A stretch of DNA of 37,650 nucleotides from Bacteroidales bacterium. Lineage in GTDB: Bacteria; Bacteroidota; Bacteroidia; Bacteroidales; WCHB1-69. How positions within the stretch are numbered: the first letter of the stretch is position 1; every line of letters begins with the position of its first letter. Location of the stretch: positions 1 through 37,650 of the forward strand of contig JAIROC010000134.1 in assembly GCA_031257735.1 (NCBI GenBank), read 5' to 3'. This document shows, piece after piece, positions 1-37,650 of the stretch. Position numbers and translations under genes: made by a program. Below the pieces are notes generated by a model. It did no database searches. It was not told the origin of the DNA and saw only the letters and a list, made by a program, of their open reading frames with translations.

Positions 1-1078
1 AATTAACGGTAAGTTTTAAAGGAATACCATTAAATCGGGCTTCGAGATTTTTCTCTGTTGTAACAGTAAAAGAGTAGGAGGGGCTTTCTGAAATCTTAGT
101 CGTACCCTCATACCAGGCACCGAACAGATAAAACAAGTCAGGGGAGGCAACTACAGTAGCTGTAGTGCCGTATTCATAGGTGCCTGAACCGGAAACTGAA
201 CCACCGGGAGAACTGTTGGCTACAATAGCTATATCTACACCTTTGAACCGGGCTTCAACAGTTAAATCTCTTGTAACTGTGAACGAATATACTGGCGTAG
301 ATGAAACAATACTGTCAGCTTCCGACCAAGAATCAAATATATAGTTTTTTTCAGGCGTGGCTTTTAAAATGGCAGTTGAGCCATAGCTGTAGATACCGCT
401 GCCATCAATAGTCCCTCCTATAGTGACATTAACCAAGATGTTGAAGTCTTTCGGTTTAAACCGACAATAGATTTTTTGTTCCCCATTGAAAAAGAATGAA
501 AATTCTGTGTTTGTGCTGAGAATTTCTCCTTCTAAATCGAAAAATCCTTCAAATAAATACCCCTCATCAGGAATGGCTGTGATAGTTACTTCTTCTTCAA
601 TATTATACTTGTTTCTTACCCCTTCAACTTTTCCTCCTGAAGTAGTAATGACTTGGAATGTACCAACGTAATCTGTCCGCCGGATTTGGTGAGTGATAGT
701 TCTGGTTACAATTCCATTGTTTACGGTAAAACAAATGCTATCATCCTTAATTTCGCTCGAAATAATTTCATAAGAAATCTTTGGGAGTTCTTTGTTTGAG
801 ATAATAATTGAAGAATTCTCCTCTACGCTTGTGCTTCTTGTTTTTACATTAAAATTGTTGAGCTTAGGAATCTTCAGTTCTATGTCATTAAGGTTTCTCT
901 TATCTACATTTTTAATGGTCAGGTTGACAGGGAAAGATTCTCCTATTTCGATTTCAGATGCTGCTTCTAATGATAGGTCAAAATCATAGTCAATAATCAA
1001 ATCGCTATCGTCATTAGAGCACGAATAAAACCAGATTTGAAATAGTAATAGGAACACTAATAAAAGGCTCTTTTTCAT
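1..1078 (-). CDS. Surface lipoprotein with Listeria-Bacteroides (InlB B-repeat / Flg_new-type) repeats, 5' portion. The ORF is open to nt 1 and continues in frame at nt 37650.
   Basis: Absent from the ORF track because it has no stop in the window. Manual translation from the ATG at 1078 gives MKKSLLLVFLLLFQIWFYSCSNDD (signal peptide plus lipobox Cys). Repeat units follow, containing ...PDEGYLFEGFFD, ...PEKNYIFDSWSE and ...PDLFYLFGAWYEG. No stop codon occurs down to nt 1. Confidence 0.8.
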   Translation of the reverse strand, partial: MKKSLLLVFLLLFQIWFYSCSNDDSDLIIDYDFDLSLEAASEIEIGESFPVNLTIKNVDKRNLNDIELKIPKLNNFNVKTRSTSVEENSSIIISNKELPKISYEIISSEIKDDSICFTVNNGIVTRTITHQIRRTDYVGTFQVITTSGGKVEGVRNKYNIEEEVTITAIPDEGYLFEGFFDLEGEILSTNTEFSFFFNGEQKIYCRFKPKDFNILVNVTIGGTIDGSGIYSYGSTAILKATPEKNYIFDSWSEADSIVSSTPVYSFTVTRDLTVEARFKGVDIAIVANSSPGGSVSGSGTYEYGTTATVVASPDLFYLFGAWYEGTTKISESPSYSFTVTTEKNLEARFNGIPLKLTVN

Positions 1079-1091
1079 AATGTATACTTTT

Positions 1092-1115
1092 TAAACTTTT
1101 GAAAGCTATTCACAA
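1092..1115 (-). promoter_or_regulatory. Intergenic motif copy a (gene-sense TTGTGAATAGCTTTCAAAAGTTTA)
   Basis: Begins at the stop codon of 1110..1676 and ends 13 nt before the ATG at 1078. Shares a 24-nt stretch including the leader with copy g (1082-1105 = 30129-30152). Confidence 0.85.
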
Positions 1116-1676
1116 CAACAGTAATTTTACACCAAATCGTATGTTAGGATTAGAGTTTCTGTACTTAACTTCATAATTGGGGGAAAATGCTGCAAAAACA
1201 GAAAAACTCGAGAAATTGTATTCTACACCAATTTCGGCATTAAGACCATAAATAATCTCGTCATCACGATAATATCGTACGGATGGAGAGAATTGATCCC
1301 TATTGGTTACTTTTTGATAGCCGGTGAACGGAGCAAATGTAAGATAGGGTAGAATAGATGGAATAGGGGTATCAAAGTATTTCCTGTATCCAATAGTGGC
1401 AATGTAATACAATAGCTCGGCCCTTGTGGTCATCCCATTAAATTGCTTTCTCAGAGAAAATACAGACCCATTGATAAATAGAGCGTTTCCATTGTATAGT
1501 ATCCTCTCATACTCCATAACGCTGCCAATCCCAGTACTTCCACTAATTGAAAAACTTATGCTATTAGTGTTGTCATAGCGCTGTGCAGAAATACGACTAA
1601 TCGTTGATAATATAACCGCGATTATAAAAGTTCTTTTGTTTATGGCAAAAGATAAATATTTAAAAGCTATACACAT
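1110..1676 (-). CDS. Putative small outer-membrane beta-barrel protein (188 aa)
   Basis: Signal-like N-terminus KRTFIIAVILSTISRISAQ. Rich in Gly/Tyr/Phe/Asn with alternating strand-like segments. C-terminus ...NIRFGVKLLLL. The ATG lies inside motif copy b. Confidence 0.45.
   Translation of the reverse strand: MCIAFKYLSFAINKRTFIIAVILSTISRISAQRYDNTNSISFSISGSTGIGSVMEYERILYNGNALFINGSVFSLRKQFNGMTTRAELLYYIATIGYRKYFDTPIPSILPYLTFAPFTGYQKVTNRDQFSPSVRYYRDDEIIYGLNAEIGVEYNFSSFSVFAAFSPNYEVKYRNSNPNIRFGVKLLLL
1653..1676 (-). promoter_or_regulatory. Intergenic motif copy b (gene-sense ATGTGTATAGCTTTTAAATATTTA)
   Basis: Variant copy whose first three bases form the ATG of 1110..1676. Confidence 0.6.
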
Positions 1677-1708
1677 AAAGTTATATACATAAAAATCTAA
1701 TCATCCTA

Positions 1709-1740
1709 GCTGCTCATTAAACGTACGTTTAATGAGCAGC
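1709..1740. repeat. 32-bp perfect palindrome (left inverted-repeat candidate) with AAACGTACGT core
   Basis: GCTGCTCATTAAACGTACGTTTAATGAGCAGC equals its own reverse complement. The inner 28 bp (1711-1738) are identical to 1896-1923. Confidence 0.9.
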
Positions 1741-1863
1741 TTTTAAGCACGAGTTAACCCCTTTTTAAAGTAAAAAAAAATCATTTTTTTATAATAAAGG
1801 ATTAATCCGGAACATCCATTTTGGAGAGGCTTCGAGGCTTTTTGAAAAAAAAATATTGTAAAA

Positions 1864-1895
1864 CTTGCACTTTTTGAATAAAAAACATATTTTTG
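1864..1895 (+). promoter_or_regulatory. Bacteroides-type promoter candidate inside the palindrome-flanked segment
   Basis: TATTTTTG at 1888-1895 matches the -7 consensus TAnnTTTG exactly and abuts the right palindrome. A -33-like CTTG at 1864-1867 lies 20 nt upstream. Confidence 0.45.
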
Positions 1896-1923
1896 TGCTC
1901 ATTAAACGTACGTTTAATGAGCA
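1896..1923. repeat. 28-bp perfect palindrome (right inverted-repeat candidate), identical to 1711-1738
   Basis: TGCTCATTAAACGTACGTTTAATGAGCA, read directly from the sequence. Confidence 0.9.
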
Positions 1924-2405
1924 TGTAAAAAACAGTGACATATCGGTTGTTTGTGATACACAGCTATTAGCGTTAATAGCAGATGAAATTTGGTGATTAA
2001 CAGAAGGTTAGATAGCATTTACAAACCATGTTCTTTCTGTATATAAAATAAATCTATTGGATTTTTTTTTGTCTTTTATAGGGTGCAATTTTATTAAAAC
2101 AAAGGCATCGATATATCGTTCCTATGCCTTCTGTTCCACTTTGCTCAGAAAAAAATTACTTCAAAATGGCTTTTTTTAAAAAAACCACCAAATGGTTAAA
2201 CTATGACTAATTGTAACAAGGAGATGTTCTCACTACCGTAGGGAGTGGAATTTAGAGATGGCTTAGTCAGTTTAGCTGTGTAATAGTGTCCGCCATTAAT
2301 CCTAATAACCTAAAAAACTTAAGAAATCATCTAACAGATAATCATCTACTAGATTAACAATGCACTCTGCAGCGTAAAATCCCAAAATCCCAAATACTTC
2401 ATCAT

Positions 2406-2423
2406 ACATACTTTAGGAAAAAA
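2406..2423 (+). repeat. 18-mer ACATACTTTAGGAAAAAA, copy 1
   Basis: Exact repeat of 4267-4284. The 15-16-nt core recurs at 22199-22214 and 25248-25262. Confidence 0.85.
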
Positions 2424-2491
2424 TCACTTTAAAATTGTTTGATTAAAAAAAAGACGTAATTTTGTACGCAATAGTATGTGATTTCAAGATG

Positions 2492-2514
2492 TTATGTATA
2501 GCTTCAAATATTTA
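2492..2514 (+). promoter_or_regulatory. Intergenic motif copy n, the only plus-strand copy (TTATGTATAGCTTCAAATATTTA)
   Basis: One-base-deleted variant ending 83 nt upstream of the plus-strand phd-like/rep operon. Flanked by the direct 10-mer TAGTATGTGA at 2472-2481 and 2540-2549. Confidence 0.6.
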
Positions 2515-2597
2515 AATAAGAAATTTATTCACTAAGGAGTAGTATGTGAACGCAGGCACATCCCTTCCCCAATAGGGTTCTCCTGCTTAATGTTATC

Positions 2598-2783
2598 ATG
2601 AGAGTAATTAGTAGTTCAGAATTCCGTAAAAAAATGGGGAATTATTTAGATTTAGCAGCGAGTGAAATCATTGTTATTCATCGAGGATCGACTGAGACAT
2701 TTGTTTTAAAGCAATTGGATCGATTGCCTGATGTAGAGATAGATGTAAATGGTATATTTCGCCCTAAGAATGGAAAATCATGA
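2598..2783 (+). CDS. Phd/YefM-like antitoxin-fold small protein (61 aa)
   Basis: The N-terminus MRVISSSEFRKKMGNYLDLAASEIIVIHRGSTETFVL fits the Bacteroidetes Phd/YefM pattern (V.S.EFR....YLD......I..RG....V). Its stop overlaps the rep ATG (ATGA). Confidence 0.55.
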   Translation: MRVISSSEFRKKMGNYLDLAASEIIVIHRGSTETFVLKQLDRLPDVEIDVNGIFRPKNGKS

Positions 2784-3907
2784 CTGACCAGAAGAAAAAG
2801 ACTCCTAAAGAGAAGAAGAAAACAAAAAATGGTGAGATCGTAAAAGAAAGAAGAGGTTTGCCGAGAAATAATCTTCCTATCCAGTTACCTGATAACCATA
2901 CATGGTTGAAACAGCCGAATTTAATCACAATGCTATCTGCTGATTTTAATACTCTACACTTAAGAGTATTAATAGCTCTAATAGAGAAACTTCAGTACTC
3001 GATAGAGCAATCAGCTAATCATGTACCATATCAACAACTGTCTATTTTTCGAGAACAGACTGTTAATAACAGAATAATAATAACGATACCAATGATGGAT
3101 TTTGGTGTCAATGCCAATAACTATCCGGAACTCAGGAAAACGCTGTTACAACTTGCTACTATTCCGATAGAATTGGACGCTAAAGATCCTGTGACAGGTA
3201 CGGCAAGTTGGGCTATCTCTGGATTGTTCAAAGCCTATATTCCCAAGGAGACCCACCGGCGGACTGTTAGCTTTGAATTTGACTATGATATAGCCAGAAC
3301 TTTGGTAGATGTAGAAAAGGGATTTACCAAATACATTAAGGAAATCGCCTTTCAAACTCAAAGTAAATATACCGTAAGGATGTATATGCTTATCAGTTCG
3401 TGGAAGGATAAAGGAGGGTTTTCTATCACGTTAGAACGGTTTAAAAAATGGCTTAGATTAGAGAACAAATATCATAAATATAAAGACTTGTATAAGAGAA
3501 TTATCAAGCCCACCTACGAAGAATTATTTGAAAAAGCGAATTGTTGGTTCGAGGTAGCGGAGATATATAGAGACGGAGAATCAGAGCCTTACAAACTAAA
3601 TTTTAAAGTAGTCAGGGCTGTTTTAACTCAACAGGAAGAAGAATTTTTGAAAAATCATAAGAACAAACTGTATGACATGATGGCTCGGCAGTTTAAAATG
3701 AGTGATAAGCATATACAGAAGGTTCTTATGCATGTAACGATATCAAATGTACACCAAGCTATAAATAAAATTGTAGATTTAGCTGAATACGTTACCCAAA
3801 ATTGGAACACTATTACCAATATACCTGAATATTGTACGAAATCAATTATCGCAAAACTTATGCCAAGTGAAGGGGTAATTGGTGAAGAAAGGGGAGATGA
3901 AGATTGA
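2780..3907 (+). CDS. Plasmid replication initiator protein (Rep, iteron-type)
   Basis: 375 aa with a basic N-terminus. The segment NLITMLSADFNTLHLRVLIALIEKL is typical of Rep_3/RepB-like initiators. Iterons follow immediately. Confidence 0.7.
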   Translation: MTDQKKKTPKEKKKTKNGEIVKERRGLPRNNLPIQLPDNHTWLKQPNLITMLSADFNTLHLRVLIALIEKLQYSIEQSANHVPYQQLSIFREQTVNNRIIITIPMMDFGVNANNYPELRKTLLQLATIPIELDAKDPVTGTASWAISGLFKAYIPKETHRRTVSFEFDYDIARTLVDVEKGFTKYIKEIAFQTQSKYTVRMYMLISSWKDKGGFSITLERFKKWLRLENKYHKYKDLYKRIIKPTYEELFEKANCWFEVAEIYRDGESEPYKLNFKVVRAVLTQQEEEFLKNHKNKLYDMMARQFKMSDKHIQKVLMHVTISNVHQAINKIVDLAEYVTQNWNTITNIPEYCTKSIIAKLMPSEGVIGEERGDED

Positions 3908-3910
3908 AAA

Positions 3911-3990
3911 ACTTCTTTTTTGTCCACAAAATGAAAAATACCCAACAAATGCTCTTTTTTTGTCTCCAAAAACTTCTTTTTTTGTCTCCA
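3911..3990 (+). repeat. Iteron cluster 1 of candidate oriV (3 copies of ~19-bp (A/T)(C/G)TTCTTTTTTTGTCTCCA)
   Basis: Copies at 3911-3928 (degenerate), 3950-3968 and 3972-3990. Confidence 0.8.
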
Positions 3991-4158
3991 GATTTACAAT
4001 TCAAGATACTGATATTCAGTAATTTATATATCCATTTACAGTACTACTACTATCACTAACTGATAAATTAAACAATCTACAACCAAAAAAAACACAACAC
4101 TTTCAACTCCAAATAACACCCCCTACCTAAAATAACACCCGCACAAACACAACACAAA

Positions 4159-4260
4159 TGTTCTTTTTTTGTCTCCGAAATGAAAAAGAGCCAACAAATG
4201 CTCTTTTTTTGTCTCCAACTAATTTTTTGCAAAAACAAAAAACTTCTTTTTTTGTCTCCA
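4159..4260 (+). repeat. Iteron cluster 2 of candidate oriV (3 copies)
   Basis: Copies at 4159-4177, 4199-4217 and 4242-4260. The larger unit gtc(c/t)c(a/c)(c/g)aaatgaaaaa..ccaacaaatgctctttttttgtctcca is shared with cluster 1. Confidence 0.8.
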
Positions 4261-4266
4261 ACTAAA

Positions 4267-4284
4267 ACATACTTTAGGAAAAAA
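4267..4284 (+). repeat. 18-mer ACATACTTTAGGAAAAAA, copy 2
   Basis: Exact repeat of 2406-2423, sitting directly after the last iteron. Confidence 0.85.
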
Positions 4285-4316
4285 GATTGATTTATATTAA
4301 AATCAGAATATCAATT

Positions 4317-4919
4317 CTATTTTAAACCATTTCTTTTGGCTCGATTGGGCTCAATCCCATTTTTTCGCAAATACTTATAAATTGTTTCTAAACTTTTAAT
4401 ATTCAAAGTCTTCTGTATATTATTTAATGTATAGCCGGATTTATATAGATTGACGCAAGTCTCAATTTTAGCTTCGTGTTCTTTATTTATACTGCCTTTT
4501 GGACGTCCAAATTTTACTCCTTTCTCCTTGGCCATTCGACGACCTGCTGAAGTTCGTTCAATTATAATATCACGTTCAAATTGAGCCAATGCTCCAAGAA
4601 TGTTTGTCATTAGCTTCCCATAATGACCTTCAGTAGATATATTATCCTGAAGGGAAATAAATGTGATACCATCCTTATTAAATTTATCAAGTAGTTCAAG
4701 TACACCCCGCAATGATCGTCCAAGTCTATCTAATTTACAAACGACTATTGTATCTCCTTTGCGTATTTTTTTGAGGCACTCGTCGAATCCTGGACGATTA
4801 AACCGGGTACCGGTATATTTATCTTTAAAAATCAGTTCGCAACCATTCTTCATCAACAACTCCTCCTGAATATCCAATTTCTGTGCTGGAGTTGAAACAC
4901 GGGCATATCCTATTCGCAT
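4317..4919 (-). CDS. Serine site-specific recombinase (resolvase/invertase family, 200 aa)
   Basis: MRIGYARVSTPAQKLDIQ contains the catalytic-Ser motif. VCKLDRLGRS and a C-terminal HTH-like tail (YKSGYTLNNIQKTLNIKSLETIYKYL) are also present. Confidence 0.85.
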   Translation of the reverse strand: MRIGYARVSTPAQKLDIQEELLMKNGCELIFKDKYTGTRFNRPGFDECLKKIRKGDTIVVCKLDRLGRSLRGVLELLDKFNKDGITFISLQDNISTEGHYGKLMTNILGALAQFERDIIIERTSAGRRMAKEKGVKFGRPKGSINKEHEAKIETCVNLYKSGYTLNNIQKTLNIKSLETIYKYLRKNGIEPNRAKRNGLK

Positions 4920-4920
4920 T

Positions 4921-5802
4921 TTACTGAAGTTGTTTTAAAATAATTTGCGCCGGAATATTCATTTTAGAAAATGCGAACAATTTTTTACCTAAGTCTTTTA
5001 AGGAGGCTCCAATATGATATACTTCATCATCAATGATAATGAACCTATCATGAGAGTGTTTGTATTGTTTTATATCAACTTTTGGGTATTGACTATTATA
5101 TTTTGATAAATCCAAATTGAACTGCGTAGTTACAGTTCCGGTGTAAATAGTTGCTTTCACTCCGGAAGTACGTTTTGACAGCATAATTAGAACACTTTCG
5201 TCAACATAGTTATCTATCAACACAATGGTTTTCTTTGCCGATTTAATGAGATTTGCAGCAAATACATAAGCGTCGAATATTTGACCATCAAAGAAGACAC
5301 CTTCTACCGGAGGTAATGAAGTCCGGACGAAGAAATCTACTTTATCTTTTAATTCGCCAATTTGTTGTTGTTGTCTTATGAATTTTGCATTAACGTTATT
5401 TTCCAGTTGATTCAGTCGTTGATTGATGGAATATCCTTTTAATAAATAATCCTTTAAAATGGAATTGGACCATCGCCTGAAATTTGTTGCATTCAAAGAA
5501 TTGACACGATAACCTACTGACAAGATAGCATCAAGATTGTAGATTTTCACCTGTTGAGTTTGCGTTTTCCCATCTATAGCACCGTGAGGAGTGGTTAGTT
5601 CCAAAATGGAACATACCTCTCGTTCATTTAATTCACCTGAGCTAAAGATATTTCCCAGATGCTTGGTTATAGCAGGTCTCTTAGTTCCAAACAGTTCAGC
5701 TATCTGTGCTTGCGTCAGCCAAACTGTTTCATTTTCTAATCGAACCTCTATCTTAACCGTTTCATCCGGTCGATACAATATAATTTCTCCAAAATTCTCC
5801 AT
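4921..5802 (-). CDS. rhuM: RhuM-family protein
   Basis: The N-terminal region IILYRPDETVKIEVRLENETVWLTQAQIAELFG...ITKHLGNIF...NLDAILSVGYRVNS..ATNFRRW matches the RhuM pattern. The C-terminal half contains HDRFIIIDDEVYHIGASLKDLGKK. One base separates it from the recombinase gene. Confidence 0.65.
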   Translation of the reverse strand: MENFGEIILYRPDETVKIEVRLENETVWLTQAQIAELFGTKRPAITKHLGNIFSSGELNEREVCSILELTTPHGAIDGKTQTQQVKIYNLDAILSVGYRVNSLNATNFRRWSNSILKDYLLKGYSINQRLNQLENNVNAKFIRQQQQIGELKDKVDFFVRTSLPPVEGVFFDGQIFDAYVFAANLIKSAKKTIVLIDNYVDESVLIMLSKRTSGVKATIYTGTVTTQFNLDLSKYNSQYPKVDIKQYKHSHDRFIIIDDEVYHIGASLKDLGKKLFAFSKMNIPAQIILKQLQ

Positions 5803-5893
5803 ATAATTACGATTTAATTTTAAAATACAAATATATAATAATCGAATAAAAAACTACCTGATTTCAGATAGTTTTATTGCACTTTAATTTTAT

Positions 5894-5917
5894 TCGATTT
5901 AATTATAATTAAATCGA
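5894..5917. promoter_or_regulatory. 24-bp perfect palindrome TCGATTTAATTATAATTAAATCGA (operator or res-site candidate)
   Basis: Lies ~90 nt upstream of the rhuM/recombinase operon. A related sequence, AATCGAATAA, lies at 5841-5850. Confidence 0.4.
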
Positions 5918-6119
5918 AATACAAGGAAACCGCATATCAATCCCATTAATATGTTATCTGATCATCATCAGATACATTCCCGGTTTCCATCTCTATACGG
6001 AGTTTCCTTTCAGGTTTTTTAGCCTGAATTCTATCCGCTACAGGCTTATATATTTCAAATGATTCTCTAAACATGGCATGTTACTTGTCGATATTGTTTT
6101 AATTCTTTTATCTAAAATT

Positions 6120-6380
6120 TCAAAGGAACAATTCTCTCACACATGAAAATGAAACAACATCGGCATGGCAATGAACTCTTCTTTTATCAAAATCGACACT
6201 TAGCAGTTGGTATGAAGGAAAACATAGAGATAACTCATAGGTAACTTTAAAGTAGACATACATACCTGTGTTATCAATGTGAAATTCTGAAACAGTACCT
6301 TCGGTTAATTCTTCAATCTCTTTGATTATTTCAGATTTCAGTTCTTCTAATTTTTCTAACGGTATTTGAACTTTGTTCAT
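6120..6380 (-). CDS. Hypothetical protein (86 aa)
   Basis: ORF only. It is co-directional with the par operon and no motif was recognised. Confidence 0.35.
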   Translation of the reverse strand: MNKVQIPLEKLEELKSEIIKEIEELTEGTVSEFHIDNTGMYVYFKVTYELSLCFPSYQLLSVDFDKRRVHCHADVVSFSCVRELFL

Positions 6381-6474
6381 TATTTTTAATTGTTAAGATT
6401 ATTGTTGAATAACTTCTTCAAGGCTGCTCTTGGCACTTTCCATCTGAGAAATAAATTCTTTTCTATATTTTAAG

Positions 6475-6861
6475 TTAAATTTTCATTGACCTCTTTATAT
6501 TCTTATCATTTTCATTGAGGAACTGGTTAAGAACATTAGCTATAATCTGTTGCAGAGGAACTTTCGTGTGAACTGACAATAATTTAAATTTATTATGTAT
6601 TATTGTTGGTATTTTTGTATTAGTTTCCCCTACTCCATAATCTATCTTTATGAAAATATCCTGATAGGTATTTCCTATTTTATTTTTTTCCATGGTAGTA
6701 GCTAAAGAATATGGTACTTCCGCAATATTTTCTTCTTCTATAGCTTGTGGTTTAATATTTATAGAGGATTCATTTTTCTCTTCTTTTTCAATTTTACTAC
6801 CGATTGAAACTAAATTTGCTATACCGGCATTTCTTTTCCTAGAATTTGATAATGTATTCAT
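6475..6861 (-). CDS. DUF3408/TraB-like protein (possible partition or transfer accessory DNA-binding protein)
   Basis: Start trimmed to MNTLSNSRK. The C-terminal KIPTIIHNKFKLLSVHTKVPLQQIIANVLNQFLNEN resembles the DUF3408 tail found next to ParA-like TraA in Bacteroides elements. Confidence 0.35.
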   Translation of the reverse strand: MNTLSNSRKRNAGIANLVSIGSKIEKEEKNESSINIKPQAIEEENIAEVPYSLATTMEKNKIGNTYQDIFIKIDYGVGETNTKIPTIIHNKFKLLSVHTKVPLQQIIANVLNQFLNENDKNIKRSMKI

Positions 6862-6907
6862 AATATATATTTTGTTACTTTTAAAGCAATATACAACAAC
6901 AGTAATA

Positions 6908-7432
6908 TTAAAAACTTGCACAACGCACGGATGTGCCGAGAACCCCCTGAGTGTAGTCGAAACTCAAAGTAATATAGCTACTGCTGAAGTCTAAGGTGCA
7001 AATATAATTGTCTACAATCGTAGCGCTACAGTAATAACCGTAAATACCAACTTCCTCTAACCGTTCATCGCTGTTACTCCTGATACCCGCCGCTGGAAAG
7101 AATATCTCCATCACATCGCCTTCCACTTTATCAAACGTGATCCACATACCTTTCCCGTTATCATCCCATCTACACGGGAGAGATGTAATAAACTCCTGTT
7201 CTTCATGAGTCAGCAATCGTTTATCTTGCTTTTTTGCAGCTATTGAGGCGTTCTGATGACTGAAGTGCTGCTCGCCTGCGTGAATCCTACCGTCCGGAAT
7301 CTCATATTCACTAGTAGCTCTGTTGCACATGGCGAGTTCGGCATCTTTCAGATTCTCCATATCTAACCATATAGGCTGACCACAAATCAGCACATGAACA
7401 GCATTCGTACGTGATTCATTTTTTTGTTTCAT
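6908..7432 (-). CDS. Protein with a C-terminal FISUMP-like (Fibrobacter succinogenes major paralogous) domain, no signal peptide
   Basis: FFPAAGIRSNSDERLEEVGIYGYYCSAT...GTSVRCASF matches the FPAAGxR...G.YGYYWSST...G.SVRC pattern. It starts 5 nt after the parA stop. Confidence 0.5.
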   Translation of the reverse strand: MKQKNESRTNAVHVLICGQPIWLDMENLKDAELAMCNRATSEYEIPDGRIHAGEQHFSHQNASIAAKKQDKRLLTHEEQEFITSLPCRWDDNGKGMWITFDKVEGDVMEIFFPAAGIRSNSDERLEEVGIYGYYCSATIVDNYICTLDFSSSYITLSFDYTQGVLGTSVRCASF

Positions 7433-7436
7433 CGTT

Positions 7437-8129
7437 TTAATTATCTTTTATATGATTAATTATTGTTTCTAATATTTCCTCGCATAATGCTGTATTTGCT
7501 TCATTTTCTTCTGTTATGCCGGTCGTTGTAATATTGCGCTGATAGGCAACAGAAGAATCTTTTATATAGCTATCTAAAACAGAATAAGGTAGCTCACTTT
7601 TTTGTGCATATAGCTGTTTAAATTCAAGAAGTTGTGGTTTTACACGATTCATCACTGCAGCAACGGTTGTTTTGTAATTTAATTTTTTTCTAATAGTTAT
7701 TATTTTGTTCTGCAATAGTTCGTAAAATTGTGCTGTTGAATCTATATCGAACTCATTTGGTTGGAATGGAATAATATAAATATCGATCATATAATAGGAA
7801 GTAATAACTCCTTCTTGCATCATGTTTCCTGGGAGATCTAAGAGTATAATATCATAACTGTCTTGTAGAAACTCAATATTATCTTTTACATCAGAAGAAG
7901 ATATTTGGATGATCTTATAAGATTCAACATTTTCTCCACCTTCTCGCTGCCTTTTTCTATATAAGGTTTGTTGCCTATCATCAGCATCAATGACAGCGAC
8001 ATTTAGCCCTTGTTTTTTTCCTTCAGTGAAAAGATAATTTGCGAAAATTGAGGTTAAGGTTGACTTTCCTACCCCACCTTTTTGGTTTGCAAATGATACA
8101 ACCAACCCCGGATTAAATATTTGTCCCAT
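7437..8129 (-). CDS. parA: ParA/Soj-family partition ATPase (TraA-like in Bacteroides nomenclature)
   Basis: Deviant Walker A NQKGGVGKST and Walker B-like IILLDLPG. Confidence 0.85.
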   Translation of the reverse strand: MGQIFNPGLVVSFANQKGGVGKSTLTSIFANYLFTEGKKQGLNVAVIDADDRQQTLYRKRQREGGENVESYKIIQISSSDVKDNIEFLQDSYDIILLDLPGNMMQEGVITSYYMIDIYIIPFQPNEFDIDSTAQFYELLQNKIITIRKKLNYKTTVAAVMNRVKPQLLEFKQLYAQKSELPYSVLDSYIKDSSVAYQRNITTTGITEENEANTALCEEILETIINHIKDN

Positions 8130-8164
8130 TTTTAATTCATTTAAGTTTTTGGCAAATATATGTT

Positions 8165-8211
8165 TTTATTTATCTATCTACAAATTTATTTATCTATTTT
8201 TTTATTTATCT
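8165..8211. repeat. Three copies of the 11-mer TTTATTTATCT (candidate centromere / parA operator)
   Basis: Copies at 8165-8175, 8185-8195 and 8201-8211, directly upstream of the parA start. Confidence 0.5.
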
Positions 8212-8261
8212 GTTTATATTTATATCTATGTGTATATTAATATACGTATACATACATACAT

Positions 8262-8293
8262 ACAAGTAGCAAAGTATACAAGTAGCAAAGTAT
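8262..8293. repeat. Tandem 16-bp repeat ACAAGTAGCAAAGTAT x2
   Basis: Copies at 8262-8277 and 8278-8293, preceded by a (TACA)n run. Confidence 0.7.
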
Positions 8294-8370
8294 ACAATCG
8301 TTTTGTATATTTTTTCTTTTGAGTATTTAGAGAATGGATTTTTCTTATTATTTTTGTTTCGTTTAATAAG

Positions 8371-8403
8371 CAAGGTGTCTTTTTGTCCGGACAAAAAACC
8401 TTG
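8371..8403. promoter_or_regulatory. Imperfect inverted repeat, oriT hairpin candidate
   Basis: In CAAGGTGTCTTTTTGTCC/GGACAAAAAACCTTG, the arms TTTTTGTCC/GGACAAAAA and CAAGG/CCTTG pair. It lies 49 nt upstream of the mobilisation operon and is followed by GC-rich CCACAGCCGAGCTGCGG. Confidence 0.4.
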
Positions 8404-8451
8404 CCACAGCCGAGCTGCGGATTAACTCCCTGCAGTCATAATTATTAGAAT

Positions 8452-8766
8452 ATGAGTATAGAACAAAAAAGAATACGAATAGAATTACGCCTTTCTTCTG
8501 AGGAGAAGGCACAATTTAAAAGGAAGGCTGCCTCTTTGGGTTTCAGATCTATTTCTAAGTATATAAAATTAGTCATTTTAAATCAACGGGAAATAAAGCC
8601 GAAGGTAGATGTAGAACTTGCACTACAAATACGAAAAATAGGAGTTAATATTAATCAGATGGTGGCGCTTTGTAATCACTATAAGACAGATAAAGTTATA
8701 AAAGACATAGGTTTATCTTTAGAGAGTGAAATACAATTATTAAATAAAATCCTGGCTAAATTATGA
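8452..8766 (+). CDS. MobC-family relaxosome accessory protein
   Basis: The RHH-like N-terminus RIELRLSSEEKAQFKRKA is followed by the signature IRKIGVNINQMVALCN (GxNxNQ). It overlaps the relaxase start (ATGA). Confidence 0.75.
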   Translation: MSIEQKRIRIELRLSSEEKAQFKRKAASLGFRSISKYIKLVILNQREIKPKVDVELALQIRKIGVNINQMVALCNHYKTDKVIKDIGLSLESEIQLLNKILAKL

Positions 8767-10247
8767 TTGCGAAATTTGATAAAAAACCTTTTAGTAGTTC
8801 TGCTCTATCATTTAAAGTTGATTACCATACCAAAAAAATAGAAGCAGGTAAAGGAGAGTTTTTGTATTCTTCGGTTGTGAATAGTTTTTCTGACTTTACT
8901 GATGTGGCTCATCAGGTTGCCGGTTTAAATGAAAGGGTAAAATATCCCTTTCACGAGGTAAGTTTAAATCTCCCTAAGGGTGAATCATTAGATGATGACA
9001 GGTTTATTGAGATTGCAAAAGATTTTATGAAAAAAATGAAGTATGATAATACTGCCTACTCTATTATTCGTCATACGGACAAAGAACATGAGCATATTCA
9101 TATTCTATTTACTACTGTTGATCTTGAAGGAAAGAAGGTCGATAGATTTAATGAGAGGCGGAGAAGTCAGCAGGCTTCCAGGGAGCTGGAACAGAAATAC
9201 ACCCTTAAAGAAACGGTTTATAATAAATTTGATAAGAATACGTTTTCTGAGATAAAGGCCAGGGAGTATTATTTTCATAATGCACTTGTTAAAGGGTTAA
9301 AGTCATACCAATATGAAGTTATATTGAATGAAAAGTTGGATGGTACTATACTATCAAATATTGGCGATAGAAGCCTTACCAACTCCGAATGTGAAGTTAT
9401 TTTAGGTACAGCTCTTTATGATGAGATAGGTTCCATTTTGGACATGGGTAACTTCTTCAACAAATTATTTAAAGATGAACTTCTTTCTATTATGGATAAT
9501 AGTTTTTTGGAAAGTAAAAGCTTTGTTTCATTTAAAAAGCTATTGGCTGATCAGGGTGTATATATGAGATTAGTTAGTGATAAGGGCCAATCAAAATATG
9601 TATATGGGTTATCGAATGTTCCTATATATTTCAATGATACAACTTTACCTAAGAGATACCGGTACGGAGAGATTACTTCTCTTAAATGGAATGAAAGATT
9701 GAATGTGGAGGTTGATCAGAAGGAGGTGGGCGGTTCTGCGCTCCTTTCCACCGGTACAACAAACATAGAATTATCTGCTGATGAACAGAAACATGTAATT
9801 TACAACTTGGTTTACCTGGCATTACACAATTCTGATAATTATGAAGAATTTAGTAGTAAGTTGAAATATGGTAATGTGTTTTTAGAGGAGCATAAAAACT
9901 CGAAAGGGGTGTATGGATTGTCTCTCACTTTATCTTCGGTAGGAAATCCAGTAACATTTAAAGCATCAGATGTTTCTAAGAATCTTAGTTACCCAGCTAT
10001 TAACAGGTATTTTACTTCGATTGAAAATCCAATCAGTCGGGTTGCTAATGATACAGGTGTGATAAAAAGCATAGCTGAGGATACGAATAAATATATACCT
10101 TTGTTTTCTCAGTTGGCATTATCGCTTATGCTATCCGGAAGTGACCGGTACGATAGGGAATTAGAAAGAGAAGAAGAGGACAATCAGGAAAGAGACGATT
10201 TGAAAAAGAAGAAAAAGAAAAAAAATATGAATATTCATAAAAACTAA
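8763..10247 (+). CDS. Relaxase / mobilisation nuclease
   Basis: Histidine-triad motif IIRHTDKEHEHIHILFTTVD (HxDx3HxHxH). A Lys-rich C-terminal tail is also present. Confidence 0.8.
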   Translation: MIAKFDKKPFSSSALSFKVDYHTKKIEAGKGEFLYSSVVNSFSDFTDVAHQVAGLNERVKYPFHEVSLNLPKGESLDDDRFIEIAKDFMKKMKYDNTAYSIIRHTDKEHEHIHILFTTVDLEGKKVDRFNERRRSQQASRELEQKYTLKETVYNKFDKNTFSEIKAREYYFHNALVKGLKSYQYEVILNEKLDGTILSNIGDRSLTNSECEVILGTALYDEIGSILDMGNFFNKLFKDELLSIMDNSFLESKSFVSFKKLLADQGVYMRLVSDKGQSKYVYGLSNVPIYFNDTTLPKRYRYGEITSLKWNERLNVEVDQKEVGGSALLSTGTTNIELSADEQKHVIYNLVYLALHNSDNYEEFSSKLKYGNVFLEEHKNSKGVYGLSLTLSSVGNPVTFKASDVSKNLSYPAINRYFTSIENPISRVANDTGVIKSIAEDTNKYIPLFSQLALSLMLSGSDRYDRELEREEEDNQERDDLKKKKKKKNMNIHKN

Positions 10248-10559
10248 GTATATGTGTAAAAAGACAAATTTCTTTGCTTTCCGCATGGGAAAGAATATGA
10301 ATATATTTGACAATAACGAAGACTACGACGAATCCGGATAAGCCCCGCATCCACTCCGGATCCGCCGTCAGGAGAAGCCGTGAGCGCTTTCCCCCGGCAT
10401 AACGTAAATCATTGTAAATCAATAAAATGCATTTGATAGGATTTAGCGAAACAAAAACAACCCCATGAAAGGAATAAACCCACAAAAATAAATTGACAGT
10501 AAAATATATTTACATACTAAACCCGTGCTATTATAACCCATTACATAGCTAATCCACCC

Positions 10560-10871
10560 TTATTTGAATAGCTTTATTATAATATCCGGATGGAGGCAAC
10601 CAACAGTCGACTCGTCTCTTACGCTCACACATAGGATACCATTGTAATTTACTATCTTCTCAATATCACTGGCATATCTAGACGCTATACGTTCAGCCAG
10701 ATATATTGCGGACATATGATCTACACATGACAAATACAAACTCTTATCACGACTTTTAAAAAAATCTATCTGCCATTTAAGATCGAGTATATATTTGTGT
10801 ATCACATCCGAATCCCATAATCTATTAAATTCCTTTAATTCCCGTTCCACATTCATTAATTTATAGACCAA
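10560..10871 (-). CDS. Hypothetical protein (103 aa)
   Basis: ORF only; it is the last gene of the long minus-strand array. Confidence 0.35.
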   Translation of the reverse strand: MVYKLMNVERELKEFNRLWDSDVIHKYILDLKWQIDFFKSRDKSLYLSCVDHMSAIYLAERIASRYASDIEKIVNYNGILCVSVRDESTVGCLHPDIIIKLFK

Positions 10872-10905
10872 ACCAATTCACATAATCACATAACCATCCG
10901 TAGGG

Positions 10906-11019
10906 CTATCCAATAAGATCGTGCTTCTTTAGCCATCTACGGCCACCAGGAAATGCGTAGCATAATAGGAATGCGATACACGGAACGCCTATAAATGCAA
11001 GTACAATATATGCTCCCAT
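10906..11019 (-). CDS. Small hydrophobic peptide P1 (37 aa, one TM segment)
   Basis: Manual ORF: MGAYIVLAFIGVPCIAFLLCYAFPGGRRWLKKHDLIG. Preceded by AAGGAGGAATAAA-ATG. The start region is a 24-bp exact repeat of that of P2. Confidence 0.5.
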   Translation of the reverse strand: MGAYIVLAFIGVPCIAFLLCYAFPGGRRWLKKHDLIG

Positions 11020-11050
11020 TTTATTCCTCCTTTTTAATAATTAATAATCC

Positions 11051-11075
11051 TAAAACGGTTGAAAGCTATACACAA
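11051..11075 (-). promoter_or_regulatory. Intergenic motif copy c (gene-sense TTGTGTATAGCTTTCAACCGTTTTA)
   Basis: Starts 4 nt after the P2 stop and lies 31 nt upstream of the P1 ATG. Confidence 0.7.
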
Positions 11076-11079
11076 AACA

Positions 11080-11166
11080 CTATTCATATTTATCTTGGTG
11101 GTTGAAGTAAACCACGCCAATAATAGCAACGATTGTCACAAATACTGATACCGCAATTGCTCCCAT
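11080..11166 (-). CDS. Small hydrophobic peptide P2 (28 aa, one TM segment)
   Basis: Manual ORF: MGAIAVSVFVTIVAIIGVVYFNHQDKYE. Preceded by AAGGAGGAATAAA-ATG, which is formed by the last codons and stop of P3. Confidence 0.5.
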   Translation of the reverse strand: MGAIAVSVFVTIVAIIGVVYFNHQDKYE

Positions 11167-11167
11167 T

Positions 11168-11353
11168 TTATTCCTCCTTTTCTTTTTTGTTTCTAATGAG
11201 CCAAAGCCCTGTTACTAAAGTTGCCGCTGATGCTATAATAACAGACATTATCACCCAAGGGTTTTCCATGTCACCAAAAGCAGAAGACAGCAATAAAGCT
11301 GTAATCATATATTTAGCTATATCCATCAACCACTTACCAAACTCTTTTTTCAT
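11168..11353 (-). CDS. Small membrane protein P3 (61 aa, two TM segments)
   Basis: MKKEFGKWLMDIAKYMITALLLSSAFGDMENPWVIMSVIIASAATLVTGLWLIRNKKEKEE. Confidence 0.5.
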   Translation of the reverse strand: MKKEFGKWLMDIAKYMITALLLSSAFGDMENPWVIMSVIIASAATLVTGLWLIRNKKEKEE

Positions 11354-11374
11354 GTTGTTACAAACATAATGATT

Positions 11375-11827
11375 TTAATTGATTTCTGGCCTTTTTTGCG
11401 GCGTCGATTCGTTGAGTTCAATTGCTGCAATCATACCTACTCTCAACTCTTCCTCTTTCTCTACATTAGTAAACAAATCAAATCCGGAATATTCATCGAA
11501 TATTTCTTTCAACTCAAAATATTTATCTATGCATTCTTCTTCCTTTAAGTTCTTATTAAATTCGGAAGAGTAGAGACTTCTTAGAAAATCTGTCGGTGAC
11601 CATTGGTACCCGTCGAGCAATTCTTCTTTCGCTTCTTCCCTGGCAAAAATGACTTCTTTGCCTTCTTTCAACAGCGACAGATATTTCTCATATGCTAGGT
11701 TAGCACGTTCAATAATTATTTCTTTCAGCATTTCCTTATCCCTAAATAAATAAGGATGTGATATTTCAATGATATGAAACATCTTTTGTTGCCAATAGTC
11801 CGTGGCTTTTAATGTCATTACTGTCAT
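11375..11827 (-). CDS. DUF1896-like protein
   Basis: ISHPYLFRDKEMLKEIIIERANLAYEKYLSLLKEGKEVIFAREEAKEELLDGYQWS follows the DUF1896 pattern seen beside primase/topoisomerase genes of Bacteroides conjugative elements. Confidence 0.45.
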   Translation of the reverse strand: MTVMTLKATDYWQQKMFHIIEISHPYLFRDKEMLKEIIIERANLAYEKYLSLLKEGKEVIFAREEAKEELLDGYQWSPTDFLRSLYSSEFNKNLKEEECIDKYFELKEIFDEYSGFDLFTNVEKEEELRVGMIAAIELNESTPQKRPEIN

Positions 11828-11829
11828 AC

Positions 11830-13116
11830 TTAAATTGTTAATTGATTATTAATATTTTGCTTGTTCTCAATCTGTTTTTTCAAATCGTCATTGAAATCCT
11901 TTTCAACCGGTAACTTCAACTCGAGCGATTGACCAAATTTATATTCAATAATATTCTCCGCTAATTTTTTAAGATATTCAACCGATCTTGGGAAAGAGAC
12001 CTGGTAGTTCAATTTACTTGCAGTATCGTTTATGCGGTCAATCTGAACATTTTCTTTTCCAAAAAAATAATTTAAAGTTTGTTCCTGAAATAATTTCTGA
12101 AAAATCCCTTCACCTTCTCCATTTGAATTATTTAATTCCACACCAATATAGATTCGTTTATCATTTTCTTCCAGACCTTTGCTAATAGAGATATGAGATA
12201 AACCTTCATTCAAATTGTTAAAGTCTAAATTCAAAGACTTTATCGTATATATAAGTCCGAAAAGGTCGTTGTCATAATTCAACTCAATCGATTGGATTGA
12301 ATTATGATTAATCAATGTCTGAATAGTATTGATCTGTCCATCGCATAGTGACCCCTCTGAGGAAACAAACAGAACATTTTGTTTATTGTCCGGGAAATAG
12401 TGCATCTGATAATATGCTAACCCATCTAATATGCTTTCACATAAGTGAAGCTTTATTGGAGAACTACGATCAATCATAGATGAAGCAATTGTATCATACC
12501 GGGAACCAAGTGCACCTTTAAAATATTCATTCCGTTGACTTATCCCTTGTATTCCGGAAGGATTGACAAGCCTTATACAAGTGTTTTCATACACCTTCAC
12601 CTCCCCCTCTTTATTAACGACCTGCTGTCGTTGCATAAAAGCACCTTTCCATTCCCTTGTTTGCAGCACCTCGGGATCAATACCTCGTTTCGTCAAAAAA
12701 GAAAGATTCTTCAGGGGTTCACACCTCTGAATGACCCTTAATATATAATCCTGATCCAACAGTTCATTATTGAGTTTAAAATCACTGTGTTCAGGGAGGA
12801 TTGTTTTCCCCGAGTCAACATAAGTCTGTAATATCTCCCCTGCTTCCCTGAATGATATATTCCTCCCTGTTTCCTTATATACGTGATCAATCATAATATC
12901 AAGTATAGTAGACCCTTTTATCTTATCGTTATGCACATCCCAATACGTATAGAAATCTTTTGCATTCTTCTTGATTATTATCGTCTGATCCCCACCTGGA
13001 GATTGCATCTTAGGATTTTTATAAGTAAAACCCTCAACTGGTTTCCAGCCAAGAATATCCCGAAGAAAATCGGGTAGACTAATATTAGTCTTCAAAAGAT
13101 CAAAATCAACTTTCAT
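11830..13116 (-). CDS. DUF3991/Toprim-type primase-like protein
   Basis: N-terminus LPDFLRDILGWKPVEG...IIIKKNAKDFYTYWDVHNDKIKGSTILD. A central acidic Toprim-like segment is present (LCESILDGLAY...VLFVSSEG...ELNYDNDLFG). The call is by pattern only. Confidence 0.5.
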   Translation of the reverse strand: MKVDFDLLKTNISLPDFLRDILGWKPVEGFTYKNPKMQSPGGDQTIIIKKNAKDFYTYWDVHNDKIKGSTILDIMIDHVYKETGRNISFREAGEILQTYVDSGKTILPEHSDFKLNNELLDQDYILRVIQRCEPLKNLSFLTKRGIDPEVLQTREWKGAFMQRQQVVNKEGEVKVYENTCIRLVNPSGIQGISQRNEYFKGALGSRYDTIASSMIDRSSPIKLHLCESILDGLAYYQMHYFPDNKQNVLFVSSEGSLCDGQINTIQTLINHNSIQSIELNYDNDLFGLIYTIKSLNLDFNNLNEGLSHISISKGLEENDKRIYIGVELNNSNGEGEGIFQKLFQEQTLNYFFGKENVQIDRINDTASKLNYQVSFPRSVEYLKKLAENIIEYKFGQSLELKLPVEKDFNDDLKKQIENKQNINNQLTI

Positions 13117-13126
13117 AACACAAATA

Positions 13127-13156
13127 TAAACATTTGAAAGTTATACTATACATAAC
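13127..13156 (-). promoter_or_regulatory. Intergenic motif copy d (degenerate; GTTATGTATAGTATAACTTTCAAATGTTTA)
   Basis: Ends 10 nt before the primase-like ATG at 13116. It carries a 5-nt insertion relative to the consensus. Confidence 0.55.
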
Positions 13157-13321
13157 TATTTATCGTCACCTGTGTCCTTGCTGCAGAGATGATAAGAACA
13201 GTTATTTTACATCGTCTATTGAATACACTAGCAATCTTGGTATAAAGATAGCTGTTTTTATCTTCTGCCCAACTATTTTACGAGAAAAGTTCGCAAACAC
13301 TCTCAGGACAGTTGATTAATG

Positions 13322-14242
13322 TTAATGTATTAATTTTACTGCCGGCTTGAATTTCTCATAAATAGCTTCATTCAAAGAATATATAATATCCGCAGCATTT
13401 CTGAACATTATAAAACACCATTCTTCGGTATTTTTCAACGTATATACCGTTTTCACCGAAGACCCATGTGTAGCCCTTATTTGTTTTATTGCCCGGGTAG
13501 ACATATTCACTATATCTTCGGTAGGAAAAAATTCCTTTTTCAGTCCCAAAGATAAAAAAGAATTTGAAGTGTCTAAAAGAATGCTACCACTTTCCGCCCG
13601 GTTCAAAAAGAAAATAAAGGTTTTAAGAATTTCCAACGGATTTTCTTTACCTATGAGTAGATTAAGTTTTTTATCTTTACTTAATTTCTCCAACAAATAA
13701 GAATAAGCAGCTGGAAAAAGATGAATATAGTATTCACTATTTAAATCACTATTTACCACCCTATCATATTTACCCGGATCAAACGTAATAAGGAGTTCAT
13801 CAGCAGAAGCATTGCCATTGTCTATACTACATATCACATTATCAAACTTAAAACTCGAAGTTTCGATCTCTGCCAGGTTTCTAATTCTGTCCGATTCTTT
13901 AAGAACAAATCCATGAAAGGGTTGTACTTCATTCCTATATCTAAAATCATCCAAATGGTTGATATCGAATATATATGCTAATACACTTTCCTTATCAGTT
14001 ACAACATCAAAAACAAATTCTTCTTCCTGAAGTAAAGACTCAACATCAACCTCTAGGAACAGTCCCAACTCATAAGGGGATATTTCCGTAAAGTTCATCA
14101 ATTCAATACAAGACACTTTTCCTTTTTGAGGAGAATACAAAATAAAGTGTCCTTTATCAAATTGATATATATGCATAAAGTCACCTGTCTCAACGGGCCT
14201 TGTATTTTTTAATAAACTCTTATATGTAACAGGTTCATTCAT
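13322..14242 (-). CDS. Hypothetical protein (306 aa)
   Basis: Long ORF between the coupling-protein and primase-like genes. No motif was recognised. Confidence 0.5.
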   Translation of the reverse strand: MNEPVTYKSLLKNTRPVETGDFMHIYQFDKGHFILYSPQKGKVSCIELMNFTEISPYELGLFLEVDVESLLQEEEFVFDVVTDKESVLAYIFDINHLDDFRYRNEVQPFHGFVLKESDRIRNLAEIETSSFKFDNVICSIDNGNASADELLITFDPGKYDRVVNSDLNSEYYIHLFPAAYSYLLEKLSKDKKLNLLIGKENPLEILKTFIFFLNRAESGSILLDTSNSFLSLGLKKEFFPTEDIVNMSTRAIKQIRATHGSSVKTVYTLKNTEEWCFIMFRNAADIIYSLNEAIYEKFKPAVKLIH

Positions 14243-14248
14243 ACAATT

Positions 14249-16138
14249 TTATCTTTTTGTTATTTTATCTTGGTTTGGAGTTGAAAAGGGTTTTAAGAGT
14301 TCTTTCACTTCTTGCAAAATCTTTTCATAATTTTTATACACCATAGCATCCATTAACTCACGATTGGTCACAACGTCTTTGGTATCAATTATACAACTAA
14401 ATTGGGGGATTTCTTGCTCAACAGCCGGCGCATAATCAAATTGAGCGCTAAAAAATGGCGGTTTTCCATTGGCAACCTTACCAACAAAATGCCCTGTAGG
14501 CTGCCCTGCAATATCTCTTGCAATGATTACTTTTTCTTTTTTAAGAGACTCGCTTTTACTTCCCCCTCCCAAGTCTTGTGTTGTGAATGATTCAGAAACC
14601 TGATCAATATCGCCCAACAGGTCTTGAACCATTTTAGCTGTTTCATAATTGTTTGTCTGACCATATGCCTGGGTTGCGCAATTCGAACGCAATATTTTTG
14701 CTGGGTCTTCTCCTAAATTATTTTTCGCTTGCGCAAAATCCTGCAAAGCTAATATTGTAGCAACAAAATGCTTCCTCACGGTAGCGATAAAATTTTCTAA
14801 TCCTTGTAAAACGATGGTAGGAAACTCATCGATAAGAAGTACACTTTTAGATTTACCCGGATTATTCATATTAAATAATATCACAGACAAAATACAGCTA
14901 ATGGCCGGAGAAACTGCCTCCCGTATTGCCGGCGCATTTCCTATGCAGAAGAGAGCAGGATTCTTTTTGTTCGTAATATCTAAATCAAACTCTTCATCTG
15001 CTTTAGGTGAAAAAACCCAAAATATATTTCTGTTATTAAGCATGCTCAAAGGTGTTTGAGCCGATGAAACAGCTCCAGCCGTTTGCTGTTGTGCATTTAA
15101 TCTGTAAGCCGATAACATTGACGACATAGTTAAACTAATTTCTTCGTCTTGGGACAACCATTCAAAAACAGCATCAATTTCACCCAAACATATCGCTATT
15201 ACATGAGATAAAGTATTAATTCCTTTATGTCTCTCCTTATAACACTTGTAAGCAACCGAATAGACATAAGTCATCGCATTGTTCGCCCAGAAGTCCGTTT
15301 TATTTTTCCACGCAGGCTCTAAGTTTTTCATTAATGTGATAATGATGTTTCTGATGAATAGAGTCTCATTGCCCTTGGGCATATATTTTTCAGAGAAAAC
15401 ATTCACCCGGACCGTCCGGGTCATATCTATGAAATTGACAAATGCGAATTTTAGTTCACAACCATGTTGCTTTTGGAGACAGCCATAGGCAACCCTGGTT
15501 AACAGCGGAGACTTATCTTTATCCGGATCACCCTCCCAGTCATAGACACACATAGCATAATTACGTATACAACACTGTTCTATTATTGATTTTATAAATG
15601 TATCAGATTTTCCTCCTCCGGTACCCGATTCGATATAAACTCCCTGCTGGGGTTTATGAATAGTCAAATCACCCTGATCCGTTCCAAAGGTAAAATAGAA
15701 ATCACTCTTTTCATTTGTAATGCCAAAGATGGATTCTGTTTTAAAAGATTTTCTTTTGAACGCAGATATGGCATAAACAGAAACAAATAAATACAGAATA
15801 AATATACCCGGATAAATAATCAGATCATATACATCAATGCTAATACACCCCAAAATAAAGATTAATGCCAAGAGAAGTGTATTTACAAATAATATATACT
15901 TTGTTTTCTCGTCTTTAATACGCACATTGGCCGGTGCAACAAGAATAAACCCTGCATACGACGCTACAAACAAAAAGCGCATAGTAATACCCTTTGAAGC
16001 TATTTTGTCCACAAGACTATGCGTTGGCAAAAAATGCAAGTTACAATCTTTCATCCAACCAATAAGGACGAAAAAAAACAAGACTGTTAATACAATCACA
16101 ATTACTCCTGATACGTAGTGTTTTTTTTCTGATTCCAT
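14249..16138 (-). CDS. Type IV coupling protein (VirD4/TraG-TraD family)
   Basis: N-terminal TM segments, Walker A ESGTGGGKSDTF and Walker B VLLIDEFPT. Confidence 0.85.
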   Translation of the reverse strand: MESEKKHYVSGVIVIVLTVLFFFVLIGWMKDCNLHFLPTHSLVDKIASKGITMRFLFVASYAGFILVAPANVRIKDEKTKYILFVNTLLLALIFILGCISIDVYDLIIYPGIFILYLFVSVYAISAFKRKSFKTESIFGITNEKSDFYFTFGTDQGDLTIHKPQQGVYIESGTGGGKSDTFIKSIIEQCCIRNYAMCVYDWEGDPDKDKSPLLTRVAYGCLQKQHGCELKFAFVNFIDMTRTVRVNVFSEKYMPKGNETLFIRNIIITLMKNLEPAWKNKTDFWANNAMTYVYSVAYKCYKERHKGINTLSHVIAICLGEIDAVFEWLSQDEEISLTMSSMLSAYRLNAQQQTAGAVSSAQTPLSMLNNRNIFWVFSPKADEEFDLDITNKKNPALFCIGNAPAIREAVSPAISCILSVILFNMNNPGKSKSVLLIDEFPTIVLQGLENFIATVRKHFVATILALQDFAQAKNNLGEDPAKILRSNCATQAYGQTNNYETAKMVQDLLGDIDQVSESFTTQDLGGGSKSESLKKEKVIIARDIAGQPTGHFVGKVANGKPPFFSAQFDYAPAVEQEIPQFSCIIDTKDVVTNRELMDAMVYKNYEKILQEVKELLKPFSTPNQDKITKR

Positions 16139-16141
16139 GTT

Positions 16142-19100
16142 TCACATAGTCAATTCTAACGGTGACACCTTATCCTGATTAATATTCCTTTCGATGCGCT
16201 GAACAACATCTTTTAGTTCCCTTTCTACTTTCATCAATTCCTCTCTTTTAGGAAATTCATTGTGATTGACAGCGATTACACTTGTTAGCTCATGTTTCAA
16301 CTCTTTTGATATATCTGAATGTTTACTTATGATTGATTCGATTTTCTCCAAGGCTTTAATGAAATATTCTCCGGCCAATTCGGGCGTTCTAGGCATCGTA
16401 CCATTATTGTGGTGATATGGAATGTTACTCTCCGGATTAGTGATATAAAATTTATTCTCGTATGTTTCAACCCCCAGGTGGATAGTAGCCTGTGCACGGA
16501 TATTGATATCAAAACCGTAAAGTTCTCCTATTTTGAGCAGATTGACGCTATCCTTATTATCCGCTTCAACCAAGGAATTTAAAGCAATCCCGGCATCTTT
16601 TATGTTGTTATATGTTCTTAACGGGGTATTCTCTTGAATGAATATCTTACTTTTTTCTTTGTCGAGCTTTGGTATCGTAATATCTATTTTGAAAATTATG
16701 TTGCCATCCTGATCTCTTGGAATAGCATTAAACTTATTTTGGTCTGCAGTGAGTTTCTTTAATGTGCTTTCATTCTTTTCTAACTTTTCATTAAGAGAAG
16801 AAATTACGCTTTCCTTATTCCGGATTTTATCATGAAACGTTTTTTCTTCCATCTTCAACTGTGCCAGTTTACGTTCCAGTTGTGCTTTTTCCAATAGGCT
16901 ACGATCACCGGAGAGAACGGCAATATAATCATTGTAATTCATTCCGGTTTGTTCATCCATTCCTCCCTCATCAATCGTACGCACATTAATATCCTGTGAT
17001 TTTATTTGTGAGATGAAGTTATGCTTGGTCGCCTGTAAATTGAATTTATAAACATCTAATGTTTTTTCCACTGCATAGATGAATACGTCCACTTTATTAC
17101 CGGCATGATTTTTAGCGACCCAATTACCTGCTCGGACAGCACGGCCATTGCGTTGTGTAAAATCTTTGGGTGTCCAAGGTATGTCGAGATGGTGTACGGC
17201 TACGGCGCGTTGCTGGGCATTTACGCCTGTGCCAAGCATTTCAGTAGAGCCAAGACCCACGCGGATAGTTCCTTCATTCATGCCCTGTTGAAATTCCTTC
17301 TTCTTCTTAAATGTATTGAAGTTTTGGATGAATTGCACTTCGGATTCAGGAACACCGGCAGTGACTAACTTATTCTTTATTTCAGAGTAAACATCCCATT
17401 CTTTTTTGCCATCGTACGTACCTATATCACAAAAAACAAATTGAGTGCCTTTCACGTGGTCGTAGTTTTTATAATATTCAAGCAGATTTTTTACACAATT
17501 AGTTATCTTATTGTTTTCATGATCGCCAAATTTAACAGGATTGATCAATCTCATATCAATAGAGGCTTTCATTGCGGTATTTGTAGCGATGAGCATTTTT
17601 GCCCGTTCTTCCGATTCGGACAAGGGTGCACGGAAGATCAACTCACCATCAGCGGTTTTGGCAAAAGATTTGAGCCTGTCATACATATCCACCTGATCGG
17701 GGGTTTGTTCAATATGAACAAGAATTTCGTTTTTGTCTGGGCGATCTACCCCAATCATCTCTGCTGTTTTATAATCTGTTATGCCGCCATAAAAAGTCGC
17801 CAATTCAGGGACTTTACAAAAATGTCTGAAGCGCTCTTTTTGAATAATATCATTAGTCACGCTGAACTCAAATTCTTTTGACTTGACTGCGTATGTGGCC
17901 AACCAAGCGTCAAACGAAAATATACCCTGATCCTTCAGTGCTTGCGGTCTGAGATAATTGAATATATTGTATAATTCTGTTAGCGAATTTGAGATTGTTG
18001 TTCCGGAAAGGAATGTCGCTCCAAGATCGTGGCCGGTTTTCTCTTGAATGGTACGAATAGCATAAAGCATATTTTGAGACCGTTGGCTACCGAGTGGAGT
18101 ACCGAGTCCGGCTGCCCGGGTATGCCTGGTTACAAATGACAAATTTTTATACTTATGGCTCTCATCTATGAATAAATGATCTATCCCCATTGTTTTGAAA
18201 TCAATGACATTGCCTTTGTGCTGCATTAATTTGTAATTTATCGCATCCAGTTTGAAAGTAAGTTTCTCTTTTCGCTTCTCTAACTGTTTGTAGGCTTTTC
18301 GTGCTTCTTTATCATCAGTGGAAATTAAGGTGTGGAGTGATTCTTCTAGCTTGGATAGTTCTTCGTTCATGATTTTTTTCTGTACTTCCAAGGATTGAGG
18401 AATATTTTCAAACTGTTCGTGCGAAAGGATAATAACATCCCAATTATTATTTTGAATTTTAGCAAGGAAAGTATCTACGCTATCTGACTTTAACTCTTTT
18501 TTTGTGGGATACAAAACTTTTGCATTGGGATAAGCCTTTTGGTAAGTTTCGGCGATGTCATATATATTTGCCCTTAATCCAAGAATAGCCGGCTTATTGA
18601 CAAGGCCCAAACGTTTCATCTCATATGCTGCAACACATTGTATGAGCGTTTTCCCTCCACCAACCTCATGATCGACAATGCCACCACCGGTAAGCTTGAG
18701 CATAAGGATAGTGTCCTTCTGTGACGGATAAAGTTCTTTAATACCTAGATTGTCATAATTCAAATCAGGAAGAGTTTGAAAACTACCATCGAAGGAAGGC
18801 TTGACGGTATTCCTGAACTTATTATTATAAATCGTTTCCAATTCTCTTTTATTGTAAGCATGAATTGTTCCCAACCATTCTTTAAATGATCGATGCATAT
18901 CATCAATAGTGGCACTCATTTCTTGAATGCCCTTCACGTCAGGGATATGAACCTCATTATTATCAATGACTTTCTTGATTGTCATTTCCGGTATGGTATC
19001 GAGCAGGGCAAACCGGAACACCTGGTCATAGGTATAATTCCTGTTATAGGAGCGGACGCTATACTTCTGAGCTGCGTATGGGCTGTTGCTGTCACTTCTG

Positions 19101-21148
19101 TTATAGGAACTGGCGCTATGCTTTTGATGGATGGATGTACTGTGGTTGTAGCTATCTCTTTTGACGATAAAATCATCCGAACTCGGTAAGTACGTAATAC
19201 TCAAAAAATGTTTATCATGCTCATCCGTACCGGGGGGATTAAAAAGAAATTTGGAAAACTGGACATAATATTTCTCTGGAATCCAGCGTTCACCCATATT
19301 GATTCCGATTTCATTCAAGGGCAATGGCTTGGGGGTAGCATCTTCCAATGCCTTTATAGAGTTTTTAATTTCTCTTACTTTTTCAGCATCACCACTGAAT
19401 TGTTCTAAATAGGATCGCAGCAATTCCTGCTTTTCAATCACATTCCCGGATATGAATATGGCAGCGATCTGATACTCATCCGTTACAGGATTATAGTATA
19501 TCTGTTTACTATCAAGAAGTTCATTTTTTACATCTTCTTCTAATTTGCCACTCAACAGACCGATATAGGCTAAATCAATGAAATTAAGCTCATTCAGAGA
19601 GACATTTAGCGCTTCATTGACGGTTAATTCATCGACTCTCTTTCTTATCGATACAGGTTCAAAAAAAATGTCTGACTTCTCAATATCATTACCTTTTCGC
19701 CTTTCCAGTCCAATCAGTTCCAAATAGTCACCGTCTTCACTAATTAGGATATTTCTACTGTTCAACAGAAAATCATATTCTACAATAAACGAATTATAAA
19801 GATCGTTTAAACGTTCTCTTGCAACAGCATTTTCTTTCTGGGTGTTCTTTTCGGTGTCTCTCAATTCAAAATAGGCCTCTTTTAATTCTGAATACCTGTC
19901 ATGTTCAATTTTTTCGGCATCTGTTTCCGGATTGGATGGGATTTCCATCTGTTGAGAATAAAACATCGTATCGTTAAATAGAGAGAGTTGTCCGGATGGA
20001 GAAGGTGAAAACGGTGAAATTATTTTTTCCTGAAGGCTATAATATAATTCATGGTTGAAGTTTGTAGCCATATCAGACTGAATTATTTTTTTCATCTTTT
20101 GAGCAATGATCATTTCCCCGCCCTCTTGGTGAAAAATGGTCGTTTCTCTTCCGAATTGATTGGGTTTTACTTCAACTTTAGAAAACACAACATTGGTTAG
20201 CTCCTGATGATAGTAGTCGTTAATAACATTTTTATTCCCGGAGGATATAAAAAGTTTCTCTTTGTCAGAGAGTTTTTTGTCTCGCAGGCTATCCTTTTGC
20301 AAAATGATCATATCCGATGCTACTTCTATACCACCGGTGTTTATAAATAAATTATTAGGCAGTCTTACTGCAGAGATCAAATGTGATTCTTTTAGCAATG
20401 CTCGGCGTAAAAATTCATTCCCCGAACTATCCATTACACCCGTACTGCTAATGAAGGCAAGTACCCCGCCGTCCTGCAGCATGTCCATTCCTTTGAAGAA
20501 AAAATAATTATGGATACTCCGGGATGATTCTCTGCGGGCCTTATCTTTACCGTTAACGAAAATAGGGTCAAAGACAGGAACCGTCCCGAAGGGAATATTT
20601 GAAACTACAAGATCAAATGAGCGTTCATATTTTCGTGGGAGCTTCTCGAAACCCTGTATCATGATTTCTTTATCCGGATGGAGAGCTGAGAGGATTTTAC
20701 CGGTAATCAAATCTTTTTCAATAGCTGTCTTCTCATTGGCATGTATATGGTCGAGAAAAACCCCGGCTCCAGCACTTGGTTCCAGCATCCTCTGAAAGGA
20801 TATATCTTTTAATATCTCATTTAGGGAGGAAACAACCTCATGCGGTGTGTAAAATGATGTAAGAACACTATTTTTAATGGATAATAGATATTTCTCATAT
20901 TCCGATTTATTATCCTGAGTATATAAAGAAAGAACCTGATGAAGATGTTTTATTGGTTCAATCAGGTTCCTATCACTATCACTGAATAAATCAGGTTTAT
21001 TCGAAGGGAGTAAAACTGCTTTTATTCCACCAAACCCTTGATAGCTTCTTAATATCTCCTTTTCTTGCTCTGAAATTACATTTCCGGATAAAGCAATCTC
21101 AATAGCCCGGATATTATTCTCCAAGACCTGTTTTTTGTTATAGGCCAT
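16142..21148 (-). CDS. Fused N6-adenine DNA methyltransferase / SF2 (SNF2/DEAD-like) helicase, 1668 aa
   Basis: Methyltransferase motif I LEPSAGAGVF and motif IV VVSNIPFG. Helicase Walker A DHEVGGGKT, motif II LFIDESHKYKN, then LGTGVNAQ and motif VI QRNGRAVRAGN. Confidence 0.85.
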   Translation of the reverse strand: MAYNKKQVLENNIRAIEIALSGNVISEQEKEILRSYQGFGGIKAVLLPSNKPDLFSDSDRNLIEPIKHLHQVLSLYTQDNKSEYEKYLLSIKNSVLTSFYTPHEVVSSLNEILKDISFQRMLEPSAGAGVFLDHIHANEKTAIEKDLITGKILSALHPDKEIMIQGFEKLPRKYERSFDLVVSNIPFGTVPVFDPIFVNGKDKARRESSRSIHNYFFFKGMDMLQDGGVLAFISSTGVMDSSGNEFLRRALLKESHLISAVRLPNNLFINTGGIEVASDMIILQKDSLRDKKLSDKEKLFISSGNKNVINDYYHQELTNVVFSKVEVKPNQFGRETTIFHQEGGEMIIAQKMKKIIQSDMATNFNHELYYSLQEKIISPFSPSPSGQLSLFNDTMFYSQQMEIPSNPETDAEKIEHDRYSELKEAYFELRDTEKNTQKENAVARERLNDLYNSFIVEYDFLLNSRNILISEDGDYLELIGLERRKGNDIEKSDIFFEPVSIRKRVDELTVNEALNVSLNELNFIDLAYIGLLSGKLEEDVKNELLDSKQIYYNPVTDEYQIAAIFISGNVIEKQELLRSYLEQFSGDAEKVREIKNSIKALEDATPKPLPLNEIGINMGERWIPEKYYVQFSKFLFNPPGTDEHDKHFLSITYLPSSDDFIVKRDSYNHSTSIHQKHSASSYNRSDSNSPYAAQKYSVRSYNRNYTYDQVFRFALLDTIPEMTIKKVIDNNEVHIPDVKGIQEMSATIDDMHRSFKEWLGTIHAYNKRELETIYNNKFRNTVKPSFDGSFQTLPDLNYDNLGIKELYPSQKDTILMLKLTGGGIVDHEVGGGKTLIQCVAAYEMKRLGLVNKPAILGLRANIYDIAETYQKAYPNAKVLYPTKKELKSDSVDTFLAKIQNNNWDVIILSHEQFENIPQSLEVQKKIMNEELSKLEESLHTLISTDDKEARKAYKQLEKRKEKLTFKLDAINYKLMQHKGNVIDFKTMGIDHLFIDESHKYKNLSFVTRHTRAAGLGTPLGSQRSQNMLYAIRTIQEKTGHDLGATFLSGTTISNSLTELYNIFNYLRPQALKDQGIFSFDAWLATYAVKSKEFEFSVTNDIIQKERFRHFCKVPELATFYGGITDYKTAEMIGVDRPDKNEILVHIEQTPDQVDMYDRLKSFAKTADGELIFRAPLSESEERAKMLIATNTAMKASIDMRLINPVKFGDHENNKITNCVKNLLEYYKNYDHVKGTQFVFCDIGTYDGKKEWDVYSEIKNKLVTAGVPESEVQFIQNFNTFKKKKEFQQGMNEGTIRVGLGSTEMLGTGVNAQQRAVAVHHLDIPWTPKDFTQRNGRAVRAGNWVAKNHAGNKVDVFIYAVEKTLDVYKFNLQATKHNFISQIKSQDINVRTIDEGGMDEQTGMNYNDYIAVLSGDRSLLEKAQLERKLAQLKMEEKTFHDKIRNKESVISSLNEKLEKNESTLKKLTADQNKFNAIPRDQDGNIIFKIDITIPKLDKEKSKIFIQENTPLRTYNNIKDAGIALNSLVEADNKDSVNLLKIGELYGFDINIRAQATIHLGVETYENKFYITNPESNIPYHHNNGTMPRTPELAGEYFIKALEKIESIISKHSDISKELKHELTSVIAVNHNEFPKREELMKVERELKDVVQRIERNINQDKVSPLELTM

Positions 21149-21173
21149 AAATTAGTGGGTTATCAAATTTGAC

Positions 21174-22247
21174 TTAAATGTTTATAGCGGAGATAATCAC
21201 TCGATTTTTTATCTTGAAATTGATATGTCTACCACCTCCCCTTTCATATATCTCTATTTTGAAAACTTTCCGGTCAGGAATGGTAAACTTGTCGAAGACC
21301 AGGACGAATTTATGATCTTCATTTGCTTTAATCTGTGTTTTTAGGTTATACTCATATTTGTTGTTAATAACAGTTTCTTGTTGTACCGCATCCCGGAGTT
21401 CTTTCTGATCAATCAAAAAACATTTAATGAAATCAATATCGAGATTGATATTTGATGAATTCTTGATTTCAAAAACGAAATAAAAAAGTTCGTTCCGAAT
21501 AAAAAGGTTGTTCAAGGAAAACTCAAATTTGTTTTTCTTAAAGCCCTTATTGATTATATTTCGTTTAGCTTCAATCGCTTTCTTGCATATTGTTTCTACC
21601 GTCTCTTCATTCATATTAACTTTGGCTACAGATTCGCTCTCATCAGAGAGATTATACACATAGCTAAGAGCATAGTCAACGACGACAGCTACATTATAGC
21701 AGATACCTTTCTCGTCGACACAGAACAGATTGGAGTAATCTTCACTTGATAACTCCTTTAAAGGTGCTATTTTGATTATATTGCCAGCAGAGGTTTTTTC
21801 TGCAGAAAAGGCTTGGTCATTTCCCTCACGAAAGTAGATAATCTTACCCGGGAAGATAATATGCGCTACGTTTTGAGTGTTGACCTGAACAGTCGCTTTT
21901 TTTGCCTCAGTAGCTGAATCCGGATAGAAAACTGAAGGGTCATTGATTTTAGCTTTATAAAAAATGCCGTATGTGTATATCTCACCTGACTTTGAAATGA
22001 TCGTTAAGTTAGTTGCTGCAGTGAAATTTTCTTCCATCGCGATGACGCGGACAATATTAGGGGATTCAGGAATAATTTCCGCCTCGATATACTTACTCCC
22101 TGTCGAAACATACTCAACCGTATTTGATAAAACAAAGTGCAACGCCCGATCAAAATCAATGCTAATCATTTCTGATGTGATCACTGTTTGAGCATAGAAT
22201 ACTTTAGGAAAAAATAAAGCAAACAGAAGAATTATTCTTAGGGTCAT
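21174..22247 (-). CDS. traN: Conjugative transfer protein TraN (DUF4138 family)
   Basis: Start trimmed to MTLRIILLFALFFPKVFYAQ (signal peptide), which overlaps the upstream stop (ATGA). The segment NLTIISKSGEIYTYGIFY matches the TraN pattern. Confidence 0.7.
   Translation of the reverse strand: MTLRIILLFALFFPKVFYAQTVITSEMISIDFDRALHFVLSNTVEYVSTGSKYIEAEIIPESPNIVRVIAMEENFTAATNLTIISKSGEIYTYGIFYKAKINDPSVFYPDSATEAKKATVQVNTQNVAHIIFPGKIIYFREGNDQAFSAEKTSAGNIIKIAPLKELSSEDYSNLFCVDEKGICYNVAVVVDYALSYVYNLSDESESVAKVNMNEETVETICKKAIEAKRNIINKGFKKNKFEFSLNNLFIRNELFYFVFEIKNSSNINLDIDFIKCFLIDQKELRDAVQQETVINNKYEYNLKTQIKANEDHKFVLVFDKFTIPDRKVFKIEIYERGGGRHINFKIKNRVIISAINI
22199..22214 (+). repeat. Core of the ACTTTAGGAAAAAA repeat, copy 3 (inside the traN signal-peptide codons)
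   Basis: ATACTTTAGGAAAAAA. Confidence 0.7.
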
Positions 22248-22477
22248 AATATGGTATTTAATATATTGGTGACAATTGAGATAATTATTGTTAGGCACAA
22301 TAGAATACAGAGAGTTTTGAACTTCTTTACTTTGAATAATTTTTTAGATAACTTTTTTATATCCTCCGGAGAATCATTGGCTTTTTGTTGATTTTTGATA
22401 TAGAAACATAAGTAAATGAATAGGGATATTCCTATTGTTGAGCTAATCTGATTAGCCCAAATGATAACTTCTGCCAT
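22244..22477 (-). CDS. Small membrane protein (77 aa, two TM segments)
   Basis: Hydrophobic N- and C-terminal segments. Tightly packed between traM and traN. Confidence 0.45.
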   Translation of the reverse strand: MAEVIIWANQISSTIGISLFIYLCFYIKNQQKANDSPEDIKKLSKKLFKVKKFKTLCILLCLTIIISIVTNILNTIL

Positions 22478-22478
22478 T

Positions 22479-23588
22479 TTACTTTGATTTTTTTATGTAT
22501 AATAAATAATTTGCCTTTAATGGGATGCTAATTTGATTCTGATCTTTCTTGATGACGTCTTTAACTGTGTTAAGTCCGGTAGAGAGAAGTCCGCTGATCC
22601 CACCGGCGTGACTTTGAAGATCAATATTGTTTGTTACATCCTTTTTTGCTTGCTTGGCTAACTCTTTTTTTATGCCATCCGGAATATTTAACCCCTTTAT
22701 GACATCAAGATCGTAAATTTCAAATTTGACGGAACGGATGGTATTGCTTACCCGCATATTGGATACTGCAATGTTTAACCGGTCGGAAGAAATACTTGCA
22801 ACCCCATAGAATAACTCATTAGCCGGAATAATCAACCCGTCAATTTCAACTTCATCCAATAGTCTCATTCGGACAGTTGAACCATTTTGTACCGTCTGGT
22901 TGCCATGGATGGCAGCACGGATTAAATTTGATTCAACACTTTTATTGGTGTGTTGACGTCTTCTTCTGGTGTCGTCAGGTGTCTTTGTTTCTTCTTCAGG
23001 AAAATCGACAGTTTCTTCTTTGGTTTCTTCTTCAGAATTTGCAGGATGCTCTATTGGCCTTTTAGAAACTCTTGTTGAAGGAGGTTCTGATTTATATTGG
23101 TCTGCTTTTTCCTTTACGGCTTGATACTGCGCTTGTAAATCGTTTTGGCTTTCTTCCTCTTCAGAATCTATCATCTGTTTGTTCCATGAGTCTGCTAAGG
23201 CTAGCCGGTTGGACTTCGTAGAGGTTTTATTATTAATAACTGCTCTCTCGTAATAATCCCCAAGGCTCTCATTCTTTTTCATCGGAATGGCTTCTTTTTC
23301 AACCGTACCCACTTCTTTAAAAAAATCAGAATTTTTGACGACGGATTGTTTTTCTAATTGAATATCCTTTTTTCGTTTTTTTTCTTCTGCCTGGTAAGCG
23401 CTTACCTTACTATCATAGACATCCTCTTCTTCCGCATTTGGCAAAAGGGTGTAGGCTGCATTTTTTTCTTCCGGGATATTTTCTTTTTTCGCTTTTATTA
23501 CGAATAAAAGTAGCGTTAAAAGTAGGATAACAGGCAGCCCGATAATCAGTGCATTCTTTGTAGAGAGCTTATTGATTCTTTGTTTCAT
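22479..23588 (-). CDS. traM: Conjugative transfer protein TraM (VirB10-like)
   Basis: N-terminal TM segment and an acidic/Lys-rich linker. The C-terminal IRAAIHGNQTVQNGSTVRMRLLDEVEIDGLIIPANELFYGVASI...EIYDLDVIKGLNIP fits TraM. Confidence 0.75.
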   Translation of the reverse strand: MKQRINKLSTKNALIIGLPVILLLTLLLFVIKAKKENIPEEKNAAYTLLPNAEEEDVYDSKVSAYQAEEKKRKKDIQLEKQSVVKNSDFFKEVGTVEKEAIPMKKNESLGDYYERAVINNKTSTKSNRLALADSWNKQMIDSEEEESQNDLQAQYQAVKEKADQYKSEPPSTRVSKRPIEHPANSEEETKEETVDFPEEETKTPDDTRRRRQHTNKSVESNLIRAAIHGNQTVQNGSTVRMRLLDEVEIDGLIIPANELFYGVASISSDRLNIAVSNMRVSNTIRSVKFEIYDLDVIKGLNIPDGIKKELAKQAKKDVTNNIDLQSHAGGISGLLSTGLNTVKDVIKKDQNQISIPLKANYLLYIKKSK

Positions 23589-24177
23589 AATAGGTGACTT
23601 TCCAATCGTTTATTTTACAACCTTGTATGTTCTTCCGGCTACGGGACACATCATATAATGTAAAGGTTGCCCTTATTCCTCTGGACAGAGAGCCTCGAGC
23701 GCGATAGCCGGTTTGGATACCTTCTATAAAACCGGAGATAGGAATGGTAGACATATCAATTCCAATATCTGTAATAGAAACGCCATACCGGATATTTTTC
23801 TGTATAAGCGTGTTAAGCATGTCCAAATCGGTGTATTCATTTAACAACTCTTTTCCCTGATCTGAGATGAGTTCAAGCGCTTCTGCTATATTCGTTTCAT
23901 AGGTGTTTTCATCAAATGAGTACCATTTCATGAAGAATGTTTTTACATGTGCCTCGTACTCGAACATTCGCATTTGACCGGCTTCTACGGTATTCACCAT
24001 ATAGGCTTGCCCCTTGGTATCGAATATATAAGTTTTTGTATAGGCATCATCTATTTTATTGGATACAATGAGAAAAGATGTAATGAAGGCAACCAATAAA
24101 ACTACGGCAAAGAAAAACATAAGAACTCTTGTTTGTTTCATTGCGGTATCTATATTTCTTGTTCTGATTAAATCCAT
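23569..24177 (-). CDS. traK: Conjugative transfer protein TraK
   Basis: 202 aa with an N-terminal TM segment. TYIFDTKGQAYMV...HVKTFFMKWYSF...ALELISD resembles TraK. Confidence 0.7.
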   Translation of the reverse strand: MDLIRTRNIDTAMKQTRVLMFFFAVVLLVAFITSFLIVSNKIDDAYTKTYIFDTKGQAYMVNTVEAGQMRMFEYEAHVKTFFMKWYSFDENTYETNIAEALELISDQGKELLNEYTDLDMLNTLIQKNIRYGVSITDIGIDMSTIPISGFIEGIQTGYRARGSLSRGIRATFTLYDVSRSRKNIQGCKINDWKVTYYETKNQ

Positions 24178-24180
24178 AGC

Positions 24181-25239
24181 TTAATCTTCTATTGCGGTAC
24201 TACCTGGATTTTCTATGGCTTTACTACCTGCATTGACAGCTCCCTTAAGAGCCGATCCGCCGCCGGCGCTTCCCATGCCACCGAGAACCATAATGGAGGC
24301 AAGTGTTGTGGCTACACCTACCATCTTGCTGAGAACCCTTCCAGCATCAGCACGGCCTACATACTTGGACGTCAACCAGAATACGCTGCAATAAACAACA
24401 ATGATAATAGCGTCAAAAGCAATCAGTTCGGGAGCGGTATCTACTGTTTTTGATGCGTTCATACTTGCTATATTGCCGAATATATTACCGGTAACCGCAT
24501 CAACGATTGCATCCAATATGTTCAGGGTGGTGAAGGACATGCATAATGTCATAAGAGTACCGAACCAGTTCTCCAATTGCTTTTTAAAACACGGAAGGAT
24601 GCTGAAGGCAAAAGCTAAAGGCCCTATAATTATTAGTATTTTGACTAATACTACAGCTATACCTAATATGATAACCTTTACGATCATTAAGAGGAAAGAG
24701 GCCGTCGAATGGAATAATATTACAGCAAGATGCGCAGGGCTTAATAACGCTACTAGATTTTTTATTGCATGCAACAATCCCGTCTCCGGACTGGATGCAT
24801 CATAGACTTTTGTGTTTTCTTCCCTGCCCGAGGGGGTTAAATCTTGTTCATCAGCGGATTTTCTAGGATCAACCTCACCCGGAGCTACGATCTGATTCGC
24901 TTCCTGCAAGTTGGCGAAAGCGGTGGCGTTTTCAAAATGATCGGTAGAGGTCGCTTTATTGATCATTTCAGCAGAACCAACCATTATTGAAGCAATGGGA
25001 AGATAGGCATTGATGCAAAAAATCAAAACAAGGCAACGAGCCAACTCTGAATAGTTGGGAAAGGGATCACCACCATCACCGACAAGGGAATTAAAGCCGG
25101 TGGTCAAATAATTATGCGCAATGTTTACAACAAAGCAAATGGAAGCGACAATCAGTGCAACAGAGATAACTTGGCTAGTTAATACAACTGTCAAAGAATC
25201 ATTCAGATCGAGATTCCATATAAAAAAGTCAGGATTCAT
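24181..25239 (-). CDS. traJ: Conjugative transfer protein TraJ (polytopic, VirB6-like)
   Basis: 352 aa with multiple TM segments, in the position between traI and traK. Confidence 0.65.
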   Translation of the reverse strand: MNPDFFIWNLDLNDSLTVVLTSQVISVALIVASICFVVNIAHNYLTTGFNSLVGDGGDPFPNYSELARCLVLIFCINAYLPIASIMVGSAEMINKATSTDHFENATAFANLQEANQIVAPGEVDPRKSADEQDLTPSGREENTKVYDASSPETGLLHAIKNLVALLSPAHLAVILFHSTASFLLMIVKVIILGIAVVLVKILIIIGPLAFAFSILPCFKKQLENWFGTLMTLCMSFTTLNILDAIVDAVTGNIFGNIASMNASKTVDTAPELIAFDAIIIVVYCSVFWLTSKYVGRADAGRVLSKMVGVATTLASIMVLGGMGSAGGGSALKGAVNAGSKAIENPGSTAIED

Positions 25240-25247
25240 TTTGATTT

Positions 25248-25262
25248 TACTTTAGGAAAAAA
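25248..25262 (+). repeat. Core of the ACTTTAGGAAAAAA repeat, copy 4 (traI-traJ intergenic)
   Basis: TACTTTAGGAAAAAA lies between the stop at 25264 and the ATG at 25239. Confidence 0.7.
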
Positions 25263-25263
25263 T

Positions 25264-25848
25264 TTATCTGTTTCTATATCTGCTATATGCAAAAGTTCTG
25301 TTTACATCTGCTGTATATATCTTATGCATTATTTTTTTGTAAATGTTTTCGGCTGAAAAGCTTTTAATTTGTGCGATAATGGCTTCCATGTCTTTCACGG
25401 TCTTTTCCAATACCTCCTTTACCCGGTTAAGGATATTCATCCGCTCTGAACTTTTCATGGTGAAGAGATTCTTGGCAAGAATAACAGAGGTAAGTAATTC
25501 GGTCGCATAGCTGATATTCATTTCTACGATCCGGAAATTGAGAAATTTAGCACAAGAATAGCTCGTATTAAGATTCATATAGAAATTAAATTCTGTAGTA
25601 AGACAAACCAGATCGTCAATTAAATGTGCTATTTGACTGACGGATTGCAACTGGGTGACGGCATCACTTGCCAATTCTAATATTTGCAACTGGGCCATGA
25701 AGTCGTTGATGACATTAGAGGCTGCATTCAGGCCCTCAATGGCGGAATTAATCCCGGCATTGAGGGGGTCGTTAACTATAGCTTGTCCTTTTACCCTGAT
25801 GGAGGTTATGGACAATAACAAGATAACAAGTGTGATTGTTTTTTTCAT
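25264..25848 (-). CDS. traI: Conjugative transfer protein TraI-like (DUF4141, VirB5-like)
   Basis: Start trimmed to MKKTITLVILLLSITSIRVKGQAIVNDPLN (signal peptide followed by Q.IV.DP.N). Confidence 0.6.
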   Translation of the reverse strand: MKKTITLVILLLSITSIRVKGQAIVNDPLNAGINSAIEGLNAASNVINDFMAQLQILELASDAVTQLQSVSQIAHLIDDLVCLTTEFNFYMNLNTSYSCAKFLNFRIVEMNISYATELLTSVILAKNLFTMKSSERMNILNRVKEVLEKTVKDMEAIIAQIKSFSAENIYKKIMHKIYTADVNRTFAYSRYRNR

Positions 25849-25864
25849 GTTCTTTATTTGAGTG

Positions 25865-26095
25865 TTAAAAAATATCTGCAATGAAGCAATAGAACGCAAC
25901 GCCAATAAGCCAGGCAATTAAATATTGAGTCGCGTGCTGTTTATTTGTGGCAAAGGCCCAGATTAAACCGACTAAACCTATTGTTAGTATGGCTCCTCCT
26001 ATGTATATCAGGGCATCAGCCAGCGAACTTAAGCCAAAAGCGTCCTTTAAGCCGGCGGTACCTTGTTGTACTGCGTCGATTTGATGTATTATCAT
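25865..26095 (-). CDS. TraE/VirB2-like small two-TM protein, paralogue 3 (76 aa)
   Basis: LIYIGGAILTIGLVGLIWAFATNKQHATQYLIAWLIGVAFYCF has the same TM, short polar loop, TM layout as 29277..29567. Confidence 0.5.
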   Translation of the reverse strand: MIIHQIDAVQQGTAGLKDAFGLSSLADALIYIGGAILTIGLVGLIWAFATNKQHATQYLIAWLIGVAFYCFIADIF

Positions 26096-26111
26096 GCTAT
26101 TTGAAGTTTTT

Positions 26112-26135
26112 TAAACATTTGAAAACTATACACAA
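26112..26135 (-). promoter_or_regulatory. Intergenic motif copy e (TTGTGTATAGTTTTCAAATGTTTA)
   Basis: Overlaps the last codons and stop of traG (..CCV*). Ends 16 nt before the ATG at 26095. Confidence 0.85.
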
Positions 26136-28684
26136 CATCGGTTGAGATATTCACTGATAGCTGCAGGGATTGAACCTCTTTCCTTGTACAATTTCTCAAT
26201 AGCGACAATAGTTTCCTCCCTGGAATCGAAAGCAACGGAGGTTTCGGAAGAAACGCCGTTACGGAAAATCATGGATTTGTTACCCATTTTTATGAAGAAC
26301 TCTCTCCAGGTGGCGCCACGCTGTAAATTAAAGATTCTACCCTGTTCATCATTTGTGATACCCAATACACTGAGAGCAGTGACTTGATCCTTATTTTTTT
26401 CACCGTGGGGAAGAATGATTTTTGTGTCTGCATTGGCAAGAATGGATTGTTGTACTTTGGGGGAAGCATGGACAATGAAACTTACATTCTGAGCTGCAAT
26501 GATCACCTCTCCTTCTTTCTTCCGGAATGTCCGATAGAGATAACCGATAAAGTCCCCGAATTTCTTGTCGGTGAGGAAATCTAACGCTTCGTCAATAGTG
26601 AGGGACTTGGGAACACCTCTTCTTTGCTTGATCTTTTCAATGATAACGGAGAGTGTTAATATGGCGATCACAGGGAAGTATTCTTTGCCTTTGGCTTCTT
26701 CCATATCATAAGCAATCAGGGTATCATCGACTATGTTGATATTTTCTGTTCCATTGAGCAGATAGGCATACTCACCATCAGCGGTATAAGGGGTGAGCAA
26801 GAGGTCTATGTCTTCGATATTAAATAGACTTTGATGCGAGGATTTAAGGGTGTTATAGTAAGAGGGCAGATAATTCCTGTATTCTGTCAGGTTGGGAAAT
26901 AGGCTTTTCTTATTGACGTATTCATAAAACTGCTTGATACTGTTCTTTACCAATTGTTCTTCCACTGCTGTAGCCTCTTTGTCTTTCTTCCAAATATGAA
27001 TAATAATCGTGGCAATTGTGTTGATTAGATCGTCACTGCCTTCACCGTCTTCATCGGTAGTATCATAATTGTATTGGCCAAGACCGTCTTTTTGGCATAA
27101 GAACGGATTAAAGGAGAATTGTTCTTTTTGACGGCTATCAAAGTATTTTCCTTGATTAACCTGAATGAGGTGTTTATAGGAACCGCCAATGTCAATGATA
27201 ACCGTATCTTTACCCTGGATGCAATTCTGAAGGATAAGGTTGCACAAGAAGTAGGATTTGCCGGAACCGGAAGGCCCGATCACAACTTTGTTCCTATTAT
27301 CAATCAATGGGTTGGCCCACAAGTTAATCCGGATTGGGTTACCGAAACGATCATGAAAAATATGTCCGGTTTTAGGAGACAGGTATAAGCCTTCTTTATT
27401 CAGGTAACAGATAGCCTGCTTGGTTATGTTCACAAATCCTCTATAGTTCGAACGAGCGTTACCGGGAATCGAGCAGAAGAATAAATTGGCGACTTCTTCA
27501 TTTTCAATATAGGCTTTTGACTGATTGATGTTCGTGAAGCTTTGTTTTACAAGGGCGGATTTTGTGGATAGGGTATTCAAATCATGATCGTGGATGATGA
27601 CATTGACCGCAGTGTAGGAGGTCTGATAGTTATTCTCGGACAGGACTTTGCAGAAAGCGGTAATCTCATTTTGCTTTTCTGATACCGGAGTATAAAAGTT
27701 GGTTAGGAAGTTTAACGATTTTTTTTCAAAATTCAATGCGGAAACAACATCATCGGTTTTAGTGACTTCGATAACAGTATTCACAATATGGTCAAAGGGT
27801 AAGCCAAGCACCAGGGAAAACATCATACCGCAATTTTGAGGAATTGTTATTCCGGGATACAATTCTGTTTTCGTTATCTTGGGAAGTTTTAGCTTATCCA
27901 AGTATGTACCTTCTTCAATTAATGAGATGATGCCAACGAGCTTATCTCCGATCTTGAACGTACCCGTACCGGTAACAAGGCACATCGGCTGAACAACTTC
28001 TTTCGTGGCATCTGCAGTAGGATCGTTATAGGATAAATTGATGTAGTCGAATAGCGCGTTATTTAAATCGGCAGAGGTCATCCGGGTGGCTGCAATAGAT
28101 TCAATACTGTTAAAGCCGCTTTCGACCCCAAGCAACTGTATCTTGATTTCACTGATCTGTTTTCCTACATCATGAAAGGTCTTCATGAAAGGCGAGACGG
28201 ATTTTCTTAATAAAGAAGTAGATTGGGGGCTGCGACGGTCCGGGTTATTAGTGAAGGTAATGTATATGTTTGCATATATATTTAACATCTCAGTTCCTTT
28301 CAGCCCTTTCAAATTTGACATGTACAGGTAATTCTCCGAATATTCGTCCAATTCATACCGGGATGTGTAGACAAAGGTCTGTTGGTGAAAAACTGTACCG
28401 GGGGACAGAGAGCGTAAAATGTTCTCAAAACCTGTGTGAATATGCTCGGCATCGTTATCGGACAAAGTAAATGCTTCAGGAAGAAAAATTCTATATCCAA
28501 CAGTGATGTCTCCATTTTTGTTGACGATGAAACCATCCTCGATAGAATGAATGGGCATAACAGATTCCAACGATACACTTTGGTCGGTTAGTTTTACCGT
28601 ATCTTTTCTACATGACACGACTATCAGGAATATGAGTAGGCATATCAGAAACGAGACCAGGAATATGAGTAGGCTTAATTGCAT
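26126..28684 (-). CDS. traG: TraG conjugative ATPase (VirB4 homologue in Bacteroides nomenclature)
   Basis: Walker A IGPSGSGKSYF and Walker B-like SLTIDEALDF. The usual family N-terminus begins at MPIHSIEDGFIV, so an alternative start at 28558 is possible. Confidence 0.85.
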   Translation of the reverse strand: MQLSLLIFLVSFLICLLIFLIVVSCRKDTVKLTDQSVSLESVMPIHSIEDGFIVNKNGDITVGYRIFLPEAFTLSDNDAEHIHTGFENILRSLSPGTVFHQQTFVYTSRYELDEYSENYLYMSNLKGLKGTEMLNIYANIYITFTNNPDRRSPQSTSLLRKSVSPFMKTFHDVGKQISEIKIQLLGVESGFNSIESIAATRMTSADLNNALFDYINLSYNDPTADATKEVVQPMCLVTGTGTFKIGDKLVGIISLIEEGTYLDKLKLPKITKTELYPGITIPQNCGMMFSLVLGLPFDHIVNTVIEVTKTDDVVSALNFEKKSLNFLTNFYTPVSEKQNEITAFCKVLSENNYQTSYTAVNVIIHDHDLNTLSTKSALVKQSFTNINQSKAYIENEEVANLFFCSIPGNARSNYRGFVNITKQAICYLNKEGLYLSPKTGHIFHDRFGNPIRINLWANPLIDNRNKVVIGPSGSGKSYFLCNLILQNCIQGKDTVIIDIGGSYKHLIQVNQGKYFDSRQKEQFSFNPFLCQKDGLGQYNYDTTDEDGEGSDDLINTIATIIIHIWKKDKEATAVEEQLVKNSIKQFYEYVNKKSLFPNLTEYRNYLPSYYNTLKSSHQSLFNIEDIDLLLTPYTADGEYAYLLNGTENINIVDDTLIAYDMEEAKGKEYFPVIAILTLSVIIEKIKQRRGVPKSLTIDEALDFLTDKKFGDFIGYLYRTFRKKEGEVIIAAQNVSFIVHASPKVQQSILANADTKIILPHGEKNKDQVTALSVLGITNDEQGRIFNLQRGATWREFFIKMGNKSMIFRNGVSSETSVAFDSREETIVAIEKLYKERGSIPAAISEYLNRCCV

Positions 28685-28968
28685 TTTTTATCGACAATCT
28701 TTTTGGGGGTTAGGCTTTTAATTAAATATCCCTGAATGAAATCAGGATTTCCTTTTTCATTTTGTCTTTTGACTTTTTTAAAAATTAGGATGAACAGAAA
28801 AATAAAAATGACTACGAAGAGGATGAGCACAATGAAGCCAACTCTACAGATTACCATACCTAACACTATTATTACTCCGAAAAGGCTGATAATAGTGAAC
28901 TGTATAGGCGTTAATCCCCAAAAGAGGATTTTCCGATTCATTTTTACGAATGTATTATACCCTTTCAT
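28675..28968 (-). CDS. traF: TraF-like (DUF4133) small membrane protein
   Basis: MNRKILFWGLTPIQF followed by two TM segments. ATGA overlap with the upstream gene. An alternative start lies at 28941. Confidence 0.55.
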   Translation of the reverse strand: MKGYNTFVKMNRKILFWGLTPIQFTIISLFGVIIVLGMVICRVGFIVLILFVVIFIFLFILIFKKVKRQNEKGNPDFIQGYLIKSLTPKKIVDKKCN

Positions 28969-29243
28969 GATGATGTAATAATAACAATTCCTCCAATATT
29001 ACTTAACATGAGAGCAACAAGCCATGCAATCACGTAGGTATTCGCATTCGGTTTTCTAGAGACGACCTGCCAAATTACAAAGATTAACCCCAAAATGAAC
29101 AGAAAAATAAAAACGACTACGAAGAGGATTTGTGGAATGAAGCCTATTCTACAGATCAACAAACCTATTGATATTGCTCCGGAGAGAACAGTAATAGCAA
29201 ATCGTACAGGCGTTAATCCGCAGAATAGAATTTTCCGGTTCAT
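28965..29243 (-). CDS. Chimeric small membrane protein: TraF-like N-terminal half fused to a TraE-like C-terminal half
   Basis: The start was taken at ATG 29243 (MNRKILFCGL); the track start at 29270 is a GTG inside motif copy f. Nt 29095-29243 resemble 28790-28941. Nt 29011-29090 equal 29311-29390 with 2 mismatches. Confidence 0.6.
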   Translation of the reverse strand: MNRKILFCGLTPVRFAITVLSGAISIGLLICRIGFIPQILFVVVFIFLFILGLIFVIWQVVSRKPNANTYVIAWLVALMLSNIGGIVIITSS

Positions 29244-29248
29244 CTTTT

Positions 29249-29272
29249 TAAACAATTGAAAACTATACACAA
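29249..29272 (-). promoter_or_regulatory. Intergenic motif copy f (TTGTGTATAGTTTTCAATTGTTTA)
   Basis: Lies between the traE stop (29277) and the ATG at 29243. Confidence 0.8.
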
Positions 29273-29276
29273 CCGG

Positions 29277-29567
29277 CTAAACAACAAACCCGCCGATAAT
29301 ACTTAATACAAGAGCAACAAACCATGCAATCACGTAGGTATTCGCATTCGGTTTTCCAGAGACGACCTGCCAAATTACAAAGATTAACCCAAGCAATAGT
29401 ACTGTTCCAATGATGTACCAAGCCATTTCGGACATAGTCTCTGCACCCTCTTTTACAGGGTCTTTGATGGAGGAGAAGTCTGTAATCTTGAGTTTCTGCG
29501 ATGGGGCAGAGAGGGAGAATAATAATGCTGCAGTACATAATGCAGGCTTCCTAATTGAATGTTTCAT
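29277..29567 (-). CDS. traE: TraE (DUF4134, VirB2-like pilin) with signal peptide
   Basis: MKHSIRKPALCTAALLFSLSAPSQ is followed by two TM segments: WYIIGTVLLLGLIFVIWQVVSGKPNANTYVIAWFVALVLSIIGGFVV. Confidence 0.65.
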   Translation of the reverse strand: MKHSIRKPALCTAALLFSLSAPSQKLKITDFSSIKDPVKEGAETMSEMAWYIIGTVLLLGLIFVIWQVVSGKPNANTYVIAWFVALVLSIIGGFVV

Positions 29568-29917
29568 ACTGAAATTTTTTTTAGATTATTAAAATTAATT
29601 TTATCAAATCGGACATAAATTTTATCCACTTCATTCGACGGAAGAGAAGGACTCGGGTTTTTGGGGCTAATCTGGTCGAAATAGATTGCATACTCCGCAA
29701 GAACTTCAATGTCTTCATCGTCTATAGTCTCTTTCGCATAGATAATCTGAAACATAGGTTTAATTACCAGTGGAGGAGAACCGTCTTTCTCTTTCGGGTA
29801 TGTTCTTTTCCAAAGTACTGCCGGCTTTTTGAACAGTTGAAAGCCATGCGCAACAACGAAGTATATAACTGCGACAGTACAATACAACGCAATAACTGCT
29901 ATTATACCATATTCCAT
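29564..29917 (-). CDS. Small membrane-anchored protein (117 aa from MEYGII...)
   Basis: One N-terminal TM segment. ATGA overlap with traE. The track start at 29950 would overlap the upstream gene by 49 nt. Confidence 0.4.
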   Translation of the reverse strand: MEYGIIAVIALYCTVAVIYFVVAHGFQLFKKPAVLWKRTYPKEKDGSPPLVIKPMFQIIYAKETIDDEDIEVLAEYAIYFDQISPKNPSPSLPSNEVDKIYVRFDKINFNNLKKISV

Positions 29918-30126
29918 ACTGCTATGTATACTGCTAAAGCAATAAACCAACTGATGAGCGCCTTTTTTGCACCATCGGAATTGTTCGCTAATTTTCTAAG
30001 GACGGCGAGGGCGGCACATATTAGCCCTATTGCGCCGATCGTCATTCCTATATCTGTATAGGAAGCGCTTAATCCGTTAAGAGAGGAAGCGCCATTAATT
30101 TGTGAACTGATAAAATATGCAACCAT
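29902..30126 (-). CDS. TraE/VirB2-like small two-TM protein, paralogue 1 (74 aa)
   Basis: GMTIGAIGLICAALAVLRKLANNSDGAKKALISWFIALAVYIAVW. Confidence 0.5.
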   Translation of the reverse strand: MVAYFISSQINGASSLNGLSASYTDIGMTIGAIGLICAALAVLRKLANNSDGAKKALISWFIALAVYIAVWNMV

Positions 30127-30138
30127 ACGTATACTTTT

Positions 30139-30163
30139 TAAACTTTTGAAAGGCTATACACAA
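30139..30163 (-). promoter_or_regulatory. Intergenic motif copy g (TTGTGTATAGCCTTTCAAAAGTTTA)
   Basis: Fills the gap between the stop at 30167 and the ATG at 30126. Confidence 0.8.
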
Positions 30164-30166
30164 CTA

Positions 30167-31510
30167 TTACATCTGAAATAACTGATTGACTCCTTTCAAA
30201 ACAGCATCTTTTACATTTCCTTTCTCGGGGACTTTTTGCTGTTCTTTTTCCATTTTTACCGTAGCCTTTACAGCCTGAGGATCTTCAATGCCAAGAAGCC
30301 TTTTTACACCCTCCTTTTTCAAATCCGGCATTTCCAATTCTCCGATTTCTTTTCTTACTGCTTCAGAAGGCTTATATCCGCTTTGTGCGATTTCATTGAC
30401 GGTTTTATAATCTTCTGTCTTTATGGCTTTGATTAACCGTTCTTCCAACATACTCATTTCCCTCTTTTCAAGCGCCGGCTCCATGGCTTTTTGCTGTAAG
30501 TCGGCCTTTACTTCCTTTTTTTCCTGAAGTATTTCTGGGGTGGTCGGGCTGTTCTCTACCTTTTTTTTATCCGGTATTTCTATACCAGGAGAGAATCCGG
30601 ATTGTAATTTTGAACGTGATATTAACTTATCCAAATGGACTTCCGGACGAAGTTTTGCATTTCTAAATTCGATACCTTTTTTATCCGGGGTGAGGGCCAG
30701 CTCTGCTGTGAAGCCTGTCTTAGTCATGTCATCGTACAATAACACCGGAGGGGTTTGCTTGCCGTTGGCCAACAATGTTTTTTCTATGTCTGTTAGGTAG
30801 TGTAGGCCAATCTGTTGCGGAATATTTATTTCCTTTGCTCCTTTGACAATGACGGCATTCACCTCTTTGTCGATTTGAAGATAGATATCATTTCCCTTGT
30901 TACTCTTAATCAGAATGAGTTCTCCTTTGAGGAGCGCTTCTTTTTGTTGCTTTAGTAATGTTTTTCCCAAGAGTGTATCCGGAATGATAAGCTCTTCTCG
31001 TTTCTGTATGGCAGAGATTTTCCCGTTTTTCCCACGATAGAACTTAGTCGGGGTTCCATTGACATCCATGAGCTGCGAATATTCTCCCGGTTCTAACTTG
31101 CTCCCGGATCCATCGAGAAGAAAACCATTCTTGTTTGCGTAGTCGTACAACTCTTTACCTGTATAACAGACCTTATGCTCGTGATCAATAATCGTAAAGC
31201 CATCTTTACCCTCTTTTAGGGAATCCCATTTGTGAACTGTGATATTGACACCTTTCAGTTCTTCCCGATACTTGTCAAAATCCGAACTGGCAGCATTCCG
31301 GTCAAACAGCAGGGAAAGCCGTTCCATCGAAATGTCGGCCAACTTATCGTCTACCTTGGCTAACCCCCTGATCTGATCAAATGACAGCTTGGACTCTTCT
31401 CCGTCTTTAGACAATTTAAAATGTCCGTTACAATATTGGGAATTATACCCCAATGATCCTGCTACGGCGCTAAATTGACCAATGTTTTTAAAATGATAGT
31501 CTTTGTACAT
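30167..31510 (-). CDS. DUF3945/DUF4099-like conjugative-element protein
   Basis: The start was taken at MYKDYHFKNIGQ (or MFMYKDY at 31516); the track N-terminus MLYCVVYSFQ is the translated motif. GKTLLKQQKEALLKGELILIKSNKGNDIYLQIDKEVN resembles DUF3945/4099 repeats. Confidence 0.45.
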   Translation of the reverse strand: MYKDYHFKNIGQFSAVAGSLGYNSQYCNGHFKLSKDGEESKLSFDQIRGLAKVDDKLADISMERLSLLFDRNAASSDFDKYREELKGVNITVHKWDSLKEGKDGFTIIDHEHKVCYTGKELYDYANKNGFLLDGSGSKLEPGEYSQLMDVNGTPTKFYRGKNGKISAIQKREELIIPDTLLGKTLLKQQKEALLKGELILIKSNKGNDIYLQIDKEVNAVIVKGAKEINIPQQIGLHYLTDIEKTLLANGKQTPPVLLYDDMTKTGFTAELALTPDKKGIEFRNAKLRPEVHLDKLISRSKLQSGFSPGIEIPDKKKVENSPTTPEILQEKKEVKADLQQKAMEPALEKREMSMLEERLIKAIKTEDYKTVNEIAQSGYKPSEAVRKEIGELEMPDLKKEGVKRLLGIEDPQAVKATVKMEKEQQKVPEKGNVKDAVLKGVNQLFQM

Positions 31511-31552
31511 AAACATTTGAAAGCTATACACAACACAATACAACAACTACTT
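31475..31552 (-). repeat. 78-bp perfect direct repeat, copy 1 (motif + leader + first 12 codons)
   Basis: Identical base for base to 36245-36322. Confidence 0.95.
31510..31533 (-). promoter_or_regulatory. Intergenic motif copy h (consensus TTGTGTATAGCTTTCAAATGTTTA)
   Basis: Lies between the ssb stop (31547) and the start codon. The ATG of the downstream gene overlaps the motif's 3' end. Confidence 0.9.
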
Positions 31553-31861
31553 GCTCGTTGATGGGCATTCCGATACAGAAGTCGGGAAGATCAACCGATC
31601 CACATAAGTGGAAGTGTTATAGTACTTCTTACCGTCTTTTTCGTTCACTTTCGTGCTGAACTGCCCAACGATTTCTACATACTTACCTTTTGTCAGGTAC
31701 TTTCTTTGTTCATCGCTGAGCTTTCCAATGCAATCAAAGAAGTTCGTTTGATCCTTGGGAAGGTTTTCAGCGACAGTAAATGTGGTCATACCATTTTGAA
31801 AGCTATTCACAATAACTTTAGCATCTGCGGTCAATCGACCGGAAAAAATAATTGTTGCCAT
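31547..31861 (-). CDS. ssb: Single-stranded DNA-binding protein-like OB-fold protein (104 aa, no acidic tail)
   Basis: IIFSGRLTADAKV...NGMTTFTVAEN...FFDCIGKLSDEQRKYLTKGKYVEIVGQFSTKVNEKDGKKYYNTSTYVDRLIF aligns by eye with the bacterial SSB core. Confidence 0.7.
   Translation of the reverse strand: MATIIFSGRLTADAKVIVNSFQNGMTTFTVAENLPKDQTNFFDCIGKLSDEQRKYLTKGKYVEIVGQFSTKVNEKDGKKYYNTSTYVDRLIFPTSVSECPSTSK
31792..31812 (-). promoter_or_regulatory. Partial motif copy i inside the ssb coding sequence (TTGTGAATAGCTTTCAAAATG)
   Basis: A 17-nt exact match to copy a (TTGAAAGCTATTCACAA on the plus strand). It encodes VNSFQNG. Confidence 0.6.
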
Positions 31862-31882
31862 AATTAATATTATTGATTTTTA

Positions 31883-31906
31883 TAAACATTTGAAAGCTAT
31901 ACACAA
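31883..31906 (-). promoter_or_regulatory. Intergenic motif copy i' (consensus)
   Basis: Lies between the stop at 31917 and the ssb ATG at 31861. The upstream extension GTAGTTGTATTGTGT is shared with copies h and m. Confidence 0.9.
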
Positions 31907-31916
31907 CACAATACAA

Positions 31917-33743
31917 CTACTCCTTAGGCTTTATATAGAGGTAATTGACCGAACGTTCATACGCTAAAACATAGTCTAAGCCACCGATGCTTGTTCTCTC
32001 ACCGTCTTCGTCTAAGCCCCAAATGATCTCTTCGGTAACGTCTTTGAGCGCCTCCAGCGTGACATTGCAATCGACCGTGATGAACTTCCATTCGTCTGAT
32101 CCGTCGGCTTTGAAATACAGGTGGATGACAGGGGAGTACCGGTCGGGAAGCGTTCTTCTCTCCGTTATGCAACAGGACAGGCTATACAACTGAATATCGT
32201 CGCTGACGGGAAGATCGACAGAGATTCTTCCGACTTCATCCGCCCAGGTATTACCATCATTTTGTGACTGCGAATAAAAGTCGCCAAAAGTGCGGTGGAA
32301 GACGGCTTTGACTTCCCCTTTCAGGCGCTGATTGCTTTTGTTTACCAACCGCACCTCGGTCTCAAAAGGAGTGTCGTATCGCTTCATGAAGATTTCATTG
32401 TCGGCAGAATATTCCCTTATTAAATTAAAATTTCGGCATCGGGGAACATCGTAGCTCTCCAGTACCGTGACTATGAAATCTTCTTCACTACACGTTGAAC
32501 CCAATCTCGGACAAATCCATTCTTCCTCACCTTTGGCTTGAAATAGAGGTTTAACGGTATAGGTTCCGGGAGCGCAGTTGATATAAAAGGGAATTAACCA
32601 TGAGGTAAAGTATCCATCACCTCTTAATTCATTAATATTATAAGGCTGGGATTGTTCAACTAAAGTCTCCCCATTGTACAGCGCCATTCTGAACCTTCCT
32701 TCCCATTTTTCACTACCGGTGTTTGTGGCGTAATTACCAAAATAACCGGCTTCACCCTTGATATATGTTCTTCCGTAATTCTGATAAAAGGGATCGATTC
32801 TTAATAGAGAGGTACGGCTGTTTCCAAGGGTGATAGGATCTGTTTTTCCAAAGGTAGACCAATAGACGACATCGAGCTGAGTATCTTCAGGAAGCAGATG
32901 GGGGGTACCGGTTTTCTTGTGCAAATTCAGAGAATAGATATACTCGTACTCTGCACGCCAATGATGAATCTTACTTACATAATAGATATACTCGTCGCCG
33001 TCGATGGTGATGTAAAATATAACGTCTTCGTAATCGGCCATATTCGTCGGAAGAGTAATAATACTTAATTTTTGAAGATTAGAATCATCTAAAGTATAAT
33101 CGAACGTATCCGAAAGGGAAGTAATCTCTCCGGTTTTAACGATATCTCCTGTTGTTATATCAAGTTCGCCAGTCGTATGGATACCTTCTATCTCTATCTT
33201 GGTCACCCGGCCTTCATATTGATAATCGTTTTTATGGATGTAAAATGAAACTAAGGATAGACCATGCTTCATGGTGATGTCGGCAGTAACCCTGTCTTTG
33301 GATGCAGTTGCTTTTACACCATAAAGATAGTCAATCTGTTCACTTGCATCAACAGGGAGGATGGCATCATGAATACTTTCGGAATAAGGGTAATAGCTGT
33401 ACAGGAATACAGGATCGTCTTTCAACTCGATATCTTTATGCACCCAAACACTTCCGTCGAACGACGCGGGAAAATTCAAATTGCCGGAATTTCCGTCATA
33501 AGGCTGGTCGACACGGCCGCCGGTGGCATAAAGGCCGATTTTATCTGTTGTACCAAATCGCTCGATGATCGCCCCCCGACTATTGCCGTAGTGCATACGC
33601 TCCAATGATGGAGAGATTTTTAACGAATAGGTTATAGGTTGAGGTGCTGGATCATCACCGGAGGAACAACCTACTAAAAATAATACCAATGCTAAAAAAT
33701 AATTCTTTCTTTTAAATATTTGAAAGCTATTCACGTTATTCAT
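31917..33743 (-). CDS. Fimbrillin-like (Mfa/FimA superfamily, type V pilus-related) lipoprotein, 608 aa
   Basis: Lipobox LVLFLVGCSS. The segments VFLYSYYPY...ILPVDASEQIDYLYG...MKHGLSLVSFYI...ITTGELDITTGD are typical of the fimbrillin family. Confidence 0.6.
   Translation of the reverse strand: MNNVNSFQIFKRKNYFLALVLFLVGCSSGDDPAPQPITYSLKISPSLERMHYGNSRGAIIERFGTTDKIGLYATGGRVDQPYDGNSGNLNFPASFDGSVWVHKDIELKDDPVFLYSYYPYSESIHDAILPVDASEQIDYLYGVKATASKDRVTADITMKHGLSLVSFYIHKNDYQYEGRVTKIEIEGIHTTGELDITTGDIVKTGEITSLSDTFDYTLDDSNLQKLSIITLPTNMADYEDVIFYITIDGDEYIYYVSKIHHWRAEYEYIYSLNLHKKTGTPHLLPEDTQLDVVYWSTFGKTDPITLGNSRTSLLRIDPFYQNYGRTYIKGEAGYFGNYATNTGSEKWEGRFRMALYNGETLVEQSQPYNINELRGDGYFTSWLIPFYINCAPGTYTVKPLFQAKGEEEWICPRLGSTCSEEDFIVTVLESYDVPRCRNFNLIREYSADNEIFMKRYDTPFETEVRLVNKSNQRLKGEVKAVFHRTFGDFYSQSQNDGNTWADEVGRISVDLPVSDDIQLYSLSCCITERRTLPDRYSPVIHLYFKADGSDEWKFITVDCNVTLEALKDVTEEIIWGLDEDGERTSIGGLDYVLAYERSVNYLYIKPKE
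33713..33736 (-). promoter_or_regulatory. Motif copy j inside the first codons of 31917..33743 (ACGTGAATAGCTTTCAAATATTTA)
   Basis: Encodes VNSFQIF directly after the ATG at 33743. Confidence 0.65.
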
Positions 33744-33779
33744 ACTTGTTTTAATTTAATGTTTTCAATACAACAAAGA

Positions 33780-33803
33780 TAAACATTTGAAAACTATACA
33801 CAA
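33780..33803 (-). promoter_or_regulatory. Intergenic motif copy k (TTGTGTATAGTTTTCAAATGTTTA)
   Basis: Lies 11 nt after the stop at 33815 and is followed by TATCTTTG, an exact TAnnTTTG. It ends 36 nt upstream of the ATG at 33743. Confidence 0.85.
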
Positions 33804-33814
33804 CAACGCCAGCA

Positions 33815-34567
33815 TTAATTACGTGAATAAGTTATAATATATTTTGTGCCATTAATTATGAGTTCTTCGCTTATAATGGGGAATTGTTTTGCATTAATTA
33901 TTATAACATTACCTACAGTTAATGTATATGTTTTCCATTCATATTCAATGCTTTCTCCTTCACTATAACCACCCATATAATCTATATAAGTCTCATCATA
34001 ATAATCATCGTCCCATTCTGTGGTGGTGTTTGCATTAAATGTCTTAGTTTCCTCGGTAGTTGTTGTTGAACGATAATACCATTCCTCTGTCCAGAATTCA
34101 TACTTCTTATTTCCAACAACCTTTAATGTTACAGGACTAACCGAGGTTGTTAGAGTGCGTTTTATTTTTGTGAAAAACATATCACGATGGCGATCATTAT
34201 AAGGATGTGCATAATTAGTGACATCCTGAATATCAATCGTTATTACGCTCCGAAACTTGGCAGTGAATTTCATGTCTTCACCAGGAACGTCGAAGGTGTA
34301 TGAACTTTGATTCTTCTTTTTATTTTTATCGTCTTCAAAACTGACAAGCTCATAACCATCATTGGGTGTAGCGGTTACAGTACACTCCTGGCCGAAATCA
34401 TAGAGTCCTCCTCCGGTGACGGTTCCTGCTGCGGTAGATGTAACACGGGTGGACACACCGTCTACAATAATTTCACAATCAACAAGCACTTTCGCTTGTT
34501 CTTCTTTTGAACAAGCAACAATAGTAGCAGCTATGGCTACATAGAAAAAACACTTTAACATTTTCAT
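33815..34567 (-). CDS. Lipoprotein with one Listeria-Bacteroides-type repeat (250 aa)
   Basis: The signal peptide and lipobox AATIVACSK are followed by GTVTGGGLYDFGQECTVTATPNDGYELVSFEDD...YTFDV...FTAKFR. Confidence 0.6.
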   Translation of the reverse strand: MKMLKCFFYVAIAATIVACSKEEQAKVLVDCEIIVDGVSTRVTSTAAGTVTGGGLYDFGQECTVTATPNDGYELVSFEDDKNKKKNQSSYTFDVPGEDMKFTAKFRSVITIDIQDVTNYAHPYNDRHRDMFFTKIKRTLTTSVSPVTLKVVGNKKYEFWTEEWYYRSTTTTEETKTFNANTTTEWDDDYYDETYIDYMGGYSEGESIEYEWKTYTLTVGNVIIINAKQFPIISEELIINGTKYIITYSRN

Positions 34568-34591
34568 GATTTTGAATTTTTAAATTAGTTT

Positions 34592-35401
34592 TTAGATAGA
34601 TATTTGAGAGCTATACGCAACATGCTTGGAGGTAGATTCCGCAATTCCCCAGCCAGCTTTACCTTTAATCAACTCGACGGTAACTAAAGTTGCAGAATTA
34701 TTTATCGTCGTGATTTTATCACCGGAAAGTAACTTTTTAATGGATTCCGGAGATTGTTTGCTTAAATCAATGTCTCCGACGTTCAGCGGTTCCGTCTTGC
34801 CTGTGGATTTATCCAAGATGCGGTAATTGTCATATCCGGAAGAGGTAGAGACATCAGCGATTAAAGACTTGCCCGTGGAAGAAAAGAGTTCTTCATCTCT
34901 ATAGACTTGGATAGAACTTTCGCTTTTATTTATAGGCCCTTGAATTTCCTTTTCCCATACTGTTTTACCCGTTTCATTACCAACAACACTGATAGTACCA
35001 CCAGTATAATCATTCACATAAGAGTCACCGGATTCAAGCATTATTTCTGCTTTCTCGATTGCTTCGTCTCTTGTCAAAGAAAAACCTTTGCTATTGGAAT
35101 CTGTGGCGTCATTAAAAAACACATCGTAAGTTTCATCCATCATATCTGCTTTGAGCATTACCTTCTCTGATTCGGTTAATTTGGGTAATTTGACCTCGTG
35201 GCTGTTCTCCATTTGGTAGGCTTTAAAATCATCGACAAGAAGTTTTAAATCATAGAGAAACTCATCGCTGCATCCATTTTTCTTATAAATAGACAATGCT
35301 GATTCTAATATCTCGGCGGAGCAGCTGTCGGTACCTTGAAATACAATTGCAGGTATTTCATTCATAAGACACTTGTTTAATAATCTTCTTTGATCTTTCA
35401 T
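34592..35401 (-). CDS. Hypothetical protein (269 aa, no signal peptide)
   Basis: ORF only. Its C-terminal codons are motif copy l. Confidence 0.45.
   Translation of the reverse strand: MKDQRRLLNKCLMNEIPAIVFQGTDSCSAEILESALSIYKKNGCSDEFLYDLKLLVDDFKAYQMENSHEVKLPKLTESEKVMLKADMMDETYDVFFNDATDSNSKGFSLTRDEAIEKAEIMLESGDSYVNDYTGGTISVVGNETGKTVWEKEIQGPINKSESSIQVYRDEELFSSTGKSLIADVSTSSGYDNYRILDKSTGKTEPLNVGDIDLSKQSPESIKKLLSGDKITTINNSATLVTVELIKGKAGWGIAESTSKHVAYSSQISI
34597..34620 (-). promoter_or_regulatory. Degenerate motif copy l (TTGCGTATAGCTCTCAAATATCTA)
   Basis: Overlaps the last 8 codons of 34592..35401. Lies 29 nt upstream of the ATG at 34567. Confidence 0.55.
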
Positions 35402-35407
35402 AATAAG

Positions 35408-36280
35408 CTAATTGAGTTTAATGTTATAATTGTAAATGTCGCCATTATAAAAACCGCCAAGACGCCAACTTCTAATTTGTATATTCCCGACTTTAATATG
35501 GGTACTCGCTTTCCCTTTATTCTGAATAAGTACGGTATGGAGTGATTCTTCTGATGGCACATTGCTTGATTTGGGATATTTATAGGTGTACAATTCATCG
35601 TCAATGGTAAAATTGATACTGATGCTGTCTTCTTCTTCCCGTGATGATGGCAGCATCAAAAGAGTAATAGGGGTGCCCAATTCGGTGAAATGAATATCAC
35701 ATTCGATATCGATATCATATGCACCGGAGGAAGAACGAAGTTCTCCTGTTATCAGATTAAATTCGCCAGCGAATCCGATATTTTGAATCCCTATGTTTGA
35801 CAGGTGGCCAACGCCATCATAACCATTTTTTTTTATAATCAGGGTATTTAAGGAAAAAATGTTTTGTAAGGGGAGAATAGCAGTAGATTCATTCGCTGTA
35901 ACGATACATTTTCCCCATAATACTGGAGTTTGGTCTGTTATATCGATAGGCAGTATATTGTCGTTTATAATAGGAACATAAGGGTAGTAACCGATAACCT
36001 CCTGGGGAGACAGTACTTTAAGGTCTTCAGTGAAAGTCCATGTTTCCCCCAAGGTACACTTATAGTTCGTATCATCGAATAATATACCGATTTCTTTTAT
36101 GGAGCTATCTCTGCTGCTCAGTAGAGGAACAACGGTTAAAATAACAGGAAGTTCTTCTTCACTATTATCACTATCCCCATCGCAGGACGACAGGCCAAAG
36201 ACTGCTATACAGATAATTATGTATAATAGTGACCTTTTTATAATTTGACCAATGTTTTTAAAATGATAGTCTTTGTACAT
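35408..36280 (-). CDS. Fimbrillin-like lipoprotein with a borrowed N-terminal leader
   Basis: MYKDYHFKNIGQ (identical to 30167..31510) is followed by IIKRSLLYIIICIAVFGLSSC (lipobox). VIGYYPYVP...ILPIDITDQTPVLWG...NLITGEL is fimbrillin-like. Confidence 0.6.
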   Translation of the reverse strand: MYKDYHFKNIGQIIKRSLLYIIICIAVFGLSSCDGDSDNSEEELPVILTVVPLLSSRDSSIKEIGILFDDTNYKCTLGETWTFTEDLKVLSPQEVIGYYPYVPIINDNILPIDITDQTPVLWGKCIVTANESTAILPLQNIFSLNTLIIKKNGYDGVGHLSNIGIQNIGFAGEFNLITGELRSSSGAYDIDIECDIHFTELGTPITLLMLPSSREEEDSISINFTIDDELYTYKYPKSSNVPSEESLHTVLIQNKGKASTHIKVGNIQIRSWRLGGFYNGDIYNYNIKLN

Positions 36281-36322
36281 AAACATTTGAAAGCTATACA
36301 CAACACAATACAACAACTACTT
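36245..36322 (-). repeat. 78-bp perfect direct repeat, copy 2
   Basis: Identical to 31475-31552; the offset is 4770 bp. Confidence 0.95.
36280..36303 (-). promoter_or_regulatory. Intergenic motif copy m (consensus)
   Basis: Part of the 78-bp repeat, between the stop at 36317 and the ATG at 36280. Confidence 0.9.
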
Positions 36323-36589
36323 ACTTTCGCAAGTCACCTCGCAAGTCTTGCCTTCAGGAGAAGGTGATTGATATACAGGGTCTTCCGGAAGATTTAATAT
36401 TGCTCTTATCTTATCCAATGCTATTATACCTTCGTTAATCATATATAGCTTGTCCGTGAGAATAACATATTTATTTAATAAATTTTTCTCCTCAGGTGTT
36501 ATAAGCTCTAACTTTACTTCAGTACTTTCATAGCCGATTTTTAATGCTATAAGAATATCATTTATGTCTTCCCATTCAATTTTATTCAT
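36317..36589 (-). CDS. Hypothetical protein (90 aa)
   Basis: ORF only. Confidence 0.4.
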   Translation of the reverse strand: MNKIEWEDINDILIALKIGYESTEVKLELITPEEKNLLNKYVILTDKLYMINEGIIALDKIRAILNLPEDPVYQSPSPEGKTCEVTCESK

Positions 36590-36652
36590 AATTATTTTTA
36601 TTATGCATCGTACTGATGCGTTAATTGTCTATCTGTTTTTTCGACAGATATA

Positions 36653-37650
36653 TCACTCAATACCGACTTCAACATTGTACTTTCTATCTTGTTCAAGGTC
36701 AATAATGAAAGATTCCCCGCCGGCAGATAAAGTAAGAGTGGCAGCTCTTCTGGATGTTGACATGTTTTCAGATGCGGTAACAGTACAAGTGCTACCACCA
36801 TTGGTCACGGTAAAACCGGAACCGTCGGGAAGTGAATAAGTCCAAGCGACAGTCTCAACCGTTGAAGTGACACTTCCATCAATATATTTTGTACGTTTTG
36901 CCGTTACTGTACAGCTCTTTGTTCCGCCACTGCTGGCGAAACTTAAGTAGTCGGGAGTGGTGGTTAAGGAATAAATCCACTCTTCTTTTTGGAATGTAGC
37001 TGTATAGGTGGCATTTCCGGTGACGGATACTGAACGGGAGGCGCTTGTATTATTATCATTCCATTTCACGAATGAATAACTGATATTGCCGGAAGCAGCC
37101 TTGGGAGTAGCGGTTAATGTGGGCGTTGCTCCATAGTCGTAACTACCACCGCCGGAGACTGTACCGTATGATGTGTTATTTGAGGTGACTGTTAGTGTGT
37201 ATCGGTTTATTGTGTACCGGGCTTCCAGTGACCGGGTAGCGGTGATGGTGAAGGTGTATGAAGCGCTCGTGGAGACTCTATTCTCACCCTCATACCAACC
37301 AGCAAAGGTATAACCAGTGGAAGGTGTTGCTGTGACGGTAACAGACGATCCATGAGTGAACGTCCCACTTCCGGAAGCTGATCCGCCACTACCGGCACTT
37401 GCGGTGACGCTGTATTTGTTTATATTGTACTTGGCAACTAATGTACGTGCGCCGGTGCATGTAAATGTATAGGATGCACTCGTGGATACTCTATTCTCAC
37501 CCTCATACCAACCGGCAAAAGTATAACCAGCGGAAGGTGTGGCTGTCAACGTTACGGATGATCCGTATTCGTAGGAGCTAGCTCCGTTGACACTTCCTCC
37601 TGTTTCAGCTGTTGCTGATATGGCATATTTGGTTTTGCTGAACCGGGCAT
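36653..37650 (-). CDS. Surface lipoprotein with Listeria-Bacteroides repeats, 3' portion (continuation of 1..1078)
   Basis: The reading frame is open from 37648 down to the stop at 36653; the track's TTG at 37549 is internal. Repeats include SSVTLTATPSAGYTFAGWYEGENRVSTSASYTFT, SSVTVTATPSTGYTFAGWYEGENRVSTSASYTFT and ATPTLTATPKAASGNISYSFVKW. Confidence 0.8.
   Translation of the reverse strand, partial: ARFSKTKYAISATAETGGSVNGASSYEYGSSVTLTATPSAGYTFAGWYEGENRVSTSASYTFTCTGARTLVAKYNINKYSVTASAGSGGSASGSGTFTHGSSVTVTATPSTGYTFAGWYEGENRVSTSASYTFTITATRSLEARYTINRYTLTVTSNNTSYGTVSGGGSYDYGATPTLTATPKAASGNISYSFVKWNDNNTSASRSVSVTGNATYTATFQKEEWIYSLTTTPDYLSFASSGGTKSCTVTAKRTKYIDGSVTSTVETVAWTYSLPDGSGFTVTNGGSTCTVTASENMSTSRRAATLTLSAGGESFIIDLEQDRKYNVEVGIE
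37254..37560 (-). repeat. Intragenic tandem repeat, period 210 nt (70 aa)
   Basis: ACTCTATTCTCACCCTCATACCAACC occurs twice, exactly 210 nt apart; the flanks are ~85-90% identical by eye. Confidence 0.8.

Follow-up and report, generated by a model that had tools for sequence, protein, structure and literature searches.

The motif dispersed over this plasmid consists of one T followed by positions 1-25, the 5' handle, of a 47-nt CRISPR-Cas9 repeat of type II-C from Bacteroidaceae. The parent repeat, GTTGTGTATAGCTTTCAAATGTTTA continuing as TCTTTG..., is found in Mediterranea and Bacteroides arrays. Elsewhere, the exact 21-mer occurs only in arrays with a period of 76-77 nt (Mediterranea MAGs and Bacteroides sp. 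224) and in one solitary repeat. The arrays adjoin cas9-cas1-cas2, and because csn2 and cas4 are both absent, the system is assigned to type II-C. Positions 1-25 of the repeat are the stretch that is kept in the mature crRNA and that pairs with the anti-repeat of the tracrRNA. Among the 16 plasmid copies, 15 comprise this handle alone, and one is a complete 47-nt repeat. The original prediction had described a repeated motif of about 24 nt and had not recognized it as a known element. The repetition is borne out, but the conserved block is really 26 nt long, and the element is the 5' part of an established type of repeat.

Copies of the motif and their placement

The window, i.e., the whole stretch of 37,650 nucleotides that was analyzed, is a closed circle, because one ORF spans its ends. 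Allowing up to 3 mismatches, the 24-mer occurs 9 times in it, each time on the minus strand; shuffled sequences lead to an expectation of 0. With E<0.05 as the cutoff, a profile built from these 9 matches retrieves 16 copies, one on the plus strand and 15 on the minus strand, and the next match has E=1.5. These 16 copies, which we name by their lower coordinate, include all 15 sites that were predicted, and additionally 29830-29855 (minus strand). A decayed 17th copy, which has the same upstream flank as copy 1092, lies beyond them at 6873-6897 (minus strand; 17/25 identical). The conserved block has sharp edges, and its flanks carry about 0 bits of information. Indels are present in copies 2492, 13127 and 30139.

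All 16 copies are sense to the local genes (P=1.5e-5 for random strands), as had been proposed, and the descriptions of the motif as non-palindromic and of a single plus-strand copy ahead of the rep operon are likewise upheld. The claim that copies fill gaps between genes is correct for 13 of the 16, although non-coding DNA makes up 9.5% of the plasmid (P=2e-11); copies 31792, 33713 and 29830 are within ORFs. Most copies end between -8 and +35 nt relative to a start codon. However, they do not always end before the next ATG as predicted: an ATG at the 3' end of the motif is the start codon of two genes, and in a third case the first 3 nt of the motif are the sole plausible start codon of the ORF at 1110-1676.

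Six copies are perfect or near-perfect. Perfect handles are located on the minus strand at 31510..31534, at 31883..31907 (20 nt upstream of the ssb ATG) and at 36280..36304. The first and last of these belong to an 85-nt unit (31471-31555 and 36241-36325) that places the motif and a start codon before two unrelated genes: a DUF3945 gene, which starts at ATGs at repeat positions 19-21 and 25-27, and the gene of a 302-aa Mfa-like lipoprotein, whose start codon is provided by the copy. The handle at 1092..1116 (minus strand; GTTGTGAATAGCTTTCAAAAGTTTA) has an internal TGA that stops the upstream ORF, and the ATG of a 691-aa InlB-repeat lipoprotein follows 12 nt on. Similarly, an internal TAG in 26112..26136 (minus strand) stops the TraG/VirB4 gene, with the next ATG 15 nt on. 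Further minus-strand handles lie at 11051..11076, upstream of a 37-codon ORF; at 29249..29273, between duplicated genes for small membrane proteins, the upstream one of which (29277-29567) has a weak, sub-threshold Pfam match to DUF4134 (TraE/VirB2-like); and, with a 1-nt insertion, at 30139..30164, separating the DUF3945 gene from the first DUF4134 gene.

Degenerate minus-strand copies are found at 1653..1677, whose first triplet is the ATG of ORF 1110-1676; at 34597..34621, which the upstream ORF traverses without stopping and which is followed by an ATG 28 nt on; at 29830..29855, the copy absent from the original list, within ORF 29564-29950; and at 33713..33737, covering codons 4-11 of the gene for a 608-aa Mfa-like lipoprotein. 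The copy at 31792..31813 (minus strand) forms codons ~17-23 of ssb, encoding IVNSFQNG. The full-length solitary repeat at 33758..33804 (minus strand) matches the L022 repeat at 43/47 positions; copy 33713 begins 20-21 nt past it, giving a layout like that of a mini-array. A 5-nt insertion distinguishes the copy at 13127..13156 (minus strand); its -7 box, TATATTTG, is perfect and precedes the start ATG of a Toprim/primase-like gene by 4 nt, and the copy is probably a functional promoter. The sole plus-strand copy (2491..2514) has a 1-nt deletion and is located 82 nt upstream of phd. It lies 27 nt 3' of a consensus Bacteroidota promoter, TTG-N17-TAATTTTG (2435..2464, plus strand), that is upstream of both this copy and phd/rep, and it is therefore within the 5' UTR of phd-rep.

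Probable host and related plasmids

Pieces of the plasmid were found in one sequencing run only, SRR14710907. The same run yields a cas9-cas1-cas2 contig with the motif's repeat and its tracrRNA, and this contig is 99.9% identical to a Mediterranea MAG locus with 46 repeats. From this co-occurrence in one metagenomic run, we infer that the plasmid's host carries the Cas9 system. The 119 spacers of six related arrays include no match to the plasmid, so they provide no demonstration that it is under CRISPR pressure at present.

In the closest related plasmids, whose TraG proteins are 54-58% identical, the genes follow the same order, their junctions overlap or span at most 6 nt, and no copies of the motif were found. 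Because genes abut without the motif in these relatives, the plasmid copies are insertions at gene junctions. A search for a second plasmid with the same arrangement found none. The earlier idea of a recombination hook is unsupported, because antisense copies, inverted repeats and copies in related plasmids are all absent; a MITE has no support for the same reasons.

Predicted pairing with the tracrRNA

The tracrRNA is encoded upstream of cas9, with its own -7 box, an anti-repeat and a terminator. Repeat positions ~1-26 are those paired by the anti-repeat, in agreement with the extent of the conserved block on the plasmid. The predicted duplex of the canonical repeat with the tracrRNA has an energy of -23.3 kcal/mol, against a background of -6 ± 2.6. 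Plasmid copies are predicted to reach about -23 kcal/mol in six cases (-23.4 for copy 1092) and -17 or lower in ten, while several degenerate copies, which may be inert, have values between -12 and -16.

Variation among the copies is consistent with guide-RNA modules. At position 7, the native duplex has a U.U mismatch, which the A variant replaces by a pair; a C12-to-U change retains a G.U pair; the remaining variation is mostly in the distal stem, at positions 19-21; and the bulged U15 and G11 are invariant. It is important to consider that the copies share descent, and this conservation pattern is therefore weak evidence of selection.

A possible sponge for tracrRNA and Cas9

Since the motif is the tracrRNA-pairing part of the repeat of a co-sampled Cas9 system, we propose that decoy RNAs from the plasmid probably sequester the host's Cas9 machinery. 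Specifically, its sense transcripts would carry mimics of the crRNA handle that pair with the host tracrRNA and load Cas9, acting as a multi-site RNA anti-CRISPR. We give this reading, which is drawn from sequence and predicted pairing, about an even chance of being right. Plasmid mRNAs would present many tracrRNA-binding sites, the host tracrRNA would pair with the handles, and Cas9 together with RNase III might load or process the resulting pseudo-crRNAs. The "guides" of these RNAs would be plasmid sequence, and would be harmless to the plasmid because this sequence is followed by the repeat itself in place of a PAM. In this way, tracrRNA and Cas9 could be titrated away from genuine crRNAs. 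Given that most copies are so close to start codons, messages of the plasmid itself may in addition be modulated or cleaved through the pairing. A point against a pure sponge is that it needs neither proximity to start codons nor the supply of a start codon, as in the 85-nt unit. Of the functions originally suggested, a signal for mRNA processing or translation initiation comes nearest to the sponge, in that we envisage action at the RNA level; the signal itself would be pairing with the tracrRNA, possibly with RNase III or Cas9.

Alternative explanations

The original prediction also raised a dedicated promoter class, which is less likely than the RNA sponge; we consider any form of dispersed promoter an improbable explanation. 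The copies would either derive from a repeat-embedded promoter or form a new class with TAGCTTTC as the -7 box, and every downstream gene would have a short-leader or leaderless transcript. Type II-C arrays in Bacteroidota have promoters embedded in their repeats (PMC10309648, citing Zhang et al. 2013 and Hoikkala et al. 2021). The parent repeat likewise has TTG-N19-TATCTTTG, with the consensus -7 box at positions 24-31, and 2-3 plasmid copies keep it: the whole element in 33758-33804, the box in 13127 and nearly so in 1653 (TATCTTTT). A promoter would also fit the co-directionality of copies and genes, the distances to start codons, the scarcity of consensus promoters in the 27-kb co-directional gene block and the presence of motif plus start codon, in the 85-nt unit, before two unrelated genes. 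However, the TTTG of the consensus box is gone from 12-13 of the 16 copies, and most are thus, unlike repeat-embedded promoters, a crRNA handle alone. The candidate box TAGCTTTC does not have the consensus G, and no conserved -33 element was found 17-21 nt upstream of it. Moreover, a promoter accounts for ~6 of 25 conserved positions; G11 is invariant although it falls on an "n" position, and repeat positions 1-8 are conserved without a promoter-related reason. Finally, three copies are intra-ORF, copy 1653 is apparently translated, the plus-strand copy already has a consensus promoter upstream, and the corresponding junctions in related operons are empty.

It is also possible, although we think it unlikely, that the host tracrRNA serves as the plasmid's regulator. 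The copies would then be sRNA target sites in translation-initiation regions, where pairing and RNase III/Cas9 repress or process lipoprotein, fimbrillin, ssb and pilin-like messages, and gene regulation rather than CRISPR inhibition would be the primary function. The pairing evidence is identical to that for the sponge, and the layout resembles that of classical sRNA target sites, with copies that overlap or closely precede start codons and an ATG in the paired region of two genes. In Francisella, Cas9, tracrRNA and scaRNA repress lipoprotein genes. However, expression of a conjugative plasmid would hinge on a system that many recipients lack, with no evident selective benefit, and the intra-ORF copies and the copy 82 nt upstream of phd fit poorly.

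We regard it as quite improbable that the copies are non-functional relics, i.e., scars of array recombination or aberrant Cas1-Cas2 activity that spread by duplication or gene conversion. Several copies are degenerate, and there are subfamilies with common flanks (31510 with 36280 and 31883; 1092 with 30139 and 6873). However, relics would not be expected to be sense in 16/16 cases, to have a sharp boundary that coincides with the end of the anti-repeat, to be perfect or near-perfect in six cases, or to be truncated recurrently to positions 1-25 instead of at random breakpoints. Cas1-Cas2 integration would leave full repeats around ~30-nt spacers, an arrangement that was not seen.

Very improbable is a role as scaRNA-like or mini-array guides, in which upstream sequences direct host Cas9 to cas9 or tracrRNA for repression, or to competing elements for attack. 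Such scaRNAs and crlRNAs are known from viruses (bioRxiv 10.64898/2026.06.01.729453; 10.1101/2024.10.29.618823), 33758-33804 and 33713 together resemble a promoter-bearing repeat, a 20-21-nt spacer and a handle, and the upstream 17-19 nt are identical in three copies, but most "guides" are mere 3' ends of plasmid genes, pseudo-spacer 3' ends have no match of at least 9 nt in the cas9-upstream and array-flanking regions of L002, L015 and L016, and their 13-nt seeds, at up to 1 mismatch, have only self or chance-level matches.

Comparison with known RNA-based systems

Solitary repeat units function as RNA anti-CRISPRs (Racr; Camara-Wilpert et al. 2023, PMC10651486). As with Racrs, a mobile element here carries copies of a host CRISPR repeat outside arrays, these repeat mimics are proposed to sequester Cas components by competition, and 33758-33804 is a true full-length solitary repeat. 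However, each Racr is one full repeat that has a promoter of its own and is expressed as a small RNA, whereas the present element is a conjugative plasmid with 16 copies, 15 of them cut to the 25-nt handle, that lie within mRNAs where one gene adjoins the next. Their proposed direct target is also an RNA, the tracrRNA, as well as the Cas protein; a text search of PMC10651486 gives "type II" once and tracrRNA nowhere.

Phage sgRNA mimics and viral scaRNAs act against Cas9 (bioRxiv 10.64898/2026.06.01.729453; rAcrIIA1, 10.64898/2026.06.03.729762). They share with our proposal the RNA-based subversion of Cas9, and scaRNAs are repeat-like and pair with the host tracrRNA. Nevertheless, each of them is one compact RNA, encoded by a phage next to Acr genes, that either includes a fused tracr part or has a guide that matches the cas9 promoter; the plasmid copies are numerous and have neither a tracr part nor a guide match. 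In C. jejuni, Jiao and colleagues reportedly observed in 2021 that mRNA segments resembling the repeat pair with tracrRNA and load Cas9 as noncanonical crRNAs. The plasmid's mRNA segments are likewise proposed to pair with tracrRNA and enter Cas9. However, the C. jejuni matches are fortuitous, weak and in host mRNAs, whereas those of the plasmid are near-perfect, multi-copy, orientation-biased and on a mobile element. If the sponge is real, its handles might also link the expression of plasmid genes to the host tracrRNA.

Distribution of the motif on the plasmid

As read from its sequence, the replicon is a Bacteroidales conjugative plasmid. It carries genes for Rep3 and Phd, a resolvase and ParA, MobC and a relaxase, a coupling protein, a methylase-helicase, and TraG, J, M and N of the CTnDOT type, together with small DUF4134 genes, a DUF3945 gene, ssb, and Mfa-like and InlB-repeat lipoproteins. 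No cas genes were found on the plasmid. The window is a closed circle and represents a circular permutation of the plasmid; an ORF of 691 codons that runs from 1078 on the minus strand crosses its ends. This gene (37198-37564, continuing over the junction to 1078) encodes a 691-aa InlB B-repeat lipoprotein with internal 154-nt domain repeats.

Several other repeats occur on the plasmid. Directly downstream of the Rep3 gene, direct repeats of 31-36 nt (CTCTTTTTTTGTCTCC... and AAAAACTTCTTTTTT...) are clustered at 3907-4274 and look like replication-origin iterons. In the parA/mobC gap, two AT-rich tandem repeats of 36 nt (8156-8227) overlap the consensus Bacteroidota promoter of parA, which lies on the minus strand at 8153-8183, and we regard 8153-8227 as a candidate parS/oriT region. 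Upstream of traG, a tandem duplication of ~300 bp (28790-29390, segments 75-90% identical) yields paralogous small membrane-protein genes that are pilin/VirB2-like, with a weak DUF4134 match in 29277-29567 only. The motif copy at 29249 falls between these duplicates.

The 24-mer TTGTGTATAGCTTTCAAATGTTTA has nine matches with at most three mismatches, all nine on the minus strand, where none is expected in shuffled sequence. The remainder of the 15 sites in the original prediction are degenerate or indel variants of one element. Searching with a profile of these nine, with acceptance at E<0.05, we recovered all 15 and gained a sixteenth at 29830-29855 (minus strand); the next match is far off, at E=1.5. 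One more decayed copy lies at 6873-6897. Rfam gave no family match in the window.

On a hand-built gene map, in which 90.5% of the plasmid is coding, 13 of the 16 copies fall into the non-coding 9.5% (P=2e-11), and all 16 are oriented like the genes around them (P=1.5e-5). The copies had been described as always co-directional with the next gene and as filling the gaps between stop and start codons. Their orientation is indeed without exception; however, three of them lie within ORFs, namely in ssb, in the signal-peptide region of a 608-aa lipoprotein and in ORF 29564-29950.

The motif derives from a type II-C CRISPR repeat

When one genome per species was scanned for an exact 21-mer, four loci were found, three of which carry the sequence in arrays with a period of 76-77 nt. 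Two of these arrays belong to Mediterranea MAGs and one to Bacteroides sp. 224; their unit is a 47-nt repeat (GTTGTGTATAGCTTTCAAATGTTTATCTTTG plus 16 variable nt), with spacers of 29-30 nt. Arrays of this kind hold 4 to 46 repeats. They adjoin cas2, cas1 and a cas9 encoding 1,491 aa. Because this cas9-cas1-cas2 arrangement lacks csn2 and cas4, its layout is that of type II-C. A tracrRNA is encoded upstream of cas9 on the opposite strand, with a consensus Bacteroidota -7 box, the anti-repeat AUAACAUUUGAAGCUAUUCACAAU, the sequence AAGGAUUAUUCCG, and a G+C hairpin followed by a U-run. The anti-repeat complements the repeat when this is read as GTTGTG..., with pairing over repeat positions ~1-26, and the crRNA sense is thereby fixed.

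Given this pairing and the register of the repeat, the 24-mer on the plasmid corresponds to repeat positions 2-25. When the copies are aligned, G1 and one preceding T are also conserved, and conservation drops to background at both edges. Positions 1-25 are exact in three copies and differ by at most 3 nt in six more, and the copy at 33758-33804 (minus strand) is a complete 47-nt repeat, with 43 of its 47 positions shared with a sister array, L022. We consider it close to certain that the motif derives from the CRISPR repeat. The only array-like pair consists of this full repeat, a spacer of 20-21 nt and a degenerate handle (a mini-array would have spacers of ~30 nt); whole genes separate all other copies.

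Among six related loci (Cas9 identity 70-100%), repeat positions 1-31 are almost unchanged and the tracrRNAs are nearly identical, so one handle sequence would fit the whole clade. The last 16 nt, by contrast, vary freely across six sister systems (L001-L003 and L022-L024), which fits a repeat split into a constrained handle plus promoter and a free tail. In L022 (JGI 3300042616), an IS element with a DDE_3 transposase (4815-5830) is inserted between cas9 and cas1. Mediterranea sp. Cd354_bin2 also has a solitary full-length copy of this 47-nt repeat, with one mismatch, T3->C (JAIRNG010000107.1, 5640-5686). Chromosomal genes of the PBP2/RodA type lie ~1.5 kb upstream of the copy, and a TAG within it ends a short ORF. 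It may be a host-encoded standalone repeat, as a crRNA-like regulator, or else mark where another element ends.

The plasmid and a matching CRISPR system in one metagenome

Exact-protein look-ups with the plasmid's Rep and TraG match only Logan assemblies of run SRR14710907; among protein-homology matches, the 37,650-bp contig itself also appears as a JGI metagenome record. The same run yields the closest Cas9 homologue, 89% identical to the Cas9 of locus L002, on a 6-kb contig with cas9-cas1-cas2, the start of the tracrRNA and the last repeat. The Mediterranea Cd354_bin2 locus, with 46 repeats, is 99.9% identical to this contig. Repeat copies thus reside on a circular conjugative plasmid devoid of cas genes, with a matching cas9 locus in SRR14710907. 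From this co-occurrence in one metagenomic run, we infer that the plasmid's host carries the matching Cas9 system.

Insertion and probable spread of the copies

The nearest relatives of the transfer region, from four other runs, have TraG proteins of 54-58% identity and the same gene order. Their gene junctions overlap or are at most 6 nt apart, and neither the motif nor any other dispersed repeat was found in the closest related tra regions. On our plasmid, the traG stop codon lies within a copy and the junction measures 30 nt. This sequence comparison shows that the copies are insertions relative to related plasmids.

Subfamilies of copies have short flanks in common. Moreover, an 85-nt unit occurs at 31471-31555 and 36241-36325, 98% identical between the sites, and from it the DUF3945 gene and a gene for an Mfa-like lipoprotein take an identical start codon and identical first 12 codons (MYKDYHFKNIGQ). 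The shared flanks, and the presence of this unit before two unrelated genes, suggest that duplication or gene conversion has spread the copies within the plasmid. The 5' part of the unit, TTGTTGTATTG, is found upstream of three copies and is similar to positions 29-39 of the full repeat on the plasmid; this likeness may reflect a repeat-repeat fusion or chance among T/G-rich sequences.

Predicted pairing with tracrRNA and a possible mechanism

The conserved block of the motif coincides with the region that pairs with the tracrRNA. In RNAduplex predictions, six copies reach about -23 kcal/mol, compared with -23.3 for the native repeat, and ten copies are at or below -17 kcal/mol, against a background of -6 +/- 2.6. 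Position 7, which is variable among copies, is already mismatched in the native duplex, and the change of C12 to U preserves a G.U pair. Most remaining changes are in the distal stem, with the bulge and the guide-proximal stem retained, and several copies have decayed. Variation among the copies thus follows guide-RNA logic; since the copies share a common ancestry, we treat this pattern as supportive rather than decisive.

Action at the RNA level through pairing with the tracrRNA is the best-supported mechanism, and we think it somewhat probable that it applies, either as a sponge or as regulation. Plasmid transcripts would pair with the host's tracrRNA and, like pre-crRNA, be bound by Cas9 and cut by RNase III. 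The products would be pseudo-crRNAs with plasmid-derived guides. These would be harmless, because the sole DNA match of such guides precedes the repeat itself, as in an array. TracrRNA and Cas9 would in this way be diverted from genuine crRNAs. That the primary benefit of the handles is anti-CRISPR has, in our estimation, close to an even chance. Our more specific and more tentative proposal, for which we put the chances slightly short of even, is that ~16 sense handle copies at operon junctions make ordinary mRNAs a joint sponge for tracrRNA and Cas9, one that would act on the whole clade of Cas9 systems with repeat positions 1-31 in common, would need no dedicated gene or promoter and may also enable the plasmid to sense or exploit the host's tracrRNA in tuning its surface and transfer genes. 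We found no protospacer when comparing 119 spacers from six related arrays with the plasmid and its relatives.

Alternative explanations

A serious rival, or added function, is that the tracrRNA regulates the plasmid's own genes or processes their messages, given that start codons lie within or right beside many of the copies. The 3' end of the motif carries the start ATG of two genes, and the sole possible start of ORF 1110-1676 is the first triplet of the motif.

The original prediction had also considered a dispersed class of promoters, with TAGCTTTC as the -7 box. A textbook Bacteroidota promoter is indeed present in the parent repeat, where TTG at positions 2-4 is followed, after 19 nt, by TATCTTTG at positions 24-31. 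Promoters embedded in repeats have been reported for type II-C arrays (PMC10309648), in agreement with this observation. The ends of the L001 and L003 arrays far from the cas genes also agree with it; they start with a partial repeat comprising only the 3' half, including the TATCTTTG box. However, the plasmid copies end at position 25, and the TTTG of this box is lost in 12-13 of the 16; a box of the TATCTTTG type is kept only in 33758-33804 and in copy 13127, and copy 1653 is one nucleotide off. When we required TAnnTTTG with a TTG 17-21 nt upstream, the sole full consensus promoter among the copies was at 33774-33803, within the full repeat. The other 15 copies comprise only positions 1-25 of 47 and, by this sequence criterion, lack a promoter of their own. 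As a -7 box, TAGCTTTC is without the consensus G, has no conserved -33 element at the right spacing and accounts for only ~6 of 25 conserved positions. Nor are its 'n' positions free, as G11 is invariant and C12 changes to T only. The plus-strand copy lies in a 5' UTR, since a consensus promoter is located 27 nt upstream of it.

Repeat-like RNAs with a guide, i.e., scaRNAs and crlRNAs, resemble the plasmid copies in that the latter are predicted by RNAduplex to pair with the tracrRNA. We found no match of at least 9 nt between the pseudo-spacer seeds and the cas9-upstream or array-flanking regions of three cas loci (L002, L015 and L016), a search that covers the true host locus only partly. 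Because no pseudo-spacer matches the regions upstream of cas9, a scaRNA-type function is unsupported.

A reading of the copies as scattered MITE or IS ends conflicts with the lack of antisense copies and with the fact that neither related plasmids nor public collections of plasmids and phages contain the motif. Near-identical plasmids were not found in PLSDB, and blastn of the 47-nt repeat against PLSDB and phage records returned only chance-level matches. A degenerate motif scan gave eight single, unrelated matches in metagenome contigs, about as many as expected by chance, and none in IMG/VR. Outside the plasmid, multi-copy occurrences of the motif are CRISPR arrays only, and no second mobile element with a like arrangement was found among the collections scanned.

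Finally, the motif's frame VYSFQMF is open and is used within ssb and one lipoprotein, but we rejected an N-terminal coding motif as a general explanation, as the motif is not in a constant frame with the genes that follow, and there are often stop codons in between.

Relation to known RNA anti-CRISPRs and significance

The proposed diversion by repeat mimicry follows the logic of RNA anti-CRISPRs (PMC10651486) and that of phage mimics of sgRNAs and scaRNAs, which were recently described (bioRxiv 10.64898/2026.06.01.729453 and 10.64898/2026.06.03.729762). In contrast to all of these, the plasmid's handle is bare, present in multiple copies and embedded in mRNAs. A Racr is a complete repeat expressed as a small RNA from its own promoter, whereas on the plasmid only 33758-33804 is complete and has a consensus promoter. 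CRISPR-repeat mimicry by mobile elements is of an already-known kind, while mRNA-embedded targeting of tracrRNA on a plasmid would be a new form.

The interest of such a form is that tracrRNA would be targeted through ordinary mRNAs; reports of Cas9-inhibiting RNA mimics are very recent and concern solely single phage-encoded RNAs resembling sgRNAs or scaRNAs. The arrangement also suggests a searchable signature, namely sense-oriented partial repeats at gene junctions of mobile elements, which could reveal anti-CRISPR strategies and connect plasmids to their hosts in metagenomes. For annotation, it is advisable to compare dispersed 'promoter-like' motifs of mobile elements with the CRISPR repeats of their hosts. 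Natural RNA decoys could, in addition, serve to damp Cas9 activity. If our proposal is correct, scattered bare handles would constitute a different and very economical counter-defence, whose target would be the tracrRNA, the sole RNA on which all type II systems depend.

Follow-up and report, generated by a model that had tools for sequence, protein, structure and literature searches.

A pair of identical palindromes on a Bacteroidales contig (GenBank assembly GCA_031257735.1, contig JAIROC010000134.1; the whole stretch of 37,650 nucleotides that was analysed is called the window here) raises the question of whether the short segment between them is an invertible promoter and, if so, which enzyme would flip it and how many genes it would control. 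An earlier note on this DNA had proposed such a switch, with a recombinase encoded in the window as the flipping enzyme and a gene array of ~29 kb, possibly including transfer genes, under its control.

Two identical palindromes enclose a predicted promoter on a conjugative plasmid

The window is a complete 37.65-kb Bacteroidota conjugative plasmid in circularly permuted form, since an open reading frame for a 691-aa lipoprotein runs seamlessly over the window ends. The plasmid carries genes for replication and mobilisation (a Rep3 initiator, ParA, MobC/relaxase and a coupling protein) as well as genes encoding TraG/TraM/TraN-type T4SS proteins, SSB, a methylase-helicase, Mfa-like fimbrillins and Flg_new/BACON repeat lipoproteins. 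The element under study sits in a 920-bp gap between a minus-strand array, whose first gene is at 1110-1676, and plus-strand phd-like/rep genes; the array wraps the circle down to 10560 on that strand, as had been described. Its first gene (1110..1676, minus strand, with its ATG at 1676, 34 nt from the left repeat) encodes a 188-aa, beta-strand-rich protein without a family match. A Pfam scan of this protein at E<=10 gave no match, and kinship with DUF3575 was not supported.

We confirmed that the 28-bp perfect palindrome TGCTCATTAAACGTACGTTTAATGAGCA is present in exactly two copies in the window, at 1711-1738 and 1896-1923, with a gap of 157 bp between them, such that the whole element measures 213 bp (1711-1923). 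As each copy is self-complementary, the two can be read as a direct repeat and equally as an inverted repeat. No further copies were found in the window at up to three mismatches, and none of 100 shuffled sequences contained any match. The left palindrome lengthens to 34 bp (1708-1741). The core AAACGTACGT occurs on both strands of both repeats and is absent from the rest of the window; likewise, matches to ARACGTWCGT in the window are confined to the two palindromes, compared to a chance expectation of 0.13. The segment between the repeats (1739..1895) is AT-rich, with a GC content of 26.8% compared to 36.9% for the whole window. Comparison of the flanks, ...CATCCTAGC and TGTAAAAAAC..., revealed no target-site duplication beside the element.

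Each palindrome is a predicted recombination site. The left, promoter-distal site (1711..1738, within the 34-bp form) is centred between 1724 and 1725 and consists of two Mpi-like half-sites, TGCTCATTAAACGT, which we compared with the published inverted repeat TGTTTCAAAAAACGTTCGT. The right, promoter-proximal site (1896..1923) is the identical palindrome, centred between 1909 and 1910, with the predicted transcription start inside it. The 157-bp segment is predicted to invert along with the inner half-sites of the two palindromes.

Motifs within the segment predict a promoter that reads rightwards as sequenced. The -33 consensus of Bacteroides promoters is TTTG, and the predicted -33 region of the cassette is AAACTTGCAC (1861..1870, plus strand; family consensus AAAATTTGCAC). 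The box reported in the earlier note, TATTTTTG (1888..1895, plus strand), is indeed present and abuts the right palindrome; it matches TAnnTTTG, given as the Bacteroides -7 consensus (PMC4747536). Farther upstream lies the block CCGGAACATCC (1807..1817, plus strand; family consensus CCGRAACGCCC), which is conserved in the cassette alignment described below and could be an accessory-factor or UP-like element. At the opposite end of the segment, a hairpin with a 15-bp stem (-22.9 kcal/mol) is followed by TTTT (1708..1745, plus strand) and, ahead of the cassette promoter, resembles a terminator or an insulator. By the criteria for intrinsic terminators, this T-run follows the left palindrome on the plus strand only, and the right palindrome has none. 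A consensus terminator scan of 1000-3000 yielded nothing, and Rfam scans of the window and 14 loci gave no match at the cassettes.

The region downstream of the cassette promoter in the sequenced orientation (1924..2597, plus strand) contains no open reading frame of at least 60 aa and no convincing terminator, and leads to the phd-like/rep3 genes. Thus, the description of a box pointing into an ORF-poor stretch, with a gene close by on the other side, stands, although the distance to that gene is 34 nt rather than 33. TAnnTTTG boxes in 1677-2597 are found on the plus strand only and number two, the cassette box and one at 2457-2464; the 34-nt spacer before the ATG at 1676 (1677-1710) has none. 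The second box, TAATTTTG, has a -33 TTTG, matches the consensus and is probably the rep promoter. Since no convincing terminator precedes the rep promoter, the cassette promoter may, speculatively, add to rep transcription as sequenced. We also considered an oriV at 1924-2597 and rejected it; iterons lie instead downstream of rep, at 3907-4272.

The palindromes resemble the repeats of Mpi-type invertible promoters

Mpi is a serine recombinase that inverts 13 regions of B. fragilis, including seven PS promoters (PMC4747536). For comparison, we used the invertible regions in Tables S1 and S2 of Carasso et al. 2024 (PMC10939037), which had passed the PhaseFinder read filters (20 or more reads and a mean reverse ratio no lower than 1%). 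In the entries for B. fragilis NCTC 9343, the inverted repeat is TGTTTCAAAAAACGTTCGT at upaY, upbY, upeY and uphY (206-231 bp), AGTGTTTCAATAGACGTTCGTTTAA at upfY (237 bp), AAACGTTCGTCTATTTGAAC at upgY (214 bp) and TGTTTCAATAGACGATCGTCTA at updY (233 bp). The same tables hold B. fragilis regions near an ABC transporter (ATGTGTTTTTA[A/G]ACGTACGTTTA, 233 bp) and near a fimbrillin gene (TGTTTCAAAAGACGTTCGTCT, 161 bp), a further B. fragilis non-capsule region (AATGATGTTTCAAAAGACGTACGTCT, 171 bp) and a B. eggerthii region beside DUF3575 and FimB/Mfa2 genes (TGTTTTTTAAACGTTCGTTT, 227 bp) (PMC10939037). The earlier note had given ARACGTWCGT as the core of such repeats; the seven B. fragilis PS-promoter repeats, in the form given in these tables, fit it or nearly fit it, but the consensus was not found as a verbatim string in the literature searched.

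The window element is like the Mpi promoters of B. fragilis PSA-PSH and other surface loci in several respects. They have in common the repeat core A[A/G]ACGT[A/T]CGT and a similar half-site (TCAxxAAACGT as published and TGTTTCAAAAAACGT here), the window half-site GTGCTCATTAAACGTACGT being recognisably related to TGTTTCAAAAAACGTTCGT. They are also of similar size (213 bp here and 161-237 bp for the published regions in these tables), contain an internal -7 TAnnTTTG that reads out via one repeat, face a gene without a box of its own and serve surface-structure cargo. In contrast, the window element is on a conjugative plasmid rather than a chromosome, its two sites are the same perfect 28-bp palindrome, unlike the published repeats, which are not symmetric outside the core, its operon lacks UpxY/UpxZ, and no Mpi-family invertase is encoded nearby.

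The symmetric GTAC centre of the sites had been raised as a caveat, in that a serine recombinase might delete the segment instead of inverting it. By chemistry alone, a 185-bp deletion is as feasible as inversion, because perfect dyad symmetry leaves the sites without intrinsic polarity. However, the read-supported invertible regions in the published tables (PMC10939037) include W=A sites, in which the centre is likewise a symmetric TA, and this eases the worry. Since these regions share it, a symmetric TA centre is no bar to inversion in vivo.

Dyad symmetry of this kind is also familiar from other serine invertases. In the Hin, Gin and Cin systems, the hix/gix crossover sites are ~26-28 bp long and dyad-symmetric, each is bound by a recombinase dimer, and the intervening segment is flipped; the sites have an asymmetric central dinucleotide, and the systems have kilobase-sized segments and a Fis-bound enhancer. 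The window sites are similar in their dyad symmetry and length (28 bp) and in having a promoter segment between them, but differ in their symmetric TA centre and in a segment of only 157 bp.

The core and the cassette recur at other Bacteroidales loci

When one genome per species was scanned with the 20-bp core CATTAAACGTACGTTTAATG, 15 loci were identified, and a metagenome scan yielded 9 more; the loci with this core form three groups. One is a upxY locus in Bacteroides sp. GD17 (L014, also L021), in which one arm is CATTAAACGTACGTTTAATG and the other AGACGTACGTTT, spaced 201 bp apart. This pair is 192 nt upstream of a upxY gene (NF033644, 169 bits compared to a cut-off of 100), which is followed by a UpxZ-sized gene; the position is canonical for the invertible promoter of a capsule locus. 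The second group comprises B. hominis and human-gut contigs (L001, L015, L018-L020, L022-L026), in which CATTAAACGTACGTTTAATG pairs with TTTAAACGTACGTTTAAA, 188 bp apart, between divergent genes of a glycosyltransferase locus. The third consists of at least 10 loci on MAG contigs (Mediterranea, Tannerella and Prevotellaceae; L002-L013) with pairs spaced 177-189 bp apart. Centre-to-centre spacing among all of these relatives is 177-201 bp.

The MAG cassettes are the closest relatives of the window element. They have the identical 20-bp palindromic core and the same block order, and are ~70% identical to window 1708-1924 over the whole cassette, as are the interiors of six of them (L002, L005, L007, L008, L011 and L012) to the 157-bp segment; in contrast, the interior of the window cassette is unrelated to those of B. 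hominis and GD17. The MAG cassettes differ in that their flanks are unrelated to the window, their neighbours are SusC/SusD genes instead of the plasmid operon, and their inversion is itself predicted from sequence. The outer flank on the promoter-proximal side is conserved among the MAG cassettes (24-150 nt) and unrelated in the window. An alignment of nine cassettes has a fixed order: the distal palindrome, CTTTT and then a G-run, an A-tract, CCGRAACGCCC, AAAATTTGCAC, AATAAAA, the -7 TAnnTTTG and the proximal palindrome. The inner flank, stem plus CTTTT, is kept in all related cassettes, the -33 and -7 blocks are both conserved across the nine, and the promoter predicted from these motifs reads outward through the proximal palindrome in every one.

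We examined the genes that face the promoter-distal palindrome in the window, at the upxY locus (L014) and at four SusC loci (L002, L003, L005 and L008), and found that the spacers of all six (6/6) lack TAnnTTTG on the coding strand. A promoter that reads away and a facing gene without a box are the layout of an inverton in its OFF state, and the absence of the motif suggests that the facing operon depends on the element. Two MAG cassettes are degenerate relatives that look like locked switches: L005 has lost the middle 10 bp of its proximal site, and the distal site of L006 has a replaced outer half, with the boundary exactly at the palindrome centre, the expected cutting point of a serine recombinase.

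Beyond these loci, a PLSDB megablast of 1000-4000 gave no match, and IMG/VR scans with the palindrome and with Rep yielded nothing. The cassette was absent, in either orientation, from 15 of 15 loci encoding Rep homologues of 64-66% identity. Since plasmids with such related Rep proteins are without the cassette, the module was recruited by this plasmid lineage.

Assemblies hold a single orientation

Exact-protein look-ups, which we used to find other assemblies of the plasmid, led to one sample only, and in the two assemblies from that sample the inverted allele was not seen: the 37.65-kb contig and Logan contigs L016 and L017 have the same orientation. L017 is unbroken across the right palindrome, and therefore the sequenced orientation predominates in that sample. 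The relatives are just as uniform: there is one orientation among the 11 assemblies of the B. hominis-type locus and one in the two assemblies of the upxY locus, and in every MAG cassette the promoter lies next to the same conserved flank. Because consensus assemblies display the majority state only, this uniformity does not refute switching, but it leaves inversion unproven. Two apparent signs of flipping were rejected. A Logan contig break at the left repeat has no value as evidence, since the 34-bp palindrome exceeds k=31; likewise, MAG contigs that end 72-95 nt inside cassettes are explained no less well by k-1 overhangs into a multi-copy repeat than by an inversion signature.

We inverted 1725-1909 in silico. 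In the resulting allele, the -7 box occupies 1746-1739 of the minus strand and precedes the ATG at 1676 by 62 nt; the end with the hairpin and TTTT changes side to lie once again upstream of the promoter. The predicted junctions are ...AATGAGCA joined to CAAAAATATG... and ...CTTAAAAGC joined to TGCTCATT....

A proposed host-flipped promoter cassette and its alternatives

We consider it probable that 1711-1923 is an invertible promoter cassette of the Mpi class (small serine invertases), captured in its OFF state and flipped in trans by an enzyme of the host. The earlier proposal of an invertible promoter is thus upheld by the family and size of the sites, the internal promoter, the facing gene without a box and the recurrence at other loci, although the assemblies hold no inverted allele. 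In the mechanism that we envisage, each 28-bp palindrome would be a crossover site made of two Mpi-like half-sites and bound by a serine invertase dimer; with strands exchanged at the central TA, 1725-1909 would be inverted. The inverted -33/-7 promoter would then fire leftwards through the left palindrome, and the transcript, whose length we infer, would enter the genes for the OM protein, the lipoprotein and the Mfa-like fimbrillins. The end with the hairpin and TTTT would stay upstream of the promoter in both states, probably insulating it from read-through. A host-encoded master invertase of the Mpi family, not the plasmid recombinase, would act in trans.

The choice of enzyme departs from the earlier note, which had assigned flipping in cis to the plasmid's own 200-aa serine recombinase. 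This protein exists as described (4317-4919): it combines a resolvase domain with HTH_7, its gene lies 2.4 kb from the element, and it is the sole recombinase found among the plasmid ORFs scanned; moreover, a res half-site of its own, TTCGATTTAATTA, and the half-site of the palindromes have a loose C..TTAA pattern in common. However, it scores 67.3 bits on the Mpi family model NF009949, compared to a cut-off of 272, and no Mpi-family invertase is encoded on the plasmid. It also has a cognate-looking, res-like cluster at 5806-5918, directly upstream of its operon (a RhuM gene at 4921-5802, then the recombinase). This cluster contains a 26-bp perfect palindrome (5893-5918; TTCGATTTAATTA followed directly by TAATTAAATCGAA) with the motif TWCGATTTA together with a second pair of this motif, set wider apart around a TATATTTG box, and thus differs from the element in both motif and arrangement. 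The description of a res site as a cluster of subsites with the recombinase motif beside the gene fits 5806-5918 and not the palindromes at 1711 and 1896. A collinear arrangement lies upstream of recombinase homologues in L027 and L028 (80% and 61% identity), with no ARACGTWCGT site within 10 kb; conversely, no homologue of the recombinase was found near the cassette loci in MAGs or Bacteroides. Flipping in cis is therefore quite improbable in our estimation, and we assign to the recombinase, from its sequence and that of its putative site, a role in plasmid multimer resolution with autoregulation. Because the plasmid recombinase falls outside the Mpi family and is accompanied by a res-like site with another motif, we infer that the invertase is probably a host-encoded Mpi-family enzyme acting in trans, in the way that Mpi itself acts on sites scattered over the chromosome.

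The main rival to the inverton reading is a static promoter module that drives 1924-2597 and rep, in which the palindromes would serve as an operator, a 5' RNA hairpin or an upstream terminator. Such a module would account for the single orientation in every assembly examined, for the strong terminator-like hairpin formed by the left palindrome with TTTT and for the overlap of the right palindrome with the predicted transcription start, a classic operator position; it would also suit the conservation of ~24 nt beyond the proximal palindrome in the MAG loci, four of which have a 130-nt sRNA-like stretch. We nevertheless think it unlikely, as the core belongs to the crossover-site family of read-verified invertons, including capsule promoters, and an operator leaves unexplained the constant site spacing of ~185 bp with the promoter always inside. 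Furthermore, were the module static, the genes that face it (SusC, upxY and the 188-aa gene) would have no consensus promoter in 6/6 cases, and there is no T-run after the right palindrome. Perfectly symmetric sites with a TA centre also permit deletion, and the cassette is multi-copy within MAGs in unrelated contexts, hence with modular spread, and missing from Rep-related plasmids, all of which would suit a deletion or resolution substrate or a MITE-like mobile promoter cassette, serving excision, dimer resolution or insertion of 213 bp rather than switching. We judge this very improbable. The target-site duplication that defines a MITE is missing, no single-site "scar" with both outer flanks was present among 24 loci, the plasmid already has a separate res site, and bona fide Bacteroides invertons typically spread as modules too.

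Extent of predicted control

If the cassette is a host-flipped inverton, the operon in front of it is a suitable client, since it encodes Mfa-like fimbrillins and Flg_new/BACON lipoproteins, typical phase-variable cargo. It is doubtful whether control extends over the whole ~29-kb array with its transfer genes. Within the array, a gap at 33744-33814 before a gene for a 608-aa fimbrillin contains a promoter candidate, TATCTTTG (33781-33774, minus strand), that matches the consensus and has a -33 TTTG. Because this consensus promoter sits internally, we expect a narrower regulon, in which the switch may govern only six surface genes, encoding the 188-aa protein, the 691-aa lipoprotein, a 90-aa protein, a 302-aa Mfa-like protein, a 269-aa protein and a 250-aa Flg_new protein, with ssb, the T4SS and the coupling protein outside.

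If flipping does occur, only some of the host cells would express the adhesin and fimbrial genes of a conjugative plasmid, and if switching needs a host enzyme, the behaviour of the plasmid would vary with the invertase repertoire of its host. A broader scenario is less probable, and we offer it tentatively: the plasmid would borrow a master invertase of the host, thereby wiring surface and adhesion functions, and possibly transfer, into the phase-variation network of the host. Since the sites are fully symmetric and the cassette lies between divergent units, the promoter could toggle between the surface operon and the rep side, yielding subpopulations for "display/transfer" and for "maintenance", with occasional irreversible loss of the promoter by the 185-bp deletion.

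Invertons on Bacteroidales mobile elements are already known from pMMCAT, and Mpi-type sites beside fimbrial genes are known on chromosomes, such that the finding extends an established theme and opens no new one; what is notable here is the combination of fully symmetric sites with no cognate enzyme on the plasmid. Like the window, pMMCAT is a large Bacteroidales conjugative plasmid with genes for Mfa-like fimbriae and with surface functions controlled by promoter inversion (bioRxiv 10.1101/2024.04.29.590671). However, the invertons of pMMCAT govern an EPS locus, a neighbouring tyrosine recombinase flips them, and the mfa locus is under a LuxR-type regulator (bioRxiv 10.1101/2024.04.29.590671), whereas the window sites are of the serine (Mpi) type with no cognate invertase adjacent.

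The comparisons also define a cassette that is portable. Its 20-bp palindromic core is the same, letter for letter, on the chromosomes of human-gut Bacteroides, in several Bacteroidales MAGs and on this plasmid. This core is a possible search key for Mpi-type switches of this form, which repeat-finding tools may overlook or score wrongly, since the arms are each self-complementary.

The serine recombinase and its predicted site

By its architecture, window 5806-5918 is a res-like site for the 200-aa serine recombinase of the plasmid. The site contains a 26-bp perfect palindrome, TTCGATTTAATTA|TAATTAAATCGAA, at 5893-5918, and additional copies of TWCGATTTA surround a -7 box, TATATTTG, on the minus strand at 5835-5828. 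The operon encoding RhuM and the recombinase lies directly downstream, and the layout of the site is collinear with that of sites 5' of the homologous genes in L027 (~4061-4179) and L028 (9871-9993), two loci encoding 80% and 61% identical homologues, respectively. L028, a plasmid-like contig, also carries an inverted repeat with 28-bp arms at 2853-2880 and 3122-3149, which are 96% complementary and separated by 241 nt; this repeat may be an unrelated inverton.

Variation among the predicted invertible-promoter cassettes

Two of the related cassettes in Bacteroidales MAGs have degenerate sites. The L005 promoter-proximal palindrome (7320-7345) is missing exactly its central 10 bp, AAACGTACGT, while in the distal palindrome of L006 (3427-3450) the outer half has been exchanged for other sequence right at the dyad centre. 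From their sequences, these look either like switches that have become locked in nature or like the outcome of aberrant recombination. Within the cassette of the window, we noted a 19-nt direct repeat, CTTTTTGAAAAAAAAATAT (1838-1856) and CTTTTTGAATAAAAAACAT (1870-1888), with a spacing of 32, whose copies sit on either side of the -33 element (1861-1870).

We also found that ~130 nt 3' of the promoter-proximal palindrome are retained, at 84-92% identity, on the minus strand of four MAG loci (L006, 3081-3238; L007, 7480-7640; L010, 4210-4379; L011, 3390-3515), and that this stretch terminates in a GC-rich stem followed by T7 in three of these loci (L006, L007 and L010). It could specify a small RNA that would be produced when the promoter is in its "OFF" orientation; none of the four copies had an Rfam match. 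In the Prevotellaceae MAG locus L002, the two outer flanks of the cassette (7538-7573 and 7726-7765) are also inverted repeats, AACTACAAAAGCTGC... and ...GCAGCTTTTCGTGGTT, and the flank 3' of the promoter is similar to the distal-site flank in L003 and L010. This cassette may switch between two operons.

Transcription and replication of the plasmid

On the minus strand at window 33781-33774, in the 72-bp gap 5' of the gene for a 608-aa Mfa-like fimbrillin, lies a Bacteroides consensus promoter, TATCTTTG, accompanied by a -33 TTTG. Because of this promoter, the sequence suggests that the 29-kb minus-strand array is split into at least two transcription units.

CTTCTTTTTTTGTCTCC is directly repeated about seven times at window 3907-4272, immediately 3' of the Rep3 gene; these copies are probably the iterons of oriV. 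Since these repeats lie 3' of the gene, we rejected the region 5' of rep (1924-2597) as the replication origin. Finally, no toxin partner was found for a 61-aa ORF at 2598-2783, which has a weak, below cut-off match to Phd/YefM antitoxins (22.9 bits) and whose overlap with the rep start codon is 4 nt; the product of this ORF may not be an antitoxin but a Cop-like repressor acting on rep.
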